Shown here one piece after another: positions 1 to 64,000 of a DNA stretch of 64,000 nucleotides; within the stretch, counting starts at the first letter, position 1; each line of letters starts with the position of its first letter. The notes below the pieces were generated by a model, which was not told the origin of the DNA, ran no database searches, and worked only from the letters and a program-made list of their open reading frames with translations. This DNA is from an uncultured Alphaproteobacteria bacterium (GTDB lineage Bacteria; Pseudomonadota; Alphaproteobacteria; Rhodobacterales; Rhodobacteraceae). The translations under genes were made by a program, and so were the position numbers. The DNA lies in NCBI GenBank assembly GCA_963710285.1, contig CAVPZT010000006.1:1080838-1144837 (forward strand). Direction: 5' to 3'.

Positions 1-129
1 GTTGGTGATGCGTTTGTCCGAGCCGAGCAGGTTCGAGCGGAAGAGGAGCTTGTCCGATTCGCTCATCCCTGCCGCTTTCGCGTCGTCCCACGCCCCCTCA
101 AGCCGCTGATTTTTCGTATTGTTTTTCAT
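1..129 (-). CDS. bifunctional rhamnulose-1-phosphate aldolase/short-chain dehydrogenase, first 43 codons only (gene runs off the window start)
   Basis: Minus-strand ATG at 127-129 gives MKNNTKNQRLEGAWDDAKAAGMSESDKLLFRSNLLGSDKRITN. This resembles the conserved N-terminus (..SNLLG.D.RITN then GGGNTS) of this family as I remember it. The divergent DeoR regulator and sugar kinase fit a rhamnose-type locus. Confidence 0.5.
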   Translation of the reverse strand, partial: MKNNTKNQRLEGAWDDAKAAGMSESDKLLFRSNLLGSDKRITN

Positions 130-271
130 GCCCCCTCCCGGCCACCCGCGACGCGGCGCGCCGCGTGATTCCACTCAATATCAGTCTTATTCTGCCATCT
201 TATAAGAATACTCGATCAAACATGATTGACTTTGACCAATGTTGTTTTCACCTTCGCCCCAGGGGGACGCG

Positions 272-1084
272 ATGCACGAAACCGCGCGACACAGGATCAT
301 TCTTTCCGCCGCGCAGGATCGGCCGGTCGTGACCGTGGCCGATCTCTGCGCCCTCACCGGGGCATCTGAGGCCACGATCCGCCGAGATATCGCCACGCTC
401 GATGCGCAGAAGAAGCTGCGTCGGGTCCGGGGTGGCGCGGAGGCGTTGATCCCGCCCATGCTTGTCGGGCTGGCGGGGCGGCCCTATTCGGTGAATGAGC
501 AATTCAACCTCGCGCAGAAACAGGCCATTGCCCGCGCCGCAGTCGCACTTTGCGCCGATGGCGAGCCGATCATCATCAACGGCGGCACGACGACCTTTCA
601 GATGGTGCATCCGCTCGCGACCCGCCGATTGCAGGTCTTCACCAATTCCTTCCCGATCGCGGAGCATCTGCTGAAGCATTCAAGGAACACCGTCCTTCTT
701 CCCGGCGGCGCGATCTATCGCGAGCAGAACATCATCCTTTCGCCCTTCGACAATGACGTGTCGAAGAACTTCTACGCCAAGCGGATGTTCATGGGCGCGC
801 AAGGTGTCGGGCCTCTGGGCTTGATGGAGGCCGATCCGCTGCTGATTCAGGCTGAGCAGAAGCTGATCGGCCAGGCCGAGGATCTGGTGATTCTGGTCGA
901 TTCCTCGAAGTTCCGGAACCGGTCGAGCCTTGTTCTCTGCCCGCTTTCCCGTGTCCATACGCTTATCACCGACGAAGGGATCAGCGACCGCGAAGCGGCG
1001 ATGCTGGAGGCGGCCGGGGTCACCCTGATCGTCGCCGCCGCACCGGCGGGCGACAAGGTGGCGAAGATCCCGACCAGGCCATGA
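272..1084 (+). CDS. DeoR/GlpR-family transcriptional regulator
   Basis: ORF 239..1084, with the likely start at ATG 272 (MHETARHRII). It has an N-terminal DeoR HTH (VTVADLCALTGASEATIRRDIATLDAQKKLRRVRGGA) and a C-terminal sugar-phosphate sensor domain. Its stop overlaps the next start (ATGA). Confidence 0.85.
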   Translation: MHETARHRIILSAAQDRPVVTVADLCALTGASEATIRRDIATLDAQKKLRRVRGGAEALIPPMLVGLAGRPYSVNEQFNLAQKQAIARAAVALCADGEPIIINGGTTTFQMVHPLATRRLQVFTNSFPIAEHLLKHSRNTVLLPGGAIYREQNIILSPFDNDVSKNFYAKRMFMGAQGVGPLGLMEADPLLIQAEQKLIGQAEDLVILVDSSKFRNRSSLVLCPLSRVHTLITDEGISDREAAMLEAAGVTLIVAAAPAGDKVAKIPTRP

Positions 1085-2460
1085 CCTCCCCGCGACATAT
1101 CGCCGTCATCGACATCGGCAAGACCAATGCAAAGCTTGCGCTGGTCGATGCGGCGGATCTGAGCGAGATCGACATCGTCACGCGGCCGAACAGCGTCCTC
1201 CCCGGCCCGCCCTATCCGCATTTCGATCTCGAGGGGCATTGGCGCTTCCTTCTGTCCGCGCTGACCGGATTCCACCGCGCGCATGGCGTGGATGCGATTT
1301 CGGTGACGACGCACGGCGCGTCTTGCGTGCTTTTGGATGCCGACGGTGGCCTGGCCGCCCCGATGCTCGACTACGAGCATTCCGGCCCTGACAACGTCAG
1401 CGCCGAGTATGATGCGATCCGCCCCGAATTTGAGGAAACCGGCGCGCCCCGCCTTGGACTGGGGCTGAACCTCGGGGCGCAGTTGTTCTGGCAGTTCCGC
1501 ACCGATCCGGGACTGAAGCACCGGACGCAGACGATCATGACCTACCCGCAATACTGGGGTTTCCGCCTCACCGGTATCGCGGCGACGGATGCGAGTTCCC
1601 TCGGCTGCCACACCGACCTTTGGAACCCGCGCGACGGACACCTGTCATCTCTTGCCGACAAGCTCGGGATCGCGGGAAAGATCGCGCCGACACGGGCCGC
1701 TGCGGACGTGCTCGGCCCGATCCTGCCCGAAATCACACGGGTGACCTGCCTGCCACATCAGACGCCCGTCCACTGCGGCATCCATGATTCCAACGCCTCG
1801 CTTCTGCCGCACATATATGCCCGCGTCGCGCCGTTTTCCGTCGTGTCCACTGGCACTTGGGTCATTGCCATGGCCATCGGCGGCACGACCATCACGCTCG
1901 ACCCGGCGCGTGATACGCTGATCAACGTCAACGCGTTTGGGCACCCCGTGCCCTCCGCGCGATTCATGGGCGGGCGGGAGTTCGAGACACTTATCGTAGG
2001 CCGAAGCGCAACGGTCTCCGAAGGCGCCATTGCGGCTGTACTCGGTTCGGGCCAAATGTTGCTGCCCTCCTTGGTGGATGACTCCGGCCCGTTTCAGGGC
2101 GGCGCCGCGCGGTGGCTGGCGGATGAGCCAAGGCAAGGATCGGCGGAACGGTTGGCTGCCGTGAGCTTTTACCTCGCGCTTGTCACCGCCGCGTGTCTGC
2201 GCCTGATCGGCCATCGCGGCACAATCGTCGTCGAGGGTCCCTTCGCCCGGAATTCCGGATATTGCGAGATGCTCTCTGTCGCCGCCGGAAGTCCGGTCGA
2301 GACAACTGCCGGACGGACCGGAACAAGTCAGGGTGCTGCACTTCTCGCTGCGCCGGATGCACTGCTGCCCAAGACGGCCGCCGTCACCGTCCCGCCTTAC
2401 AGACGGTTGGCGATGAAGCGCTATGCGGACCTCTGGAGGGCGCGCACCGACGCGATGTGA
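1081..2460 (+). CDS. FGGY-like carbohydrate kinase (RhaK-type rhamnulose/sugar kinase)
   Basis: Intact 459-aa ORF with an N-terminal ATPase phosphate-1 motif (IAVIDIGKTNAKLALVD). It is translationally coupled to the DeoR gene in a rhamnose-type context. Confidence 0.7.
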   Translation: MTSPRHIAVIDIGKTNAKLALVDAADLSEIDIVTRPNSVLPGPPYPHFDLEGHWRFLLSALTGFHRAHGVDAISVTTHGASCVLLDADGGLAAPMLDYEHSGPDNVSAEYDAIRPEFEETGAPRLGLGLNLGAQLFWQFRTDPGLKHRTQTIMTYPQYWGFRLTGIAATDASSLGCHTDLWNPRDGHLSSLADKLGIAGKIAPTRAAADVLGPILPEITRVTCLPHQTPVHCGIHDSNASLLPHIYARVAPFSVVSTGTWVIAMAIGGTTITLDPARDTLINVNAFGHPVPSARFMGGREFETLIVGRSATVSEGAIAAVLGSGQMLLPSLVDDSGPFQGGAARWLADEPRQGSAERLAAVSFYLALVTAACLRLIGHRGTIVVEGPFARNSGYCEMLSVAAGSPVETTAGRTGTSQGAALLAAPDALLPKTAAVTVPPYRRLAMKRYADLWRARTDAM

Positions 2461-2464
2461 GTGG

Positions 2465-2469
2465 GTTGA
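2465..2469. repeat. left copy of the 5-bp target-site duplication GTTGA
   Basis: GTTGA lies immediately outside the left transposon terminus, and an identical GTTGA lies immediately outside the right terminus (21366..21370). Confidence 0.8.
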
Positions 2470-2500
2470 TGTCGAATCCAGTAAATAACGCCCTTTTCAG
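2470..2500 (+). repeat. left terminal inverted repeat (IR-L)
   Basis: TGTCGAATCCAGTAAATAACGCCCTTTTCAG against the reverse complement of 21335..21365, TGAGGAGTCTGGGAGAAAACGCCCTTTTCGG: 22/31 identical, including an AACGCCCTTTTC core. It also resembles the Tn402/Tn5053 IR pattern TGTCG....CAG.A.ACGG. Confidence 0.75.
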
Positions 2501-2561
2501 CTCTCCGAACCCCATATTTCATTGAGTCTGTATTTGGGATCGGCCGAAAACTCACCCTTGA

Positions 2562-2580
2562 TGTCCGGGAATTATCGCCC
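2562..2580 (+). repeat. subterminal repeat L2 (putative TniA binding site)
   Basis: TGTCCGGGAATTATCGCCC matches the reverse complement of 21298..21316 (TGTCCAGATATTATCGCCC) at 16/19. It is also related to 5830..5848. Confidence 0.6.
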
Positions 2581-2619
2581 TTTGAGATTCCGCCCCATCA
2601 GCGCACCCGGAATTGAAAC

Positions 2620-2639
2620 GGCCGCCCATCTGGGCGGCC
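2620..2639 (-). terminator. hairpin terminator downstream of tniQ
   Basis: GGCCGCCC-atct-GGGCGGCC stem-loop 25 nt after the tniQ stop, followed on the minus strand by GTTTCAATT. Confidence 0.55.
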
Positions 2640-2664
2640 GCATCGGTGTTGGTAGTCTGTAATC

Positions 2665-4503
2665 TCAGAGGTTCGCGCGTCGGTAGACGAACTTGTTTAG
2701 CGCCGATTTCTGGAGGATTGGCGCGATGCCTCGTCTGTCGAGGTGCTTGCGTAGGTACTTCGTCGAGAAACCGAGCTCCACCGCCAGTTCTTTGAGGTCG
2801 ACGTGCTCGTCCGAAAATCGTTCGATGTCTATTGGGTCGATGAAGTGCTTTAGCGCCCCTGACGATGACTCGACCGATTGGCTCGGTAGGATTGGCTTGC
2901 CATTCGGATTCGTGCTCGTGAAGAGCGCATGCACGGCCCAGGTTTCCATGTCGAGACGAGCCGCGGCTTCAGCGATTGTTATACGACCTGCGCCATGGTC
3001 TGCGCTTAGGCGAGAGCGAACCTCATCAGGATCCACGAGCACTGATCGAAGCTTCAGCTCGGGCGAAAGCAGTTCGATGCGGTTCAACCGCCGCTCGAGC
3101 ACCAGTTTCACGATGTCGATGGCCGGCCATCGCACTATTTCCGAGACCTCGACAACGTCCACCATGCCGCAGCTGCCTCGTTCTACGGAAACCCCGTGCG
3201 ACCGGAACCGGTCCAGGAAAAGGTCGAGGTCGTCAAGCGGCACGAGGTTCAGCCCGCTCTCACCGCCATCGCGATTTTCCCCGATCCGGGAAACGAACGC
3301 TTGACGAACAATGGCCTCGGCCTGAGGTCGGCAGCAGTTCAAGTAGGCAGAAATTCCGGTGACGGGGATCGCCCGCCGCATGCGATCGGCGAGCCGCTCC
3401 CCTTCCTCGGCATCGACCGTCAGGAATCCGTCCACGAAATCGACATCGCCTTCGGGCATCAAGCCCGTCAGGACGAGGCCGCGGTTCAGAGTTCGTCTGT
3501 TCAGTCCGGTCGCTTTCGCGAGACTTGCGACGGAGTGCCGGCGGCGTTCCGACACGGGTTCGCCGAAGAGCATGGTCCCCGGTTCGATCGCCATGGTGTC
3601 GAGCAGATACTCCCTGAAGACCTCGCGGAAGGGCCCGCGATCCCGGTGGCTCTTGCTAAACTGAAGCCACTCGTAGAGGCGACGGAATAGCCGTTGCGGG
3701 CCACCGCGTTTCGCTGTTCGGCTCGGTCTGAGGGCGATCTCATCGAGGCCCTCGCGGACACCGGCAGCGCCCCTCGAGGTGAACTCGAAGCCCACAGCAC
3801 CGGCCTCGTTCCAGTCGTCCTCTGTCTGGGAGGAAAACTCGATGCCGGGGCCCCTGAGGACACAGATGCCCAGCATCTCGGTCGAACGGGTGGCAAGATC
3901 GATCTGCTGGCTGTCAAGCCATTCGGGGCCAACCGCACCGTCGAACCGGCGATCGACGTACGATTGCAGTGGCGAGACACGACGGCTTGACGAAGAGGAG
4001 ACGATTTTCTGCAGTTCGGCGTCGTCCGGCGCGACATCGGCCATATCCTGGAACACTTCCGACCAGCTCTCGTTCGCTCGCCGGACGAGCGGAATGCCAT
4101 GGACCGCGCAAGTCCGAACCACGGAGAATTGCCAGAAGATCAGCCCGACGCGATGTCCTTCGCTCACCGACCCGCGGCTCCCATCTGCGAGCAGGCAGGC
4201 AGGGCAGTAGGTGGTCCTATCGCGGCCGACAAACTCAGCCTGGAATCGAAGCCCGCGATGTTCATAGACCCGGTCTCCAACACTCGTGTAGGCGCCGTGA
4301 AGGAGCACTTCCTGGCCGATACCCGTCAGCTCTTGCAGCCGTTCGACGGCTTCCGGGGTCACCCCGATGATGTCCTTTCGTTGGAGGCCCAGGAAGGCAA
4401 GGAAATCTGCCGGCTCCATGCCCGTCTCTTGTCGGCCGAACCGCGACACCATGGACACCAGACTTTCACCGGCGAGGAGACTGTATGACGTCGAGAAGGC
4501 CAT
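2665..4503 (-). CDS. tniQ: TniQ-family transposition target-selection protein (612 aa, TnsD-sized)
   Basis: Intact ORF with an N-terminal TniQ domain carrying a Cys/His cluster (TYCPACLLADG ... VVRTCAVHGIPLV). It starts 2 nt after the tniB stop. Confidence 0.85.
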   Translation of the reverse strand: MAFSTSYSLLAGESLVSMVSRFGRQETGMEPADFLAFLGLQRKDIIGVTPEAVERLQELTGIGQEVLLHGAYTSVGDRVYEHRGLRFQAEFVGRDRTTYCPACLLADGSRGSVSEGHRVGLIFWQFSVVRTCAVHGIPLVRRANESWSEVFQDMADVAPDDAELQKIVSSSSSRRVSPLQSYVDRRFDGAVGPEWLDSQQIDLATRSTEMLGICVLRGPGIEFSSQTEDDWNEAGAVGFEFTSRGAAGVREGLDEIALRPSRTAKRGGPQRLFRRLYEWLQFSKSHRDRGPFREVFREYLLDTMAIEPGTMLFGEPVSERRRHSVASLAKATGLNRRTLNRGLVLTGLMPEGDVDFVDGFLTVDAEEGERLADRMRRAIPVTGISAYLNCCRPQAEAIVRQAFVSRIGENRDGGESGLNLVPLDDLDLFLDRFRSHGVSVERGSCGMVDVVEVSEIVRWPAIDIVKLVLERRLNRIELLSPELKLRSVLVDPDEVRSRLSADHGAGRITIAEAAARLDMETWAVHALFTSTNPNGKPILPSQSVESSSGALKHFIDPIDIERFSDEHVDLKELAVELGFSTKYLRKHLDRRGIAPILQKSALNKFVYRRANL

Positions 4504-4505
4504 GA

Positions 4506-5492
4506 TCAGGTCCGCTCGAGTTGCTTGTTCTGGCGCTTCGTCCGGGCGGCCTCGAAGTCATCCGCCGCGCCATCGAGGCGGATCGAGCTCCATGAGTCGG
4601 CGACAAAGACGTTATCGTGCCATGGGCAGCCTTCCTGCATCCCCCAGGCCTCCGCGAAATGGTCGCCTTCCAGCTTGTCCGCCCCGTCGCGAAGAGCACG
4701 CTCTATGGCGTTGATTGCGGTCTCCACCGCCCGGCCGAAGCGGCCGCGGCTGCCGTGGATTAGCCGGGCAGCGAGGTCGTCGCCTACGCGGGACTCGAGG
4801 CCGGCCTCGTTCGCGTACTTCCCGATCAGCGAGTTGATAGCGCGCGCGTTCCCGGCGCTGAGGTCGCACGGGATGATCTTGGAGAAGCGGCGGTTGACCT
4901 GTGGATCGAAGCTGGTGATCTGGGACAAACGGCCGGTGCCGCTGAGAATGACGATCACGCCGGCCTCGCCGAGCATCATCGACTTGAGCATCTTCAGCAT
5001 GTCGTCGATTTCACGCGTCGAACGCGAGAGAAAAAGGTCCTGTGCCTCATCAATCCAGAGGACCGTGTAGCCCTGCTTGCAGAGCTGGATGCGGATCACC
5101 TGGAACAGTTCGAACGCCGTGACACGCGGAGGGAGTTTCGTGAAGCCGAGCCGCGCCAGGATCGCATGTCCGAGGCTCTTGAGGGTGGCAGGGTTCGGCA
5201 CCTGGACTTCCAGGTAGCGCGGTTGGCCATCGGTCGGGGCCAGGCATGCAGTCTTGGAGAGGACATGGCGGATGGCGGTCGTCTTGCCGCCCCCAGCCGC
5301 CTCGATCAGTGCGATGCCGCGCGTCTCCTGCTTGAGGGTAAAGCGGACGGGCTCAGCGATCTGGTTGCCGCCGGCATCGACCTGGAGCAGATGATCGAGA
5401 TGCTCCTTCAGCTGCCGATCGCGCTCGGTATCGATGTGAATGGAGCGCAGGTGGTCAATCTTCTGAGACACTTGGACTGGGTTCAGTTTCAT
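4506..5492 (-). CDS. tniB: TniB/TnsC-like AAA+ ATPase
   Basis: Intact 328-aa ORF with Walker A (EAAGGGKTTAI) and Walker B (VLWIDEAQDL), followed directly by tniQ. Confidence 0.9.
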   Translation of the reverse strand: MKLNPVQVSQKIDHLRSIHIDTERDRQLKEHLDHLLQVDAGGNQIAEPVRFTLKQETRGIALIEAAGGGKTTAIRHVLSKTACLAPTDGQPRYLEVQVPNPATLKSLGHAILARLGFTKLPPRVTAFELFQVIRIQLCKQGYTVLWIDEAQDLFLSRSTREIDDMLKMLKSMMLGEAGVIVILSGTGRLSQITSFDPQVNRRFSKIIPCDLSAGNARAINSLIGKYANEAGLESRVGDDLAARLIHGSRGRFGRAVETAINAIERALRDGADKLEGDHFAEAWGMQEGCPWHDNVFVADSWSSIRLDGAADDFEAARTKRQNKQLERT

Positions 5493-5689
5493 GGCGGGGA
5501 CTTCCTACCGGGGCGCTTCCGCCCGATTTTGGGGTTTGCGACAGATCCAGGATCACATCGCGAAGGCGCCTTGTGGCACATCAATCGGCGGCTTCTTGTT
5601 GGATATTGGCTGATTGCTGAAATCCGGAAGAAAAATCTTGGCTGCTCGCCGAACATTTTTGCTATGTCTACAAGCCTACTGGTCCGCAA
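5489..5689 (-). CDS. 66-codon ORF translationally coupled to tniB (accessory gene or relic of an upstream gene)
   Basis: Its TGA overlaps the tniB ATG (ATGA at 5492-5489). It contains an HTH-like stretch, LVDIAKMFGEQPR. There is no clear start context (TTG) and I do not recognise a family. Confidence 0.3.
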   Translation of the reverse strand: MRTSRLVDIAKMFGEQPRFFFRISAISQYPTRSRRLMCHKAPSRCDPGSVANPKIGRKRPGRKSPP

Positions 5690-5797
5690 GGGACGTTCCG
5701 GACCCTCGGGCTACGCGCTCAAACTCCGTCGAGTCTACGACGGCCTCCTGAAAGATGGGCCGGGAAGCGGGCATTCGCCACGAGTGCGAGCCAGTCA

Positions 5798-5855
5798 TGT
5801 CGCGACGTCCGAAAGCGACATTCACTGGATGTCGAAAGGGAATTATTTGTTGCAC
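5798..5855 (+). repeat. composite motif A at the tniB-side cargo boundary: TGTCG hairpin plus a third transposon-end-like site
   Basis: TGTCGC-gacgtccgaaa-GCGACA, then TTCACTGGA, then TGTCGAAAGGGAATTATTTGTTGCAC. The last part resembles IR-L/L2 (TGTCG.., GGGAATTAT). The overall layout recurs at 18045..18101. Confidence 0.5.
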
Positions 5856-6020
5856 TGCCGCAGGTCGGCTCCGAACCAAATCTGACGAATGCTGCACCCT
5901 GCGCGAAGTGGAGCGAGCCGCGGAAATTCGGCATTGATGGACGCAGTCACGGCCCGTTCCTTAAAATGGCCGACTTTTGCTCCGCCTCACTGGCCGGATT
6001 TTACTCCGCCGTTGACAGAT

Positions 6021-6482
6021 TCAATTGGATAAGTGGTCAGGTGCACGGTTTCGCACCGATCCGGGGATGGTACCGCCCAATCCGCCGCGTAGACGGCGCG
6101 CCAGATCGAAGAAAGCTGTCGCGTCCTGGCCGAGCGCAGCGCGGATGGTGTCGTCGACTGCCGCCCAGGCCCTACTGATCCCGGTCAGCAAGGTGCGTCC
6201 CTTTTCGGTAAGTTCGAGAACCTGTCGCCGACGCGATGCGGGATCGGTCGCACGCGTGATGTAGCCGGCGGCCAGCAGGCGGTCCGTCATGGTGCTCATG
6301 CTGGCCGAAGTGACCCCGAACGCCGAAGCGAGGTCGGTCTGAGAAACGGGGCCCGTCCGGCCCATCGCGTCGATGACGCGGGCCTGACGCGGATGGATCC
6401 CCAGCGGCGCCAATTGTCGGCGAAGCTCCGCTCTCGACAAGGTCCGCGCTGTGAAGGAACCCATGGAAGTCATGTTGGTCAA
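6021..6482 (-). CDS. MarR-family transcriptional regulator
   Basis: Intact 153-aa ORF with a winged-helix region (VSQTDLASAFGVTSASMSTMTDRLLAAGYITRATDPASRRRQVLELTEKG). It is divergent from the YHYH gene. Confidence 0.85.
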   Translation of the reverse strand: MTNMTSMGSFTARTLSRAELRRQLAPLGIHPRQARVIDAMGRTGPVSQTDLASAFGVTSASMSTMTDRLLAAGYITRATDPASRRRQVLELTEKGRTLLTGISRAWAAVDDTIRAALGQDATAFFDLARRLRGGLGGTIPGSVRNRAPDHLSN

Positions 6483-6498
6483 CTTGCATGCTAACAGT

Positions 6499-6508
6499 TA
6501 GTATACTA
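6499..6508. promoter_or_regulatory. perfect 10-bp palindrome TAGTATACTA in the marR / YHYH divergent promoter region (candidate MarR operator)
   Basis: AT-rich palindrome in the 76-bp divergent intergenic region between 6482 and 6559. Confidence 0.35.
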
Positions 6509-6558
6509 TACATTGATGAATCGCAAGCTGCCATCCATGCTCATTCGAGGGAATCACC

Positions 6559-7600
6559 ATGCTCGCAAACCCGGTCACGCAGTTCGCTGTCGCTGCTTTC
6601 CTCGCCGCCACCCTCCTGACGGCCGGCCCGGCCCTTGCGCATTCCGAGGAGGAGACCCTTGCCCGCATCGCTGCCTTCTTCGCGACCGCAAAGGTCGTGG
6701 ACGGCCCGAAGCAGGTCGATTGTACCCTGTCCGGCGGCACGGAAACGACGTGTTTTTCCATCACGGTCAGCCAAGTGCCGCAGACCTATACCCCCGGCCC
6801 ATGGTGCCCCATGAACATCTCGGACGGTCCGGAAAAGGGCGGTATCTGGTTTCTGGACGGCAAGACTGTCGACGTGGACGGCGCATTCATCGCAAATCTG
6901 GCGAAGACCTATGGCGATGCGAAATGGCAGCTTTTCGACCCCGAGACGGGCGCGGTGCGGTACACCGGCACCTTGGAAGCCTGCGAGGCCGCCGCGCGTC
7001 CCGATGTCGATCCGGCCTACCAGAATTACTGCGTGCAGTGCCTGCCGGAATACCTGCCGGCGGACGCGACGACCACCTATGTGATCCCCCTGGACGCCGG
7101 TCCCCGACGGGTGGCCGCGCTGGTGGCCGAGGCGCGCGAACCGCGGCCCTTCGGGCATCGCTTCCAATGGCGTGCGCCTTGATGGTCCCGCCCCGGTCGA
7201 TGCGATCCTCGGGGCGCACACCATCGCGCCCTTCGACGATTGCGGCGGCCATGTGAACCTCCATGAAGGCTATCACTACCACGCCGTGACGGATTGCCTC
7301 TCCGGCGCGCCGACAACGATCGCGGGGGCCGATGCCAAGGCCGTCGCGGCGCTTGGCGGCCAGATCGGCATTGCGATGGATGGCTATGCGATCTTTCCCG
7401 CATCTCATGGCCGACGGTCGCGGCGCCGGAAGGCCTTGATCGCTGCTACGGGCACGAGGCGAGAAAGCCTTGCCTACCACTATCACGTCGGTTCTGCGGG
7501 CTCGAACCAGATTCTCGGCTGTCTCGCGGCGGAAACCGGCTGCACGCTCGTGGAAGGGCAGACGGTTTGCGATGCAACCCGTCCACCGCCGCGCCCCTGA
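6559..7600 (+). pseudogene. secreted YHYH-domain protein, frame-disrupted
   Basis: Signal peptide MLANPVTQFAVAAFLAATLLTAGPALA. YHYH motifs are present (HEGYHYHAV, LAYHYHVG). The coding sequence runs through ORFs 6559..7182 and 7172..7600, with a short excursion into the 7294 frame near 7390-7470. Confidence 0.7.
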
Positions 7601-7641
7601 TGGGGACGGCATTCGTCGAAACAGACCAAGAGTATCTCTCA

Positions 7642-7967
7642 ATGAACCTACGTAACTTCAGCCTTGACCCCCGTCGCGCTGATAGGGCTGATCGGCCTGT
7701 CGCTGCCGGCTATCGGCAGAGGACGGCTCTCTGTTCGTCCCCGATCGAACTGGCCCAGTCCCAAGGCCGCCCGCAGGGTGGTCCGCAAGGCGGTCCGCCG
7801 CCGCAAGAAGCGTTCGATGCCTGCGCTGCGATCGCGGAGGGTGACGGCCTGCGCATTCAGGCTTCAGGATGACGCAAGCATCGAAGGCACCTGCCACAAA
7901 CCGCCGCAAGGTACGGCAGGGCGCTCTGGTTTGCGTGCCCAACGACGCGCCGCCGCCCAAGGGCTGA
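7642..7967 (+). pseudogene. small secreted Cys-rich protein with a GGPQGGPQGGPPP tract, frame-disrupted
   Basis: Pieced together from three frames: MNLRN.. / ..TPVALIGLIGLSLPAIG (signal peptide) / ..QGGPQGGPPPQEAFDACAAI.. / ..ACAFRLQDDASIEGTCHKPPQGTAG / ALVCVPNDAPPPKG-stop at 7965-7967. Confidence 0.35.
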
Positions 7968-8075
7968 TCCACGGGAAGCCGCGCTTTTCCAGTAGGCGAG
8001 ATCGTATCATGACTTCACCTGTCCAAACCGAACACGCTCAAAAGCGGCTTTCCTGACGCCAAAGCGCTTGGGCAG

Positions 8076-8767
8076 GTGGGTCCTGCGGTCCTGATCGTGG
8101 CGGTGCTCTGGATTGTTTCAAGTCAGGGGTATTACGCGCTTGTTTCGGCGCTCGGATTGAAGAGCGGGTATGACGGTGCGCCGGTGCTGTTCACGGCCTA
8201 CTACCTTGGCTGGACCGCGGTCGCACTTTGGCTGTTCCGTCCCTTGGTCGCCGATCGTCTGGACCGCAGCACAATTGCGCGCGAAGGGCTGGTTATGCTG
8301 CCGATTCTCGCGGGCTTTGCGCTGTTCGTGGTCTACGGCCTGCCGATGCTGCCGAGGGTTTCGGCCCTGCGCGCGCCGTCCGAGCCGCCGGAGTTCATGT
8401 TCGCCTCGGCTTGGTACTACCTGCCGAAATCGGCTGACATCCTGTTCCAGCAGACGCTCGCGGCGGGGCTCATCCTGACGGCGGCACGGGCCGGGTATCG
8501 CCTGCGCCCGATCGCCATCGGCATGGCGGTGGCGTTTGGCGGGTTCCATCTGCTTCTGGCGTTCGACGGGTTCACACCAACCTATGTCACCCGTTTCACC
8601 CTGTCCGCGACCGCGTTCGGGGCGTTGCTTCCCTATCTCTACCTGCGCCGTGCGGCGGGTTCCGCTGGGCCTATTCGCTGCATTGGGGGTTCTACGCGCT
8701 TGATGCAACGCTGACGCATTTCATCCTTGCGATCCCGCCCTGGGCGCCGAAATGGGCACCGCTCTGA
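8076..8767 (+). pseudogene. polytopic membrane protein of unknown function (weak CPBP-like FxxxH motif), one frameshift near 8655
   Basis: ORF 8076..8714 is hydrophobic throughout. The C-terminus continues in another frame (GFRWAYSLHWGFYALDATLTHFILAIPPWAPKWAPL-stop). Confidence 0.5.
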
Positions 8768-8798
8768 CCGCAGCACCGCATATTCAAGGACTATCGCC

Positions 8799-10141
8799 AT
8801 GAAGACCATTCGACTGACACTTTGGACGATCCTGCTGGGCCTGACCGGCCTGTGGGTTGCGGCCAACCTGCCGCTGCCTGACACCCTGACGCGTCATCGC
8901 AACCCGCAATCTGCTTGCTGCAGTATTCCGGTGTGCTGGCCATCGCCGCCATGAGTGTGGCGATGATCCTTGCCACCCGCTGGGCTTGGGTGGACCGTTG
9001 GCTGAACGGGCTGGATAAATCCTACCGGCTGCACAAATGGCTGGGAATTGCCGCCTTGGTGGCATCGATTGCCCATTGGGTCTTTTCCAGTGGTCCGAAA
9101 TGGGCGGTCACTCTGGGCCTGATGGAGGCCCCGACCCGGGAACCCCGCCCCGAGGCTGCGCAAGACATCGCCACGGTTCAGGATTTCTTCAACAGCCTGC
9201 GCGGCCCGGCCGAGGGGATTGGCGAATGGGCGTTTTACGCCGTGGTTGTGCTGATCGCCATCGCGCTGATCCGGCGTATTCCCTACAAGTTCTTCGCCTC
9301 GACCCATACCCTTTTGGCCGCCGCCTATCTGGCGCTGGTGTTCCACGCGACGGTTCTTCTGGAGTTTGACGCCTGGATGCAGCCGCATGGGATTGTTCTG
9401 GCGCTTTTGATGGCGGGTGGCAGCATTGCCGCCGTGCTGGCGCTGACCCGGCAGATCGGCCGTCGCCGCCGGGTGGCGGGGCGGATCGCCTCGATCCTCA
9501 ATTTTCCGTCGATGAAGGTGACCGAAGCCGAAATCACCCTGGACGCGGCATGGCCGGGGCATGATGCGGGGCAGTTTGCCTTCGTCACCTTCGACCGGAA
9601 GGAAGGCAAGCATCCCTTTACCATCGCCTCTGCCTGGAACCCGGAAACCCGGTCGATCACCGTGATCAGCAAGGGTCTGGGCGATTATACCGAACTCTTG
9701 CCGGCCAAACTGGCGGTCGGGGATGAGGTGACCGTCGAAGGGCCTTACGGGCGCTTTACCTTCGATGATGCGAAAGATCGCCAGATCTGGATCGGCGCGG
9801 GTATCGGCATCACGCCCTTCATCGCCCGGCTGAAGCATCTGGCGACCGCACCGGATGGCAAGCAGGTCGACCTGATCCATTGCGCGCCAGAGGTCGCACC
9901 GCAAGCGCGCGCCCTGCTTGACCGCGACATTGCATCGGCCAAGGCCAAACTGAGTCTGATGATCGACGGCAAGGACGGCTTTCTGACCGGGCCGCGGCTG
10001 CGGGAGATGTTTCCGGACTGGGCCACGGCCAGTGTCTGGTTCTGCGGCCCTGCCGCCTTCGGCGATGCCCTGCGCAAGGACTTGGTCGCCCACGGTCTGC
10101 GCCCCGCCGATTTCCATCAGGAACTGTTCAACATGCGATGA
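8799..10141 (+). pseudogene. ferric-reductase-like transmembrane domain fused to an FAD/NAD(P)-binding (FNR-like) domain, one frameshift near 8900
   Basis: The start (MKTIRLTLWTILLGLTGLW) is in the 8727 frame and the rest is ORF 8915..10141. It has His-bearing TM helices (YRLHKWLG, IAHWVF) followed by RxYT-like FTIAS and GIGITPF nucleotide-binding motifs. Confidence 0.7.
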
Positions 10142-10217
10142 GCGGCGGCGGCGCCACCACGCGCGGGGCATCCCCCGTGATCTGCCCCCCGAACCGCAAG
10201 ACCCCAAGGAGTCCGCT

Positions 10218-11448
10218 ATGAAACCCTATTCCCGCACGACGCAAAAAGGCCGGTCCGGTCTGCTGGCCGCGATGGTCATTTTCTGCGCACAGGCCAGCAG
10301 CGCCCAACAGATCAGCACTCCGCTGGTCGATACGATGCAGGATCAATGCTTTGATCTTGCAGGTCTGGCCATTGCCTGCCCTGCCGAGGGCGAGGCGCTT
10401 TATGGGCAGGACGCGCAGCATCCGCGCCTTGCGGCGGCCTATGCCGACAATGGCAATGGCACGGTGACAGACACCAACACCGGGTTTGTCTGGCAGAAAA
10501 CCCCGGAACCCGACCGCCTGCAATTCGCCGATGCCATCGGCTATTGCGCGGCGCTGGAGCTGGGCGGTCTGTCCAACTGGCGCGTTCCCACGATCAAGGA
10601 GCTATATTCGCTGGCCGATTTCCGCGGGGAGCTTTTGAAACCCGAAGAGGGCAGCCCGACGCCCTATCTCGACACCACCGCGTTTGACTTTGACTACCCC
10701 GATGCCCAAATGATCTTTGCCGGCCAGTATTGGAGCAGCACGCTTTACGTCAAAGGCCCGATCATGAACGGCCAGAACCAGGGCGCCTTCGGGTTCAACT
10801 TTGCCGATGGCCATATCAAGGCCTACGGCACCGGGCTTGATTTCTTCACTGGCGAAGCCGCCGCCAGCAGCGGGCTTGCCAACGGTCCGGCTGATGGCAA
10901 GGCACCCGGCAACTATGTGCGCTGCGTCAGCGGCGAAGAGGGGGTCTACGGCGTCAACGACTTTGTCGACAACGCCGATGGCACGGTGACCGACGCGGCC
11001 ACGGGCCGGATGTGGCAGCAGGCCGATGACGGCACGCGCCGCGAATGGGCCGAGGCCCTTGCCTATTGCGAGGCGCTGGATCTGGGCGGGCATCAGGACT
11101 GGTATCTGCCGAACTCCAAGGAACTGCAAAGCATCGTCGATTACGACAAGACGGATTTCCCGGCGATTGACACCAGCCGTCTTCGGCATCACCCAGGATT
11201 CCGAAACGCTCGACTACTGGACCAGCACGACCTTCGGCGACATCAAGTCCCACGCCAATGTCATCGTCTTCGGCAAGGCGCTGAGCAAGGCAGGCGATCA
11301 GACCGAGTATACCGACTGGCACGGGGCCGGTGCACAGCGGTCGTCGATCAAGACGCTGACCGGGCAGGCACTGACCGACGAAGATCTCTGTTCGATCAAT
11401 GCCTGCGACGTGGACCGGCCAGACAATCTGGTGCGCTGCGTGCGTTAG
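10218..11448 (+). pseudogene. secreted DUF1566 (Lcl C-terminal domain)-type protein, one frameshift near 11170
   Basis: Signal peptide MKPYSRTTQKGRSGLLAAMVIFCAQASSAQQ. Repeated DUF1566 signatures are present (NWRVPTIKELYSL, DWYLPNSKELQSIV). The C-terminus continues in ORF 11026..11448. Confidence 0.65.
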
Positions 11449-11533
11449 AAGCTACTTGGCACAGTGAGTGACCTCAGCCATGTGCGTCGAGGTCAGTCGA
11501 CAGGCCCGTGTCCCGGAAAGAGGAACCCAGCCC

Positions 11534-11743
11534 ATGACCATCAAGAGCATAAACGGCTGCATCGGTTGCGAGGAATGCGTGAAGTCCTGCCCCTGCGACG
11601 TGATCCGCATGGAGACGGGCAAGGCGGTGATCACCTATCCCGCCGATTGCCAGATCTGCCACCTGTGCCGGATGTATTGCCCGGTCGATGCCATCGAGAT
11701 GTCGCCCGAGAAATCCATTCCCGTCATCGTGCCCTGGGGGTAG
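11534..11743 (+). CDS. 2x[4Fe-4S] ferredoxin (69 aa)
   Basis: Two CxxCxxCxxxCP motifs (CIGCEECVKSCP, CQICHLCRMYCP). The next gene starts 3 nt after its stop. Confidence 0.85.
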   Translation: MTIKSINGCIGCEECVKSCPCDVIRMETGKAVITYPADCQICHLCRMYCPVDAIEMSPEKSIPVIVPWG

Positions 11744-11745
11744 CC

Positions 11746-12427
11746 ATGAAACTCACCGCCAAATCCGCCACCATCCTCACCGCAATCGCCGTCTTCGTCG
11801 GCCTGCCGCTGATGTTCTACGCCCTGGGCGACGCCCCGCGCCGGACGGTGCTGAAAGAGGTCATCTCCATCGCCACGCTGCTGGCCTTCGCCGCGATGCT
11901 CGGCCAGTTCTTCATGGCGCGCAGCAACACCTGGCTTCTGAGCGTCTTCAAGCCGCCGCAGATCCAGAAGGTCCACAAGTATATCGCCTATACGGCGGTC
12001 GGCGGTGATCCTGCTGCATCCCGGTTCTGATCGTGCTGCCGCGCGCGCTCGAGGGCGGTGTGCGCCCTTGGGACGCCTTCGTCACCATGATCACCGACCT
12101 TCGACAGCCTCGGTATCCTGCTGGGCCTTATCGCTTGGGCGTTGCTTCTGGTGCTGGCCGTGACCGCGTTCTTCCGCAAGCCGCTTATCAAGCGCCTCGC
12201 GACCCATTACCGCGGCTGGCGCTATTTTCATGGCGGGCTGGCAGTCAGCTTCACCGTCTTGGCCCTCTGGCATTCCATCACCCTCGGCCGCCACACCGAC
12301 CTCGTCGATGTCGGCACTGCTCGTCATGCTGGCGCTGATCGGTTTCGCCATGTTGGCGAAGCTCTACTGGGGCGGGCCGCCGAAGACGCCCCGACCGAAA
12401 CCCGTTTCCGAAGGAGCCGCGTCATGA
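11746..12427 (+). pseudogene. YedZ/MsrQ-like ferric-reductase-type membrane anchor (b-heme), several frameshifts
   Basis: Hydrophobic protein spread over the frames of ORFs 11464..12030, 12142..12552 and 12230..12427. His residues sit in TM helices (KVHKYIAY, YFHGGLAV, LALWHSI). Its stop overlaps the next start (ATGA at 12424). Confidence 0.55.
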
Positions 12428-14176
12428 CCGCGCCAGCCGACACCACCGCCCCGACCCGCCGCGACGTTCCTCGCGCTTTCCGGTGCTGCCGCCGGGCTGG
12501 CCTCGCTCGGGATGCAGGCGTGGGCGCAGAACGCCGTCGAGATCGACCCTGATGCCATCACCAACACCGACCATGCCACCGACGTCCTGGTGATCGGCGG
12601 CGGCATGGCCGGGCTTTTCGCCGCGGTTAAGGCGCATGACGCGGGCGCTGCCACCATGATCGTCTCGAAGGGGCGATTGGGCTCTTCAGGCCTGACGCCC
12701 TTCGGCAAGGGATTCTTCGTCTTCGACCCAGCGACCGAGACCGGCACCATCGACGATTTCGTCGATGCGGTCTCGCGCTCGGCGCTCGGTACCAACAACC
12801 CGGTCTATACCCGGCAACTGGCCGAGCATTCGATCGATCGCGCAGCCGAATTGCGCGACTGGGGGTATTTCGATCAGACGCTGGCCAACCGTCCCTTCAT
12901 GCGGCCCATCGAAGAACGCGGGATCCCCCTGCTCGAACGGGTGGTCATCACGCATCTCATCAAGGAGGACGGTAGGATCGCGGGGGCGGCGGGCTTCCGG
13001 CTCGACGCCGAGGAGACCGTCACGATCCGCGCCAAATCGGTGATCCTCTGCACCGGTGCGGGCGGCTTCAAGCCAAACGGTTTCCCCCTGGGCGACCTGA
13101 CCCATGACGGCACGGTGATGGCCTACCAGATCGGCGCCAAGGTCACCGGCAAGGAATGGAACGACGGCCATTCCACCCGCAGCGTCAACCCTGCCGCCTG
13201 CTACGACAACTGGGGCGACATGTTCGAGCGGATCCCCTCGACCAACGGCGTCGAGGTGCATCACGATCTGGGCGTGGACATCAACTACCGCGCCTATGTG
13301 CTGGGAAACCCGGTCGAAGGCGGGCCGGGTGCTGCGCAACCGACGGAAGAGATTGCGGGCGGGCCTTTCGTGCCAGAGGAATTTCAGGGGAGAGGTCAAC
13401 CGCCTGGAGCGGCGGATGGAGAAGGCGGGGCACCCGGCGGCCGACCTCCGGGCAAGGGTGGTGCCCCCGGCGGGCCGCCCCCCGGCTTCGCGGCCAGTGC
13501 CAATGTCGGCGGGGCCTCTGCGGGCATGGCGATACACAAGTCCGAAGGGCTGGTGCCGGTGGACGGACACTGCGCCTCCAACATCGCCGGGCTTTACGCG
13601 GCGGGCGATGCACTCGGCAGCCATATGGCGGGCGGGATCTACACCCAGGTCGGCTCGTCGCTGGCCGGTTCCGCCGTGCAGGGCGCCATTGCGGGCGAGG
13701 CGGCAGCGGAATATGCCGCGGGCGTGGACGTGCCGACCATCTCCGACGCGCGCCTGACCGAGATCACCGACGAGATCCTCGCCCCCCTGCGGCGTGAGGC
13801 GGGCTATGGTCCGGCCTGGGTCACCCAGACACTGCAAGGGATCATGATCCCGAACTTCGTCCTCTACATCAAGAAAGCCGCGATGATGCAGGCAGCGCTC
13901 GCCTATATCGAGGAGTTGCGCGACCACCATACGCCGATGCTGCGCGCGGCCAACTTGCACGAACTGCGGCTCGCATTCGAGACCCGCAACATGATCCTTT
14001 CGGCCGAGATGAAACTGCGCGCCTCATTGATGCGCACTGAAAGCCGATGCAGCCACTACCGGCTGGATTATCCGGACTTGGATGACACGAATTGGCGCGC
14101 CTGGATCAACATCTATCGCGGCGAGGACGGAACGATGCAGCTTGAAAAACAGCCCTTCGATAGCTGGCCCGGATAG
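12424..14176 (+). pseudogene. Tat-exported FAD-binding flavoprotein (fumarate reductase/succinate dehydrogenase/AprA-like), frameshift inside the signal peptide
   Basis: MTAPADTTAPTRRD then, after a 1-nt shift, FLALSGAAAGLASLG (twin-arginine signal). ORF 12512..14176 carries DVLVIGGGMAG, GLYAAGD and the C-terminal RTESRCSHYRLDYPDLDD motif. Confidence 0.75.
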
Positions 14177-14831
14177 ATCGGCGGTAGGGGTGTGGCCCTT
14201 CGGAGCGATGCAGCGCGGTGAGCGATGCTGTCCCCGGGCGGTGTGCGCCCTCCATCCTTTGCACGGAATTCTGAGTATGCGCGCGGGGCGATGTGCGATG
14301 AGCAGATGGCGATTGCATTCTCCGCCATAACGCAGCCGCCAAAGCTGCACTCCCCTACGGCACCCATCGAGGATCGGGCGGACTCTCGGTTGACCTGAGC
14401 CTGTCGGCGGACGCACGGGCTCAAAGCATGCTAAAGTGGTCGCGACGCGCCGAGACCTGCCACATGAGTTGCTCACTCCGACGGCCGCTTCGTCCCGCGA
14501 CGCCGACATCACTATTTTCGAGACCGGCGCCTTGCCATCTTCGAAAGCGCTTCGTCGTGCCGCGTGGCGGCGAGTCTCTCCGGCCAACGATGGTACAAAC
14601 CGAAACGCGTTTTGGATTGGCGCCAAGTCCAAAGCGACCCAACATCTCGCATCTCCGCGCCTGAGTTTTCACGATTCATCCATGGCCACGAGGCAGATCC
14701 TGAACGAAAGTGATCCGTAGGTAACAGCGCGGTCTATCATGTACTTGACGCTCGCCCGCATCACATCGTTGCCACATTCGAGAATTCTACTATGACGCGA
14801 CTGCAACGGATTGGTTCGGCGGAGAAAACCT

Positions 14832-16379
14832 ATGCTGCGTTTCACCATATCGCTTGTCGCAGGCGCCTTCTTCTCCACCGCCTCGGCAATAGCGCAGACA
14901 CCGGTCGAACTGGCACGGCATGCGATCGATACCGGCGACTTCGCGGCGCTTGAAACCCTACTCGCGGATCAGACCGAATCGGCGCACGAGACACGAGACT
15001 TATCTGCGCTGCGCGGCCTTTTTGGAACGTTGTTTGAAACGGCGAACTCCGCGCGTCTGGAGCGAGAGGAGGCATGGCTGGCGGCGTATCCCAACTCGGC
15101 CTACGCGGCGTCGGCGCTCGGCTGGTCACACATGCATCTGGCTGTTCTGGCGCGCGGGACAGCGTCAACGCGGTTCACCTCCGGCGAGGCGTTTGCTGCG
15201 CATCGCGAAGAATTGTCGGTGTCGCTGGCGATGACGGATCGGGCCCTCAAGGGCGATCCCGATTTCGTACCGGCGCTCGACCTTGCAATCGTGCTTGCCA
15301 TGTATGGTGGCGGCCAGTCCGCCGTTTCGTCCCTCGTTGAACGAACACTGTCGGTCGCACCAGACCCGCATGCCCTCGTCCTCGGGCTGACGGCGCTCTC
15401 TCCGCGCTGGGGCGGGAGTGTCGGGCAGCAGTTCGCATTGTGCGACACCGCAAAGGATAAGCTGCCAGGCTTCGATGACGACATCTGCCTGATCTATGTC
15501 ACCTTCTCGGAAGGGCTGGACGGTGAGATGCGTCAGAAGGCGCTCGCCGCGCTCGAAAAACGCGACGAGTCCTTGCTCGACTTCGCGCGCGCGGACGCCT
15601 ATCGCCACGAATGGCGCGGCCGACCCGGGGCCGCGGAGAAGTCGATGCAATTCCTCATGCAGAGGATCGGGCCGGGTGCGGGTTTCGACGCCCTCGAAAG
15701 CGATCTTCGCTTGATCGCCCATACCTTCAGGGATCCCTTCTTTGAGATCGATGCCGAGGATGCCATAGTGGCCGCGCTGAGGGAGACGCTGCGCGACAGC
15801 CCCGAAGATTATCGCGTTCTGGGACGGCTTCTTGCCGGCATCTTCGACAATAGCCGCCCGGACGTTGCACTGGAACAGGCGGACGAGGCGCGCGCGCTGT
15901 GGCGCGCGATGCTTGTCCGGGGGCGCTACAATCCCGAGGTCTGGGCGTCCGGCGAACGCCTGGAGCGGTATCTCGGGAGCTGGACCAAACCAGCGCTGAC
16001 AGGTCCCTATGCCGTCAACGAGATCTACTACAGCAATCACGGTTCCAACCCGCTCAGACAGTATGTCATTGACCTTTTCCGGTTGCACGAAATGGCGCGC
16101 CGGCCGGAAACGCTTCCTGCAGGCACCACGCTCGACGACCTCGGCGACGATGTCCTCCTTTGCCCGATGTTCCGCGCGCAGAGGCTTTTCGCCGCTATTT
16201 GCGAGCGTTCGTCGCGGGAGCGCGGATGCAGTTCGGCGGGGGCGGACGCCAACGTGCCCGACGAGGTCCGCCGCCTGATGTCCAGGACCGAAGCCTGCCG
16301 TTGGGAGCGGACTGCACCGGTCGCGGAACTCAGGTTCCAGCCGGTTTCGGTTTCACACTTCCTCGGGGATGACAAATGA
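14832..16379 (+). CDS. secreted protein of unknown function (DUF4034-like helical repeat), paralog 1
   Basis: Intact ORF with signal peptide MLRFTISLVAGAFFSTASAIAQ. It resembles the next gene along its whole length, including the C-terminal motif CPM.R..RL....C....C......C. Confidence 0.6.
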   Translation: MLRFTISLVAGAFFSTASAIAQTPVELARHAIDTGDFAALETLLADQTESAHETRDLSALRGLFGTLFETANSARLEREEAWLAAYPNSAYAASALGWSHMHLAVLARGTASTRFTSGEAFAAHREELSVSLAMTDRALKGDPDFVPALDLAIVLAMYGGGQSAVSSLVERTLSVAPDPHALVLGLTALSPRWGGSVGQQFALCDTAKDKLPGFDDDICLIYVTFSEGLDGEMRQKALAALEKRDESLLDFARADAYRHEWRGRPGAAEKSMQFLMQRIGPGAGFDALESDLRLIAHTFRDPFFEIDAEDAIVAALRETLRDSPEDYRVLGRLLAGIFDNSRPDVALEQADEARALWRAMLVRGRYNPEVWASGERLERYLGSWTKPALTGPYAVNEIYYSNHGSNPLRQYVIDLFRLHEMARRPETLPAGTTLDDLGDDVLLCPMFRAQRLFAAICERSSRERGCSSAGADANVPDEVRRLMSRTEACRWERTAPVAELRFQPVSVSHFLGDDK

Positions 16380-17908
16380 TCCGGATTGCACTGACGCTGA
16401 TATTGCTCATGTTGGCGCACCCGTCGCTGGCGCAGGATCCCGTCGATCAAGTGCGCGCGCTTCTCGACGCCGGTGATGTCGACGGGCTTGAGCAAACCCT
16501 TCGCGCCCTGCACGATGCGCAGCGCGCGGGCGGGAGCGCGGCCGCACTTCGCGCGGTCAACGCGCGGCTCTTCGAGACCACCCACCCGGAGCGAGGTGAA
16601 GTGATCCGGCGCTGGCAGGAGAGTCGTCCGGATTCGGTCTACGCCGCCACGGCCGCGGCGTGGCGGGCGATCAAACTGTTCGAAGCGGTCGGAAACCCCG
16701 ATGACCGCTATCAGGTCCCTGTTTCCCCCGCGGGACTGGCGGCCTATGACAAGGCGAAGAGCGAAGCCCAAACGGCGATGGAGCGCGCGCTCGACCGCGC
16801 GGGCGACTATCCCCCGGCGCGCGATGCCTGGTTCCGGCTGCGTGCGGTCTCTCCGAAACGCGACGGGGTTGGCGAGATGGCCGAGGCCTTGATTTCCAGC
16901 GCGCCAGAGGCTGAGAGCATCCGTGTCATTCTCGCCGCGACGCAATATTGGTCTCCGCATCCCGGGCAGGACGTCCTCGGCGCCTGCCTCACCTACGCGC
17001 CCCTGACACGGGAATATGACGTTGACCGCTGCGTCATCGAGGCGGCCATTGCCTACGATGTCGGAAGCGACCTGCATGACAAGGCCGCCGAGGCGCTAAT
17101 AGGGATGGATGATCCCGCGCTCGACCGGGCACATCTTCAACAGGCGGTATGGGCGAGCGGCCCGGACAGCTGGGATCTCGACCGGATCAAAACCTGGTAT
17201 CGCCGCATGCCGCTTTCGACTGCCGATCTGAACTGGTACGTGACCACCGGTCGCAGGATCGCGTCGATCGGCAAGCGTCCGGAAATCCTCGTCGCCGGAT
17301 CGAACCGGGCGCTCGACGAAATCGCGGTTCGGATACCTGACAATCCTCTGGACCCGTCACTGCGGGCCTTGGAAGCGGCGTTGCGTCTCGAACGATATCT
17401 GCGCGACCATGATGCGGAGGACCTCGCGCTCGCCCGGGAAGCCTGGGAGGCTGGCGTGGTGTACGGCGGCACCTCCGCAGACTATTGGCAAGCGGGCAGC
17501 CTCTTGGCCACTGTCGACAGGGCGCAATGGGACGTCGCGGACGCATTCGTGTTCCACGAGAACGCGATCGCGTATTCCGGGCAGAGCGTCGCCAATCTCG
17601 TGTTCGCCTTTTACTGGATGGATGAAGCGCGCATTGCCGCCGAGATGGCCGACGGCACGTCGGGAGCGGGCGAAGCACGGGAACGGCTCCAATGTCCGAT
17701 GCTCCGCGTGGCCCGGCTTGCCGACGCGCTTTGCAAGAAGGACCCGTCTGCGGCCATGTTCTGCGATCCCGCGCAGCCCCCCTTCGCGCACGGGCCCGAG
17801 GTGCTCGCGTCAGGGCGCGAAACCTGCTCGGAAGTCGCCAACGCACGGCTGTCGTCCATCAAGTTCGAACCCGTTCCCTACGCAGACGTGTCGTTGCCTT
17901 GGAAATAG
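16376..17908 (+). CDS. secreted protein of unknown function (DUF4034-like), paralog 2
   Basis: Intact ORF overlapping the previous stop (ATGA), with signal peptide MIRIALTLILLMLAHPSLAQ. It has the same N-terminal pattern (..DAGD.D.LE..L..) and the same C-terminal Cys pattern as paralog 1. Confidence 0.6.
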   Translation: MIRIALTLILLMLAHPSLAQDPVDQVRALLDAGDVDGLEQTLRALHDAQRAGGSAAALRAVNARLFETTHPERGEVIRRWQESRPDSVYAATAAAWRAIKLFEAVGNPDDRYQVPVSPAGLAAYDKAKSEAQTAMERALDRAGDYPPARDAWFRLRAVSPKRDGVGEMAEALISSAPEAESIRVILAATQYWSPHPGQDVLGACLTYAPLTREYDVDRCVIEAAIAYDVGSDLHDKAAEALIGMDDPALDRAHLQQAVWASGPDSWDLDRIKTWYRRMPLSTADLNWYVTTGRRIASIGKRPEILVAGSNRALDEIAVRIPDNPLDPSLRALEAALRLERYLRDHDAEDLALAREAWEAGVVYGGTSADYWQAGSLLATVDRAQWDVADAFVFHENAIAYSGQSVANLVFAFYWMDEARIAAEMADGTSGAGEARERLQCPMLRVARLADALCKKDPSAAMFCDPAQPPFAHGPEVLASGRETCSEVANARLSSIKFEPVPYADVSLPWK

Positions 17909-18044
17909 GGTCAATCGATGAGGGAAGGGGTGGAGGGATGGAACTGCAAAGCTGGTCGGACGCGCTCTCGCTGAAGGTACGATCTATCGACGTTCCTTTC
18001 GCCTTCCGCCCTCTGGTCGGTCGGGCCGACAGTTGTAGGGTTGC

Positions 18045-18101
18045 TGTCGGCGAAGCTTCTTTACGGCCGACATTAGTGGACAGTCAGTGTCGAGCCGACG
18101 G
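18045..18101 (+). repeat. composite motif B at the tniA-side cargo boundary
   Basis: TGTCGGC-gaagcttctttacg-GCCGACA, then TTAGTGGA, then cagtcag-TGTCGAGCCGACGG. It has the same layout and orientation as 5798..5855 (shared CGACATT..TGGA followed by TGTCGA). Confidence 0.5.
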
Positions 18102-18409
18102 CATCCGAACTTGTCAACATCCGCGCTGTAAGGACATTCCCCTCTCAACACGGCAAAGAATCTATTTCCACCCGAGTTGCTGTTTAACGCGGTCGCTAAC
18201 AGCCGAGGCTGTGTGGAAGCCCATGAAGAGACTGACACACCGGCACAACTCTGATGATGTGACCGTCCTCCTTTGTGGATCGTCGCAGACCCACCTTGGC
18301 ACATCGATGCCGTCGGGGGGCGGTCACATCATCAAAGCCGACAAACACCTATCGGCATTTCAGAAATTCTAATGCGATGCCTCGGGAACGCGTGCCGCGG
18401 AATTGAAAA

Positions 18410-18433
18410 CGCCGGCAGATGAATCTGCCGGCG
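18410..18433 (-). terminator. hairpin terminator downstream of tniA
   Basis: CGCCGGCAGA-tgaa-TCTGCCGGCG, a 10-bp stem about 30 nt after the tniA stop, followed on the minus strand by TTTTCAATT. Confidence 0.65.
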
Positions 18434-18462
18434 TGTCCCTCCTGGGGTTAATCGATGAAGCG

Positions 18463-20565
18463 CTACCCGCGGAATGCCCACCCGCTGCCGTGCTCCTCCG
18501 GCCCGCCGCTGCCCGGTCCCGTTTGCTCGACGTCGGAGGCCTCATCGCGAATGTCGAGGACTGAACCCTGAGGAAGGATGACCCTCCCGGGCCCATTCTC
18601 AGAAAGCGCCAGTTTCGGGGACGTCGGCACGATCGCGAACGATGCGAACAGGGATTCCTCGAGCTTTTGCAGGTATTCGACCGAATAGGGCTTGTCGATC
18701 AGTTGGAACTGCAGCGAACGGTGCTGGTTCAGAGCCTTGATCGCCGCCATCGCTTCGCGCACAACGTCTTCGTTCCAGGCGGCCTGCTTCGGCGAGCGGG
18801 AGCGAAGATCGCGCCTGGTGGCGATCCAGACCTGTGCGTGCACTCCGTCGAGCCCTTCCTCGCTCGCACGCACTTCCTGCCACGACCCGTCGATCTGCAC
18901 TTCGATCGCGCCGATGTCCGCCTCATCCCAGCGGATGCTGAAGTGGCGTGGGCCGCCGCTGACAATGCTGTGCGCCAGCGCCTCGTTCTGATGGCGAACC
19001 CCCAGGACCGTTATCCCCTCCTTCGTTCCCTTCATCGTTCGGGAGATCCCGAACGCGAGCCGTTTCCGGCGTTTGTCGGGCGCTGCTTTCAGGGGGTAGT
19101 TGCCCTCGCGGTGATCCCGCTCCCACTGCTCGCGCGGCGTCCGGCCACCCAGCCCCCGGCGGGGGGTATTGTGGTAGATGTCGACGATCCAGCGCACCAG
19201 AATGCGGCAGATGTCTTCCGCATCGAGGCAGGCACGCTTCTCGGCCGGATGGTCGCCCTTTTCGACGACATCCGAGAAGGTTCGCCCGGACAGAAGCGGT
19301 AGCAGATTGCTTCCGATGGTCCCGAAGATCCGCTCCCCGGTTCCGCGCATGGTTGCCGCACCGGCGATGGTGCGCAAATGCGTCATGCCGAGGTCGCAGC
19401 AAGTGTCGGTGAAGGCCTTGGCTTTGAACGCACTTCCGTTGTCCGTGGCAATCAGTTCCGGCGTGCCGGCCTCGCTCCAGCGGCACTTCGCACCGGTCGC
19501 ATCGGAGATCTCGCCCTTGTCGCTCACCACCATTCTCAGACAGTTGGCGGCGGAACTTTCCCTTGGGTTTTTCGTCAGCATGAAGCCGAGGATGATCTTG
19601 GTTCGGCAGTCGATCGCGAGCGTGGCCCACCAGCGCGCCTTCTTGTCGTCCAGCCCGAGGCCCTGAAGCTCCTCGTCGGTGAAGAGTTTCAGCAGCCCAG
19701 CCTTTGCCATGACTGTCATTAGGTCGATCTTCGTCTCATCCATCTCGACCCGCTCGAGCGGGCGCGAGACCTCGATGCCCTTGTTGACGGGCCGATGATC
19801 GTTGATCGTCTTCTCGATCCCGTACCGCGCGAGGGTGACCGAGAACTTGTCCAGACCGTCGATATACTGGCGAATGGCGTGCCGCCCCGGCACCCTGAGG
19901 ACAGGAAGCCCGGCCGCTTCGCGACGCTTGTTCTCATCGTGGAACGCGTCCTTGACTGCCTTCTCGGTCAGCAGCTTCGTCATTCGGTTCAGTGTGAGAT
20001 AGTTTTCGTTCACGGTCTTCGCCAGCAGGGCGTTGGTTTTGATGTCATAACCGTTGTCCCTGCGCCCCCGCAGGGAAGTACGGGGCGCCAGACCGATCTT
20101 TCCGTCTCTCTCGAAGTCGCGCACGTAGCCCAGCAGGGTCCTCGGATGGACGCCAGAGACCGCCGCCACCAGCTTCCCACCGTGCCTTTTGGTTGCGGCG
20201 GCATCAGAACCGGGATCCCGCAGCATGTCCTGCTGATCGACCCTGTCCTTCATGTATGCGACTGCACCCCCGGCGATCGATGCCTGCTTGGCCGAGATCG
20301 AACTCTCCGTCCTATGGACGAGCCCATTGTTGAATTGGTCGAGGAAAGACTGGACGAGAGCGAACCTCAGGTCGACGACTTCCTTGTCCTCCGGACGCAG
20401 GGCGGCCAGACAGTCGTCGCCGATCGGCTTGGACTCGCGGCGGATCACCGTGTCCGGACTGAAGAAACTGACCTTGTGCTTGATCCGACCGCTCGACGAG
20501 AGTTCGTTGATGATCTGGAACGGGAAGGTCTGTGCCAGCCCCTTGCCGTCCACAGGGACGAGCAC
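18463..20565 (-). CDS. tniA: TniA/TnsB-like DDE (retroviral-integrase-fold, Mu-type) transposase, 700 aa
   Basis: Intact ORF with a GTG start. The catalytic core pattern is present (VEMDETKIDL ... ELIATDNGSAFKA ... GTGERIFGT), followed by a Mu-transposase-like C-terminal domain. Confidence 0.9.
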   Translation of the reverse strand: MLVPVDGKGLAQTFPFQIINELSSSGRIKHKVSFFSPDTVIRRESKPIGDDCLAALRPEDKEVVDLRFALVQSFLDQFNNGLVHRTESSISAKQASIAGGAVAYMKDRVDQQDMLRDPGSDAAATKRHGGKLVAAVSGVHPRTLLGYVRDFERDGKIGLAPRTSLRGRRDNGYDIKTNALLAKTVNENYLTLNRMTKLLTEKAVKDAFHDENKRREAAGLPVLRVPGRHAIRQYIDGLDKFSVTLARYGIEKTINDHRPVNKGIEVSRPLERVEMDETKIDLMTVMAKAGLLKLFTDEELQGLGLDDKKARWWATLAIDCRTKIILGFMLTKNPRESSAANCLRMVVSDKGEISDATGAKCRWSEAGTPELIATDNGSAFKAKAFTDTCCDLGMTHLRTIAGAATMRGTGERIFGTIGSNLLPLLSGRTFSDVVEKGDHPAEKRACLDAEDICRILVRWIVDIYHNTPRRGLGGRTPREQWERDHREGNYPLKAAPDKRRKRLAFGISRTMKGTKEGITVLGVRHQNEALAHSIVSGGPRHFSIRWDEADIGAIEVQIDGSWQEVRASEEGLDGVHAQVWIATRRDLRSRSPKQAAWNEDVVREAMAAIKALNQHRSLQFQLIDKPYSVEYLQKLEESLFASFAIVPTSPKLALSENGPGRVILPQGSVLDIRDEASDVEQTGPGSGGPEEHGSGWAFRG

Positions 20566-20721
20566 AAAGGATTCGGCCGTTCGGGCGAGAAGGCGGAACG
20601 CGACTGCGTCGATCGTGACGCGGTCGTATCGGTAACGCCATCAACTGGTATGGCGCCGCCCTCTCCGATCTGCATCGCGAAGTTTCCGGCGGCAGGGCGG
20701 CGGCACGCCGTTGACATCCAA

Positions 20722-20747
20722 GGGGGGCGCAGGTGACTGCGCCCCCC
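20722..20747. repeat. perfect 11-bp GC stem-loop in the transposon right arm
   Basis: GGGGGGCGCAG-gtga-CTGCGCCCCCC, about 155 bp upstream of the tniA start, with no U-tract on either strand. Confidence 0.6.
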
Positions 20748-21297
20748 CCTGACGGCTCCCGGTTCCCGAAGCCAAAAGGCGGCAAGGTATGATCGCCTTC
20801 AGCCCCTCGACGCGCGCGCGATGATCAGGACAGATTGGGAGTGTCTGAGGACGCGCTTTTACACCCTGATCCACAATCGCACCGAAAGAGCGGCCACTGA
20901 CCAGTTCCGCTGGCTCCACCCGGAGTCCCAGAACCCCGACGGCCGCGCCGCCGCGAAGCAGGGAAAAATCGGCTTCGCCGCCGCCTACGAGGATGGCAGG
21001 GCCGCCCGATCCTCCCCCCGATCACATCGCGGTCGTCTGCGAGGTTTCGATCGCCTTTGGCGAAGCCGACACCGAACGCATCGCCTGCCCTCACCTCCGC
21101 AGCCGCGCCGGGACCTTTGCCCCTTCGAAACCCGCACCGGCCTCGGCATGGTCGAGGTGACCGAAGGATATCGCTTTTCGCTTCGACCGTCGCAAAATCA
21201 GAAGTCGGAGGTTTGCATTTCACCTGCCACCGCAATAAATCCTGCATGTATGACAGCGAATTTTTCTGCTCAGCAATTTCAATAGTTTAGCAGCGGA

Positions 21298-21316
21298 GGG
21301 CGATAATATCTGGACA
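21298..21316 (-). repeat. subterminal repeat R2 (putative TniA binding site)
   Basis: Its reverse complement TGTCCAGATATTATCGCCC matches L2 (2562..2580) at 16/19. Confidence 0.6.
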
Positions 21317-21334
21317 AAAGGGTGCCAAAAACCC

Positions 21335-21365
21335 CCGAAAAGGGCGTTTTCTCCCAGACTCCTCA
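21335..21365 (-). repeat. right terminal inverted repeat (IR-R)
   Basis: See IR-L: 22/31 identity, and the terminus ends in ...CA. Confidence 0.75.
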
Positions 21366-21370
21366 GTTGA
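21366..21370. repeat. right copy of the 5-bp target-site duplication GTTGA
   Basis: Identical to 2465..2469 and immediately abutting IR-R. Confidence 0.8.
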
Positions 21371-21385
21371 AAAGCGGCGCTCACC

Positions 21386-23650
21386 TCACCCGCATTTCGA
21401 ATGGCCGCAGGAGGGGCAGGTCATGCAGCCTTCGATCATCTGCATCCCGAACTGTCCGCAGGACGGACAGGCAGGCCCGCGCGGGGATTCGCCCACCGCC
21501 ATGAGCTGCGCCTTCGGGTCGGATTTCAGGCCGAGCCCCTCGCCCTCGATGAAGCCGATGGCGATCATGTGGCGTTCGATCACGCCGCCGATGGCGGCGA
21601 GGATGGAGGGGATATAGCGACCTTGCATCCAGGCCCCGCCGCGCGGGTCGAAGACGGCTTTCAGCTCTTCCACGACGAAGCTCACATCGCCCCCGCGCCG
21701 GAACACCGCCGAGATCATCCGCGTCAGAGCGACCGTCCAGGCGAAATGCTCCATGTTCTTGGAGTTGATGAAGACTTCGAAGGGCCGCCGGTGCCCGCCC
21801 TGCACTATGTCATTGATGGTGATGTAGATCGCGTGCTCGCTGTCCGGCCATTTGAGCTTGTAGGTCGCCCCTTCCAGCGCCTGCGGCCGGTCCAATGGCT
21901 CGGAGAGATAGACGACCTCCGCCCCGCTGTCGGCCTCGGGCACCTTCTCCTCTTTCTCGGAAACCGAGAGGACGGAGCCTGTCACCGCGTTCGGGCGGTA
22001 GGTGGTGCAGCCCTTGCAGCCCTGATCCCAAGCCGCCATGTAGACGTCCTTGAAGGCCTCGAAGCTGATTTCCTCGGGGCAGTTGATGGTCTTCGAAATC
22101 GACAAATCCACCCATTTCTGCGCCGCCGCCTGCATCCGCACATGGTCGAGCGGCGGCAGGGTCTGTGCGTTGACGAAATGCTCCGGCAAGGGCTTGTCGC
22201 CGAACCGTTCGCGCCAGAGCTGGACGGCGTAGTCGACCACCTCTTCCTCGGTCCGCGAGCCGTCCTTTTGCAGGACCTTGCGCTTGTAGGCATAGGCAAA
22301 GACCGGCTCGATGCCAGAAGAGACGTTGCCGGCATAGAGGCTGATCGTGCCCGTGGGCGCGATGGAGGTCAGAAGCGCGTTGCGGATGCCGTCCTTGGCG
22401 ATGGCGTCGCGCACATCGGCGTCCATATGCTTCATGTTGCCCGAGGCGAGGAACTTCTTCGCGTCGAAGAGCGGGAAGGCCCCCTTTTCCTTCGCCAGAT
22501 CGACCGAGGCGAGGTAGGCCGCCCGCGCGATGCGGTGCAGCCAATCTTCGGTCTGCTTCGCGGCCTTCTCAGAACCGTACCGAAGGCCGACCATCAGAAG
22601 CGCGTCCGCCAAGCCGGTGACGCCGAGCCCGATCCGGCGCTTGGCCTGCGCCTCGGCCTCTTGCTGAGGCAGCGGGAAACGCGAGGCATCGACGGTGTTG
22701 TCCATCATCCGCACAGCCGTCCGGGTGAGATCTTCGAGCGCATCGAGGTCGAGCGCCGCGCCCTTGCCGAAGGGGTCCGTGACCAGCCGCGCGAGGTTGA
22801 TCGAGCCCAGAAGACAGGCGCCGTAAGGCGGCAGGGGTTGTTCGCCGCAGGGGTTGGTGGCGGCGATGGTCTCGACATAGTTAAGGTTGTTCGCGGCGTT
22901 GATGCGGTCGATGAATATCACACCCGGCTCGGCATAGTCGAAGGTCGCCCGCATGATCCGGTTCCAGAGATAGCGCGCCTCGACCGTCTTGTAGACCTTG
23001 CCGTCGAAGATCAGTTCCCAAGGCTTGTCGGCCTTCACGGCTTCCATGAACGGGTCGGTGACGAGGACGGAGAGATTGAACATCCGCAGCCGCGCCGCGT
23101 CCCGCTTGGCCTCGATGAAGGCCTCGATATCGGGGTGATCGCAACGCATGGTCGCCATCATCGCGCCGCGACGGGAGCCTGCCGACATGATGGTGCGGCA
23201 CATCGCGTCCCAGACATCCATGAAGCTCAAGGGACCGGAGGCGTCAGCGGCGACACCCTTCACCTCGGCACCACGTGGCCGGATGGTGGAGAAGTCATAG
23301 CCGATGCCGCCGCCCTGCTGCATCGTCAGCGCCGCCTCTTTCAACCCGTCGAAGATGCCGCCCATGTCGTCGGGGATCGTGCCCATGACGAAGCAGTTGA
23401 AGAGCGTGACGCTGCGGCCGGTGCCCGCACCCGCTGTGATGCGCCCGGCGGGGAGGTATTTGAAATCCTCAAGGGCGGCGTAGAAGCGGTCTTCCCACGC
23501 GGCCGGGTCCGTTTCGACGGCGGCCAGCGCGCGGGCGATGCGTCGCCAGCTATCCTCGACCGTGCCGTCAATGGGGGTGCCGTCCGCCTGCTTGAAGCGG
23601 TATTTCATGTCCCAGATCTGCTCGGCAATCGGGGCGGCGAAACGGGTCAT
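21386..23650 (-). CDS. nrdJ: class II (adenosylcobalamin-dependent) ribonucleotide reductase
   Basis: Intact ORF 21386..23734. The likely start is ATG 23650 (MTRFAAPIAEQIWDMKYRF), with GAGGA 9 nt upstream. It has an RNR catalytic core (NPCGEQPLPPYGACLLGSINL, SIAPTGTIS) and a C-terminal Cys ribbon. Confidence 0.9.
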   Translation of the reverse strand: MTRFAAPIAEQIWDMKYRFKQADGTPIDGTVEDSWRRIARALAAVETDPAAWEDRFYAALEDFKYLPAGRITAGAGTGRSVTLFNCFVMGTIPDDMGGIFDGLKEAALTMQQGGGIGYDFSTIRPRGAEVKGVAADASGPLSFMDVWDAMCRTIMSAGSRRGAMMATMRCDHPDIEAFIEAKRDAARLRMFNLSVLVTDPFMEAVKADKPWELIFDGKVYKTVEARYLWNRIMRATFDYAEPGVIFIDRINAANNLNYVETIAATNPCGEQPLPPYGACLLGSINLARLVTDPFGKGAALDLDALEDLTRTAVRMMDNTVDASRFPLPQQEAEAQAKRRIGLGVTGLADALLMVGLRYGSEKAAKQTEDWLHRIARAAYLASVDLAKEKGAFPLFDAKKFLASGNMKHMDADVRDAIAKDGIRNALLTSIAPTGTISLYAGNVSSGIEPVFAYAYKRKVLQKDGSRTEEEVVDYAVQLWRERFGDKPLPEHFVNAQTLPPLDHVRMQAAAQKWVDLSISKTINCPEEISFEAFKDVYMAAWDQGCKGCTTYRPNAVTGSVLSVSEKEEKVPEADSGAEVVYLSEPLDRPQALEGATYKLKWPDSEHAIYITINDIVQGGHRRPFEVFINSKNMEHFAWTVALTRMISAVFRRGGDVSFVVEELKAVFDPRGGAWMQGRYIPSILAAIGGVIERHMIAIGFIEGEGLGLKSDPKAQLMAVGESPRGPACPSCGQFGMQMIEGCMTCPSCGHSKCG

Positions 23651-23783
23651 CGGCAGCGGTCCTCGGGCTTCTTCGGGGATTACCGCACCGTGGGCGCGGG
23701 ACGCGAGGATACTCCTCGCCCGTATCAGGGTCAACTTGATCTCGCGGTGCCGGGCGCTAGAATGTCAAGGTCTTGGGGGTGCG

Positions 23784-24216
23784 ATGACCAGATTCGTCCA
23801 TCTTCTGAAACTCTGCGTCGGCGCGGATATCGGTCGAGGACCTGCTCGACTGGCATCGCACCCATCCATCGCCGTTTCCGACGGGCGAACGGCGGCATGT
23901 GACCCGTATGTGGCCCAAGCGCGAGGCGGAGATTATGGCGGGCGGCTCGCTTTACTGGGTCGTGAAGGGCGTGATCCTTTGCCGCCAGAGAATCGTGCGG
24001 CTGGATGAGGTCGATCGCGGCGACGGCGTCCGCCGCTGCGGCATCATCATGGACCCCGAGGTGATCCGCACCGAAGCCGCCGCGCGGCGGCCGTTTCAGG
24101 GCTGGCGCTATCTGAATGCGGAGGACGCGCCCCGCGACCTGCCGAAGGGGCGCGCGCATGACAGCGCCTTGCCCGAGGATATGGCGCTGGCGCTGGCCGA
24201 GATCGGGCTACGCTGA
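23784..24216 (+). pseudogene. DUF1489-family protein, one frameshift near 23830
   Basis: MTRFVHLLKLCVGAD.. in the 23538 frame continues as ..HVTRMWPKREAEIMAGGSLYWVVKGVILCRQRIV..FQGWRYL in ORF 23899..24216. Confidence 0.7.
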
Positions 24217-24277
24217 CCGCAAAGCCGGGGGCTTCGCGCCCCCGGGCCCCCGCGGGGTACTTCCGCAATGAAGAAGC

Positions 24278-24983
24278 TCAGAGTGTCGGGGAGGTGATGC
24301 CGAGCTTCTCGAGCAGCGGGTCAAGCACGGCTTGCGCGCCGTTCTCCCAATCGGCGGCGCGGGCAGCGTAGAGCGTTGCCTGGCTTCGGTGGATGAGACC
24401 GTCGGCGAGGGTCTTGAGGTGGTTCGCGCGCAGCGTCTCGCCGGTCGATGTGATGTCGGCGATGGCTTCGGCAGTGAGGTTTTTCACCGTGCCTTCGGTC
24501 GCACCCTGGCTGTCGACGAGTTGATAGTCGGCGACGCCGTGTTCGGTCAGGAAGTCGCGGACCAGGCGGTGATACTTGGTGGCGATGCGCAGGCGATGAC
24601 CGTGAACGCGGCGGAAGGCGGCGGCGGCGGCGTCGAGATCATCGAGCGTGTCGACATCGGGCCAGCAGGCGGGGACGGCGATGATGAGGTCGGCCTGGCC
24701 GAAGCCGAGGGGGCTGAGTTCGGCGACCTGGCGGTCCCAGTCGGCGAGCTTGTCACGGACGAGGTCCGATCCGGTGACGCCGAGATGGATGCGGCCCGTC
24801 GGCCAGTTCACGGGGGATTTCGCCCGCGGAGAGGAGGACGAGTTCTAGCCCGGCGACGCCGTCGACCGCACCGGCATATTCCCGGTCGGACCCCGCCTTG
24901 CGGAGCGTGACGCCGCGAGCGCCGAACCAGTCGAAGGTCTGGTCCATGAGCCGGCCCTTTGAGGGGACGCCGAGTTTCAGCAT
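24278..24983 (-). pseudogene. hisG: ATP phosphoribosyltransferase catalytic subunit (short form), one frameshift near 24820
   Basis: The N-terminus MLKLGVPSKGRLMDQTFDWF (ORF 24753..24986) joins ORF 24278..24811 (..GQADLIIAVP..LRIATKYHRLVRDFL..). Its start overlaps the hisZ stop. Confidence 0.85.
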
Positions 24984-26073
24984 CACGCTTCCCCCTTCAG
25001 ATCGGCGACGAGGCCGGGGCGGATGACGCCGCCCACGGCGGGGATCGACCGGCCTGCCCCGAGGACCGTCGTCAGTGCATCATAGCGCCCGCCCGAGGCG
25101 ACGGGGGGCAGATCAGGGTCGGCGGCGTGGAAGGCGAAGACGAAGCCATCGTAGTATTCGAGCGTCGTGCGCCCGTGCGACGCCTCGAAATCGAGGTTCC
25201 CGACGTCGATCCCCTTCGCGGCGAGGGCGTTCAGGCGCGCCTCCATCCGGTCTGTGGCCGGGGCGATGGCGGGCATGTCGCGGGCGAGGTCGCGCAGGTG
25301 GGTCAGAGCGGCAGGGCTTTTCGCGGCGAGGTTCAGCAGGTCTTCGAGCCGCGCGACCTCTTCGGCGGAAATCGGCGGGGTAGCGGCGTCCGCCTGCAGG
25401 GCGGCGAGGCGGGTGGCGATTTCCGCTTCGGTCCGCAGGCCGATGGATGGGGCGGAGCTGCAGCGGATCGCCCGCTCCGAGCGCCGCGAGAAGACGCGCG
25501 CGGCTCTCCGGCACGGGCGAGCGACCGCCGAAGCGGTCGAGAAGTTGGGTGAAGCGGCGCGGACGCCAGATGTGGCGGAGAAGCGCCGCCTTGCGGCTGT
25601 CGAGCGTCTTCAGGCCGCGCACCGCCGCCATCAGGATCGCGATGTCACCGGTGACCGCGCGGAGGTTCAGGCGCGCGAGGAGATCGGCGAAAAGCGCGAA
25701 GACCTCGGCATCGGCGCTTTCGGGATCTTCACGCGTGAAGACCTCGTAACCCACCTGAAAATATTCGGATTTTCTGGCGGTCAGGTGTTCCTGCTTGCGG
25801 AAGACCTCGCCCATGTAGCAGTAGCGGGCGGGCTCCGCGCCGTCGGTCATGTGCATCTGCACGACCGGCACGGTGAAGTCCGGGCGCAGCATCATCTCGC
25901 CGTGCAAGGGGTCGTTCGTTACATAGGCGCGGGCGCGGATGTCCTCGCCGTAGAGGTCGAGAAGCACCTCGGCCGGTTGCAGGATATCGGCTTCGACCGG
26001 AACCGCCCCCGCCTCGCGGAAGGCGGCCATCAGGCGGTCGGCCTCGGCCCGCGCTTCGGCCCGCTCGCGCCAT
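24983..26073 (-). pseudogene. hisZ: ATP phosphoribosyltransferase regulatory subunit (HisRS paralog), at least 3 frameshifts
   Basis: ATG directly follows the hisS TGA (TGAATG). The body lies in the frame of ORF 25113..26162 (..LQPAEVLLDLYGEDIRARAYVT..MLRPDFTVPV..YCYMGEVFR..). The C-terminus is ORF 24983..25276 (..YYDGFVFAF..GGRYD..). Confidence 0.85.
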
Positions 26074-27624
26074 TCAGGCGGACCCCAGGAGGCGCCTGAC
26101 CTCGGCCACGAGGTTGTCGCGCGGCACCTCGGTCTGGGCGGGCTGGCTCTTCCATTCCTCATGGCTCGCCTCGGCGGCGATCTTGGCGCCGAGGTAGAGG
26201 TCCTTGAGCTGGACGACGCCCTTCGCCGCCTCGTCTCCGCCCTGGATCACGGCCACGGGGGAGTTCCTTTTGTCGGCGTATTTCAACTGGTTACCGAAGT
26301 TTTTCGGATTGCCGAGATAGACCTCGGCGCGGATGCCCGCCTGCCTGAGGTCGGTGGCCATCTTCTGGTAATCCGCCATGCGGTCGCGGTCCATCACGGT
26401 CACGACGACGGGGCCGCGCGTGTCGGCCTGCATCCGGCCCTTGGCGTGTAGCGCGGCCAGCAGGCGGTCGACGCCGATCGAGACGCCGGTGGCAGGGACG
26501 GACTGGCCGGTGAAGCGTTTGACGAGGTCGTCATAGCGCCCGCCGCCCGCGACGGAGCCGAACTGGCGCGGGCGGCCCTTTTCGTCGGTGATTTCGAAGG
26601 TCAGTTCGGCCTCGAAGACCGGGCCGGTATAGTAGCCGAGACCTCGGACGACGGAGGGGTCGATGACGATGCGATCGGGGCCGTAGCCTTGGGCGTCGAG
26701 GAGTTCGGCTATCTGTTCGAGTTCGTCGACACCTTGCGTCCGATTTCTGATGTGCCGACTGCCGCCTTTAAATTATTAAGTGTCTCGGCGTTCGTCCACA
26801 CCTTTGGACGTCAGGAAAGGCGACAACTGGCTGTGCGTGATCATGCGGTTCAGGCCGACGCCTTCAATAGAAAGCACCCGAAGCGTCCAGCCGTCCTTGG
26901 TCAAGAGTTCCCTAACGCCTAACTCCGCCCACTTTGTCAAACTTGTCGCTATCGTGCGCAGAACGTTCGCTTGCCAGTTCTCTTTGCTTTCAATGACCCT
27001 AACCGCTGCTGTCCGAACCAATAGTTCTCGGCCCAAAAGGAAAGCTGGCATCAATAGCGATTTTGCGCGACAAGGTCCAACATCACCGTTCAGAACCTTG
27101 CGGTTATTCACCCGCACCACATAGTCCCCGCGGGGAATGCCGACCTCTTCGAGGGCGTCGGCGAGCATGGCGCAAATCTCGGCGTCCGCTGCGACCGAAG
27201 CAGACCCGACCGTATCTGCATCGCATTGATAGAATTGGCGAAACCGCCCCGGCCCCGGCTTTTCATTGCGCCAGACCGGCCCCATCGCGTAGCGGCGATA
27301 GGGTGAGGCGAGGTCGTTGCGGTATTGCGCCGCCACCCGCGCCAAAGGCGCGGTCAGGTCGTAGCGCAGCGCGAGCCAGTCCATGTCCTCGTCCTGCCAG
27401 GCGAAGACGCCTTCGTTCGGGCGGTCGACGTCGGGCAGGAATTTCCCAAGCGCTTCAACGGTTTCGACGGCCGAGGTCTCCAAGGGGTCGAAGCCGTGGC
27501 GGTGGTAGACGGCGGCGATCTTGTCGAGCATCGCCTTGCGTTCGGTCACCTCCGCGCCGAAATAGTCGCGGAAGCCCTTTGGCGTCTCGGCCCTCGGCCG
27601 TCTCGGTCCCTTGTCCTTGGCCAT
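26074..27624 (-). pseudogene. hisS: histidine--tRNA ligase, reading frame broken repeatedly within 26745-27100
   Basis: HisRS similarity is continuous: [23 protein letters not shown].., motif 2 ([10 protein letters not shown]), ..[23 protein letters not shown].., and the anticodon-binding domain ORF 26074..26433. However, the nominal frame meets TAATAA at 26773-26778, and the insertion-domain segment needs several paired frame switches. Confidence 0.9.
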
Positions 27625-27785
27625 CTGCCGACCCTTTACATGCGTTCGGGCGCGGGTGTAGCGGATGGGGGGGCGGGGAACAAGCGGCGGCGTCGGGGCG
27701 TGTCGGGTCTCCGTCGGATCGGCGTAGTTTATGCGTAGGGCATGCGTAGCTACACGCTGTCGGGACGGAAGAGACGGGAGGGGCG

Positions 27786-27992
27786 ATGAGCGAAAGGCTG
27801 GACAAGGCGGAGGAAGAGATCGCGCATCTGAGGAAAGCGGTCGACGACCTCTCGGACGTCTTGGCCCGTCAGACGCGGGAGATCGAGGTGCTGAACCGCC
27901 GCCTTGGCCTTTTGATGGAACGCGCGGCGGAGACTGAGGCGGAGGCGTCGGGGACCGTGCCGCTGGCCGATCAGAAGCCGCCGCATTGGTGA
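27786..27992 (+). CDS. slyX: SlyX-family protein
   Basis: 68-aa coiled-coil ORF ([42 protein letters not shown]), typical of SlyX. Confidence 0.8.
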
Positions 27993-28083
27993 GGGGCGTG
28001 GCGGGGTGAACCCCGCCCTACGGGTCTTGCCCTTTCGCGTCCGCGCCTGACAGTTTTGCGGCGCCAATTCGCGGAACGACCCC

Positions 28084-29158
28084 ATGCCCCATCTTCTCAA
28101 GCGTCTTTTCGGCAAGCCGCACTGGCCGACCGTCCTTCTGACCTATGTCATCGGCGGCGCGGGCGGGCTGCTGGCGACGGTGTTGCATCTGCCCTTGCCG
28201 ATGCTTCTCGGCTCGCTTCTGGCGGTCGGGGCGGCGGCGCTCTTTGGACCTCAGGCCGATGGGTCATCTGCCGCAGGCGCCGCAGAAGGTGCGGATGATC
28301 TTCATTCCGGTCATCGGCGTCGCCATCGGCGGGGCGGCGCGGCCGGAGATCCTGGAGCAGGCATGGGAGTGGATCCCGTCGCTTCTGATCCTCGCGGTGT
28401 TCATTCCGGTGATACACTACCTTGGCTTCCGGATGCTGACCGCGACCGGGCGGACCGACCGGCTGACGGCGTTCTACGGCACCGCGCCGGGCGGGCTGGT
28501 CGAGACGGTGCAGATGGGCGAGGAGGCGGGGGCGGATATCCAGATGCTCGCCATGCTGCAATTCCTGCGGCTGATCCTGACCATCGTCGTCGTGCCCTTT
28601 GCGTTCACGATGATGGAGGGGCATGCGGTCGGCTCGGCGGGGGGTGCCAGCGTGCCGGGGCATGGGTTCGGGCCGGTCGATGTGGCGATCCTTCTGGTCT
28701 GCGCGGTGGTGGGGGCGCTGATCGGGGTGAAGCTGAAACTGCCGGCGGGGCATGTGCTGGGGCCGATCATCCTGTCGGGCGCGGCCCATGTGACGGGGCT
28801 GACGCAATCGGTGCCGCCCTCATGGCTGGTGGCGGTGACGCAGGTGGTGATCGGCACCTCGCTCGGCGTGCGGTTCGCGGGGATGCCGAAGCGGCGGATT
28901 CTGGATGCGTTCGGCCTTGCGCTGATGAACGGGACGCTGACCATCGGCGGGGCGGCGGCTTTGTCCTACCTGATCGCCGATCTGGTCGACAAGCCCGCGC
29001 GGGCGGTGTTCCTGTCCTTCGCGCCGGGGGGGCTGGTCGAGATGGGGCTGATCGCGCTCAGCCTCAACATGTCGATCCTTTATGTCACCGCGCATCATCT
29101 TCTGCGGATCATCCTGGCGGTGAGTTTCGCGCGGGCGTTCGGGCGGCGGATCGGTTAA
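28084..29158 (+). pseudogene. AbrB-duplication (AmoA-like) membrane protein, one frameshift near 28255
   Basis: The N-terminus in the 28084 frame (..VIGGAGGLLATVLHLPLPMLLGSLLAV..) continues in ORF 28145..29158 (..FYGTAPGGLVETV.. / ..SFAPGGLVEM.. internal duplication). Confidence 0.75.
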
Positions 29159-29399
29159 GCGCAGGTCGCCACGCAGCATTGGCTGGAATATGCCGAAACC
29201 GGCGCCTTCGCCGCCTTGCGGGTTCAAAGCAAGGGAATGCTCCCTATGTCGAACCTGAAAGGAGAAAGCCCATCGAACCCGGTGTCCTCGTGATCTTCGC
29301 GATCAGCTTCGTGATCATCGGCTATCTCGCCTGGCGCTCGTTCCACTGAGGCGCGGTCCGGCTCGTGGGCTTTAGGACCACGGAAAGGAGAGTCCGACC

Positions 29400-29846
29400 A
29401 TGATGACCGTTCTGAGAATCCTCACCCTCGGACTGACCGCGCTCCTGCTGATCCCAAGCGGGGCGCATCTGTTCGAACTGCCCGGCAAGATCGACCTTGG
29501 CCGCGACGCCTATTTTACCGTTCAGGGCATCTATGCCGGCTGGTCGCTGTTCGGCGTGGCGATCTTCGCCGCCATCGGCGCGAATGTGCTTCTCTTCCTG
29601 CTTGAACGCCGGCGCCATCCGGCGACCGCGCATTGGGCCCTGATCGCGGCCGCGCTGATCACCGTCAGCCTTGGGATCTTCTTCGCATGGGTCTTTCCCG
29701 GCAATCAGGCCACGGCGAACTGGACGGTCCAACCCGACAACTGGGAACACCTCCGCCGCAACTGGGAATATGGCCATGCCGCCAATGCAGTCATCGTCGG
29801 TCTTGCCCTGATCGCTTGCGCGCTGGCGGTGGTGAAGCGGACGTGA
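29400..29846 (+). CDS. DUF1772-like small membrane protein
   Basis: Intact 148-aa ORF with four hydrophobic helices and AGGAG upstream. The family call is from memory of the pattern only. Confidence 0.5.
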   Translation: MMTVLRILTLGLTALLLIPSGAHLFELPGKIDLGRDAYFTVQGIYAGWSLFGVAIFAAIGANVLLFLLERRRHPATAHWALIAAALITVSLGIFFAWVFPGNQATANWTVQPDNWEHLRRNWEYGHAANAVIVGLALIACALAVVKRT

Positions 29847-29864
29847 GGGGTTTTCGGTGACGGC

Positions 29865-32800
29865 TCAGACCTCCTCGACCAGCACCACCCCCGCCATCGC
29901 CTTGATCGCGCCCTTGATCTGGGGGTTCACCGGGTAATCGCGGCCGGTCGAGATCTCGACCTCTTCCCCCGTCTCGCGGTCGGCGATGCAGAAGAGGATC
30001 GGGCCACGGGTGCGGATCTTCGCCTCCTCCGCGATACGCTGGAGAAGGGCGGCGACGGAGGCGATGGCCTGATCGCTGTCGATATGAATGCGAAGGCCGG
30101 CGCCGCCGGCATCGGCGACGACTCCCTCCATCGGCGAGACGGAGCGCGCGACGGGGTCGAACTGGCCTTCGTTGAAGCGCGCCTCAAGCGTCATCACCAC
30201 CTGATGGGTCTGATCGAAGACGCGGCGGCAGGCGTCGAAATCATCGGCGAAGAGCGCGATGCCCGCGACCTGACCGGTGGGATCGGAGATGTTCATGCGG
30301 AAGAAGCGGTTGCCGCGCGCGGATTTGCGTTCCTGAAGGCCCGAGACGAGGACGCCGACACGCGCCACCGCCGCGCCGTCGCGTTCGGCCTTCACCTGCA
30401 ACTCGGCGAGCGTCATCAGCCCCTTGCGCTTCAGCGCGGGGGCATAGTCGTCAAGTGGGTGGCCGGAGAGGTAGAAGCCGATCGCCTGATGTTCCTGCGC
30501 CAGCCGGTCGGCGGGCATCCAGTCGTCGCAATTGGGCAGGCGCGGTTCCGGCAGGTCGTCGCCCGCCTCGCCGAAGAGCGACACTTGGGCAGAGGCGCGG
30601 CCTTCGTGAATCGCGGCGGAATAGGCGGAAAGCGCGTCCAGCGCGCCGAAGACGCGCGCGCGGTTGGGGTCGAGCTGATCGAAGCCGCCGGCCCGCGCCA
30701 GCATCTCCAGCGGCCGCTTGCCGATGCGCTTGAGGTCGACGCGGCGGGCGAAGTCGAAAAGCGTGGCGAAGGGTTTTTGCGCCCTTGCCTCGACGATCAT
30801 CTTCATCGCCTCGACGCCGACGTTCTTGAGTGCGCCCAGCGCATAGACCACCTGCCCGTCGCTGACCGAGAAGGTCGCCTGGGAGCGGTTCACGCAAGGC
30901 GGCACGATGGTGATGTCGAGACCCCGGCGCACCTCTTCGGCATAGATCGAAAGCTTGTCGGTCAGGTGGATGTCGCAGTTCATCACCCCGGCCATGAACT
31001 CGACCGGGTGGTTCGCCTTCAGCCAGGCGGTCTGGTAGCTGACCACGGCATAGGCGGCGGCGTGGGATTTGTTGAAGCCGTAATTGGCGAACTTTTCGAG
31101 GAGGTCGAAGACCTCGCCCGCCTTCTTCCTGTCGACGCCGTTGCCGGTGGCGCCTTCGATGAATTTCGGGCGTTCCTTGGCCATTTCCTCGGCGATCTTC
31201 TTGCCCATCGCGCGGCGGAGAAGGTCCGCGCCGCCGAGCGTGTAGCCGGCCATGACCTGCGCGATCTCCATCACCTGTTCCTGATAGACGATGATGCCCT
31301 GCGTCTCGGCGAGGATATGGTCGATGGAGGGGTGGATCGATTCGAGATCCTTCAGCCCGTTCTTGACCTCGCAATAGGTCGGAATGTTCTCCATCGGGCC
31401 GGGGCGGTAGAGGGCCACGAGGGCGACGATATCCTCGATGCAGGTCGGCTTCATGCGCCGGAGCGCATCCATCATGCCCGAGCTTTCCACCTGGAAGACG
31501 GCGACTGTCTTCGCGGCGGCGTAGAGCTTGTAGGTGGGTTCGTCGTCGAGCGGAATGAGGCCGATATCGACCTCGACGCCGCGCAGCTTGAGCAGATCGA
31601 GCGCGTTCTGGATGACGGTGAGGGTTTTCAGCCCGAGGAAGTCGAACTTCACGAGGCCCGCCGCTTCGACCCACTTCATGTTGAACTGGGTCGCCGGCAT
31701 GTCGGAGCGCGGGTCCTGATAGAGCGGCACCAGCTCGTCCAGGGGCCGGTCGCCGATCACGACGCCGGCGGCGTGGGTTGAGGCGTTGCTGAGCAGCCCT
31801 TCGACCTGTTGGCCGTAGTCGAGAAGGCGCTGCACCACCTCCTCGGCCTTCGCGGCTTCGCGCAGGCGCGGTTCGTCGGCGAGCGCCTTTTCGATGGAGA
31901 CGGGCTTGACGCCCTCGACCGGGATCAGCTTCGACAGCCGGTCCACCTGGCCGTAGGGCATCTGGAGGACGCGACCGACGTCGCGGACGGCGGCCTTCGA
32001 CAGCAGTGCGCCGAAGGTGATGATCTGGCCGACCTTCTCGCGCCCGTAACGTTCCTGCACGTAGCGGATGACCTCTTCGCGGCGGTCCATGCAGAAGTCG
32101 ATGTCGAAGTCGGGCATCGACACCCGTTCGGGGTTGAGGAAGCGTTCGAAGAGGAGCGAATAGCGCAGGGGATCGAGGTCGGTGATCGTCAGCGCATAGG
32201 CGACGAGCGAGCCGGCGCCCGAGCCACGGCCGGGCCCGACCGGAATGTGGTGATCCTTGGCCCATTTGATGAAGTCGGCGACGATCAGGAAGTAGCCGGG
32301 AAAGCCCATCTGCTCGATGATGCCCAGTTCGAAGTCGAGCCGCTTTTCGTAGTCTTCGACCGGCACGGCATGCGGGAATGACGGCGAGACGCGCCTTCAG
32401 CCCCTCGGTCGCCTGACGGCGCAGTTCCTGCACCTCGTCATCGGCGAATTTCGGCAGGATCGGCGCGCGCTTCTGCGCCGCGAAGGCGCAGCGCTGGGCG
32501 ATCTCGACGGTGTTTTCCAGCGCCTCTGGCAGGTCGGCGAACAGCGCCGCCATCTCGTCGGGCGATTTCAGGTAGTGCTGCGGCGTCAGGCGGCGGCGCG
32601 GTTCCTGCTGGTCGACATAGGCGCCCTCGGCGATGCAGATGAGGGCATCATGCGCCTCGTACATGTCGGGCTTGGGGAAATAGACATCGTTGGTGGCGAC
32701 CAGCGGCAGGTTCATCGCATAGGCCATCTCGACATGGCCGCGTTCGGTCGCCTGTTCCGCCTCGGTATACTGACCGCCCTCGCCGGGATGGCGCTGCAAC

Positions 32801-33321
32801 TCGACATAGAGCCGGTCGGGAAAGGTCGTGGCAAGCCGCAGCATCAGCGCCTCGGCCTTCGCGATCTGCCCGGCCTGCAAGAGCCGCCCGATGGGGCCGT
32901 CCGCGCCGCCGGTGAGGCAGATGAGGCCGTCGGAATGCGCCTCGAGCTCCTCGGGCGTGACATGAGGCAAAGCCCCGTCGCCGCGCATGTAGAGGCAGGA
33001 GTTGAGCTTCATCAGATGCGCATAGCCCGCCTCGTTCTGCGCGAGAAGAACGACGGGCGCGGGCGGGCGGGCGCGGTCGCCGGGTTGCACGGGGTCGTAA
33101 TCGACCGCGACCTGGCAGCCGACAATCGGCTGCACCCCCGCGCCTGTCGCCAGAACCGAGAATTCCAGCGCGGCGAACATGTTGTTGGTGTCGGTGACGG
33201 CGATGGCGGGCATCGCCATCTTGTCGCAAAGCCCGACAAGCTTCTTCACCGGCACCGCCCCTTCGAGAAGCGAGTACTCGGTGTGAACGCGAAGATGGAT
33301 GAATCGGGGAGCGCGGGCCAT
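29865..33321 (-). pseudogene. dnaE: DNA polymerase III alpha subunit, single frameshift near 32374
   Basis: The PHP N-terminus (MARAPRFIHLRVHTEYSLLEGA.., frame of ORF 30451..33321) joins ORF 29865..32366 (..VPVEDYEKRLDFELGII..GRGSGAGSLVAYAL..). Removing one C from the CCC run (GGG at 32374-32376 on the plus strand) restores ..LAVIPHAVPVEDYEK... Confidence 0.92.
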
Positions 33322-33376
33322 GCAACAGGCCTAGCGCAGTGCGGGCGGCTGGGGAAGCCGCCCGCGACCGGTTTTG

Positions 33377-33916
33377 TCAGATCGCCGCCGGACGACGGCG
33401 CACGAGGAAGGCGAGCGCCGCAAAGCACAGGAGCGCGCCGATACTGGCAAGGACGGCGAGGTCGTTCCATCCGGGCTTCATCACCATGAGCGCGATGATC
33501 GCCATCATGGTCGCGCATTCGAAGCGTGCCTGGCGCAGAAGGCGGCGCGCCTCGGAAAGGGCGTGGGCCTCGCGACCGACCTCCATCAGGTAGACGACGC
33601 GATCAGCGGCGGTCTTCATGATATTGGTGCAGAGACCGAAGGCCATGCCGAGGAGGGCGATCGCAAGGATGGACCAGGCCGACCAGGCCATTGCGCCGAT
33701 GCTGAAGAGCCCTACGCCTGACACCAGCGTCAGAATCGCTGCCGGCATGAAGACGGCATGGCCGTGGGCTCCGAGCAGACGCATGAAGGACAAGAGCGAC
33801 CGCCAGTCGCGCCGGCTTTCCAGGATTGTCCCGAAGATCGAGAAACAGAGTCCGCCGCCCACCCACGCGACAGCCGCCATCACATGTACAAATTTGAGAG
33901 CGAGGTAGATTTGCAT
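33377..33916 (-). CDS. DUF2269-like integral membrane protein
   Basis: Intact 179-aa ORF with the N-terminus MQIYLALKFVHVMAAVAWVGGG, typical of this family. Confidence 0.55.
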   Translation of the reverse strand: MQIYLALKFVHVMAAVAWVGGGLCFSIFGTILESRRDWRSLLSFMRLLGAHGHAVFMPAAILTLVSGVGLFSIGAMAWSAWSILAIALLGMAFGLCTNIMKTAADRVVYLMEVGREAHALSEARRLLRQARFECATMMAIIALMVMKPGWNDLAVLASIGALLCFAALAFLVRRRPAAI

Positions 33917-34072
33917 TATTCACTTCCGAAATTGTTCGTGCAGAAACGTTAATGGCGAGCTTCTACATCTGCATTTCGGCGGACGGGAGGCAGGTTTTCC
34001 TGACCTTCCGATCAGGAAATCGCGATCGTGACGTGACGTAGCGTCCTTGCCACTTGGGTCCGCACGATATAC

Positions 34073-34088
34073 TTAGTCATATGACTAA
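34073..34088. promoter_or_regulatory. perfect 16-bp palindrome TTAGTCATATGACTAA spanning the arsR-family start codon (candidate autoregulatory operator)
   Basis: Read directly from the sequence. The ATG at 34081-34083 sits at the dyad centre. Confidence 0.45.
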
Positions 34089-34452
34089 CCATTATGACCA
34101 ACTCGCCCCGCTCTTCCACGCCCTCGCCGATCCGACGCGCGGCGCGGTCGCCGCGCGGCTTGCCGATGGACCTGCCTCGGTCAGCGAACTGGCCCGACCC
34201 TTCGACATGGCGCTACCGACCTTCCTCCAGCACCTGAAGGTATTGGAGGCGGGCGGCGTCATCGTGACGGAAAAGACCGGGCGGACGCGGCTCTGCCGGA
34301 TCAACCCGGCGGCCTTCGGCGCGGCCGAGGACTGGCTTTCCGCCCAGCGCCGGAAATGGGAGGCGCAGACCGATCGTTTGCAGGAGTTTCTCGAAGCGGG
34401 CCACGATCTGGACGACCGGCCCCACCCAACCAAGGAGATGCGCGATGAATGA
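34081..34452 (+). CDS. ArsR/SmtB-family transcriptional regulator
   Basis: LFHALADPTRGAVAARLADGPASVSELARPFDMALPTFLQHLKVLEAGGVI is a classic ArsR winged helix. The gene overlaps the next ORF by 8 nt. Confidence 0.85.
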   Translation: MTNHYDQLAPLFHALADPTRGAVAARLADGPASVSELARPFDMALPTFLQHLKVLEAGGVIVTEKTGRTRLCRINPAAFGAAEDWLSAQRRKWEAQTDRLQEFLEAGHDLDDRPHPTKEMRDE

Positions 34453-34906
34453 CCTTGACCTGATCCTGACCCGCCGCATGGCGGTCGCCCCCGAACGCGT
34501 CTGGCGCGCCTGGACGGAACCGGACCTGCTGAAGCAGTGGTTCACGCCGAAGCCGGTGGTGACGAAGGAGGCGGTGATTGAGTTGAAGCCCGGCGGGCGG
34601 TTCTACGCGCTGATGGTGATGCCGGACGGCACCGAATATCCCAACGAAGGCTGCGTATTGCTGGTTGAGCCGAAGCGGCGCCTGATCTTCACAGAATGCC
34701 TGCATCAGGGCTTTCGCCCGGCCGCGACCATGATGCTGCCGATGACCGCGGAAGTGCTGATCGAACCGGATGGTGACGGCACGCTCTATACCGCGCGCGC
34801 CTATCACGGCAGCGTTGAGACACGGAAGCAGCATGAGGAGATGGGCTTCCATGACGGCTGGGGAACCGCGGCGACGCAGTTGGAGGAACTGGCGAAGATA
34901 CTCTGA
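34445..34906 (+). CDS. SRPBCC-domain protein (Aha1/AHSA1-like)
   Basis: R.MAVAPERVWRAWTEPDLLKQWF and the usual pairing with an ArsR regulator. Confidence 0.8.
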   Translation: MNDLDLILTRRMAVAPERVWRAWTEPDLLKQWFTPKPVVTKEAVIELKPGGRFYALMVMPDGTEYPNEGCVLLVEPKRRLIFTECLHQGFRPAATMMLPMTAEVLIEPDGDGTLYTARAYHGSVETRKQHEEMGFHDGWGTAATQLEELAKIL

Positions 34907-34918
34907 TCAGGGGTCGGG

Positions 34919-35739
34919 TCACGGGGCGAGGTGATAATCGGTGATCTTGCAGCGGAAATAGGCCTCATAGCCCTCGGGATAGACGTAGCCCACCTCCGCC
35001 GCGCCCGGAATGCGACGGGGGCCGATCTGGCGGTAGTCGCGGAAATAGCCGCGCCAGTCGCGCAGGACCTCCTTGCCCGAGGCGTCGCGCGCCGGGCGGC
35101 CCTTGGCCTCGATCTCCACGATGTCGCCCTGAGCGTCGAAGCGGAAGCTGACCCGCGCGGCCCCGGCGGGTGTCGCCAGACGCACCTCGGCGATATTGCG
35201 CGCGAGGATGCGCCATTCCAGATCGGGATTGCCGAGGATCGCATCCGGCGCCCACGGCAATTCGGCGAGATAGCGGTAGGCCTCGCCCAGAGTCATCGAC
35301 GCGCCCGAGGCGCGGGCGACCGGGATGGAACCGAACAGCCGCGCCTCAAGCCGCCCCTCGCGCTGGACATACGCATCGACGATGCGGAGCTTGGGAAAGG
35401 GGCCGGCGTCCTGTCGGGCGAGCCAGACAAATCCCGGCGCGCCAAGGGCGATGGCCTGCCAGCCGCCAAAGCGCCCGAACTTGCCGCCCTGCGTGCGTGC
35501 GCAGGTCGCCCTCCTGCGTCAGCGTCGCGAGGCGCAGCTTTGTCCCGGCGGCGGCCCCGGCGCGGATCGCGAATTCGAGGACCGGCTGTGGCAGGCCCAC
35601 GACAGGCCGCACTGGGCGGCATCTCGTGCAGTTTGGCGACGAGGCGCACGTTGCGCGAACGGAAGACGCCCGAAACCGCGACCTGCACTGCGAGGCAGGC
35701 GATCAGGACGAGAAACACAATTGCAACGGCCATCTGCAT
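34919..35739 (-). pseudogene. membrane-anchored hypothetical protein, at least 3 frameshifts
   Basis: The N-terminal TM segment MQMAVAIVFLVLIACLAVQV is the tail of the 35293..36954 frame. The middle lies in the frame of ORF 35346..35612, and the C-terminus is ORF 34919..35296. Confidence 0.5.
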
Positions 35740-36010
35740 CGGAAAGGTCTGCCTGACGAGGGTTCCATCCCCCTTTGGCACGATATTACGCGACCCGCAG
35801 CTTAATACCAGCGCAGGTTGCATAACCTCTGGGCGGAAGTTGATTGTCGCTGAAAGAACGAAACACCTTTCGTGGAAGCAAGAAAGGTAAGTCTTGCCTT
35901 GTCCGAGGCTTCGGCGCTTCATGGGCTGGGAAGACGGCGCGTGGTCCCGCTTTACGCCGCATCGGGCGGGCACGCAATGCCGGGCGCAGAGAAGGCGGCA
36001 GGTTCGGTCG

Positions 36011-37383
36011 ATGACCACAATCGCGTTTCTGTTGAACGGAACGCCGGTCCGCATGTCGGGCGAGGCGCCGACGCGGACGCTTCTTGACTGGCTGCGCGAG
36101 GATCGCGGCCTGACCGGCACCAAGGAGGGCTGCAACGAGGGCGATTGCGGGGCCTGCACGGTGATGGTGACCGATGCGGGACGGCAGCCGCGCGCTGAAC
36201 GCCTGCATCCTGTTCCTGCCGCAGCTTGCACGGCAAGGCGGTGCGGACGGTCGAGGGGCTGACCGGTCCCGAGGGCGAGATGCATCCGGTGCAGACGGCG
36301 ATGGTCGAGAAGCATGGCAGCCAGTGCGGCTTCTGCACGCCGGGCTTCGTCATGTCGATGGCGGTGGCGCAGAAGAACGGCGCGGTCGATCACGACGACT
36401 ATCTGGCGGGGAATCTCTGCCGCTGCACCGGCTATGCGCCGATCATCCGGGCGGCGGAGGCGGTGGCGCGGGACCGCTGCGCCGGATTGGGTGGACGACG
36501 ATCCGGGGACGCTGGCGACGATCGCGGACCCTACGCGCCCGACATCGTCGGATGAACTGGCGGCGTGGTATGTGGCGCACCCGGATGCGGTGCTGATCGC
36601 CGGGGCGACGGATGTCGGGCTTTGGGTGACCAAGCAGCTGCGCGACCTGCCGGAGGTGGCGTTCCTGCATGCCTGCACGGATTTGCAGCGGATCGAGACC
36701 TGCGAAGGATGGTATGCGCATCGGCGCCGGCGTGACGATTGCGGCGCTGCGCGAGGCAGTGGCGACGCCGCATCCGGCCTTCGCCGAACTGCTGCGCCGC
36801 TTCGCCTCGGAACAGGTGCGGGGGGCGGCGACCATCGGCGGCAACATCGCCAATGGCTCGCCCATCGGCGACGCGCCGCCGGCGCTGATCGCGATGGGGG
36901 CGGTCCTGCATCTGCGGAAGGGCGATGCGCGGCGGGACATGCCGCTGGAGGCATTCTTCCTCGAGTACGGCAAGCAGGACCGCGCGAAGGGGGAGTTCGT
37001 CGAGGCCGTGACGATCCCCGCCAAGGTGCCCGGCCTGGCCTGCTACAAACTGTCGAAAAGGTTCGATCAGGACATTTCCGCGGTCTGCGGATGCTTCAAT
37101 CTGGGGTTGAGCGATTCGAAAATCGAAAGCGCAAGGATTGCTTCGGCGGCATGGCGGGCATTCCGAAACGCGCCTCGGCGGTCGAGGCGGCGCTGGTGGG
37201 CAAGGAGTGGAGCCTCGCGACGGTCGACGCCGCCCTGCCCGCCTTCGCGCGGGATTTCACGCCGATGACGGATATGCGCGCCTCAGCCGCCTATCGTCTG
37301 GAGGCGGCGCAAAACATGCTGCTGCGCTATTTCCATGAGCGGGAAGGCAGCAACGGTTTCGGTGCTGGAGGTATCGCGCATGA
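36011..37383 (+). pseudogene. xdhA: xanthine dehydrogenase small (2Fe-2S/FAD) subunit, at least 5 frame switches
   Basis: Motifs present: MTTIAFLLNG.., [46 protein letters not shown]. The fragments lie in ORFs 35894.., 36174.., 36226.., 36314.. and 36669... Its stop overlaps the xdhB ATG. Confidence 0.88.
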
Positions 37384-39797
37384 GCGTCGCGAAACCCCTT
37401 CCCCACGATTCCGGCGCGCTGCATGTCACGGGGCGTGCGCGCTATATCGACGATGTGCCGCTGCCGGCGAACACGCTGCACCTGGCCTTCGGCCTGTCGA
37501 CTGTCGCGCATGGCGAGATCGTGTCGATGGACCTGTCGGACGTGCGACGGCGCCGGGCGTGTCGCGGTCTGGACGGCCGGAGGACCTGCCCTTCGCCAAC
37601 GATGTCTCGCCCTCGATCCATGACGAGCCGCTGCTGGCGACCGGCACGGTTCATTACGTCGGCCAGCCGGTCTTTCTCGTCGTGGCCGAAAGCCACCTTG
37701 CCGCGCGAAAGGCGGCGCGGCTGGGAAAGATCGAATACCGCGAGTTGCCCGCGCTCCTGACCGTCGATCAGGCGCTGGCGGCCGGCAGCCGTTTTGAAGG
37801 CGGGCCGGTGATCTGGGCCAAGGGCGACGCCGCGGCGGCGATCGCGCAGGCGCCGCGCGTCGTCGAGGGCCGCTTCGACATGGGCGGGCAGGAGCACTTC
37901 TATCTCGAAGGCCAGGCGGCCTTGGCGCTGCCCGCCGAGGGCGGCGTGGTGGTGCAATCCTCGACCCAGCATCCGACCGAGATCCAGCACAAGGTGGCCG
38001 AGGCGATCGGTCTGCCGATGAACGCGGTCCGGGTCGAATGCCGCCGCATGGGCGGCGGGTTCGGCGGCAAGGAAAGCCAGGGCAACGCGCTGGCGGTATC
38101 CTGCGCGCTGGTGGCGCATCTCATCGGGCGGCCGGCCAAGATGCGCTATGACCGCGACGACGACATGATCATCACCGGCAAGCGGCATGATTTCCGCATC
38201 GAATACCGCGCCGGGGTCGACGATGAGGGGCGCATCCTCGGGGTCGAGTTCCTGCATCTGGCGCGCTGCGGCTGGTCGCAGGATCTGTCGCTGCCGGTCG
38301 CCGACCGGGCGATGCTGCATTCCGACAATGCCTATAACCTGGATCATGTGCGGATCGAGAGCCACCGGCTGAAGACCAACACCCAATCCGCCACCGCCTA
38401 TCGCGGTTTCGGCGGGCCCGCAGGGGATGCTCGGCATCGAGCGGGCGATGGATCATATCGCCCATGCGCTGCGGCTCGACCCGCTTTCGGTTCGTCGGGT
38501 GAATTTCTATGCGGAGATGTCGGATGCCTCCGGCGGAGGTATTTCGGGCAATGTGAATGAGGGGACGAGTTGCCCGTTCCGCCCGGCGCGGATGCGACAT
38601 CGCGCGGAGCAGCGGCCTTGGTGAAGGGAACGGCGGCGGCGCAGCCAAAGGGCGTGCAGACGACGCCCTATCACATGCCGGTCGAGGATTTCATCCTGCA
38701 CGGCTGGTCGCCGAAGCCTTGGAGAAATCGAGCGATTTCGCGGCGCGCAAGGCAGCGGTGGCGGACATGGAATGCCATCAATCCGATCCTGAAGAAGGGG
38801 ATCGCGCTGACGCCGGTGAAGTTCGGAATTTCCTTCACGCTGACCCATCTCAATCAGGCGGGCGCGCTGGTGCATGTCTATCAGGACGGCTCGATCCATC
38901 TGAACCACGGCGGGACCGAGATGGGTCAGGGCCTGTTCCGCAAGGTGGCGCAGGTGGCGGCGGCGTGCTTTGGCGTCGATGCGTCGGTCGGTCGCAGATC
39001 ACCGCGACGGATACGGGCAAGGTGCCGAACACCTCCGCGACTGCGGCCTCGTCGGGGTCCGACCTGAACGGCATGGCCGTCAAGGCGGCCTGCGACACGA
39101 TCCGGGACCGGATGGCGGAGCATCTGGCGCGCGAGCATCAGACGGTGCCGGCGAAGGTGCATTTCGAGGAGGGTCGGGTCTTTGTCGGCGGCGACGAGAT
39201 GTCTTTCGCGGAGGCGGCGGCGCGCTGCTACCAGGGGCGGGTGAGCCTGTCCTCGACCGGCTTCTACGCGACGCCGAAGCTGAGCTGGGACCGGATGGCG
39301 GGGCGCGGGCGGCCGTTCTACTACTTCGCCTATGGCGCGGCGGTGACCGAGGTCGTGATCGACACGCTGACCGGCGAGAACCGCATCCTGCGGGTCGATA
39401 TCCTGCACGATTGCGGGACATCGCCTGAACCCGGCGATCGATATCGGCCAGATCGAGGGCGGCTATCGTGCAGGGCGCGGGCTGGCTGACGACGGAGGAA
39501 CTGGTCTGGGACGACAAGGGGCGGCTTCGGACCCATGCGCCCTCGACCTACAAGATCCCGGCCTGTTCGGACCGGCCGCGCGTCTTCAACGTGGCGCTCT
39601 GGGACGGGCGGAACCGGGAGGAGACGATCTATCGGTCGAAGGCGGTGGGCGAGCCGCCGTTCATGCTCGGGATTTCGGTCTTCTCGGCGCTTGCCGATGC
39701 CTGCGCGGCTTGCGGGCCGCACTTCCCCGACCTGCAGGCGCCCGCGACGGCGGAGGCTGTGCTGGCGGCGGTGAAGCGGGCACGGGGGTCGGCATGA
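37380..39797 (+). pseudogene. xdhB: xanthine dehydrogenase molybdopterin-binding subunit, at least 8 frame switches
   Basis: Motifs present: [18 protein letters not shown].., [10 protein letters not shown], ..GTEMGQGLFRKVAQV.., ..YKIPACSDRP..VGEPPFML... The fragments lie in ORFs 37335.., 37423.., 36314.., 38427.., 38570.., 38557.. and 39468... Confidence 0.9.
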
Positions 39798-40697
39798 GCT
39801 TCGACCAGGACATGATGGCTCGACTGATCGCCGCGCATGGCGCGGTCGTGCGGGTCGTCGTGGCCGAGATCGCCGGATCGACCCCGCGCGAGGCGGGGGC
39901 AGCGATGGTCGTCTGGGCCGGCGGACAGGAGGGCACGATCGGCGGCGGGGCGCTGGAATACGAGGCTGCGGCGCGGGCGCGGGCGATGCTGCGCGGAGTG
40001 CGGCGACAGGCTCGACCGGATGGCACTTGGGCCGCGGCTCAACCAGTGCTGCGGCGGGGCGGTCACGTGCTGTCGGAGGTCTGGGACACTGCGCGGCTTC
40101 GGGGTATCGACGGCACCGTCGTGGCGCGGCCCCTGCCCGGCTCCAGCAATGAGATGCCGCTGGCGGTCAAGCGCATCCTTCAGCGGGCGCGGGGCGAAGG
40201 CTTCCGGCCGGCGGCGCGGACGCTGCAGGGCTGGATGGTGGAGCCGGTGTCTGCGCCGGAGCGCGAGATCTGGATCTGGGGTGCGGGCCATGTGGGCCGG
40301 GCGCTGGTGTCGGTGCTGGCCCCCTTGCCCGGCTTGCGGCTGACATGGATCGACACCGATGCGGCGCGGTTCCCTGAGGTGCCGAGCGGGCGTGACGCAG
40401 CGGATCGCGGCCAATCCCGCCGATCTGGTGGCCGAAGCGCCGGAAGCGGCGGAGCATCTGGTTCTGACCTTCTCCCACGCGCTCGATCTCGAGCTTTGCC
40501 ACCGGCTTCTGCGGCACGGGTTCGGCACGCTCGGCCTGATCGGCTCGGCGACGAAATGGGCGCGGTTCCGGTCGCGGCTTGCCGCGCTCGGCCACTCGGC
40601 CGCGACAGATTTCGCGCATCCGCTGCCCGATCGGCGAGCCGGAGCCTGGGAAAGCATCCGCAGGCGATTGCGGTCGGCGTCGCAGCCGACCTACTGA
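39794..40697 (+). pseudogene. xdhC: xanthine dehydrogenase accessory protein XdhC, at least 2 frame switches; 3' end uncertain
   Basis: ATGA overlap with xdhB. Recognisable stretches are ..VVAEIAGSTPREAGAAMVVW.., ..IWIWGAGHVGRALV.., ..LIGSATKWARF.. in ORFs 39710.. and 40359... Confidence 0.75.
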
Positions 40698-40738
40698 CGA
40701 CACAAAGGCAAACAGAACGAAACAGGGAGTGCGACGGC

Positions 40739-42282
40739 ATGACAAGGGACGTACTGCTGAGCCTTGAGGGGATCAGCAAGATCCTATCCCGGCGTGAAGG
40801 CCAATGACGACGTGTCGTTCACCATCGGCGCGGGCGAGGTCCATGCGCTTCTGGGCGAGAACGGCGCGGGCAAGTCGACGCTGGTGAAGATGATCTACGG
40901 CCTCGTCAAGCCCGGACGAGGGCCGGATGACGCTGCGCGGCACGGCCTATGCGCCGGCCGAACCGCGCGAGGCGCGGGCCGTCGGCGTGGCGATGGTGTT
41001 CCAGCATTTCAGCCTGTTCGACGCCCTGAACGTGGCCGAGAACGTGGCGCTTGGCATGGACAACCCGCCGCCGATGCGGGAACTGGCGGGGCGTATCCGC
41101 GAGGTGTCCGAAGGCTACGGCCTGCCTCTCGACCCGTCGCGGCTGGTCGGCGATCTGTCCGCCGGTGAGCGCCAGCGGGTGGAGATCGTGCGCTGCCTGC
41201 TTGCAGGACCCGAAGCTGCTGATCATGGACGAGCCGACGAGCGTCCTGACGCCGCAGGAGGTGAACATCCTCTTCGGCACGCTGCGCCAGCTGGCGGCGG
41301 AGGGGACGTCGATCCTCTACATCAGCCACAAGCTGGAAGAGATAAAGGCGCTCTGCGACGAGGCGACGATCCTGCGGCGCGGCAAGGTCGTCGGCACCTG
41401 CACCCCGCGCGAGAAATCGGCGCGCGAGATGGCCGAGATGATGGTGGGCGCGACGCTGAATCCGCCGGAACGGGCCGCGGCGGAGCTGGGGCCGGTGGCG
41501 CTGAAGGTGCAGAGGCTGTCCGTCGCCTCGCCCAGCGCCTTCGGCACAAGCCTGAAAGACGATCGAGCTTCGAGGTGCGGCAGGGCGAGGTTCTGGGCAT
41601 CGGCGGGGTCGCCGGGAACGGGCAGGATGAGTTGCTGCTGGCGCTGTCGGGCGAGTTGCGGACGGCGCCGCGACACGGTGCAGATCCACGGCCGCGGCAT
41701 CGGCGATCATCGGGCCGAATGAGCGGCCGCAGCGATGGGGTCTGCACCGCGCCCGAGGAACGGCTGGGCCATGCCGCCGCACCGGACATGAGCCTGATGG
41801 AAAACGCGCTTCTGTCGGCGTCGGTGCGCAAGCACCTGACAAAGAAGGGGTTCATCGACTGGCCAAAGACCAAGGCCTTTGCCGAGGACGTGGTCGAGAC
41901 CTTCGACGTGCGCACGCCCGGGATTGGCACGGCGGCGCGGGCGCTTTCGGGCGGGAACCTGCAGAAATTCGTGCTTGGCCGCGAGATCATGCAGGAGCCG
42001 GAGGTGATCGTCGTCAACCAGCCGACCTGGGGCGTCGATGCGGCGGCGGCGGCCTTCATCCGGCAGGCGCTGCTCGACCGCGCCTCGAAGGGGGCGGCGG
42101 TCGTGGTGATCAGTCAGGATATCGACGAGATCATGGAGATCGCCGACCGCTTCGCGGCCCTGAACGAAGGGCGGCTGTCCGCGCCGGTGCCGACGAAGGG
42201 ACTGACGATCGACCAGATTGGCCTGATGCTGGGCGGGGCGCATGGCATGCAGGAAGCGGAGGTGCACCATGCTCATTCTTGA
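40739..42282 (+). pseudogene. ABC transporter ATP-binding protein with two ATPase domains (BMP/nucleoside-type system), at least 6 frame switches
   Basis: Motifs present: [54 protein letters not shown]. The fragments lie in ORFs 39710.., 40764.., 40927.. and 41051... Confidence 0.85.
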
Positions 42283-43364
42283 AAAACGCCCGACACCGTC
42301 GCGGTTCTGGGCATGGGGCACGCCGTTCCTTGCGGTGATTCTGACGATGATCGCGGGCGGGATGATGTTCGCCATGCTGGGCAAGGACCCGTTCGTGGCG
42401 ATCCGGACGATCTTCTGGGATCCGTTGTTCGGCGAGTTCGCTGGCTATCTGCGCGGGCAGCTTCTGGTGAAGGCGGGGCCGCTGATCCTGATCGCCGTCG
42501 GCCTTGTCGCTGGGGTTTCGCGCCGGCATCTGGAATATCGGCGCCGAGGGGCAATACATCATGGGCGCGATCTTTGGCGCCGGCGGTCGGGCTTGCCGTC
42601 TATCCGACGGAAAGCCGGTGGATCTTTCCGCTGATGATGTCGGCCGGCGCCTTCGGCGGCTGGCTCTGGGCGATGATCCCGGCGATTCTGAAGACGCAGT
42701 TCAACACCAATGAGATTCTCGTTTCGCTGATGCTGGTCTATGTGGCCGAGAACGATCCTGTCCAAGGCCGCGATCGGGTTCTTGCGCAATCCCGAAGGCG
42801 GCGGCTTTCCGGGCAGCCGCAACTTTTCGACCTATCCGGCGGCGCGAATCCGGAGCTGATCGCCGGGCACCGGGCATGCACTGGGGCGTCGTCGCCGCCT
42901 TCATCGCGGTGATCGCGGCCTATATCCTGTTGCAGCGCCATATCCTTGGCTTTCAGATCAAGCTGGCCGGGCAGGCACCGCGTGCGGCGCGCTTTGCCGG
43001 CGTCAGCCCGGACAAGCTCGTGGTGCTCTGCATGGGGATTTCGGGCGCGCTTGCCGGTCTTGCCGGGACTTTTCGAGGTGACGGGCCCGGCGGGGCAGAT
43101 CTCCATCGATTTCAACGTCGGGCTACGGCTTTACCGCGATTATCGTGGCCTTCCTCGGCCGGCTGAACCCGATCGGCATCTTGCTGGCCGGCGCTCCTCA
43201 TGGCGCTGACCTATGTCGGCGGCGAAATGGCCGCGACCAATCTCGGCCTGCCCTCGGCCGCGATCCAGGCGTTCCAGGGGATGCTGCTGTTCTTCCTGCT
43301 GGCGGTGGACCTTCTGTCCAACTACCGCATCCGGCTTCGATGCTTCATGAAGGAGGCCCGCTGA
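42269..43364 (+). pseudogene. ABC transporter permease (BMP-type system), multiple frame switches
   Basis: A hydrophobic protein starting MLILEKRPTPSRFWAWGTPFLAVILTMIAGG, scattered over ORFs 42242.., 42313.., 42504.., 42876.. and 42946... It ends ..SNYRIRL..-TGA, overlapping the next ATG at 43364. Confidence 0.75.
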
Positions 43365-44302
43365 TGGATTTCTACGGGATCAATCCGGCGGTTCTGATCG
43401 CCTCGCTCATGGTGGCCTCGGTGCCGATCATGCTGGCGGCAATCGGCGAGCTGGTCGTCGAAAAGGCCGGCGTCCTGAACCTCGGGGTCGAGGGGATGAT
43501 GATCATGGGCGCGATCTGCGGCTTCATCACCGCCGTCGAGACCGGCAGCCCGCTTCTGGGCTTTCTCGGCGGGGCGGCGGGGGCGGCGGCGCTGAGCCTG
43601 ATCTTCGTCGTGCTGACCCAGATCTTCCTGGCCAATCAGGTGGCGACCGGTCTTGCGCTGACGCTGTTCGGGCTCGGCCTGTCGAGCCTGATCGGGCAAG
43701 GCTATAACGGCATCAAGCCGCCGCGCACCGGGGTCGTGCCGTTTGGCCCCTTGGCGGATATTCCCTTCTTCGGGCGGGTTCTCTTCACCCATGACTGGAT
43801 GGTCTATGGCTCCGATCGCCGTGATCGCGCGCGGTCTGGGCGGTGCTGAAATACAGCCGCGCCGGGCTGATCCTGCGCGCGGTCGGCGAAAACCACGACG
43901 CGGCCCATGCGCTTGGCTACAAGGTCATGCGCATCCGGATTCTGGCGATCCTGTTCGGCGGCGCGATGGCGGGGCTGGGCGGCGCCTACGTCAGCCTTGT
44001 GCGCGTGCCGCAATGGACCGACGGAATCACCGCGGGCGCGGGCTGGATCGCGCTGGCCATCGTGGTCTTTGCCAGCTGGAAACCGTGGCGCGTGCTGATC
44101 GGCGCCTATCTTTTCGGCGGGATCACGGTGCTTGCAGCTGAATCTTCAGGCGGCGGGTGTCCCGGATTCCGGTCGAGTACTTGTCGATGTCGCCCTATCT
44201 GATAACCATCCTCGTGCTGGTCATCATGTCGTCGGGCCGGGGCCGGGCGTGCGCTGAACGCGCCCGCCGGCCTCGGGCCAGAATTTCCACGCCTCGCGCT
44301 GA
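43364..44302 (+). pseudogene. ABC transporter permease (BMP-type system), at least 2 frame switches
   Basis: MDFYGINPAVLIASLMVASVPIMLAAIGELVVEKAGVLNLGVEGMM.. (ORF 43145..), then ORFs 43843.. and 44157... It ends ..GQNFHASR-TGA. Confidence 0.8.
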
Positions 44303-44353
44303 GGCCAAAATCAACCGGGGCGGCGAACGCCCCATCCAACGGGAGAGTACGAT

Positions 44354-45454
44354 ATGAACAGAAGAACATTGCTGGCCACCGCCGCCCTCGGCCTTGGCGC
44401 TCGAGCTTCGGCGGCGGCGCGCCGCGGCGCGGCATGGACAAGGTCAAGGCCTGCTTCGTCTATGTCGGCCCGATCGGCGACGGCGGCTGGACCTATCAGC
44501 ACGATCAGGGCCGGCTGGCCGTCGATCGAGGAGTTCGGCGACAAGGTCGAGCACCACCTATCAGGAGAACGTGCCGGAAGGTGCGGATGCCGAGCGGGTG
44601 CTGACCCAGATGGCGCTTGGCGGCTGCAACATCATCTTCACCACCTCCTTCGGCTACATGGATGCGACCAATGCCGTTGCCGCCAAGTTCCCGAATGTGA
44701 AGTTCGAACATGCCACCGGCTATCAAGCGCGATCATCCCAACGTCTCGACCTACAACGCGCGCTTCTACGAAGGTCGCGCGGTCGAGGGCACGATCGCGG
44801 GCCGGATGACCAAGTCGAACAAGATCGGCTATATCGCGTCCTTCCCGATCCCCGAAGTGATCGATGGGCATCAACTCCTATTACCTCCACGCCAAGAAGG
44901 TGAACCCGGATGTCGAGCTGACCGTGGTCTGGGCCTATACCTGGTTCGACCCGGCGAAAGAGGCCGATGCCGCCAAGGCGATGATCGAACAGGGCGTCGA
45001 CGTGATCGCAGCCCATACCGATTCGACCGCACCTCTGGCAGAGGCGGCGAAGGCGAATGGCGCGGTGATCGGCTTTGGGCAGGCATCGGACATGGCGGAG
45101 TACAAGCCCTCCCCGCGCGTCACGTCGATCATCGACAACTGGGGCGCCCTACTATGTCGAGCGCGTCGGCGCGCTTCTGGACGGCACCTATGAGCAGGCC
45201 GATACCTGGGCAGGGCATCACGGGCGGCGAAGTGCTGATCGGCGAGATCACCGATGCGGTTCCCGCCGATGTGAAGGCCGAAGCCGAGAAGCTGCGCGAC
45301 GCCATTGCGGCGGGCACCTATCACCCGTTCACCGGCCCGATCAACAAGCAGGACGGCTCTGCCTGGCTGGCCGAGGGCGCAGACTGCGCCGGATGGCGAC
45401 CTCCTGGGCATGAACTTCTATGTCGAGGGCATCAGCGGCGATATTCCGCAGTAA
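44354..45454 (+). pseudogene. BMP-family (PnrA/Med-like) ABC substrate-binding lipoprotein, multiple frame switches
   Basis: MNRRTLLATAALGLG.., ..KACFVYVGPIGDGGWTYQHDQG.., ..IIFTTSFGYMDA.., ..SFPIPEV.., ..NFYVEGISGDIPQ-TAA. The fragments lie in ORFs 44354.., 44394.., 44710.., 44864.. and 45075... Confidence 0.8.
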
Positions 45455-45475
45455 GCGGCACGACCGCGTCTTTCA

Positions 45476-45511
45476 GGCCGGTCCGGACATTCCGGGCCGG
45501 TCTTTTCTTTT
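45476..45511 (+). terminator. rho-independent terminator after the ABC operon
   Basis: GGCCGGTCCGGA-cat-TCCGGGCCGGTC (10/12 paired) followed by TTTTCTTTT. Confidence 0.7.
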
Positions 45512-45544
45512 GCTGCATGGCCCTGCCTTGATCTGAAGTCATAG

Positions 45545-45568
45545 ACATATTCCAAAAGTATAATATGT
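45545..45568. promoter_or_regulatory. inverted repeat ACATATT-N10-AATATGT in the AT-rich sqr leader (candidate repressor operator)
   Basis: Read directly from the sequence, about 50-70 nt upstream of the sqr ATG. The surrounding 100 bp is far less GC-rich than the rest of the window. Confidence 0.4.
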
Positions 45569-45615
45569 ATACAGTGGAGGACCGGCAGTGAGTCGGGTGG
45601 CAGGAGGATCACAGC

Positions 45616-46902
45616 ATGGCGCATATCGTTGTTCTCGGCGCAGGGCTTGGCGGGTCGATCATGGCCTATGAGCTCGCCGACCAGATCAGGAAGGAAGACC
45701 GGATCACGGTCGTCACCAAGGATACCAACTATCACTTCGTTCCGTCGAACCCTTGGATCGCGGTCGGCTGGCGGGATCGCAAGGACATCTCCATCGACCT
45801 CGCCGAGACGATGCGGAAGAAGAATATCGACTTCAAGACGGTTGCCGCGAAGAGGGTACATCCGGAAGAAAACCGGATGGAATTGGTCGACGGCGCATCG
45901 CTCGACTACGACTACCTCATCATCGCCACCGGACCAGAACTGGCCTTCGACGAGATCGAGGGACTCGGCCCGCATGGTGGCTTCACCCAGTCGATCTGCC
46001 ATATCGATCACGCTGAAAAAGCGCATGACGCTTTCGAGGAATTCTGCAAAAACCCCGGCCCGATCATCATTGGCGCGGTTCAGGGTGCTTCGTGCTTCGG
46101 CCCGGCCTACGAGTTCACCTTTATCCTCGACACCGAGCTTCGCAGGCGGAAGATCCGCGACAAGGTGCCGATGACCTTCGTGACCTCGGAGCCCTATATC
46201 GGGCATCTCGGCCTCGACGGCGTGGGCGATACCAAGGGCCTTCTCGAGTCGGAACTTCGCAATCATCACATCAAGTGGATGACTTCGACCCGCGTGAAGA
46301 AGGTCGAGGCCGGCAAGATGATGGTCGAGGAGATCGCCGATGACGGCTCGGTCAAGGCCGAGAAGGAACTGCCCTTCGGTTTTTCGATGATGCTGCCGGC
46401 CTTCCGGGGCGTCGATGCGGTGAAGGGGATCGAGGGGCTTGCCAATCCGCGCGGCTTCACCATCGTCGACAAACATCAGCGCAACACGAAATATCCCAAC
46501 ATCTTCTCGATCGGCGTCTGTGTCGCGATCCCGCCGATGGGGCCGACGCCGGTGCCCTGCGGCGTGCCGAAGACCGGCTTCATGATCGAAAGCATGGTCA
46601 CGGCGACCGCCCACAACCTCGGCCAGGTGCTGCGCGGGCAGGAGCCGGACAATGTCGGCACCTGGAACGCCGTCTGCCTCGCCGATTTCGGCGACAGCGG
46701 CGTGGCCTTCGTGGCCCAGCCGCAGATCCCGCCGCGCAACGTCAACTGGGCATCTTCGGGCAAGTGGGTTCACCTCGCCAAGGTCGCGTTCGAGAAATAC
46801 TTCATCCACAAGGTCAGGAAGGGCACCAGCGAGCCCTATTATGAAAAGGCGATGATGAAGATGATCGGGATCGAGAAGCTCAAGGAAGTCCGCAAGGGCT
46901 GA
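45616..46902 (+). CDS. sqr: sulfide:quinone oxidoreductase (type I SQR)
   Basis: The intact 428-aa ORF MAHIVVLGAGLGGSIMAYEL..HFVPSNPW..ASCFGPAYEF..VCVAIPP..CGVPKTGFMIE.. is essentially colinear with the Rhodobacter capsulatus Sqr sequence as I remember it. Confidence 0.93.
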   Translation: MAHIVVLGAGLGGSIMAYELADQIRKEDRITVVTKDTNYHFVPSNPWIAVGWRDRKDISIDLAETMRKKNIDFKTVAAKRVHPEENRMELVDGASLDYDYLIIATGPELAFDEIEGLGPHGGFTQSICHIDHAEKAHDAFEEFCKNPGPIIIGAVQGASCFGPAYEFTFILDTELRRRKIRDKVPMTFVTSEPYIGHLGLDGVGDTKGLLESELRNHHIKWMTSTRVKKVEAGKMMVEEIADDGSVKAEKELPFGFSMMLPAFRGVDAVKGIEGLANPRGFTIVDKHQRNTKYPNIFSIGVCVAIPPMGPTPVPCGVPKTGFMIESMVTATAHNLGQVLRGQEPDNVGTWNAVCLADFGDSGVAFVAQPQIPPRNVNWASSGKWVHLAKVAFEKYFIHKVRKGTSEPYYEKAMMKMIGIEKLKEVRKG

Positions 46903-46950
46903 GGCCGCAGCATCGAGCAGCGAGGCCGGCCCGCGCGGGTCGCCCTTTCG

Positions 46951-47830
46951 CTATCTCTGCCCCGCCACATCCTTGTGCACGATCACGTCGCACTGCGGAT
47001 AGGTCTCGATGATCCTGCGGCGCAGGCCCGCGCCGATGGCATGGGCCTCGCGCAGGGTCTGCTCGCCGTCGAGTTCTATGTGGATGTTCACGAAGACCAC
47101 GCTGCCCGCCGTCCGGGTCTTGAGGTCGTGATAACCGCGCACGCCGGGCCAATCCGCAGCGATGCTGCCGATCGCGGCGATCAGTTCGGGATCGGCGCGG
47201 CGGTCCATGAGCGCATCCCAGGCGCCCTTGCCGATCCTGAGTGCGCTGATCACAAGAAAAGCCGCGGCGGCGAGCGCCACGACGCTGTCCACGGTCCCGA
47301 TCCCGAAGTGCTGCGACATCCAGAGCGCGGCGATCGCCCCTACATTCGGGATGAGATCGGACAGGTAGTGCAGGGAATCCGCCGCGACGACGCGGTTGCC
47401 GGTGCGCGCCGCGACCCTGCGCTGCCAGAGGACGAGCGCGAATGTCAGTACGATCGAAACGAGCATCACGGCGATGCCGCGCCCCTGCGCCGCAAGAGTT
47501 GCCGGCGCGCCGGACGATCAGCCGGTCGACGGCGGTCCAGCCGATCACGGCGGCGGATACCAGGATGAAGACGGACTGCGCGAGCGCCGCGAGATCCTCG
47601 GCCGAACTGTGGCCGAAGGCGTGATCCTCGTCCGCCGGGCGCGCCGCGTAGATGATGGCGATGAGCCCGGCAAGCGACATCATCAGGTCGAGCCCGCTGT
47701 CGACCAGCGAGGCCGCGACCGACAGCGACGATGTCATCCCGAGCGCCCAGAGCTTGAGCGCCACGAGCACCAGAGCGACCGTGACCGATGCCGCGCCGGC
47801 AGATAGGTTGAGCGCGCTTCCCCGTGCCAT
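46951..47830 (-). pseudogene. cation diffusion facilitator (CDF) metal efflux transporter, frameshift(s) near 47480-47520
   Basis: The N-terminus (frame of ORF 46880..47830) carries ..SLVDSGLDLMMS..DEDHAFGHSSAEDL... The C-terminus is ORF 46951..47469, carrying ..ADSLHYLSDL.. and a cytoplasmic domain. Confidence 0.8.
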
Positions 47831-47910
47831 CGTCTCGCCCCTGAATCCGAACCTCGGTCTATCTCCTCAGGCCGCTGCGCGAAAGCCCGATCGGACGATC
47901 GGGCCGAGGG

Positions 47911-48441
47911 CTATTCGCGCAGTTCGTCCGGATCGACACCCCAGAGTGATTTCTTCTCGACCCAGCCACGTTCGCCCCCGGCGGTGATCCGGCACCAATC
48001 GGGGACGCATTCGCCGAGTCGGCCGATGACGCCGGATCGCGCCTCGGCGACCTCTTCGGCTTCGGGATCGGGGCGGCTTCGCAGCGTGGTCAGATCAGCT
48101 TCGAACAACACCATCCGCACGCCGGAAATGAGCGTGTAGTGGACCCATCCGCCCTGCCCCTCGTTGTCCTCGACCCGCCGCCAGTTGCCAAATTCGCCGG
48201 TGACCCTCAGCGGCATGTCGCGGTGGCGGAAGATCCAGTCTATGCGGTGTGCGAGGCTCGGACCGCGCCGCGCATTGGCCTCGCCCGCCTTCAGCGAGAC
48301 GTAGCGCGGCAGCGGCAGGTTGGTGACCGGCCCACGAACCTCCTCGGACCAAGCCCGCAGCGGCGCGAGGCCTGAAAGGGCGAGGCCGAGGATCAGGGCG
48401 GCATGGCCGAGGACGCGCCGCCGGGCGCTGAGCGGTTTCAT
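47911..48441 (-). CDS. SH3-like domain-containing periplasmic protein (DUF1058-type)
   Basis: Start at MKPLSARRRVLGHAALILGLALSG (signal peptide), followed by two bacterial SH3-like segments (..RYVSLKAGEANARRGPS.., ..WCRITAGGERGWVEKKSLWGV). Confidence 0.75.
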   Translation of the reverse strand: MKPLSARRRVLGHAALILGLALSGLAPLRAWSEEVRGPVTNLPLPRYVSLKAGEANARRGPSLAHRIDWIFRHRDMPLRVTGEFGNWRRVEDNEGQGGWVHYTLISGVRMVLFEADLTTLRSRPDPEAEEVAEARSGVIGRLGECVPDWCRITAGGERGWVEKKSLWGVDPDELRE

Positions 48442-48557
48442 CTGGGTTTCGCCTGTACTGCCGGGGGGTGACCCCACGTTTCAGGGCTTGTGACTTGCCC
48501 CGTTCGGCTGCACTTTGCCAGTATGAAAGCGCGGAGGGAAGAGAGGAGAGCCATCTC

Positions 48558-49547
48558 ATGGTAGCGCAAGCGTCTGAGTGTTGTGGTGACGCGACGCTTG
48601 CCCGATGTCGTCGAGACCCGGATGAAGGAGTTGTTCGACGTCGAACTTCGCGACCCCGACACGCGCATGACGCGCGAGGAACTTGGCGCGGCGATGCAGC
48701 GCGCCGATGTGCTCGTCCCCTGCGTGACCGACCATATCGACGCCAACCTTCTGGCGCAGGCCGGCGAACGGCTGAAGCTGATCGCGAACTATGGCGCGGG
48801 CGTCGATCATATCGACGTCTCGACCGCCCGGCAGCGCGGGGTTCTGGTGTCCAATACGCCGGGCGTGGTGACCGAGGATACTGCCGACATGACGATGGCG
48901 CTGATCCTTGCGGTGACGCGACGCATTCCGGAAGGGCTTGCCCTCATGCAGTCGGGCAACTGGCAGGGCTGGGCGCCGACCGCGATGATGGGTGGCCGAG
49001 TCGGTGGGCGGCGCCTTGGCATTCTCGGCATGGGCCGGATCGGCACCGCCGTCGCCAAGCGCGCGCATGCGCTTCGGAATGCAGATCCATTACCACAATC
49101 GCAAGCGCCTGCGCCCTGAACAGGAGGCGGAGGTTGAGGCGACCTATTGGGAAAGCCTCGACCAGATGGTCAGCCGGATGGATGTGATTGTCGATCAACT
49201 GTCCACATACGCCCTCGACCTTCCATCTGATGAACGCGCGGCGGCTGAAGCTGATGAAGCCCTCGGCAGTGGTCGTGAACACCTCGCGCGGCGAGGTGAT
49301 CGACGAAAACGCCCTGACACGGATGCTCCGCGCGCATGAGATCGCGGGCGCAGGCCTTGACGTCTTCGAACATGGGCACGAGATCAACCCACGCCTGCGC
49401 GAGCTGACGAACGTCGTCCTCCTGCCGCATATGGGCTCGGCCACGGTCGAAGGACGGGTCGAGATGGGCGAGAAGGTCATCATCAACATCAAGACCTTTG
49501 CCGACGGCCACAGGCCGCCCGATCTGGTCGTGCCCGGCATGCTGTAA
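48558..49547 (+). pseudogene. D-isomer-specific 2-hydroxyacid dehydrogenase (glyoxylate/hydroxypyruvate reductase-like), about 3 frameshifts
   Basis: ATG at 48558 after GAGAGGAGAG. Fragments are ORFs 48583.. (..GAGVDHIDV.., GILGMGRIGTAVAKRA), 48992.. and 49188.. (..NTSRGEVIDE..LDVFE..LPHMGSAT..). Confidence 0.8.
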
Positions 49548-49550
49548 GAC

Positions 49551-50273
49551 GTGCGGACCTGGTACGAGACGGACGAGATCGAGCCCGGCCTCTTTCGCAC
49601 GTCCGAGCCGTTTGTAGGTCGGATGTTCCATGCGAATGCCTTCACGGTTCTGGGACGCGATTTCGACATGCAGGTCGACTTCGGCAACGGCGTGCTGCCG
49701 TTTCGGCACGCCCTGCCGCTGTCCGGCAAGCCGGTCATCGCGATCGCGACCCACGCGCATGTCGACCATATCGGCGGCTTCCACGAATTCGGGACACGCC
49801 TCGGCCACGCGGCCGAGGCGGAGGGCTTCGCGACCATGGCCCCGGAAATCACCTTTCAGGCGGAGTTCCGCGACAACGCCTTTGGTCCGACGCTCATGAA
49901 ACTGCCCACACCCGACTTCCGGCTCGCGGACTGGGCGCTTACGCCTGCGCCGCTCACAGGTGTGGTGCAGGACGGCGACCGGATCGATCTTGGCGACCGG
50001 GTGTTTACGGTCCTGCATGTGCCGGGACATTCCCCCGGCTCGATCGCGCTTTTCGATGAGGTGGACGGGTTGCTTCTGGCAGGCGACGCTATCTACGAAG
50101 GCCAACTTGTCGACGACATCGCGGGCGCATCGATCAAGGACTACCTTGCCACGATGACACGGCTGGCGAGTTTCGACTGCCGCATCGCCTATGGCGGGCA
50201 CGGTCCGGGCATGGAGCGCGCGCGGATGCAGTCCATCGCATCGGGCTATCTGACATTGAATTCTTGCGGCTGA
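49551..50273 (+). CDS. MBL-fold metallo-hydrolase
   Basis: Intact ORF with the HxHxDH motif (THAHVDHIGG) and a downstream HVPGHSPG. Confidence 0.8.
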   Translation: MRTWYETDEIEPGLFRTSEPFVGRMFHANAFTVLGRDFDMQVDFGNGVLPFRHALPLSGKPVIAIATHAHVDHIGGFHEFGTRLGHAAEAEGFATMAPEITFQAEFRDNAFGPTLMKLPTPDFRLADWALTPAPLTGVVQDGDRIDLGDRVFTVLHVPGHSPGSIALFDEVDGLLLAGDAIYEGQLVDDIAGASIKDYLATMTRLASFDCRIAYGGHGPGMERARMQSIASGYLTLNSCG

Positions 50274-50495
50274 CCGGATTGTCGCGATAGTTCTCCGCGC
50301 AGGCCATACCTGCGGCCAAATTCGAAGGCGTGAGAGGTGTCGAGATGTCCGAGAGCGGTTGTGTCGCGTCAATGATTGCGGGTGCTGTCAGGGGGCGCAT
50401 CGGCATGTCCGAGCCGATCATCGCCAAGTTCGAGGCCATCAGCGACGGCCTCCGGTTGGCTGATCCTGTCGTGCCGGGAATGCGGTGATCTCCCC

Positions 50496-51554
50496 ATGAC
50501 CGAAACCCGACTTGCCTCGCTGTCAGCGGGGCGAGACAACAACCTCAACCTGATCCGCATGATCGCGGCCTCGGCGGTGCTCATCTCGCATGCCTATGCG
50601 ATCACCCTCGGACCGACGATCCCCGAGCCGCTGGAAGAGCTTCTCGGACAATCGCTCGGTGCGCTGGCGGTCATCGTCTTTTTCGCGATCTCGGGCTTTC
50701 TCATCACCCGCAGCTTCGAACGCAGCGCAACAGTGGCTCACTGGATGCGATCGCGCGTCCTGAGGCTTTTCCCCGGTTTGATCGTCGTTCTTCTGATTGC
50801 GGTCGCGGTCCTCGGCCCTGCGGTGACGACGCTGCCGCTCTCGGATTACGCGACCGACCCGCGCACACTGAGCTATGTTCCGCGCAACCTCTCGCTCGCC
50901 TTCCTGCAATTCGGGCTGCCGGGCGTCTTCCAGAACAATCCCTACGGCGACGCGATCAACGGATCGCTCTGGTCGCTGTTTCACGAGGTGATGTGCTATG
51001 TCGGGGTGCTGGTTGCAGGACTTGTGGGCCTTCTCGCCAGCCGCCGCGCGGCGGCGGCGGGGTTTGCCGTATACCTCGCCCTATATGTTCTCTTCCACCC
51101 GGCGATCCTCGGGGCGGCGATGCCGGGCAAGGCGCTGGTCTTTCGGGAGCTTTCGCTCCCCTTCGCGCTCGGCGCGGCGGCCTATGTCTGGCGTGACGCG
51201 ATCGCGCTGCGCTGGTCGACGGTCCTGATCGGCGCGGTGGTGACGGCGCTTTTGCGCCCCACGCCGGTCTTCGGCGATGCGCTCGCCATCTGGCTCACCT
51301 ATGCGACGCTCTGCCTCGCCTATCTGCCGGGGGGCGCGATCCGGCTTTACAACCGGCTCGGCGACTATTCTTATGGTTTCTATATCTATGCCTTCCCCTG
51401 TCAGCAGTTGGCGCAGCATCTTTTCGGCCCGATGACGCCCGCGACAAATATGGCGCTGGCCGCGCCCGCAACGCTTCTCTGCGCCGTCCTTTCGTGGCAT
51501 TTCGTCGAAGGTCCCGCGCTGCGCTATGCGCGCGGGCCGAAAGTTGCCGTCTGA
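50496..51554 (+). CDS. acyltransferase family 3 membrane protein
   Basis: Start at MTETRL. The family signature NNLNLIRMIAASAVLISH is present and the protein is multi-TM throughout. Confidence 0.8.
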   Translation: MTETRLASLSAGRDNNLNLIRMIAASAVLISHAYAITLGPTIPEPLEELLGQSLGALAVIVFFAISGFLITRSFERSATVAHWMRSRVLRLFPGLIVVLLIAVAVLGPAVTTLPLSDYATDPRTLSYVPRNLSLAFLQFGLPGVFQNNPYGDAINGSLWSLFHEVMCYVGVLVAGLVGLLASRRAAAAGFAVYLALYVLFHPAILGAAMPGKALVFRELSLPFALGAAAYVWRDAIALRWSTVLIGAVVTALLRPTPVFGDALAIWLTYATLCLAYLPGGAIRLYNRLGDYSYGFYIYAFPCQQLAQHLFGPMTPATNMALAAPATLLCAVLSWHFVEGPALRYARGPKVAV

Positions 51555-51664
51555 GCCCGGCGCCTTTTGCAAACGTTGCAGGGTTTATTTGCCGCGCACG
51601 TCATGTTCACGCCCAATTCGACAACAATCCTACGCGCAGATTCGCGCTGTCAGGACGATTTCAC

Positions 51665-52907
51665 ATGTCAAAAGCCTATTTGGGCGCCTTTGTCGCCATC
51701 GCGGCCATCGCTGTCGGCGCGGTTGACTACATCAACCAGGCAAAGGCCGCCGGATCGGCGCCGGGGCGCTTTGGTGTCGGCGACTATGTCTCGTCCATCT
51801 CAGGCCGGTTCATCGACCAGAAGGCCGCCATCGCGGCTGCGACCGAGCGGCAGGAACTGCGCGCCATGGCGCCGCGCGACTTGCTGCCGGAGCCGCCGGA
51901 GGGCTGGTCGCGCCACGCATGGGGTGACGCGGAGAACGATCTCTTCGGCCAAGGCTATGACATTCAGAAGGACGACTTCTTTCCCGACGAGATCAAGCAG
52001 GACCCGACGATGAAGGCGCTGGCCTCGATGGACAAGGCGGCCCGCGCGAAGAAGGACGCGCAGGAGGTCTTGGTCTACGAAAAGCCCGGCACAGTGGTCG
52101 CGATGCGGTTGCAGATGATCAAACCCGGCGGCGGCGGGATATCGGGCGCCGCGATGAATATGGTCGCGAACAACCTCGAGGCGATGTCCAGCAAGGAAGG
52201 GTTTGCTATCGTCAAGGGCGTCACCTTCCGCGAGGAGGGCGGGTTGTTCGGCGCCGAGAGCGGCCAGCGTGACTACCGGGTCATCACCGGCCGGATCGGC
52301 AAGGAGGTCAAAATCTCGACTCCGCGCGAAGGCCGAGGATGCCGATATCATCGCGCTTCTGAACACCATCGACTACGACCGGCTGAACCGGGCGTTGGAA
52401 ACACCTGTTGCCGGAATCGGCAGCGAGGCGCCGGATATCCCCGCCGAACAGCAACGCGCCGAGGCGGACCGGCGCGTGCAGGATGCTGCCGCCAAGCAGC
52501 GGATCGATGCCATTGAAACGCAATACCGGATGCAGGCCGCCGCTTTGGAGCTCAGCCATCGCATGGGGTCGGTCGACGCCGCCGCCTATGAGAAGGCCAA
52601 GGCCAGGCTTGACGAAATGCGCGGCCGGATCGACCAGACGACCGCCGCGCCCCTGCCGGAGGTGGACAGGCGGACCGCCGCGCTTGCCGCCCCCGCGCCG
52701 ACGGCGATGTCCGATTCCGTATCCACCGGGGACGGCATCATCGGCAATATCCTCGGCGCCCTCGGATTTGGCGGCGCAGAACCGGCTCTGGCCGAACAGA
52801 CGCCGATCACGCCCCCCAATGTGAAGAGCGAGGTCAAGGTCAAGACCTTCGGCTCCGGAAGCTGCAAGAAGACCGGGCTTGGCAAGCGCTGCAAGATCGG
52901 TAGCTGA
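51665..52907 (+). pseudogene. membrane-anchored hypothetical protein, one frameshift near 52320; paralog of 54050..54817
   Basis: The N-terminal TM segment MSKAYLGAFVAIAAIAVGAV lies in the frame of ORF 51494.. and the protein continues in ORF 52203..52907. Motifs are shared with the paralog (see findings). Confidence 0.55.
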
Positions 52908-52913
52908 CCGGCG

Positions 52914-53888
52914 TCAGAGCGTCAGGATGGTGGAGCCGGTGGTCTTTCGCGCCTCAAGCGCGCGGTGTGCTTCGGCGATCTGATCCAGCGTGAAACGCTG
53001 TCCGATCTCGATCTTGACCGCACCCGAAGTGACCTTGGCGAAAAGCCGCTTTGCCATTTCCTGGCAGGTGGCGTGATTTGAGATGTGGGTGAAGATCGTC
53101 GGCCGCGTGATCTTGAGCGATCCTTTCGCGGCAAGCATGAGTAGATCGACCGGCGGCACCGGGCCGGAGGCGCTGCCGAAGGAGATCATCATGCCGAGCG
53201 GACGAAGTGAATTCAGTGAACCCTCGAACGTGTCATTGCCGACCGAATCCATCACTACATCGACACCGCGCCCACCGGTGATCTCACGCACGCGCTTGGC
53301 GAAGTCCTCGGTCCGGTAGTTGATCGCATGGGTCGCACCGTGTGCGAGCGCCATCTGGCACTTCGCGTCCGACCCAGCGGTCGCGATCAGGTTGATCCCC
53401 TCCGACTTCGCCCATTGGCAGGCGATCAAGCCGACGCCGCCAGCGGCGGCATGGAACAGCACCCAGTCGCCCTTGGCGATCGGTGTCGTGCGGTTGAAGA
53501 GGTAATCGACTGTCAGCCCCTTCAGCATCATCGCGGCGCCTTCTTCGAAGGAAATGCCATCGGGCAAGGGACAGACCTGCGCCGCGGGCATCACACGCGC
53601 CTGCGTATAGGCGCCGGGCGGCTGGGAGGCATAGGCGGCGCGGTCGCCCGATTTCAGATGCGTCACACCTTCCCCCACGGCCTCGACCACGCCCGCCGCT
53701 TCCATCCCGAGCGCAGCAGGAAACGACAGCTTGTAAAGTCCGCTGCGCTGATAGACGTCGATGAAGTTCAGCCCGGCCGCCTTCTGGGCGATGCGGATTT
53801 CTCCGGGACCGGGGTCGCCGACCGGACGATCGACGAGCTTCAGGACTTCAGGCCCGCCGTTTTCCTCGATGATGACTGTGCGGGCCAC
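52914..53888 (-). CDS. NADPH:quinone oxidoreductase (zeta-crystallin/MDR family)
   Basis: ORF 52914..53915, with the likely GTG start at 53888 preceded by GGAGGG. Motifs include ..AAGLNFIDVY.RSGLY.. and AAAGGVGLIACQWAK. Confidence 0.85.
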   Translation of the reverse strand: MARTVIIEENGGPEVLKLVDRPVGDPGPGEIRIAQKAAGLNFIDVYQRSGLYKLSFPAALGMEAAGVVEAVGEGVTHLKSGDRAAYASQPPGAYTQARVMPAAQVCPLPDGISFEEGAAMMLKGLTVDYLFNRTTPIAKGDWVLFHAAAGGVGLIACQWAKSEGINLIATAGSDAKCQMALAHGATHAINYRTEDFAKRVREITGGRGVDVVMDSVGNDTFEGSLNSLRPLGMMISFGSASGPVPPVDLLMLAAKGSLKITRPTIFTHISNHATCQEMAKRLFAKVTSGAVKIEIGQRFTLDQIAEAHRALEARKTTGSTILTL

Positions 53889-54049
53889 GTATGTCCCTCC
53901 GATAGAGAGTCCCACCGCACACTAGGCCGGCATTCGATCCTGTCCAAGTGCTGCCTTGCGCAACCTGACGGAGAATTTCCGTCGAATTGCCGTCAAAACG
54001 CCGCAGTGGCCGTGGAGAACCCCAAGGATACCGCTGGGCTGGAGGGCAT

Positions 54050-54817
54050 ATGGGCAAGATCTTCGCACTTGGGTTGCTGCTGATGATCTCGGCCGCTGTA
54101 CTGGGGCTGGACTTCACGCGAGCAAGCAAGACCCATCCCGCAGGTGCATACAGCCTGTCGGACCATCTGGCATTCCGCACCGCCGCGCTGAAATCCGCGC
54201 TTCCGCTACCGCGCGCCGCAGCCGAAGTCCTGCCTTCGGCACCCGACGGCTGGATCCGCCACGGCGCGGTCTACGAAGACACCGTCCGCGCGACCGGAAA
54301 GGAGACACCGGCGACGGAGATCGTTGCGGGGAAGCAGTTGGAGAAGACGATTTACGACGCCCTGCCGGGATACAAACGATACTACCAGACCTACGAAAAG
54401 GACGGGCAGATCGTCGTCATTGACGTCAACTTCATTCCCGCGACGGAACCTACGCAGAAAGGCCGCGCAGCGATGGGGATGCTGTTTCGCCGCATGGCGA
54501 GCGGAGCAGAACCCTGGGCAACGATCAAAGGAGTCGACCTGTCAGTCATCGAACGCGCGGAACTGGGCCACGCACGCATCTACCTTGGCCAGATCGACGG
54601 GTTCGTCTACATCAGCGCCGCCAGCAACGCTGACGATGCAACGACAAAGCTACTGCTCTCCGGCGTTGATTTTGATGCCCTGCGCGAGATGATCGAGGAG
54701 ACGAAAGCTATGGCCGAAGCGGCAGCGGACCCCGCACGACCGGCAACTGACAGCATCGGCGCGGCGGGCGACTGCGTCCGCAAGGGCGCCGGCAAGTTCT
54801 GCTCGGTCGTTAACTGA
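54050..54817 (+). CDS. membrane-anchored hypothetical protein, paralog of 51665..52907
   Basis: ATG at 54050 after GGAGGG, with the N-terminal TM segment MGKIFALGLLLMISAAVLGL. The reading frame is intact. Confidence 0.55.
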   Translation: MGKIFALGLLLMISAAVLGLDFTRASKTHPAGAYSLSDHLAFRTAALKSALPLPRAAAEVLPSAPDGWIRHGAVYEDTVRATGKETPATEIVAGKQLEKTIYDALPGYKRYYQTYEKDGQIVVIDVNFIPATEPTQKGRAAMGMLFRRMASGAEPWATIKGVDLSVIERAELGHARIYLGQIDGFVYISAASNADDATTKLLLSGVDFDALREMIEETKAMAEAAADPARPATDSIGAAGDCVRKGAGKFCSVVN

Positions 54818-54942
54818 GTGTCGCATCCGTCCGGAGCCGACCGCCGGGCGGTCGACAATCGTGAGGACGTCAGCTCCACCGCTCTCTTCGGCGATGAGTC
54901 TGCGCGCAAAGAACGGTTCCACGCTGCACTGTCACAGCAGAG

Positions 54943-56358
54943 CTAGAGCCGCGAAGCCGCCGTATCAAGCCGCTTTGGAAGCAATCCGTCGGTGTCGTTG
55001 GCATGCTCGGAAACACGATCGAGGAAAACCGCCATATCGTCACCAAGGACCATCTGAGGTTGCGATGCGGTGAGCGCGCGTTCGGTCTCGCGCTTGGCGA
55101 TCGCTTCTGCTGCCCGATCGAAGGCCACACGGAAATCGCCCGTCGAGCGCAAGGCTTCGTCAAAATAGGCGCGGCCGAAATCGGTCCATTCATTCTCTGC
55201 CGCGCAACCGAAGGACACCCGGTCAGCAGCGGCCGCCGTGATGACAAGGCGGTCCGGGGCCGAGATGTCGTCGATGAACGATCCGGAATAGCACGCCGCA
55301 ATCACGACGACGACATGTCTGAGGCCACTTTCAGCCAGCATCGCGGAAAACTCCTTGGCGCTGAGACTGTCGAGACCGGCCTGCCAAAAACCAAGCGAGA
55401 AGGAGTCCTTTCCGCCGTGTGAGGTCAGGTAGATCAGTGTCGCGTCCTCATCGGGATCGGCGCGTTCGGCAACGGCGCGAAGCGCGGCACGCAGATTCTC
55501 GCGGCCAAGCAGCGGTTGGGCGAACGGATCGCCGATGCTGTTGGCAAGCAGGATTGTCCGATCCTCCCGTCCGTTTTGCATCGGCCTGAGGATGTCGCGA
55601 ACCTGTGTGACTTCGCTGAGGAAAACGCCCTGGTAAGCGGTTCCGGCGCCAAGTATGGCGAAAAGATCAGGCCGCCCCTTTTCGCCGTCGGTCAGACGGC
55701 CGAGAGCGTCGTGCATGAGGGTGGGCTGGGCATAGTAGAGCTTTTCCACATCCAACTGCGCAACGTCCGCGTCTTCGCCGTCTCCGGCACCATAGTCGGG
55801 ATAGAAGAGCGGCGCGCGTGGCAGATAGAATGCCGCCACAACCATCACGCCGAGAAAGGCCGCAACCGCGAAAATGCTGCGGCCAGCACGCAAATCGCCC
55901 CATCCGCGCATGATCCGGAAAAGTCCGGAGATCAGAATGGCAAAGACGCTCCATCCGAGGATCATCGCCGGGCCGCCGCCAAGATCGAGATCGCGGAGCG
56001 CCAGGAGAATCGCGGTGGCAACCACGACGAGGATACTGCCCGTCAAGGCCGCGAACAGCGTCGGGACAAAACGTTCCCATTTACCCGCAACCGCGACCGC
56101 GAGAGCGACCGCAAAAACGAACACTGCAAGGCTGGCCAGGGTCGAGGTGACGCCCCATCGCTCAAAGCCGCCAGTCGGCCAAAATAGGCCAAGCTCGGAC
56201 AGGACGTTTGCGGTAATCCATACAACCATGATCAACGCGACATGCGCGGGCGTCACCACACGGCGCATTGGACGATAGGTCACCGGCAGAAATGCCCGCG
56301 CCGCGATGGCAACATTGCGGACGAACCCGCTCACTACACCAGAAAACAAGGGACACAC
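54943..56358 (-). CDS. peptidase C13 (legumain-like) family membrane protein
   Basis: Intact 471-aa ORF with N-terminal TM helices followed by ..LIYLTSHGG.. and ..VVVIAACYSGSFID..ITAAAADRVSFGC.., the His/Cys dyad pattern. The start codon is uncertain. Confidence 0.7.
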   Translation of the reverse strand: MCPLFSGVVSGFVRNVAIAARAFLPVTYRPMRRVVTPAHVALIMVVWITANVLSELGLFWPTGGFERWGVTSTLASLAVFVFAVALAVAVAGKWERFVPTLFAALTGSILVVVATAILLALRDLDLGGGPAMILGWSVFAILISGLFRIMRGWGDLRAGRSIFAVAAFLGVMVVAAFYLPRAPLFYPDYGAGDGEDADVAQLDVEKLYYAQPTLMHDALGRLTDGEKGRPDLFAILGAGTAYQGVFLSEVTQVRDILRPMQNGREDRTILLANSIGDPFAQPLLGRENLRAALRAVAERADPDEDATLIYLTSHGGKDSFSLGFWQAGLDSLSAKEFSAMLAESGLRHVVVVIAACYSGSFIDDISAPDRLVITAAAADRVSFGCAAENEWTDFGRAYFDEALRSTGDFRVAFDRAAEAIAKRETERALTASQPQMVLGDDMAVFLDRVSEHANDTDGLLPKRLDTAASRL

Positions 56359-56525
56359 CTATGGCTGCAAGCGATCGTTGCCAATTTTGCCGGAAACTGC
56401 GGCGACAATTGGGCCAGAGCGCCGATGCCATGTCGTTTTTCCACTGCTTTAGGTCGGGCTGACCTTTCCGCATTTTCGCCCGTCTGGCAGATAGAATGCA
56501 GCCACGGATGCGAGGAGTCGGCCCG

Positions 56526-59030
56526 ATGAAAACCCATGTCAAAGCCCTAGTCGTCGGCGGCGGCGCCGTCGGAACCGGGATCGCCTATCATCTGGCCAAA
56601 GCGGGCTGGGACACGATGCTGCTTGAAAGGGACGAACTGACCTCGGGCTCCACCTGGCACGCGGCTGGTCTGCTGCCGCTTGTTCAACATGTCGTACGCC
56701 ACGACCCACATCCACAAATATTCCGTCGATTTCTACAAGTCCCTTGAGGCGGAAACGGGCCTCAACGCCGGCTTCGCGGTCGTCGGCAACCTCAGGATGG
56801 CGCAGACCGACGCGCGGATGGACGAATTCATGCTCTATTCGTCGGTCGCCGAGACGGCGGACGTCCACCACGAATTCCTGACGCCAAAAGAGATGAAGGA
56901 GCGCTGGCCTCTCCTACGCACCGAAGACCTGAAGGGCGCGCTCTTTCACCCGCAGGACGGCTACATCAACCCCGCCGACGTGACCCAGGCGATGGCCAAG
57001 GGCGCCCGTCAGCATGGCGTGACGATCGAGCGCAAGTGGCAGGTCGATGGCTACAGGTGGACCGGGTCGGAATGGATCGTCTCGATCACCAAGATGGTCG
57101 AGAAGGGCGGCAACCTCGTTCCCGGCGAAGAGAAGACCGAAATCCGCGCCGAGCATGTCGTGACCGCGACCGGCAACCACGCCCAGCGCACCGCGCGGCT
57201 TCTGGGGATCAAGATCCCCGCGATCCCGGTCGAGCATCAGTATATCGTGACCGAACCCGACCCGATGCTTCAGGAATGGCGCAAGGCCGGCAACCCCGAA
57301 CACCCCGTCCTGCGCGACGCCGACGCCAAGTGGTATGTCCGCGAAGAGCGCGGCGGCTGGATCCTTGGCCCCTATGAGCGGAACGCCCCGGCGCGGTTCC
57401 TCTACGACGTGCCGGAAAGCTTCCGCGCCGACCTCTTCCCGCTCGACCTGGAGCGGATCGAAGAGGAATACATGTCGATGATCCACCGTCTGCCGTCGTC
57501 CGAAGACGGTCGGCCTCAAGGACGATTTCAACGGCCCGATCTGCTACACGCCGGACGGCAATCCGCTGGTCGGTCCCGGCCCCCGGCCTGCGCAACATGT
57601 GGCTGGCCGAGGGCTTTTCCTTCGGGATCACCGCCGCTGGCGGCACCGGCTACTACCTCGCCCAGATGATGACGGAAGGTGAGGCCGAGATCGACATGGC
57701 CTCGCTCGACCCCAAGCGCTACGGCTCATGGATGACGACCGAATACGCAGCGCGGAAGAATGAGGAGTGCTATGAGCATGTCTTCATCCTGCACCACCCC
57801 GATGAGGAGCGCGAAGCCTGCCGACCGCTCCGCACCGCGCCCGCCTACGACCGGCAGAAAGCGGCCGGCGCGCAGTTCGGCCAGGTGAACGGCTGGGACC
57901 GGCCGAACTACTACGGCCCCGTGGACGCGCCCGAAAGCTTCGACCATGACAGCCGCTCGTTCCGCCGTGGCGCGTGGTGGCCCTATGCGGTCGCCGAGGC
58001 CACGGCGATCCGCGAGACGGCGGGCCTGATCGATGCCTCGGCCTTTACCAAGCATATCCTGCGCGGACCCGGGGCGACGGCATTCCTCGACTGGTTCACC
58101 TGCAACGCGCTGCCGAAGGTCGGGCGGATCAACCTGACCTATGCGCTGACCGATACCGGCACGACGCGGACCGAATACACAATCGTCCGCAACGGCGAGA
58201 ATGACTACTACCTGGTGAGCGCCGGCGCATGGACCGCCTATGACGCGGACTTCCTGAAGAAATCCGCCGAGGACTTCATCGCGAATGGAGGCGGTCACAT
58301 CGACATTCACGATGTCACCACCCAGTGGGGCGTCTTCGCCATCGCCGGGCCGAAGTCGCGCGACATCCTGAAGGAGATCGTCAAGGACGCGGACCCCGCG
58401 ACCGTGCTCTCCAACAAGCGCTTTCCGTGGCTCAGCGCCCGCAAGATCGAGCTTGGCATGTGCCCGGTGAACGCGATCCGCGTCGCCTATACGGGCGAGC
58501 TTGGCTGGGAACTGCATCACCCGGTCGAGATGGGCCGCTATCTGTGGGATATCTTGGTCGAGGCTGGCGAGAAGCACGGGATGAAGCTTGTCGGCGCGCG
58601 GGCGCAGAACTGGCTTCGGCAGGAGAAGAGCTACCGCGCCTTCGGCACCGAGCTTGGCCGCGATGCGACCCCGGTCGAGGCCGGACTCGACCGCTTCATC
58701 GACCTCTCAAAGGACTTCCGGGGCAAGCAGGCGATGCTTGATACCGGCATCCGGTCGAAATGCGTGACACTGCTGATCGACGGGCCGGAGGATACCGATC
58801 CGTGGGGCAAAGAAGCGCTACTGGAGAACGGCAAGAAGATCGGCCGTCTGACCTCGGGCGGCTGGTCGGTCGCCTTCAACAAGCAGATCGGCATGGGCTA
58901 TGTCCGACCCGATCTGGCCGAGGTCGGCACCCGGCTGAAGGTACGGATGATGCGGCAGGAATGGGATGCGGTGGTGGTCGAGGACGGCCCCTTCGACCCG
59001 ACCAACGCCCGCATCCGTGTCGACGGCTGA
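56526..59030 (+). pseudogene. FAD-dependent oxidoreductase with a GcvT-like C-terminal domain (dimethylglycine/sarcosine dehydrogenase family), at least 3 frameshifts
   Basis: [25 protein letters not shown] (ORF 56496..) continues in ORF 56680.. and a short third-frame piece (..TVGLKDDFNGPICYTPDGNPLVGP). It then continues in ORF 57597..59030, the aminomethyltransferase-like domain. Confidence 0.85.
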
Positions 59031-59277
59031 TCCTGCGTTCCGACGCATCCGTCGATGTCGTGGTTGTCCGGCTTCAGCCTTTCTCGGGCGTCCAACCGGC
59101 AGACCACACGCCGGGAGAGTACCTGCCCGTCGCCTTCGGCTTGTTCCGGGCGGTGGGAGGTCCACTTCACACCGTATGAAGAATTTCGGACCGGACGCCA
59201 AAGTCAGCTTCGAGCCTGCGGATTCAACGGGTCGTTCATCTTGCGCCTTGAATTGCGCGCTTAGCCCGCAGGAGGAG

Positions 59278-59694
59278 TCAGTCCGGCCGCTTAGGCTCGT
59301 CCCGGTTGTTGCAGTACAGCGCTATCTTGTTGCCCTGAGGATCGCGCAGATAGCCCACGTAGAATTGCGGGCCGTAAGCGTCACGAAAGCCAGGTGAGCC
59401 CTCGTTCCGCCCGCCAGCGGCAAGCGCGGCAGTGTGAAGCTCGCGGACCATGGGCTGAGTCCGCACCCGAAAAGCCACCATCGTGCCGTTGCCGACCGAT
59501 GCGGCCTGCCCGTCGAAAGGCGGTTTGACGTAGAGGTCGACTGGTGCAAGCTGATCGTCAACCGTACTCGGGATCGAGCAGCTCAGTCCTTCGGGCGAAA
59601 CGGTCAAAACATAGCCGAGGCTTGGCAGGAATGCCGAGTAGAACCTTTCAGCAAGCTCGATATCGTCGGCCCCGACGGTGACATAGCCTATCAT
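59278..59694 (-). CDS. VOC (glyoxalase/bleomycin-resistance) family protein
   Basis: Intact 138-aa ORF: MIGYVTVGADDIELAERFYSAFL .. GYLRDPQGNKIALY. Confidence 0.8.
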   Translation of the reverse strand: MIGYVTVGADDIELAERFYSAFLPSLGYVLTVSPEGLSCSIPSTVDDQLAPVDLYVKPPFDGQAASVGNGTMVAFRVRTQPMVRELHTAALAAGGRNEGSPGFRDAYGPQFYVGYLRDPQGNKIALYCNNRDEPKRPD

Positions 59695-60034
59695 TGTCCT
59701 CCTCCTAGCGCATCTGCCGGGTCTTATATCCAGCGCGCGATCATGGTGAACTTCGTCAAGACACCTATGCGTTGCTGGCGTGAATGACGACCATTACCCC
59801 AAATCGGGTGGCGTTTGCTCGTGGCCAGTTTGAGGGTGTGAGGAAGTCCCCCGTGTCGGTCAAGTGCCCGCTTCGTCCACAGAGCAGACCCGCACAGCCT
59901 CAAGACCAGCCCCTTGCCCCGACGATAGCCCTGCCCGAAGCGTCGGCAATCCTCACCAGTCGGCCAACAGAAAGAACGAAACCTTTCAGCTTCAATGCGT
60001 TGCGATGAATTTCACACTTGAAAACCGCACCGTT

Positions 60035-60835
60035 TCACAGCCGCCGCGCGGCAAGCCATGCGGCCCAGCTTTCGGCCGATCCGGCGAAGGCATTGGCATC
60101 GACCTGCCCCTGAACGCCCGGAATCGTCGCGGTGCCGCTATACTGCCAGAAGGTCCAGTCATGGCCCGGATATCGTTCGGCCGGATGCGCAGCGACCGAA
60201 CGCAGCCAGAAATCCGTGCCGGATACACGCCAGAGTTCATTGTCGCGGAAGAAATCGACCGTCGTGTAGAGGATCGGCTGGGTGCCGTAATGCGAGGCGA
60301 ACATTCCGATGATCTTGCGCGCATCGGCGCGGATTTCAGAGGCCGGGCGGCGCGTGGTGCAGGTCGGCGAGAAGGGCGTCCATTCCATGTCGAGCACCGG
60401 CGGCAACATGCCCTTTTCCTTCGGCACGTGGCGAAAGAACCAGCGCGCCTGTTCGGCGGCGGAACGGCAGTGGTAGTAGAAATGATAGGCGCCGCGTGGG
60501 ATGCCGGCGCGGCGGGCGTTGCGCCAGTGATCCTTGAACATCGGATCGACGAGGTCGCCGCCTTCGGTCGCCTTGATGAAAGCGAAGCTCACACCATTCG
60601 CGCGGACAGTCGGCCAATCGATCGTGGTCTGGAAGCGGGCGACGTCGATGCCGTGGACTGGGTAGCGGCGCGGGTCGCTGCCATTGAAATCCGCCGGATC
60701 ATCATCAGAGAATCGTACCGGCGCCGGGGCGGCGAGCGACACCGGCGCATCGCTCAGTTTCGCGACGGTTTCGCGACGGCCGCAAGCGGTCAGAGCCAGC
60801 AGGGCTGCGAAAGACAGAAGAAGGACATGGCGCAT
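60035..60835 (-). CDS. glycoside hydrolase family 25 lysozyme/muramidase, lipoprotein
   Basis: Lipobox LLALTAC. GH25 signatures are present: HGIDVARFQTTIDW..VSFAFIKATEG..DP.F..GAYHFY..LPPVLDME. Confidence 0.88.
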   Translation of the reverse strand: MRHVLLLSFAALLALTACGRRETVAKLSDAPVSLAAPAPVRFSDDDPADFNGSDPRRYPVHGIDVARFQTTIDWPTVRANGVSFAFIKATEGGDLVDPMFKDHWRNARRAGIPRGAYHFYYHCRSAAEQARWFFRHVPKEKGMLPPVLDMEWTPFSPTCTTRRPASEIRADARKIIGMFASHYGTQPILYTTVDFFRDNELWRVSGTDFWLRSVAAHPAERYPGHDWTFWQYSGTATIPGVQGQVDANAFAGSAESWAAWLAARRL

Positions 60836-60947
60836 CAGATGGATCCCCGGTCGAGTGACCTTTCGCCCATGATGCCTTATGTGCCGTGCCGGGCAAGTCT
60901 TTCCTCACCGGATCGCAGCCTACCCTAAGCGATTGACCGCTGGTGCC

Positions 60948-61286
60948 CTAGCTTCCGGCAAGTTCATCCCAGCAGGCGAGCGCATGGCCCGCGTACATGA
61001 GCGCGGGCCCGCCACCCATCTGAATCGCCATCGCAAGCACGTCGCCGAGTTCCTCGCGCGTGGCACCAGCCTTCATCAGCGCCTCGACGTGGAAATTGAC
61101 GCAAGGGGTGCAGTGCTGCGCGACCGCGATACCAAGGGCGACATATTCCTTTTCCTTCACACCCAGAACGCCGCCATCCTTGACGGCCTTCGACAGGGTC
61201 GCAAAGCCCCCGGTCGCGCCGGGAATTGTCTTGTAGAGCGTGCGCAATTCGTCACGCATCTCGGCGATTTCGGATTTGTAGCTCAT
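60948..61286 (-). CDS. carboxymuconolactone decarboxylase (AhpD-like) family protein
   Basis: Intact 112-aa ORF with a CxxC motif in the family context (AVAQHCTPCVNFHVEA). Confidence 0.85.
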   Translation of the reverse strand: MSYKSEIAEMRDELRTLYKTIPGATGGFATLSKAVKDGGVLGVKEKEYVALGIAVAQHCTPCVNFHVEALMKAGATREELGDVLAMAIQMGGGPALMYAGHALACWDELAGS

Positions 61287-61382
61287 CCTTGGCTCCGCGA
61301 ATGGTTTGAAGCCGTTCTGTCATGGGTCGGGCAGCGGAGCTTTGACCTGCGTCAATCCGCAGGGGTTCGAGTTCTGGACGGC

Positions 61383-62043
61383 TCAGCCTGCCGTCCGGAA
61401 CACAAATGCCAGATTGTTCGCAGGCATCTTCGCGACCTGCCGGACGCCCAGCCCATGCTCCGCCGCGCGGGTACGGACCCAGACATCGTCCTTGTAGCCG
61501 ATCTCGGGATCTTGTGTCTGAAGATGTGCGTGGAAGGCCTCATCGCCGGCGCTGGTCAGCGCGCCCGCCCGCCGGAACGGACCGTAGAGCACAAAGGTGC
61601 CGCCTGGCTTCAGGGCCGTGGAAACGCCGCGCAGCAGATTTTCCGCCTCCGGCTCGGAGATGAGGTGCAGAAGGTTGATGAGAACGATCAGGTTGAAATG
61701 GCCGCATCTGACTCGGCCAGGGCAGCGCCGTGGCATCGAAATGCAGGGGCCGCTGAAGGTTGGCAGAGGCAGAGTGACGGCGCCAGGCCTCGATACTCTC
61801 GATGCGGCAGGCGTCGGCATCCGACGGGACCCATTCCACGTCCTTCATTCCAGCCGCGAAGTGGACGATGTGCTGACCCGTTCCGCTGGCGAGTTCCAGC
61901 GCCCGCCCACGCTTCGGCGCGTTACGCTCCAGAACGTCGAGGATGGCGTCAATATTTCTTTCGGCCGAGGCCGCGCTCAGTCGCCCGTCGGGATGATGGG
62001 TCAGCTGGCCATCGGGAAGTCTAAGGCTGCGCAACACGCTCAA
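61383..62043 (-). pseudogene. DUF938-family (class I SAM-methyltransferase-like) protein, one frameshift near 61700
   Basis: ORF 61540..62043 (..RNIDAILDVLERNAP..ALELASGTGQH..) joins ORF 61383..61820 (..INLLHLISEPEAENLLRGVSTALKPGGTFVLYGPF..). Confidence 0.75.
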
Positions 62044-63152
62044 GAATACCTCTCAACAGAAAGTGCACGCACGACATCGGGACCAATCCCGGGCTGTCGG
62101 CCCGCGATCAGATCGGCGATGAACGCGGCCGCTGCGGGCGCGGATTGAAAGCCATAGCCACCCTGCCCGGCGCACCAGACGAAATTCGGCTCGGATGGGT
62201 CTCGTCCGATGACCGGACTGCGGTCGGGCGAAAACGTCCTGAGCCCGGCCCATGAGGCGAGCAGTCGCTCCACCGGCGCGTCCACCATCGCCTCATACCG
62301 CGCGAGGCCTTCGGCCAGCACCATATCATCGGCCCAGGCGTCGTGGGGTTCCGCTGGATGCTCTTCGGCGGGTGAGACGATCAGCGCGCCCGCGTCGGGT
62401 TTGGCATACCAGCTTTCGCCTGCTCCGAACATCATTGGCCAGGATGAGACGTCGTGCCCTCCGGGCGCCGGTATCCGCGCCATCGAGCGGCGGAGCGGTG
62501 TGAAACCCAAGGGGCGGATGCCCGCCATCCGCGCGATCTCGTCGACCCAGGCCCCTGCGGCGTTGACCAGAATACGGGCCGAATACTGACCCTTCGGCGT
62601 GGACACGACCCAGACATCCCCCTCGCGATGGATGTCCTCGACTCTCGCCCCGGTGACGATCTGCGCCCCCGCCTTCCGCGCCGTGCGGGCATAGGCCTGA
62701 ATCAGACGATCGGTGTCGATATCCCAGGCGCGGCTCGCAAAGGCGGCATGACCGACGGCGCGTTCCGACAGGATCGGCACCATCTGCCGCGCCTCGACGG
62801 CGCTGATTTCATCAAGCTCCAGCGCCCGGCGATCCGCATCGAAGGTCATCCGATCGGGTCCAGCCACCAGCAGCAGGCCGCGCGGCGTCAGAACGCCACC
62901 GTCGATGCTGTTCAGGGCCTCACCGCTCGCGTCCGACAGCGCCACGACCGCAGGCGGGCCATAGCGCGGCTCATAGAGTGCCGCCGATCGGCCGGAAGCG
63001 TGATACGCAAGGTGATCCTCTGCTTCGAGTACGGTAAGGGAACCAAGCTGCGCCAAATGCGCGGCAGCCGAAATGCCGGCTATTCCCCCACCAACAATCA
63101 ATAAATCACTTCGCATGGTATTGGAAATTACACTCGGCCTTTGTATCTGCAA
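62040..63152 (-). CDS. FAD-dependent oxidoreductase (DAO family)
   Basis: Intact 370-aa ORF with the N-terminal motif DLLIVGGGIAGISAAAHL. It overlaps the downstream gene by 4 nt. Confidence 0.8.
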   Translation of the reverse strand: MQIQRPSVISNTMRSDLLIVGGGIAGISAAAHLAQLGSLTVLEAEDHLAYHASGRSAALYEPRYGPPAVVALSDASGEALNSIDGGVLTPRGLLLVAGPDRMTFDADRRALELDEISAVEARQMVPILSERAVGHAAFASRAWDIDTDRLIQAYARTARKAGAQIVTGARVEDIHREGDVWVVSTPKGQYSARILVNAAGAWVDEIARMAGIRPLGFTPLRRSMARIPAPGGHDVSSWPMMFGAGESWYAKPDAGALIVSPAEEHPAEPHDAWADDMVLAEGLARYEAMVDAPVERLLASWAGLRTFSPDRSPVIGRDPSEPNFVWCAGQGGYGFQSAPAAAAFIADLIAGRQPGIGPDVVRALSVERYS

Positions 63153-63166
63153 GCGGGCATAGTGCC

Positions 63167-64000
63167 TTACGTCACGTCAATCAATCCGCGACCTCTCAGC
63201 AGCGGTTCAACCCCCGGCATACGCCCACGGAATTCCCGATAAAGCACATCGGCCTCGCGCGAGCCCCCTGCCGAAAGGATGGCGGCCTCAAGCCGCCGCG
63301 CGATGTCGGAATCGAATGCGTCTCCGGCCTCGCGGAAGGCGTCGAAGGCGTCGGCATCCATCACCTCGGACCACATGTAGCTGTAGTAGCCCGCCGAATA
63401 ACCGTCGCCGGAAAAGACATGGGCGAAATGCGGTGTGGCATGACGCATCCCGATGGCGGCGGGCATGCCGATCGCCTCCAGAATCTCCGCCTGAACCGCG
63501 ATCGGATCGGCGGGGGCCTTGCCTTCGTGGAAGGCGAGATCGACGAGCGCCGACGCGATGTATTCGACCGTCGAGAAGCCCTGATCGTAGGTGGATGCCG
63601 CGATCAGCCGGTCGCGCAGTTCGGCCGGCATGGAGGCGCCGGTCTTCACATGGCGGGCGTGGCGGTCGAGCACCTCGGGCACTTCCAGCCAGTGTTCATA
63701 AAGCTGGCTCGGCAGTTCGACGAAATCGCGCGCAACCGAGGTGCCTGCGATGAAGCCGTAGGTCACGTCCGACAGCATCGCGTGCAGCGCGTGGCCGAAT
63801 TCGTGGAAAAGCGTCCGGGCGTCATCCCAGGACAGAAGCGCAGGCTCTCCCTTCGCGGGCTTGGCGAAGTTGCAGACATTGACGACGATGGGACGCTGCT
63901 CACCGCCGAGCTTGCGCTGGCCGCGGAACGACGAACACCACGCCCCGGACCGCTTCGAGCCGCGCGCGAAATAGTCGCCGATGAAGACGGCCATGTGCCG
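63167..64000 (-). CDS. dcp: M3-family peptidyl-dipeptidase (Dcp-like), C-terminal part; gene continues beyond the window end
   Basis: HEFGHALH zinc motif, with ..YSYMWSEVMDADAF.. and a C-terminal ..LLRGRGL.. typical of Dcp/oligopeptidase A. The ORF stays open to the window edge. Confidence 0.85.
   Translation of the reverse strand, partial: RHMAVFIGDYFARGSKRSGAWCSSFRGQRKLGGEQRPIVVNVCNFAKPAKGEPALLSWDDARTLFHEFGHALHAMLSDVTYGFIAGTSVARDFVELPSQLYEHWLEVPEVLDRHARHVKTGASMPAELRDRLIAASTYDQGFSTVEYIASALVDLAFHEGKAPADPIAVQAEILEAIGMPAAIGMRHATPHFAHVFSGDGYSAGYYSYMWSEVMDADAFDAFREAGDAFDSDIARRLEAAILSAGGSREADVLYREFRGRMPGVEPLLRGRGLIDVT

Follow-up and report, generated by a model that had tools for sequence, protein, structure and literature searches.

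Tn7 encodes a heteromeric TnsA+TnsB transposase, an AAA+ regulator (TnsC), a target selector that combines a TniQ domain with a DNA-binding C-terminus, and TnsE. It duplicates 5 bp of target DNA, has contiguous 22-bp sites at its right end and dispersed sites at its left, and carries its cargo between tnsE and the left end. At attTn7 its insertions share one orientation and lie about 20 bp beyond the stop codon of the conserved essential gene glmS, toward which the right end points. Elements of the Tn5053/Tn402 type (TniA, TniB, TniQ and the resolvase TniR) also duplicate 5 bp, end in a simple 25-bp inverted repeat and are res-site hunters, inserting at plasmid or transposon res sites. In type I-F3 CASTs (Tn6677, Tn7016) cargo interrupts the tns operon between tnsC and tniQ, and type V-K CASTs are Tn7-like systems that lack TnsA. 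Among published Tn7-like attachment sites are nrdB in Acinetobacter, used by a branch mostly known as degraded remnants (PMC11014353), and nrdD in Firmicutes and archaea (bioRxiv 10.1101/2025.07.27.667033). In the literature searched we found no report of nrdJ as such a site.

Here we analyse an 18.9-kb segment (2470..21365) of a 64-kb stretch of DNA, referred to below as the window. The segment, with nrdJ on one side and a convergent FGGY kinase gene on the other (Table 1), is very probably an nrdJ-homing Tn7-like transposon, in a copy decayed by the loss of tnsA and of the start of tnsB.

Table 1. Positions of the features of the element and its target in the window.
Feature	Position	Strand	Basis or detail
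Target-site duplication, left copy GTTGA	2465..2469	.	identical to 21366-21370; tips set independently by homology
tniQ-side end, End-Q (Tn7 left-end type)	2470..2600	+	8-bp tip TGTCGAAT
GC-rich hairpin just after tniQ stop	2617..2645	-	AAACGGCCGCCC-loop-GGGCGGCCGC in window, L001 and L003
tniQ, 612 aa	2665..4503	-	Pfam TniQ, E 3.5e-17, 63.8 bits
tniB/tnsC, AAA+ regulator, 328 aa, full length	4506..5492	-	Pfam TniB 45.4 bits, AAA_22 45.2 bits
Cargo between tniA and tniB, 13 kb	5493..18462	.	Pfam, ORF maps
Cargo: marR	6021-6482	-	
Cargo: YHYH pseudogene	6559-7600		
Cargo: membrane protein	8076-8714		
Cargo: ferric-reductase-like flavoprotein	8915-10141		
Cargo: Lcl_C/DUF1566 gene, frameshifted	about 10220-11448		
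Cargo: 2x[4Fe-4S] ferredoxin	11468-11743		
Cargo: broken membrane gene	about 11740-12550		
Cargo: FAD flavoprotein	12512-14176		
Cargo: paralogous gene pair, 522 and 510 aa	14811-16379, 16376-17908		without Pfam family
23-nt inverted repeat between convergent tniA end and last cargo gene	18249..18337	.	87% complementary; repeat search
tniA/tnsB, DDE transposase, 5'-truncated	18463..20640	-	ORF from GTG at 20565, 700 aa
Spacer in place of relatives' tnsA and small ORFs upstream of tniA	20641..21291	.	tblastn, tblastx, Pfam
tniA-side end, End-A (Tn7 right-end type)	21292..21365	-	8-bp tip TGAGGAGT (21358-21365, read inward)
End-A, three contiguous 22-bp sites	21336-21357, 21314-21335, 21292-21313	-	cores at 20, 42 and 64 from tip
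Target-site duplication, right copy GTTGA	21366..21370	.	identical to 2465-2469
3' end of nrdJ, encoding ...EGCMTCPSCGHSKCG then stop	21386..21450	-	DNA conserved across Rhodobacterales nrdJ genes

A transposon inserted between nrdJ and a kinase gene

The segment was genuinely inserted by transposition, with duplication of 5 bp of target. The kinase gene ends with its stop codon at 2460, that of nrdJ occupies 21386-21388, and the spacer before insertion thus measured 24 bp, as a previous reading of the DNA made from the sequence only (the sequence-only reading) had estimated. That reading had also placed GTTGA immediately outside both tips, described the ends as inverted repeats and noted a second, related 19-mer in each arm, and all of these are present. 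The tips (TGTCGAAT... at 2470 and ...ACTCCTCA at 21365) match at 22 of 31 positions. The 19-mers are TGTCCGGGAATTATCGCCC (2562, + strand), 92 bp from its tip, and TGTCCAGATATTATCGCCC (21298-21316, - strand), 49 bp from its tip; with up to three mismatches allowed, the 64 kb contain no further match, against an expectation of 0.11. By themselves, the inverted repeat and the duplication are unconvincing. The window contains 3.24 million position pairs with a 5-bp direct repeat on their flanks; a complementarity of at least 22/31 is reached by six of them, the element's own tip pair and five others. It is the comparison with related elements that makes the ends solid. The tips were set by homology to the ends of these relatives, independently of the duplication, and with tips fixed in this way the chance of identical flanking 5-mers is ~1e-3 at the local base composition.

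A search for the empty site had been proposed by the sequence-only reading. In a Paracoccaceae MAG (L005) the kinase and nrdJ genes are convergent and 7 bp apart, without the element; this is the nearest unoccupied allele, none was found from the same species, and it is too diverged for the spacers to be aligned. The identical insertion, with the same junction, is present in two metagenome contigs (L092 and L093).

Asymmetric ends of the Tn7 kind

The two ends are of complementary type, one left and one right, and are correctly oriented. In End-Q, putative transposase-site cores (CGCCC/CACCC) are found 20, 84 and 107 from the tip (2489, 2553 and 2576); the tip and the sites at 20 and ~107 are kept in Cereibacter/Rhodobacter elements (L001, L003 and L084), in which the matching ends stand ~195-206 bp past the tniQ stop codon. 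The cores of End-A follow an exact 22-bp period, which includes a middle site, GGCACCCTTTT, overlooked when the two 19-mers were described and bringing the sites of this end to three. Homologues of End-A occur in L003, L084 and L088, and L103 has a similar end after its End-Q; three contiguous 22-bp sites are common to End-A and the ends of these four relatives. The layout, kept in the relatives, bears out the asymmetric, Tn7-style ends suggested earlier, and the putative 22-bp sites would be those bound by the transposase. The right tip starts with TGA rather than the usual TGT and retains the terminal TG/CA dinucleotide. The hairpin between End-Q and the tniQ stop codon is probably a terminator.

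TniB and TniQ are full length

Profile searches of the three tni proteins, which had been recommended for the element, returned Pfam TniQ and TniB/AAA_22, and for tniA an rve match (in 18463-20565) that falls below threshold (28.6 vs 32.6 bits). The tniB and tniQ genes are open and 98-99% identical to those of a second strain; compared with L092 they display no clear excess of amino-acid changes, the counts for tniQ being tiny (5 synonymous, 9 non-synonymous). The sole PDB sequence match of TniB is VchTnsC, and the protein equals those of L003 and L084 in length. TniQ, whose homologues have 597-629 aa, begins with a TniQ zinc-ribbon domain, and its long C-terminal part is a series of small helix-turn-helix-like units in tandem. 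Its AlphaFold2 model (pLDDT 89.9) finds its best Foldseek matches in TniQ chains of type I-F3 CASTs, namely those of PseCAST and V. cholerae, and the protein is presumed to be a TnsD-like selector for the nrdJ site.

The window copy is truncated in tniA and lacks tnsA

The sequence-only reading described a complete-looking element in which all three tni genes are intact, which holds for tniB and tniQ and fails for tniA. From the GTG at 20565, TniA aligns with homologues of 737-743 aa (59-62% identity; these carry PF00665 and PF09299) starting at their residue 38. In-frame homology to the N-termini of the relatives extends upstream of this GTG to ~20628-20640 (tblastn, codon listing), beyond which there is an in-frame TGA, with no ATG, GTG or TTG between. 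Judged by these alignments, the start codon and about 10 codons have been lost, and the longest possible product is without the first 37 residues conserved in relatives, although a product initiated at the internal GTG may be active. TnsB-type DDE transposases join an rve core to a Mu-transposase C-terminal domain, and the best PDB sequence matches of TniA are the TnsB proteins of Tn6677 (E 4e-25), PseCAST and ShCAST (E 4e-25 to 8e-17 across the three).

The element had also been reported to contain neither tnsA nor a tniR/resolvase gene. This is correct for the window copy: tblastn with the relatives' TnsA, orf112 and orf117 gave no match in the 64-kb window, tblastx of the spacer upstream of tniA gave noise only and Pfam no match there, and no resolvase or TnsA domain was found by Pfam in any other ORF of the element. 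The lack of tnsA does not extend to the family. The gene order in relatives is tnsA-like, tniA, tniB, tniQ, and every relative examined that has the full tniA-tniB-tniQ set contains a TnsA-like gene (222-256 aa) that ends in or just before the start of tniA. The top three Foldseek matches of the modelled protein (pLDDT 86.7) are Tn7 TnsA structures (1t0f, 1f1z; E 1e-7 to 7e-7, probability 1.0); sequence identity to Tn7 TnsA is 15-16%, so that the match is detectable by fold alone, and E, D and K residues (E79/E83, D117, K133) are conserved in the alignment. Because it is accompanied by the truncation of tniA, the absence of tnsA reads as a secondary loss in the window copy and not as a trait of the family. 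Since the relatives carry a TnsA-fold gene, there is no longer a puzzle of how cointegrates would be resolved, as cut-and-paste by TnsA+TnsB is the expected mode of movement for the family.

The cargo of the window copy also looks decayed, with many frameshifts visible in ORF maps. Window positions 6359-9649 differ from L092, a 96-99% identical contig, by 19 one-base insertions and 3 one-base deletions, and the cargo frameshifts could partly be assembly errors. Cargo between tniA and tniB occurs likewise inside a single element in L084. The inverted repeat downstream of tniA probably serves as a two-way terminator. The loss of tnsA and of the tniA start, together with the cargo frameshifts, therefore makes it most likely that the window copy is a stranded, non-autonomous relic, which is probably immobile at present.

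Related elements recur beside nrdJ

The clade is found mostly in Rhodobacterales. The tip of the element is 20 nt past the nrdJ stop codon, and right-type ends start 18-20 nt after this codon in five genomes or contigs, counting the window (the others being L088, L090, L096 and L097). Because the end sequences differ, these five look like separate insertions, and the comparison across them argues that insertion beside this conserved gene is specific in site and orientation. The 3' end of nrdJ is the presumed attachment site read by TniQ. In L090 and L096, tnsA and tniA are less than 2 kb from the nrdJ-side end and directed toward it, with no tniB or tniQ nearby; these elements are organised differently or rearranged. 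No nrdJ was found within 10 kb upstream of tnsA in six further relatives (L001, L003, L084, L087, L095 and L103), which have either long cargo in this region or include clade members that do not use nrdJ. In L003, L084 and L103 another right-type end stands within a few bp after the tniQ-side end, the pattern expected of recurring insertion at one site.

Comparison with known transposons and a model for insertion

The element is a Tn7-like transposon and not a member of Tn5053/Tn402. It combines a TnsB-type transposase, TnsC/TniB, TniQ, a 5-bp duplication, asymmetric ends and a gene-adjacent insertion; the remaining feature of such elements, a TnsA endonuclease gene beside tnsB, is missing from the window copy. 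Its likeness to Tn7 includes the duplication, the contiguous sites at the right end with dispersed sites at the left, the placement of the right end relative to a conserved gene as at attTn7 and, in the relatives, the full heteromeric machinery with its TniQ-domain selector. It differs from Tn7 in its target, in the absence of TnsE, in very low sequence identity, in the loss of tnsA and the tnsB start from the window copy, and in having tniQ abut the left end, with cargo upstream of tnsA and/or between tnsB and tnsC. The best solved-structure matches of all three proteins come from type I-F3 CASTs (Tn6677 TnsB for TniA), in which cargo likewise interrupts the tns operon, but here the break is between tnsB and tnsC and TniQ is ~200 aa longer, with DNA-binding repeats of its own. 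Membership of the CASTs was rejected, as Pfam found no Cas families among the main ORFs and there was no array-like family among the repeats listed. Tn5053/Tn402 elements have proteins of the same three Pfam families and likewise duplicate 5 bp; membership was rejected here too, given that no TniR resolvase gene was found in the ORFs examined, the relatives have TnsA, each end has several 22-bp sites instead of one simple repeat, and the target is a fixed spot after a chromosomal gene and not a plasmid res site. TniQ-directed insertion beside a ribonucleotide reductase gene, presumed here, is shared with the nrdB- and nrdD-targeting elements, from which this one differs in its class II target, nrdJ, and its Rhodobacterales hosts.

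Working members of the clade encode four proteins, a TnsA endonuclease, a TnsB (Pfam TniA) DDE transposase, a TnsC (TniB) AAA+ adaptor and a long TniQ/TnsD-type selector. By analogy with Tn7 and glmS, TniQ would bind the conserved final ~45 bp of nrdJ coding DNA and recruit TnsC, which would activate TnsA+TnsB to excise the element and insert it ~20 bp beyond the stop codon of that gene, right end toward nrdJ, with duplication of 5 bp of target. The window copy would have arrived in this manner between nrdJ and the convergent sugar-kinase gene, carrying its 13 kb of cargo in the tnsB-tnsC gap. Since then, tnsA and the first tnsB codons have been lost, and frameshifts are building up in the cargo genes.

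An alternative is that the element is complete and autonomous, either of Tn5053/Tn402 type or of a new TnsA-less type, and transposes replicatively with the host resolving cointegrates. The Pfam names TniQ and TniB, the 5-bp duplication, the lack of both tnsA and resolvase and the existence of TnsA-less systems in the form of type V-K CASTs all accord with this, but a tniA without start codon and conserved N-terminus, a TnsA-fold gene directly upstream of tniA in all full relatives, the lack of a resolvase gene combined with a fixed target after nrdJ, and multiple 22-bp sites in an asymmetric Tn7 layout make it very improbable. Somewhat less improbable, yet still unlikely, is a copy that is transposase-defective and nevertheless mobile, moved in trans, by way of its intact ends, TnsC and TniQ, by a related full element elsewhere in the genome, or else by an N-truncated TnsB made from GTG 20565. 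The copy keeps intact ends and an intact duplication, its tniB and tniQ reading frames are uninterrupted and nearly identical to those of the second strain, and related elements often occur several per genome: CZR27 has one on its chromosome (L003) and one on a chromid (L090), and L094 holds two. However, the 64-kb window contains no second element, the junction shared with L092 and L093 fits vertical inheritance better than recent movement, and the decay of the cargo suggests long residence.

The segment could also be read as two unrelated tni fragments, tniA beside nrdJ and tniB-tniQ beside the kinase gene, that bracket native chromosomal DNA, with a coincidental GTTGA repeat. The 13 kb between tniA and tniB and the metabolic appearance of the middle genes, which lie on the other strand, would suit such an arrangement, and an inverted repeat with a 5-bp repeat is not rare by itself. 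This reading has almost no probability in view of the direct adjacency of kinase and nrdJ in L005, the complementary and properly oriented ends, the ~1e-3 chance of a 5-mer match at homology-defined tips, the single L084 element with cargo at the same place, and the absence from the 64-kb window of any further tni gene, whole or remnant.

Implications

The nrdJ-homing, decayed Tn7-like element that we favour answers the puzzle of a TniABQ element without TnsA or resolvase, which would be a decayed copy of a TnsA-bearing one, and nrdJ would join nrdB and nrdD as reductase genes targeted by independent Tn7-like lineages. There is a small chance, taking the two together, that the locus reflects either a large undescribed nrdJ-homing Tn7-like branch in Rhodobacterales or a tnsA-less copy with an N-truncated TnsB that still transposes replicatively. 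If the former were true, Tn7-like elements would have come to target each of the three ribonucleotide reductase classes independently, and the tnsB-tnsC gap may be a regular second cargo bay; the latter would resemble type V-K CASTs.

The nrdJ 3' flank would be a predictable place for cargo islands in Rhodobacterales and a marker for annotation. In or adjoining related elements, genes for restriction-modification, Dcm/Vsr and other defence functions were seen, along with metabolic genes. A TniQ that pairs a modular DNA-binding tail with a defined natural target could find use in studies of target-selector evolution, or as a tool for site-specific integration in marine alphaproteobacteria. In the source genome, the segment is best annotated as a defective Tn7-like element whose cargo is pseudogenised.

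A Tn7-like insertion between the kinase and nrdJ genes

The 18.9-kb segment between the convergent FGGY kinase and nrdJ genes (2470–21365) is a genuine transposon and represents an insertion. Its borders are as the sequence-only reading had described them: GTTGA is present at 2465–2469 and again at 21366–21370, the tips (TGTCGAATCC... at 2470 and ...GACTCCTCA at 21365) are complementary at 22 of 31 positions, and the paired 19-mers at 2562 (plus strand) and 21298–21316 (minus strand) have no further match in the 64-kb window when up to three mismatches are allowed, where shuffled sequence would be expected to yield 0.11. The proposed spacer of about 24 bp was likewise recovered; the kinase gene closes with a stop codon ending at 2460, and the nrdJ stop codon occupies 21386–21388, leaving 24 bp once one GTTGA is removed. 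The reconstructed, base-exact empty site would read ...GATGTGAGTGGGTTGAAAAGCGGCGCTCACC....

The repeat statistics are less decisive than the homology. Among all pairs of window positions lying 2–45 kb apart with identical flanking 5-mers (n = 3.24 million), six show terminal complementarity of at least 22/31, and the element's own pair is one of these. Taken alone, the inverted repeat and duplication therefore do not separate the element from random sequence, whereas homology to the ends of related elements does, and it is because those ends match that we regard the tips as real. The tniQ-side end (End-Q, left-type) takes the form TGTTG...AATAACGCCCT approximately 195–206 bp past the tniQ stop codon in Cereibacter azotoformans, C. 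sphaeroides and Rhodobacter sp. CZR27, and likewise in the window; a second site lies around 107 nt from the tip. The tniA-side end (End-A, right-type) contains three site cores at 20, 42 and 64 from the tip, with an exact 22-bp period, and aligns with ends in the CZR27 chromosome (L003), C. sphaeroides (L084) and a metagenome locus (L088); a similar end follows End-Q in locus L103. Tn7 has the same layout: its 22-bp sites are contiguous at the right end but dispersed at the left. The right tip in the window reads TGA, as against TGT. Given tips placed by homology rather than by eye, identical flanking 5-mers would arise by chance at a level of about 1e-3. Positions 2562 and 21316 were rejected as the true tips, since their flanking 5-mers differ (CTTGA and AAAGG) and homology to the ends of the relatives points to 2470 and 21365 instead.

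A genome scan with the kinase returned a best match of 74% identity and a kinase-nrdJ adjacency in one of 80 loci, a Paracoccaceae MAG (L005) in which the two genes converge across a 7-bp gap that holds no element. This supplies the gene order of an unoccupied site but not a base-for-base match; L005 is too distant (71% identity in the kinase, 88% in nrdJ) for the spacers to align. An exact look-up of the kinase protein found no identical record, and consequently no empty site from the same genome or species was retrieved. A near-identical strain holds this insertion too: the metagenome contigs L092 (from sample JGI 3300045742) and L093 match the window at 99% identity and share its junction between element end and kinase.

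Related elements encode a TnsA-like nuclease

Profile and structure comparisons bear out the family assignments anticipated for the three proteins, namely TniA to TnsB, TniB to TnsC and TniQ to the TniQ families. TniA is nearest to TnsB of Tn6677, PseCAST and ShCAST, and TniB to the V. cholerae TnsC. The N-terminal half of the TniQ model (pLDDT 89.9) matches type I-F3 TniQ and is followed by a string of small helix-turn-helix-like units, a modelled architecture that would be expected of a protein-guided, TnsD-like selector. The element is Tn7-like, and does not belong to the Tn5053/Tn402 family.

In all relatives with a full gene set, a gene for a protein of 222–256 amino acids precedes tniA, and in most its end overlaps the tniA start. 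Pfam assigned TnsA_N to one member at E 0.13 and a profile search of PDB sequences gave nothing meaningful, while some of the proteins carry the database names 'TnsA endonuclease N-terminal domain-containing protein' or 'PDDEXK family nuclease'. An AlphaFold2 model built from 36 homologues (mean pLDDT 86.7) has Tn7 TnsA (PDB: 1t0f and 1f1z) as its sole significant PDB matches (E 1e-7 to 7e-7, probability 1.0), with the match spanning 229 columns and both domains. Residues E79/E83, D117 and K133 are invariant or near-invariant in the alignment, which we take to fit the E-D-K active site of TnsA. Fold comparison worked where sequence methods hardly did, and the predicted fold settles the identity of the clade's gene upstream of tniA as TnsA.

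The window copy has lost tnsA and the start of tniA

Transposition genes and cargo of the element, in window coordinates
Feature	Coordinates	Strand	Description
tniQ	2665–4503	-	612 aa; Pfam TniQ; full length
tniB	4506–5492	-	328 aa; Pfam TniB and AAA_22; full length
cargo	5493–18462		13 kb between tniA and tniB
tniA	18463–20565	-	700 aa from GTG; weak rve match

The closest homologues of TniA (59–62% identity) are found in C. azotoformans, C. sphaeroides and Rhodobacter sp. CZR27. Homology to these relatives continues upstream of the GTG (...YRYDRVTIDAVAFRLLARTAESF-V...) until the frame meets a TGA at ~20640, and ATG, GTG and TTG are all absent between that TGA and the GTG, such that the longest possible product is without 37 residues conserved across the clade. 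Searches with tblastn for the TnsA and the two small upstream ORFs of the relatives find none in the window. Because there is no tnsA match and the tniA homology runs into a TGA without a start codon, a deletion or replacement has taken out tnsA together with roughly ten initial codons of tniA. The earlier view that all three tni genes are intact thus holds for tniB and tniQ but fails for tniA, which lacks its start and ~10 codons. Nor can the element be read as a complete transposon that naturally dispenses with TnsA and a resolvase, as tniA is 5'-truncated and the relatives carry TnsA. We infer that this copy is no longer self-mobile and might at most be moved in trans; in itself it is an ordinary decayed member of the clade.

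The ~650-bp spacer at 20641–21291 shows no match to the relatives beyond noise and no Pfam match, and comparison of the tniA-tniB junction regions with the relatives gave nothing above noise. The window contains neither a tniA remnant beside tniB nor second tni copies. Relative to L092, tniQ and tniB have too few differences for pN/pS to be informative.

Placement of cargo between tniA and tniB is unusual, though not unique. The corresponding gap is 3.2 kb in L084, with gamma-glutamyltranspeptidase and DUF1989 genes, and 0.9 kb in CZR27; in distant members the genes are adjacent. In the window a marR gene diverges from plus-strand genes for a YHYH protein, a membrane protein, a ferric-reductase-like flavoprotein, an Lcl_C protein, a ferredoxin, a second flavoprotein and two paralogues. 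These adjacent paralogues (14811–17908; 522 and 510 aa) match no Pfam family, begin with a signal-peptide-like N-terminus and are the best-preserved cargo. Several cargo genes are frameshifted. Against L092, in which the YHYH gene is intact (344 aa), the cargo stretch at 6359–9649 carries 22 one-base indels (19 insertions, 3 deletions) at 96.4% identity, compared with 2 indels at 99% identity across 6.3 kb of flanking host and tni genes. Either fast decay or locally poor assembly would account for this, and some of the indels may be assembly errors.

Upstream of tnsA in the Cereibacter/Rhodobacter loci L001 (1–7918) and L003 (1–7909) stands a defence cluster of Dcm methylase, Vsr, Z1, HATPase and AIPR/DUF4420 genes, where L084 retains only a vsr remnant of ~130 bp, which suggests cargo replacement. 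A homology breakpoint at ~7780 was rejected as an element end since it falls within the vsr remnant, and the right ends of L001, L003 and L084 were not found within 10-kb flanks.

nrdJ as an attachment site

The main value of the element lies in its attachment site at nrdJ. Scanning metagenomes for the right-end motif recovered a single locus, L088, where this kind of end begins 19 nt beyond a long-type nrdJ stop codon. Comparison of nrdJ-bearing plasmids and chromids from Rhodobacterales showed further TG-tipped ends, with three repeats ~22 bp apart, on the CZR27 chromid (L090) and in Paracoccus seriniphilus (L096) and Ruegeria sp. THAF33 (L097). Each begins 18 nt past the nrdJ stop; position and orientation relative to nrdJ are thus recurrent. 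The repeat sequences differ, so these look like separate insertions. In L090 and L096, tnsA and tniA lie within 2 kb of the end. No element seems to occupy the nrdJ flanks of P. albus and Ruegeria sp. AD91A; those of C. sphaeroides and Paroceanicella are ambiguous. Partner left ends and duplications of the L096 and L097 insertions were not found in the fetched flanks. In several relatives nrdJ is absent within 10 kb upstream of tnsA, and for a Ketogulonicigenium plasmid element it is absent within 70 kb upstream.

The last 45 bp of nrdJ encode a ...GCMTCxxCGxSKCG motif and are highly conserved as DNA. This stretch lies ~21–66 bp from the centre of the duplication, a distance close to that of the TnsD footprint on glmS in Tn7, at about +23 to +58. 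By analogy with Tn7, TniQ would bind the 3' coding DNA of nrdJ and recruit TnsC, which would activate TnsA and TnsB for cut-and-paste insertion ~20 bp downstream, the right end facing nrdJ. Other ribonucleotide reductase genes are attachment sites of Tn7-like branches, nrdB in Acinetobacter (PMC11014353) and nrdD in Firmicutes and archaea (bioRxiv 10.1101/2025.07.27.667033), and our literature search found no paper tying Tn7-like elements or TniQ to nrdJ. The clade seems to be a variant of the Tn7-like kind that has not been described: its attachment site is new, and cargo sits in its tnsB-tnsC gap.

In L003 (16150–16300), L084 (18490–18620) and L103 (16330–16480), another right-type end, facing outward, begins ~3–8 bp beyond End-Q, a count that varies with tip placement; the next gene in L003 and L084 encodes a cell-wall hydrolase. 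These tandem ends look like arrays from repeated insertion at one site, since new copies landing there would push older ones away and leave End-Q followed by a right-type end.

A different arrangement is seen in L090 (19207–25855), L096 (14037–20732) and Rhodovulum sp. ES.010 (L094, 10001–14768), where tnsA-tniA is transcribed toward the right-type end with only 1–2 small ORFs between, and tniB and tniQ are absent nearby. In two of these three modules (L090 and L096) the right-type end lies 18 nt past nrdJ. The arrangement represents either a subfamily with an organisation of its own or a rearrangement that has happened repeatedly.

Past nrdJ in a C. sphaeroides record (L100, 11310–12175; strain MBTLJ-20, source 2.4.1), a TIR-domain gene and several hypothetical genes follow directly, with no recognisable transposon end; an island at the nrdJ site may have eroded completely here. 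A linear, phage-plasmid-like Phaeobacter piscinae plasmid with a protelomerase gene (L102, 5928–10250) has its own nrdJ with a differing C-terminus and no element beside it. Rhodovulum sp. ES.010 carries a complete type I-E CRISPR-Cas gene set (L094, 189–5808) 4 kb upstream of its tnsA-tniA module.

Follow-up and report, generated by a model that had tools for sequence, protein, structure and literature searches.

The region spanning nucleotides 2470–21365 of the 64,000-nucleotide stretch of DNA analyzed here (the window) is a single Tn7-like transposon of 18.9 kb. We read it, with a probability of about 0.5, as a decaying Tn7-like transposon behind a ribonucleotide reductase (RNR) gene, with its cargo edged by IS scars.

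Anatomy of the element and its target

A first-pass annotation had proposed a tni-type element with TGTCG-like terminal ends, and this was borne out (Table 1). Two TniA-site-like motifs, AACGCCCTTTTC at 2487 and ATTATCGCCCT at 2571, were found in the left end, with motifs of this kind also present in the right end. An nhmmer end profile made from relatives only, with the window excluded, matched the left end at 2470–2501 (E = 0.0016) and 2563–2584 (E = 0.033) and the right end at 21364–21336 (E = 0.0084), thereby validating the element boundaries and the 5-bp duplication. The right end furthermore aligned with the RNR-proximal ends of 12 relatives, and an RNR homologue adjoined the element in 12 relatives, with 18–23 nt separating the RNR stop codon from the right end. 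In the window, where the element lies downstream of a class II RNR gene, this distance was 20 nt. Judging from these positions, the 3′ end of the class II RNR gene probably serves as the attachment site.

Tn7 itself encodes TnsABC together with TnsD and inserts at attTn7 downstream of glmS. The present element shares with Tn7 a TnsB-like DDE transposase, a TnsC-like AAA+ protein, a TniQ/TnsD-like selector and, in the relatives, a TnsA endonuclease whose gene is coupled to that of the transposase, as well as ends with several internal transposase-site repeats, a 5-bp duplication and insertion in one orientation, right end proximal, about 20 nt past the stop codon of a conserved housekeeping gene. 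It differs in that the target is a class II RNR gene instead of glmS, in having no TnsE, and in that the cargo of the family lies between the right end and tnsA, not beyond the selector gene, whereas the window copy has no tnsA and carries 13 kb between its TnsB-like and TnsC-like genes. Tn7-like elements are known at other RNR genes, namely nrdB in Acinetobacter baumannii and nrdD in archaea and Firmicutes (bioRxiv 10.1101/2025.07.27.667033). These likewise represent Tn7-family elements with a TniQ/TnsD selector at an RNR gene, but the gene in the window is that of the B12-dependent class II enzyme of Rhodobacterales, and we found no paper naming a class II RNR gene as a Tn7-family site. With Tn5053/Tn402 (tniABQR) the element shares the tniA/tniB/tniQ naming, the Pfam families and, in the window copy, the absence of tnsA, but it has neither a tniR resolvase nor a res site, and its target is the 3′ end of a gene instead of a res site.

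Table 1. Features of the transposon and its surroundings, in window coordinates.
Feature	Position	Strand	Basis or remark
Left target-site duplication GTTGA	2465..2469	.	Direct sequence reading; same as 21366–21370
Element left end	2470..2600	+	Terminus TGTCGAATCC...; repeated TniA-site-like motifs
tniQ, TnsD-like target selector, 612 aa	2665..4503	-	Pfam TniQ, 63.8 bits
tniB, TnsC-like AAA+ protein, 328 aa	4506..5492	-	Pfam TniB + AAA_22
Conserved tniB-upstream motif TTTCCGGATT...CCAAT	5602..5636	-	110–144 nt upstream of tniB; aligned with L001, L003
Motif A: TGTCGC-N11-GCGACA, then TGTCGA...TCCGAAC	5798..5876	+	
IS21-family terminal inverted repeat, solo remnant (istB-proximal end)	5963..6018	-	IS body missing
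marR-family regulator, first cargo gene	6021..6482	-	Pfam MarR_2 + MarR
Cargo module 1	6559..14176	+	Pfam, NCBIfam
Cargo module 2	14762..18087	+	Two unknown proteins (522, 510 aa) + small-ORF remnant
Motif B: TGTCGGC-N14-GCCGACA, then TGTCGA...TCCGAAC	18045..18110	+	
IS110-family left-end remnant, 80 nt (IS terminus to transposase ATG)	18260..18339	+	Transposase gene absent
Intrinsic terminator, 11-bp stem + T run	18409..18434	-	28 nt past tniA stop; terminator scan
tniA, TnsB-like DDE transposase	18463..20640	-	ORF from GTG 20565 = 700 aa (18463–20565)
In-frame TGA, five codons upstream of conserved DRVTID	20641..20643	-	Translation
Non-coding stretch, ~650 bp	20644..21290	.	Slot where relatives carry tnsA + cargo
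Element right end	21291..21365	-	Minus-strand terminus TGAGGAGTCTGG...; three CGCCCT/CACCCTT repeats
Right target-site duplication GTTGA	21366..21370	.	Direct sequence reading
Class II (B12-dependent) ribonucleotide reductase, nrdJ-type	21386..23734	-	Pfam

Separation of tniA from tniB and state of the transposition genes

The separation of tniA from tniB, and its unusual nature, had been pointed out in the first-pass annotation, and both were confirmed: 12,970 bp lie between the tniA stop and the tniB start, as compared with a gap of −11 to +40 bp in about 55 of about 60 contiguous relatives. In the two closest relatives, L001 and L003, the spacer measures 297–913 bp, the core of the terminator hairpin (CCGGCAG-N6-7-CTGCCGG) is kept after tniA, and the conserved motif, a putative promoter or operator, is kept upstream of tniB. 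Because terminator and motif are common to the window and these relatives, the cargo occupies an already uncoupled spacer. The best available relatives are only about 60% identical to the window genes, so the ancestral spacer is not reconstructable, which counts against our preferred reading. The TniQ protein was 55–59% identical to those of L001 and L003 in full-length alignment, TniB 61% identical to that of L001 over its full length, and TniA 59–60% identical to those of L001 and L003, starting at their residue 18. TniA homologues carry rve and Mu-transpos_C domains; the rve match of the window protein scored 28.6 bits, under the gathering score of 32.6.

Homology of tniA to its relatives extends upstream to about position 20628, through a stretch without a start codon, and no ribosome-binding site precedes the GTG at 20565. 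The first ~17 codons are thus missing relative to the relatives, and the in-frame TGA marks where tnsA and the tniA 5′ end have been lost. That the gene upstream of tniA in the relatives is tnsA was seen from a profile match to PDB 1F1Z (E = 3.7e-6) and from Pfam TnsA-like_N matches in 13 of 28 members. This gene is found beside tniA in every relative whose locus reaches far enough upstream, whereas tblastn with TnsA-like proteins gave no match anywhere in the window, and the non-coding stretch next to tniA held no convincing ORF and no similarity to relatives or IS elements. Since the relatives all have TnsA, its absence from the window is a loss and not the state of the family. With tnsA and the first ~17 tniA codons lost, the window copy is therefore probably defective and no longer autonomous, and its mobility would have been lost. 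The first-pass annotation was silent on the absence of tnsA and the truncation of tniA at its 5′ end, as well as on the conserved tniA terminator, the tniB upstream motif, the RNR site and the IS21 and IS110 remnants.

The tniB, tniQ and most of the tniA gene (95%) remain intact ORFs, so that either decay set in recently or these genes continue to be used, which also counts against the IS-remodeling reading. Together with the intact ends, these ORFs are what would be expected if tniA and tniB-tniQ were separately expressed round a cargo bay in a functional, fixed split, with the element still mobile without TnsA or helped in trans. Split relatives moreover appear to spread, as the element block shared by L052 and L061 is 92% identical compared with 71–78% for the host flanks, and the 98% identity between L005 and L007 runs precisely to the right terminus, beyond which their flanks differ. 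We nevertheless consider such a functional split highly improbable, because tnsA is absent although it sits beside tniA in every informative relative, the tniA start codon aligned with homologues is missing, with an in-frame stop and no ribosome-binding site, the same-orientation split of the window occurs in no relative, and there is no resolvase for a replicative route. The natural split architecture suggested in the first-pass annotation holds for relatives only in a different form, with tnsA-tniA inverted; the window copy itself looks defective.

Alternatively, an internal rearrangement, either two inversions or a translocation of tnsA-tniA, could have moved the cargo from the slot between the right end and tnsA to its place between tniA and tniB, with the last breakpoint destroying tnsA and the tniA 5′ end. 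In canonical RNR-adjoining relatives the right-end slot does hold 5–9 kb of cargo, whereas in the window it measures only ~0.7 kb, the breakpoint in the window falls exactly at the tnsA/tniA boundary, and inversion of tnsA-tniA relative to tniB-tniQ has arisen in at least four clades and is seen in the complete element L086 with its intact duplication. This route would however require two events or more, a search of the breakpoints turned up no inverted repeats, and the IS remnants are not accounted for, while the retention of the terminator with tniA and of the control motif with tniB is explained equally well by plain insertion. We therefore regard it as unlikely.

Motifs A and B as candidate boundary signals

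The strings of motifs A and B, which had been proposed to frame the cargo, were indeed present at the positions given, but their role as a boundary signal did not survive alignment. Local alignment of A with B gave an empirical p = 0.08, and four other scorings gave 0.14, 0.09, 0.02 and 0.18, all in all near background and essentially the outcome that the first-pass annotation had named as refuting its proposal, with the sequence between the words TGTCGA and TCCGAAC being random (p = 0.52). The proposed likeness of A to the left-end sites was not upheld either (p = 0.19 for A, and likewise 0.19 for B, against the left end). The relatives-only profile that found the true ends detected neither A nor B, and both lack the CGCCCTTT-type sites that recur in the true ends. 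By shuffling, TGTCGA-N8-38-TCCGAAC (3 observed versus 0.09 expected) and TGTCG hairpins (3 versus 0.18) appeared enriched, but both patterns had been chosen after inspecting this very sequence. Counted in 1.65 Mb of related DNA, such hairpins occurred at an empirical rate of 0.86 per 64 kb, and the third hairpin of the window (32102) has a near-identical counterpart at 33357 of L084, there inside an annotated dnaE CDS. The hairpin part of B (18045–18076) is the 3′ end of a small ORF common to the Albidovulum MAG L087, and the homologous, transposon-free locus of the latter has no hairpin. No relative had an A/B-type motif at this junction, nor did the cargo modules carry one where they occur elsewhere, and motif A had no match in the plasmid collection, nor in the fetched loci except for the match of the IS21 remnant to L080. 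We regard the TGTCG hairpins as incidental, that of B being the 3′ end of a cargo ORF. What counts against the IS-remodeling reading is the co-occurrence of TGTCGA...TCCGAAC at the left end, A and B.

The restriction of TGTCGA...TCCGAAC to these three places, always on the same strand, would fit the remains of a tandem array, in which two or three related elements at one RNR site were reduced by reciprocal deletions to tniB-tniQ and tniA from different copies, with A and B as relic junctions. Repeated insertion at a fixed site would leave an identical 5-bp duplication at each junction, and L003, L004 and L006 have right-end/left-end junctions 2–10 bp apart next to their left ends, which shows that arrays do form. 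The nested or tandem elements of the first-pass annotation hence stay weakly possible in view of these junctions, but the end profile, which even finds a second left-end site, misses A and B, the CGCCCTTT repeats are missing there, and no similarity extends between or beyond the two anchor words. Directly to the left of B, moreover, the DNA is cargo whose homology to a transposon-free locus reaches ~18087, so that a right end would find no space there, and at least three precise deletions would be required; we find an array decidedly unlikely.

Another first-pass scenario, site-specific capture of the cargo at a CGACATT..TGGA core, is already disfavored and retains hardly any probability. In this reading a host or element recombinase would have taken in a circular cargo at a CGACATT..TGGA / TGTCGA core, leaving A and B as hybrid attachment sites. 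A similar composite of hairpin, TT..TGGA and TGTCGA does recur in direct orientation at A and B, close to the two cargo edges, and the hairpins exceed the shuffle expectation. Still, annotation with Pfam and NCBIfam revealed no recombinase gene in or beside the cargo, and the near-background alignment, the empirical hairpin rate and the absence of the motif from relatives' junctions and other module copies all speak against capture, as does the B hairpin being coding sequence inherited with a cargo module whose homologue is without it. The cargo is, in addition, a mosaic of at least two modules and IS scars.

Cargo, IS remnants and a proposed history

The cargo lies between tniA and tniB as first described and holds about 12 ORFs, among them marR, the genes of a redox operon and two ~520-aa genes without assigned function. 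Module 1 encodes unknown small proteins, a ferric-reductase-like flavoprotein, an Lcl_C protein and an SdhA/FrdA-like flavoprotein, with homologous operons in ordinary chromosomal contexts in L093 and L094. Using BLAST, 14762–18033 of module 2 was 76% identical at the nucleotide level to L087, and a MAFFT alignment extended to ~18087 at lower identity across a 12-nt gap, with the C-terminus of the small ORF conserved; the last ~45 nt of the module contain the B hairpin. The gene pair was also found in L088 and L089, and both modules thus have homologues in transposon-free contexts.

Both cargo edges carry IS remnants. The IS21 remnant, whose terminus (TGTCAACGGCGGAG...) points toward marR, shares 93% identity across 59 nt with the istB-adjoining end of an intact IS21 in a Sulfitobacter plasmid (NZ_CP025809.1); it was matched by 159 plasmid records, and the same IS21 end interrupts tniA in L080. 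The IS110 remnant, matched by 172 plasmid records, is 95–97% identical to sequences directly upstream of the IS110 transposase start codon in L091 and L092, and together with 18249–18259 it forms an inverted repeat with 23-nt arms (18249–18271 and 18315–18337). Mobile elements have struck the same junction in relatives too, namely this IS21 within tniA of L080 and, in L042, an element with a large serine recombinase that lies at the 3′ end of tniA. About 30% of Tn7-like transposons contain IS elements (PMC8649781), and the window agrees with this in having IS nested in a Tn7-like element, with IS21 and IS110 ends matching intact copies at 93–97%, but differs in keeping only 56–80-nt scars, at both cargo edges between core transposition genes. 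Since the outer terminus of the IS21 remnant, not its interior, faces the cargo, the arrangement is not that of a simple composite transposon. The IS could also have come in after the cargo and had no part in its capture, which counts against the IS-remodeling reading. About 550 nt of junction DNA (5656–5962, 18088–18259 and 18340–18408) lie outside recognized features, which also counts against it.

According to the IS-remodeling reading, a single Tn7-like transposon would have inserted, right end first, 20 nt downstream of the class II RNR gene, in a sublineage where tniA, with its own terminator, and tniB, with its own upstream control motif, were probably already separate transcription units divided by a variable spacer. 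Foreign DNA, namely the marR-redox operon and the unknown gene pair, both presumably copied from ordinary Rhodobacterales chromosomal loci, would then have accumulated in this spacer through ordinary secondary events. These may have involved two insertion sequences, one of the IS21 family next to tniB and one of the IS110 family next to tniA, with both IS subsequently cut by deletion to end scars of 56–80 nt, and a separate deletion or rearrangement would have taken tnsA and the first ~17 tniA codons. The participation of the IS in cargo arrival, as opposed to their arriving later, and this order of events are what we infer. Bearing no special TGTCG-hairpin capture signal, the window holds an ordinary IS-remodeled element, in a family where tnsA-tniA has been parted from tniB-tniQ at least five times and where, in one complete relative, an inverted tnsA-tniA pair is divided from tniB-tniQ by 19 kb of cargo.

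Anatomy of a damaged Tn7-like element

The element lies between two convergent genes and its termini are bordered on both sides by a 5-bp duplication (see the table), with repeats of the AACGCCCTTTTC / ATTATCGCCCT type at both ends. We built an end profile (nhmmer) from six ends of relatives only, leaving out the window sequence, and its top three sites across the 64-kb window were 2470-2501 (E=0.0016), 21364-21336 (E=0.0084) and 2563-2584 (E=0.033), the last being a second left-end site. A profile made from relatives alone thus ranked the true ends highest, which gives independent support to the boundaries of the element. The duplication was rejected as proof of a single insertion, since repeated insertion at the same site would leave an identical duplication at every junction.

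The product of tniA is 59-62% identical to proteins annotated with PF00665 and PF09299, as TnsB-type DDE transposases are; its own Pfam rve match of 28.6 bits lies under the cut-off of 32.6 bits, and its N-terminus is truncated. TniB matched the TnsC/TniB AAA+ family PF05621 (45.4 bits) and TniQ the TniQ/TnsD selector family PF06527 (63.8 bits), both over the cut-off. Its inverted ends, in which several transposase sites are repeated, and the duplication of 5 bp are Tn7-like too, and the sequence positions indicate insertion in one defined orientation and at a set distance from a conserved gene, another such feature. No TnsA-like endonuclease sequence was detected in the window by tblastn, but as TnsA is not universal in the Tn7-like group the membership stands, and the window copy is a TnsA-less derivative of a Tn7-like element. 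Elements of the Tn5053/Tn402 type, in contrast, carry tniR with a res site and target res sites, whereas no tniR resolvase was found among the ORFs of this element, the target of which is the 3' end of a class II (B12-dependent) ribonucleotide reductase (RNR) gene. An Rfam scan of 2000-22000 at E<=1 gave no match.

All TniA homologues found were from Rhodobacterales, the best at 59-62% identity. In the 80 genomic loci (comparison loci carry handles from L001 to L094) and annotated plasmids used for gene order, the usual arrangement was a gene of ~225-260 aa overlapping the start of tniA, followed by tniA, tniB and tniQ. A 28-member profile of this upstream gene matched TnsA of Tn7 (PDB 1F1Z, E=3.7e-6) with the D...K part of the catalytic motif aligned, and 13 of the 28 members had a Pfam TnsA-like_N match; the gene is tnsA. 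In the window, TniA homology starts only at residue 18 of the relatives, with an in-frame TGA five codons upstream of the conserved DRVTID. No ATG, GTG or TTG start precedes GTG 20565 in the homology stretch, nor is there a ribosome-binding site at that GTG. The ~650 bp from the tniA break to the right-end repeats matched neither relatives nor IS elements, and 20600-21300 gave only a trivial match to plasmids (blastn). What the window carries is a mobile element in decay, scarred by insertion sequences (IS).

In canonical elements a conserved ~117-aa protein with no assigned function is encoded upstream of tnsA. Of the four inverted elements listed, three have it downstream of tniA, and in L077 it lies ~6.6 kb past tniA; the family may have in it a small accessory or regulatory gene.

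Coordinates of features in the window and in comparison loci (L handles)
Sequence	Feature	Position	Strand	Remark
Window	FGGY sugar kinase, flanking gene	1081-2460	+	
Window	target duplication GTTGA	2465-2469 and 21366-21370		both sides of element
Window	element left terminus	2470		TGTCGAATCC...
Window	tniQ	2665-4503	-	Pfam TniQ
Window	tniB	4506-5492	-	Pfam TniB/AAA_22
Window	motif upstream of tniB	5602-5636		probable promoter
Window	motif A	5798-5876		tniB side
Window	IS21-family end remnant	5963-6018		93% identity over 59 nt to istB-proximal end of intact IS21
Window	marR		-	cargo ORF
Window	ferric-reductase-like flavoprotein, Lcl_C protein, SdhA/FrdA-like flavoprotein		+	cargo operon
Window	two ~520-aa proteins (~520/510-aa pair)	14762-18087		cargo; function unassigned
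L087	~520/510-aa pair	5344-8680		
L088	~520/510-aa pair	8390-11531		
L089	~520/510-aa pair	5036-7969		
Window	motif B	18045-18110		tniA side; hairpin 18045-18076
Window	IS110-family left-end remnant	18260-18339		95-97% identity over 80-86 nt, reaching ATG position
Window	terminator hairpin	18409-18434		
Window	tniA	18463-20565	-	Pfam rve
Window	in-frame TGA	20641-20643		
Window	element right terminus	21365	-	minus strand reads TGAGGAGTCTGG...
Window	RNR 3' end site	21366-21386		also L007, L020, L022, L043, L052, L061, L066, L072, L074, L077, L082, L084, L086
Window	class II RNR, flanking gene	21386-23734	-	
L052	two-piece reductase	13747-16254		
L022	two-piece reductase	9044-11593		
L074	two-piece reductase	4-2523		
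L001	~117-aa protein gene	8188-8983		
L052	~117-aa protein gene	12480-12788		
L061	~117-aa protein gene	9035-9343		
L066	~117-aa protein gene	12472-12774		
L077	~117-aa protein gene	16385-16723		
L003	right-end/left-end abutment	~16190-16270		
L004	right-end/left-end abutment	~6600-6670		
L006	right-end/left-end abutment	downstream of 14964		

The spacer between tniA and tniB

The first-pass annotation had described tniA as split from tniB by cargo, and this was borne out, with 12,970 bp from the tniA stop to the tniB start. The arrangement is also unusual, as the gap was -11 to +40 bp in about 55 of roughly 60 relatives with contiguous genes. In L001 and L003, the two closest relatives, it was 297 and 913 bp. 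These two and the window element have in common a terminator hairpin, CCGGCAG-N6-7-CTGCCGG, 28-45 nt past tniA, and the motif TTTCCGGATT...CCAAT 110-150 nt upstream of tniB, which is a probable promoter. The terminator and the probable promoter on either side of the cargo thus lay next to each other ancestrally, and the spacer was already uncoupled. We found no description of a tnsB/tnsC split in the literature searched, the coverage of which was incomplete.

Fragments of IS ends were found at the junctions. That of the IS21 family has its terminus 3 nt from the marR stop codon, matched 159 plasmid records and recurs as the end interrupting tniA of L080, with the body of the IS gone. The second corresponds to the 80 nt that separate an IS110-family terminus from the ATG of its transposase, matched 172 plasmid records and accounts for a 23-nt-arm inverted repeat, the transposase gene itself being gone. 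Neither istA, istB nor an IS110 DEDD transposase, nor any intact IS21 or IS110 gene, is present in the window, and we read both matches as probable remnants rather than elements. Region 18088-18248 was rejected as an IS110 right end and motif A as the other end of a miniature IS21, having no similarity to an IS110 right end and to the IS21 left end, respectively. With tblastx and blastn against every fetched locus, the junctions and the part near the right end yielded noise except for the IS21 match in L080. Some 550 nt of junction DNA had no match, and 5493-5965 and 14177-14810 had none to plasmids (blastn). In L091 (1457-3086) and L086 (3279-6235) an IS110-family element immediately adjoins an IS21-family element at the latter's istA end, a hint that IS21 ends are the targets of this IS110 group.

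The cargo, of about twelve ORFs, has the composition of a mosaic. Homologues of its marR-redox module occur in ordinary chromosomal operons (L093, L094), and a two-gene module was found again in three unrelated contexts (L087-L089). Ten cargo proteins gave no defence match with PADLOC, and the ~520- and 510-aa protein pair had no Pfam, NCBIfam or PADLOC match. This pair occurs in four Rhodobacterales in unrelated genomic contexts, followed in two of the loci by a ~44-aa membrane ORF, and may be a small mobile or accessory module.

We favour, at a probability of about 0.5, a secondary build-up in which foreign DNA would have accumulated, in association with IS elements, in an already uncoupled tniA-tniB spacer, and tnsA with the 5' end of tniA would have been lost in a separate event. 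The main rival is relocation of right-end cargo by an internal rearrangement, which would also account for the breakpoint at the tnsA/tniA boundary and which we consider rather unlikely. A split that functions in the window copy itself, with its truncated tniA, is improbable.

Motifs A and B as candidate boundary signals

Two motifs, A and B, each a TGTCG hairpin followed by TGTCGA...TCCGAAC, had been proposed as boundary signals of the cargo. The strings are present, and TGTCGA...TCCGAAC occurs at the left end, A and B alike. Alignment of A with B gave p = 0.08 (0.14, 0.09, 0.02 and 0.18 under four other scorings) and that of A or B with the left end p = 0.19, while the sequence between and beyond the shared words TGTCGA and TCCGAAC had no similarity (p = 0.52). 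Against shuffles two patterns looked enriched, TGTCGA-N-TCCGAAC with three occurrences (0.09 expected) and TGTCG hairpins likewise with three (0.18 expected), both being patterns derived from the data. Across 1.65 Mb of related DNA such hairpins occurred at 0.86 per 64 kb, none of them at a tniA/tniB junction, and the composite pattern had seven occurrences in the fetched loci (about 1.6 Mb), zero at an end or spacer.

An internal transposon end was defined by an end-profile match with a transposase-site repeat at a distance of about 15-25 nt from the terminus. There was no plus-strand match at 5830 or 18088, the match nearest to the two sites had E>30 on the wrong strand, and the CGCCCTTT repeat was absent from both A and B. 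That the motifs are relics of a tandem array, with ends of former neighbours at A and B, is unlikely. Region 14762-18033, moreover, aligned at 76% nucleotide identity (BLAST) with the transposon-free Albidovulum locus L087, a MAFFT alignment of lower identity continuing to about 18087, and the B hairpin encodes the C-terminus of a small ORF common to both (WSVGPTVVGLLSAKLLYGRH in the window vs WSVGPTVAVILIVKLFYNRL in L087, each followed by a stop), with no hairpin in the L087 homologue. One further TGTCG hairpin, the last in the window, at 32102-32134, has a near-identical counterpart at 33357 of L084, inside an annotated dnaE coding sequence, so that TGTCG hairpins arise in ordinary coding DNA.

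Capture of the cargo directed by the motifs had also been suggested; no recombinase was found among the ORFs of the element, the A/B core was absent from the junctions of relatives and from other copies of the cargo, and we consider this explanation highly improbable. The words TCCGAAC and TGTCG were rejected, by inspection only, as LexA- or MarR-type operators, their spacing being unfit. With an alignment near background, an end profile blind to both sites and a B hairpin that is cargo ORF sequence, these sequence comparisons argue consistently against A and B as boundary signals.

Recurrent separation of tniA and tniB in the family and the probable reductase attachment site

On the TniA tree, tniA is separated from tniB at no fewer than five places, namely in a six-member clade with tnsA-tniA directed at the reductase-proximal right end, in a second clade around L022, in the pair L005/L007, in L084, with no tniB anywhere on its replicon, and in L042, L081 and the window. 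Two diversified clades have the tnsA-tniA block in inverted orientation relative to the right end. The element of Paracoccus seriniphilus plasmid p420573 (NZ_CP067132.1, about 260.8-287.1 kb; L086, about 8868-35130) is complete, with ends that match each other and the duplication ACAAG on both sides. From its left end inwards it carries tniQ and tniB on one strand and then 19 kb of cargo, after which come tnsA and tniA on the opposite strand and a pair of small genes that precede the right end. In L052 and L061 the element block is 92% identical and the host flanks 71-78%. L005 and L007 agree at 98% identity as far as the precise right terminus, past which they differ. L042 follows the contiguous L030 at 94-98% identity to a point ~50 nt short of the tniA stop, and a gene for a large serine recombinase with a pair of ParB/RepB-like genes (12028-16969) then takes the place of tniB-tniQ. 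Tree and pairwise comparisons thus show the separation to be recurrent, with several causes, and from these alignments the inverted split form seems compatible with spread.

Inverted tnsA-tniA with up to 19 kb of cargo before tniB-tniQ was seen in L086 and also in L052, L061, L066, L077 and L082, with L007, L022 and L084 listed among the inverted elements too. Just upstream of the tnsA-tniA block of L007 (8480-8570), GTCG(T)CGCCCCCCTCGCGGGGGCGTGGATCGAAAC repeats with ~30-nt spacers resemble the terminal part of a CRISPR array that forms part of the cargo. Related elements also form tandem arrays, where the right-end-like sequence of a neighbour abuts the left end with a gap of 2-10 bp.

An RNR homologue (80-85% amino acid identity) adjoins the element in 12 relatives, and in these and the window the right terminus always lies 18-23 nt past the RNR stop codon. 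Judging from this constant position, a large family of Tn7-like elements in Rhodobacterales probably uses the 3' end of the class II RNR gene as its attachment site, and would follow the same logic as Tn7 at a different housekeeping gene, RNR rather than glmS. The genes nrdB and nrdD have been named as Tn7-family attachment sites (10.1101/2025.07.27.667033); class II RNR was not described as one in the literature searched, with incomplete coverage. In three relatives the reductase appeared by tblastn as two pieces with overlapping query ranges (537-605 in L052, 588-596 in L022 and 578-605 in L074), the element-proximal C-terminal piece being the more diverged (65-76% vs 82-83%), and the 92% block of L052/L061 reaches ~550 nt into the reductase gene. 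The 3' end that bears the site could have been partly duplicated, or replaced.

With confidence a little short of even, we propose for the family as a whole that it uses the class II RNR 3' end as its site, that split machinery has been tolerated and has spread, and that the tniA/tniB junction is a second internal cargo bay or rearrangement hot spot, the window being a third, same-orientation form. For the window itself little changes, and the proposed A/B capture signal is not worth pursuing. A detection pipeline that demands a second core gene next to TnsB, as in PMC8649781, could miss or mis-delimit a copy like that of the window, where no other core gene adjoins tniA. The B12-dependent RNR gene would be a further, apparently undescribed attachment site, and the elements seem to be mobile still with their transposase genes kilobases from the ATPase and selector genes, even inverted. 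These family-level points, and the cargo slot of the family between the right end and tnsA, may be of interest for the study and engineering of Tn7-type systems.

Follow-up and report, generated by a model that had tools for sequence, protein, structure and literature searches.

Organisation of the locus downstream of nrdJ

The window, which is the whole 64-kb stretch of DNA that was analysed, carries an intact gene for an adenosylcobalamin-dependent (class II) ribonucleotide reductase, nrdJ, and adjoining its 3' end an 18.9-kb Tn7-like transposon spanning 2470–21365 (Table 1). The nrdJ product matched TIGR02504 (NrdJ_Z) at 583.6 bits against a cut-off of 400, and its stop codon at 21386–21388 (TCA on the plus strand) lies 20 nt from the right terminus of the element. 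The initial annotation had placed this terminus 20 bp past the nrdJ stop with a duplicated pentamer at 21366–21370. Both coordinates were confirmed, and the same GTTGA was located at 2465–2469, so that a 5-bp duplication bounds the element on both sides. The two termini match each other as inverted repeats that include the exact 12-mer AACGCCCTTTTC, and a search of the 64-kb window found this 12-mer without mismatch at just two places, which are the two termini. Further related repeat sites were present in each arm (2562–2584 on the left and 21293–21336 on the right). These predicted transposase-binding repeats are spaced in the left end and packed in the right end, and the combination of a 5-bp duplication with asymmetric multi-repeat ends was observed in eight relatives as well. 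The spaced layout recurs at the tniQ-proximal end of relatives and the packed layout at their nrdJ-proximal ends, and the TGA terminus of the right end is shared by relative L112, the duplication of which is verified.

Table 1. Features of the nrdJ-linked element and its flanks, in window coordinates.
Feature	Position	Strand	Remarks
FGGY-family sugar kinase gene	1081–2460	+	left flank; PF21546, PF00370; convergent with nrdJ when the site is unoccupied
Left target-site duplication	2465–2469		GTTGA; directly precedes left terminus TGTCGAATCC
Left end	2470–2584	+	terminal repeat 2470–2498 (TGTCGAATCC...AACGCCCTTTTC), second site 2562–2584, wide spacing
tniQ	2665–4503	-	612 aa; PF06527; TnsD-type target selector by architecture
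tniB	4506–5492	-	328 aa; TnsC-like AAA+ regulator; PF05621, PF13401
Cargo	5493–18462	+	about 13 kb; splits tniA from tniB
tniA	18463–20640	-	TnsB-like DDE transposase, 5'-truncated; homology to relatives begins at ...DRVTID
Right arm	20641–21292		no gene; in intact relatives cargo and tnsA sit between right end and tniA
Right end	21293–21365	-	three tightly packed TniA-site repeats (predicted); terminus from outside to inside TGAGGAGTCTGGGAGAAAACGCCCTTTTC
Right target-site duplication	21366–21370		GTTGA; +16 to +20 after nrdJ stop
Spacer	21371–21385		15 nt from duplication to nrdJ stop; not conserved among 30 nrdJ 3' flanks
nrdJ stop and last ~57 nt	21386–21445	-	encodes ...EGCMTCPSCGHSKCG and stop; conserved; probable TniQ recognition region
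nrdJ, intact	21386–23734	-	class II ribonucleotide reductase; PF02867, PF00317, PF12637; TIGR02504

The transposition genes of the element were assigned by family. TniQ matched PF06527 at 63.7 bits (cut-off 27) and TniB matched the TnsC/TniB regulator family PF05621 at 45.3 bits (cut-off 22.4), and an NCBIfam search gave no family for either protein. TniB is also 36–60% identical to the TniB proteins adjoining TniA in relatives. The rve match of TniA was weak (E = 1.7e-6, below the Pfam cut-off); the protein keeps the invariant acidic residues of a TnsB-type DDE transposase, and 187 full-length homologs were found, many of them with PF00665 and PF09299. The tniA gene lacks its native start together with about 17 codons of the N-terminus, and the first usable start is a GTG at 20565 (700 aa). 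The cargo encodes a ferric-reductase-like protein, an Lcl_C protein, a fumarate-reductase-like flavoprotein and two ~515-aa paralogs. On the left flank, the stop of the FGGY kinase gene (2458–2460) lies 4 nt ahead of the duplication, and thus neither flanking gene is disrupted. In a same-genus genome (G013, locus L008) the same kinase gene adjoins nrdJ with no element between them. The exact empty site of the window copy was not found, G013 being the nearest to it with a spacer of 7 nt versus ~24 nt.

Related elements behind nrdJ in the Rhodobacterales

Across ~24 genomes, drawn from at least 14 genera of the Rhodobacterales, related elements begin +16 to +26 nt past the nrdJ stop codon, and in all of these it is the right-type end that lies next to nrdJ. 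The occupation of the same spot in at least 14 genera marks the 3' end of nrdJ as a true attachment site, which bears out the suggestion of the initial annotation that the element homes to this gene end in the manner of Tn7. When the neighbours of homologous elements were tabulated, as that annotation had proposed, 10 of the 20 relatives with a contiguous gene set were found to carry tniA-tniB-tniQ on the contig and strand of nrdJ, 9–42 kb downstream of it; two more of the 20 are interrupted by a contig break and yet show a right-type end at nrdJ, and six are not placeable owing to contig breaks. Also abutting nrdJ are seven more TniA loci and, in genomes of the same genus, three relic ends. 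Behind the relic ends (G003, G022 and G018) no intact tni genes were found, and IS5-type, housekeeping or other genes occur there instead. Location at unrelated loci had been named as an outcome that would speak against homing, and at least three relatives (L033, L040 and L069) lie away from nrdJ. The expected constancy of distance and orientation was found for the right-type end, with L046, the end of which begins only ~+4 nt after the stop, as the one outlier in distance, and at seven loci the gene sets are inverted.

Eight intact relatives have identical 5-bp duplications at their left and right ends (GTGTT, TGTTG, CTGAT, ACTGC, ACCAG, GGTGT, GGCCA and TTGAA), and no matching duplications were found at both ends of L038 and L049. 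The relatives differ in end sequences, duplications, spacers and cargo, and the TniA of the window is present in just 1 of 43 same-genus genomes; these differences together indicate independent insertion events. A single ancient insertion behind nrdJ, inherited vertically and diverged without repeated homing, would fit the relic right end of G003, which is ~85% identical to that of the window and so about as diverged as the adjacent nrdJ. This explanation is very improbable given that each genome examined has a different flanking 5-mer (ATAAC in G003, GTTGA here), the offsets vary by a few nucleotides, the ends are of several unrelated-looking types, TniA has the sparse distribution given above and the elements L074 and L080 are 85% identical across different genera. 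The nrdJ-linked elements also fall in both deep clades of a quick TniQ tree.

Insertion behind nrdJ could also be passive, with the short interval between convergent genes or else a terminator structure acting as a hotspot and TniQ not reading nrdJ at all. The unoccupied window site would indeed be a ~24-nt gap between convergent genes and safe for any insertion. Only slightly less improbable than a single ancient event, this possibility is at odds with the conservation around the site. The left flank is not conserved, and the FGGY kinase gave no match in any of 80 related loci, which shows that the kinase is not the shared target. The 15–20 nt from the stop to the duplication differ in every genome, leaving the coding end of nrdJ as the sole common element, and the packed-site end is constantly oriented towards it.

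The gene order of intact relatives is also shared. The genes tnsA-tniA-tniB-tniQ are located at the far (left) end and read away from nrdJ, and 9–42 kb of cargo extends from them up to the nrdJ-proximal end. In relatives, inverted-repeat matching over the 6 kb upstream of tnsA revealed no right end, and the cargo was hence recognised as lying there. The cargo behind nrdJ in relatives includes type I-C CRISPR-Cas, type I restriction-modification and Dcm/Vsr-linked defence genes. In about 70 of 80 related loci the tnsA gene immediately precedes tniA, and its similarity to Tn7 TnsA is weak: a profile of this ~230-aa ORF aligned with the Tn7 TnsA structures 1f1z and 1t0f at E = 4e-4 over the region of catalytic D114 and K132, PF08722 matched 7 of 17 members and NF033179 was matched at 2e-7.

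TniQ and the proposed recognition of the nrdJ tail

The initial annotation had remarked that the 612-aa TniQ is of TnsD size, and its structural model agrees with this. The AlphaFold model (pLDDT 89.9) comprises a core of ~residues 1–310 and five beta-helix-turn-helix units between residues 320 and 612, and a Cys3-His zinc finger (C100, C103, C132 and H135) is invariant in 35 homologs. The TnsD-like selectors consist of a ~300-aa core, made of Hel1, a zinc finger, a linker and Hel2, followed by multiple C-terminal HTH domains (Faure et al. 2023, PMC10293859), and the TniQ of the window, as modelled, has this architecture of a TnsD-type (protein-guided) selector. The best Foldseek matches of the model were the CAST TniQ structures 9gs9, 6lnd and 6uvn, with no Tn7 TnsD structure among the matches, and the identity to solved TniQ structures is only ~12%. 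On the side of the target, the Cys-rich tail is encoded by the final ~57 nt of nrdJ, a block in which most columns are at least 70–90% conserved across 30 genomes, and the DNA downstream of it is not conserved. This conserved 3' coding block is the probable recognition region of TniQ.

Together, these observations favour, at a probability of about 0.85, the reading that a large Tn7-like family of the Rhodobacterales uses the nrdJ 3' end as its chromosomal attachment site and that the window copy is a decayed member of it. Intact members encode TnsA (a ~230-aa endonuclease), the TnsB-like TniA, the TnsC-like TniB and a TnsD-type TniQ of ~500–620 aa. TniQ most likely uses its C-terminal helix-turn-helix array to bind the final ~50–60 nt of the nrdJ coding sequence, and it would then recruit TniB and direct TnsA and TniA to insert the element. 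Insertion gives a 5-bp duplication whose centre lies about 15–23 nt past the nrdJ stop, always has the packed-site (right) end towards nrdJ, and leaves nrdJ intact.

A selector other than TniQ, either a host factor or two conserved small proteins of about 137–167 aa that are encoded near the right end in many family members, was also considered. The seven inverted loci mentioned above abut nrdJ and hold tnsA, tniA and small ORFs, with tnsA-tniA reading towards nrdJ, opposite to the intact relatives. Neither tniB nor tniQ was found near these genes, nor anywhere in the five genomes searched among the seven, and no remnants of the two were detected in the 1.7–2.3 kb between tniA and the nrdJ-proximal end. 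The small ORFs at these loci gave no Pfam family, and homologs of the first one occur in intact members also, near the right end or upstream of tnsA. Set against this, all complete elements with verified duplications carry a large TniQ with an HTH array, and the TniQ-less loci are also without TniB and may be relics that inserted before gene loss. A selector of this kind is unlikely, if somewhat less so than a passive hotspot. Homing through TniQ nevertheless leaves the gene arrangement of the seven inverted, TniQ-less loci unaccounted for. A wider proposal, in which an undescribed, order-wide Tn7-like branch would mark the third time that a ribonucleotide reductase gene was captured independently as attachment site, with the reverse of the Tn7 cargo position and a recurrent derivative that keeps only tnsA, tniA and the two small proteins, is rather improbable. 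If it is true, the derivative could be a lineage that is not autonomous and is mobilised in trans, or it could reach the nrdJ site by a route independent of TniQ.

Decay of the window copy and comparison with known systems

The window copy most likely arrived by homing to nrdJ, and it decayed afterwards. A single deletion took away the cargo of the right end together with tnsA and the first ~17 tniA codons, and it is because of this deletion that tniA abuts the right end here. The initial annotation had noted that the tniA-proximal end faces nrdJ; this holds for the window copy and not for intact relatives, in which the tns genes are located distally. In the right arm, profile searching at full sensitivity in all six frames detected no trace of tnsA, and no TnsA-like match was obtained anywhere in the host genome. 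The TnsA partner is thus a feature of the family that this copy has lost. Since the genome holds no helper copy, the element is probably immobile and fixed in place, and in genome annotation it is to be treated as a decayed, probably immobile copy. The adjacency of tniA and tniB in 60 of 80 related loci implies that the placement of cargo between them in the window is derived, and about 13 kb of other DNA stands between the two genes at present. A search for a second, truncated tniA upstream of tniB (5489–5950) gave no significant match.

In Tn7, TnsD recognises the end of glmS and insertion takes place at attTn7 downstream of this gene. The intact nrdJ elements resemble Tn7 in having a TnsA-like protein, a TnsB-like DDE transposase, a TnsC-like AAA+ protein and a TnsD-like TniQ with C-terminal HTH domains, in a duplication of 5 bp, in asymmetric ends that bear repeated transposase sites (predicted here), in insertion ~20 nt beyond the stop codon of a housekeeping gene that is conserved and kept intact, in a single orientation, and in tns genes that read away from the target gene. 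They differ from Tn7 in the target (nrdJ instead of glmS), in low sequence similarity (as in the E-value of the TnsA profile), in the location of cargo, which lies between the target-proximal end and tnsA here and from the tns genes to the far end in Tn7, and in that no TnsE or second selector was seen in nrdJ elements. The window copy differs further by its lack of tnsA and its truncated tniA.

The set TniA, TniB and TniQ without TnsA makes the window copy alone resemble the Tn5053/Tn402 family, from which it is set apart by several features. Only 195 bp separate the tniQ stop from the left end, which leaves no room for a gene, and neither a TniR resolvase gene nor insertion at a res/par site was observed. 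The TniQ has 612 aa versus about 400 aa in that family, the intact nrdJ relatives carry TnsA, and the target is the end of a chromosomal gene rather than a res site.

Other ribonucleotide reductase genes are reported targets of Tn7-like elements, namely nrdB in Acinetobacter and Guyparkeria (PMC11014353) and nrdD in archaea and Firmicutes (bioRxiv 10.1101/2025.07.27.667033), and the authors noted that the targeting of such genes evolved independently several times (PMC11014353; bioRxiv 10.1101/2025.07.27.667033). The elements described here are similar in homing of the TniQ/TnsD type to a ribonucleotide reductase gene end, and differ in their Rhodobacterales hosts and in targeting a non-homologous part of the ribonucleotide reductase system, with the 3' end of class II nrdJ in place of class I nrdB or class III nrdD. 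The initial annotation did not know nrdJ as an attachment site, and the literature searched contained no report of Tn7-like elements or TniQ in connection with nrdJ. The nrdJ tail and the 500–620-aa TniQ would make a new and well-supported pair of attachment site and selector for the Tn7 family, and this supports the published idea that ribonucleotide reductase genes have repeatedly been picked as safe harbours. The many natural sequence variants of both partners offer material for understanding how TnsD-type HTH arrays read DNA, and in roseobacters, as in other Rhodobacterales, the DNA behind nrdJ can be predicted to be a site of islands.

Boundaries of the element in the window

The element in the window is flanked by two copies of the pentamer GTTGA, the left one directly outside a terminus that starts TGTCGAATCC and the right one directly outside a terminus that reads, from outside to inside, TGAGGAGTC. 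Both termini carry AACGCCCTTTTC at an equal distance from the tip, and this 12-mer was found without mismatch nowhere else in the whole window. The related sites are spaced in the left arm and packed in the right arm. Thus, the paired pentamers and the matching termini set the extent of the element, and the placement of its end 20 bp past the nrdJ stop codon, as made in the initial annotation, was confirmed. An FGGY kinase gene, convergent with nrdJ, lies on the other side, and the element-free state of the site would be a gap of ~24 nt between these two genes. In this copy, ~13 kb of plus-strand genes separate tniB from tniA. The final cargo ORF, which stops at 18372, is overlapped at its 3' end by an inverted repeat of 23 nt, with arms 87% complementary and separated by 43 nt; this repeat lies ~125 nt from the tniA stop and looks like a terminator.

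Coordinates of the features in the window and of the small ORFs in related loci
Feature	Position	Strand	Length	Profile match or remark
FGGY kinase stop codon	2458-2460			
GTTGA, left copy	2465-2469			
Element	2470-21365		18.9 kb	
Left-arm sites	2470-2498; 2562-2584			spaced
tniQ	2665-4503	-	612 aa	PF06527
tniB	4506-5492	-	328 aa	PF05621
Inverted repeat	18249-18337			terminator-like
tniA	18463-20565	-	700 aa	weak rve match and many homologs
Right-arm sites	21293-21365			packed
GTTGA, right copy	21366-21370			
nrdJ stop codon	21386-21388			
nrdJ	21386-23734	-		TIGR02504, 583.6 bits (cut-off 400)
Two small ORFs	L074:9435-10358; L083:9424-10329; L080:8990-9913; L106:2911-3838			loci without tniB and tniQ

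Recurrence of related elements behind nrdJ

The window's TniA was present in just 1 of 43 genomes of the genus. Three other genomes of the genus (G003, G018 and G022) have relic ends of related elements equally far past the nrdJ stop, with different flanking bases and without tni genes, and in a fourth (G013) the kinase directly adjoins nrdJ and there is no element. In G003, the relic right end has an IS5-family (DUF4096) transposase gene ~300 bp away (L022:466-960), which may mark how the element was destroyed. Outside the genus, TniA homologs were 34-62% identical and confined to Rhodobacterales.

The scan of species-representative genomes for TniA homologs gave 80 loci, with nrdJ ≤2.3 kb from tniA in seven. 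Twenty loci with contiguous tniA-tniB-tniQ were positioned against nrdJ within their own genomes: 10 shared contig and strand with nrdJ and lay 9-42 kb downstream of it, two (L036 and L031) were split by contig ends yet showed an end of the right type next to nrdJ, three (L033, L040 and L069) were located away from nrdJ, and the remainder had no placement. The first base of the element was +16 to +26 nt past the nrdJ stop in all nrdJ-linked cases except L046. In this locus of Oceaniglobus indicus (nrdJ 3' end near 9044, tail ...CGFSKCTG*) the element end is ~4 nt past the stop, which suggests a small deletion fusing the end region to nrdJ.

Matching 5-bp repeats at the nrdJ-proximal end and at the end beyond tniQ were found in eight relatives (GTGTT, TGTTG, CTGAT, ACTGC, ACCAG, GGTGT, GGCCA and TTGAA), which proves that each is a single element, with sizes of roughly 17-47 kb. 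From genome to genome, the duplications differ, as do the spacers, the end sequences and the cargo, so the insertion events were separate. Furthermore, the FGGY kinase was found in none of the 80 related loci, leaving nrdJ as the sole shared neighbour. The recurrent offset and the eight verified duplications together support the earlier proposal of nrdJ as an attachment site. When the neighbours of the homologs were tabulated, linkage, offset and orientation relative to nrdJ were recurrent, the exceptions being the L046 offset, the three loci located elsewhere and seven loci without tniB and tniQ in which tnsA-tniA point towards nrdJ. In Roseovarius sp. E0-M6 (L115-L117) and Roseovarius pacificus (G079), the nrdJ matches fall in separated pieces within open frames of 1221-1279 aa, possibly because of an intein in nrdJ; the element is at the normal offset despite this split.

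Layout of the family and state of the window copy

A conserved ORF of ~230 aa lies directly upstream of tniA in ~70 of the 80 loci, often overlapping the tniA start. Its profile matched the Tn7 TnsA structures 1f1z and 1t0f (E = 4e-4) with an alignment spanning the catalytic D114 and K132 region; in addition, PF08722 was matched by 7 of 17 members and NCBIfam TnsA_like by one member at 2e-7. These matches make the family Tn7-like in the full sense rather than Tn5053-like. Starting from nrdJ, members of the family have the packed-site right end, then cargo, tnsA, tniA, tniB and tniQ, and last the left end, 100-200 bp or less from the tniQ stop in the relatives. The tns genes read away from the target gene as in Tn7, whereas the cargo of Tn7 is on the opposite side of them. 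Thus, the Tn7-like geometry proposed initially held for distance and target but not for tniA next to the nrdJ-proximal end, as cargo and tnsA intervene in intact relatives.

In the window copy, no tnsA remnant was found from tniA to the right end, nor was tnsA found elsewhere in its genome. Its tniA has lost its native start along with the initial ~17 codons, the homology to closest relatives starting at ...DRVTID, and its tniA-tniB gap is 13 kb as against adjacent genes in 60 of the 80 loci. In the simplest reading, one deletion would have spanned the DNA from a point within the right arm to a point within tniA, which would explain why tniA abuts the nrdJ-proximal end, and later insertions would have separated tniA from tniB. 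Judged from its sequence, the window copy is defective. The metagenome contig L118 has a TniQ 98% identical to the window's, the same kinase flank and a similar layout upstream of tniB, YHYH-domain gene included, so the decayed state is common to a natural population.

The seven loci with tnsA-tniA reading towards nrdJ and ending 1.7-2.3 kb from it (L030, L046, L074, L080, L083, L099 and L106) belong to at least three TniA clades and have a packed-site end at nrdJ, at the usual offset except in L046. tniB and tniQ were absent nearby in all seven, and a search of five of the genomes did not find them. In four of the seven, the gap from tniA to the end facing nrdJ encodes two conserved small proteins (137-167 aa), neither with a Pfam family. 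Homologs of the first occur in intact members near the right end (just inside it in L112) or upstream of tnsA, as in the Cereibacter and Rhodobacter elements (L108, L110). These loci may be recurrent rearranged relics, or they may form a non-autonomous lineage.

Probable target recognition, cargo and stacked insertions

Comparison of 30 nrdJ 3' flanks showed strong conservation of the final ~57 nt of the coding sequence, which encode a Cys-rich tail (...EGCMTCxxCGHSKC), and no conservation past the stop codon. The conserved block starts ~20-25 nt from the duplication centre. The TnsD footprint of Tn7 covers ~+23 to +58, counted from the point of insertion, within the glmS coding end, and the target geometry at nrdJ is very similar. 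By this analogy, the conserved tail is likely the recognition sequence of the family.

Residues C100, C103, C132 and H135 of TniQ were invariant in an alignment of 35 homologs. The AlphaFold model (mean pLDDT 89.9) has a helical and zinc-finger core to ~residue 310, followed by five strand-helix-turn-helix repeats to residue 612. The top Foldseek matches, TniQ of type I-F3 and V-K CRISPR-associated transposons, covered the core only. Protein-guided TnsD-like selectors consist of a ~300-aa core with several C-terminal HTH domains (Faure et al, 2023, PMC10293859), and the window TniQ as modelled matches this definition exactly, in support of the selector type suggested from its TnsD-like size. 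As a quick TniQ tree places nrdJ-linked elements in each of its two deep clades, nrdJ targeting looks ancestral to the family.

Other Tn7-family branches reportedly use nrdB in A. baumannii and relatives (PMC11014353) and nrdD in archaea and Firmicutes (bioRxiv 10.1101/2025.07.27.667033). In the openly searchable literature, no paper was found pairing nrdJ with Tn7-like or TniQ, or TniQ with Rhodobacterales. The Benler et al (2021) catalogue contains Rhodobacterales TnsB entries, and neither "ribonucleotide" nor "nrdJ" occurs in the supplement searched. Provisionally, the nrdJ site is undescribed, and the nrdJ 3' end would be a new attachment site within an already familiar type of system.

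In an element at nrdJ in Rhodovulum tesquicola (L030:40-4214), and in the near-identical L028, tnsA-tniA are directly preceded by a type I-C CRISPR-Cas set (Csd1/Cas8c, Cas7 and Cas1). Given the presence of Cas1, this set looks more like cargo for defence than like a module for guide-RNA targeting. The closest TniA relatives (L108:1-7918 and L110:1-7909) have Dcm methylase, Vsr, HATPase_c_3 and Z1 genes upstream of tnsA, with DUF4420/AIPR additionally in L110, apparently as cargo, and in L074 this position is taken by type I restriction-modification genes (HsdM and HsdR). In Rhodobacter sp. CZR27 (L110:16100-16260), a left end (...CCAACA) is followed after 5 nt by a packed right-type end, TGTTGAACGG...; a right-end relic stands right behind the left end and duplication in L044, and a second element with tniQ lies past the end of the first in L028 (10744-12792). 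Such back-to-back ends represent insertions, in tandem or in succession, at a single site.
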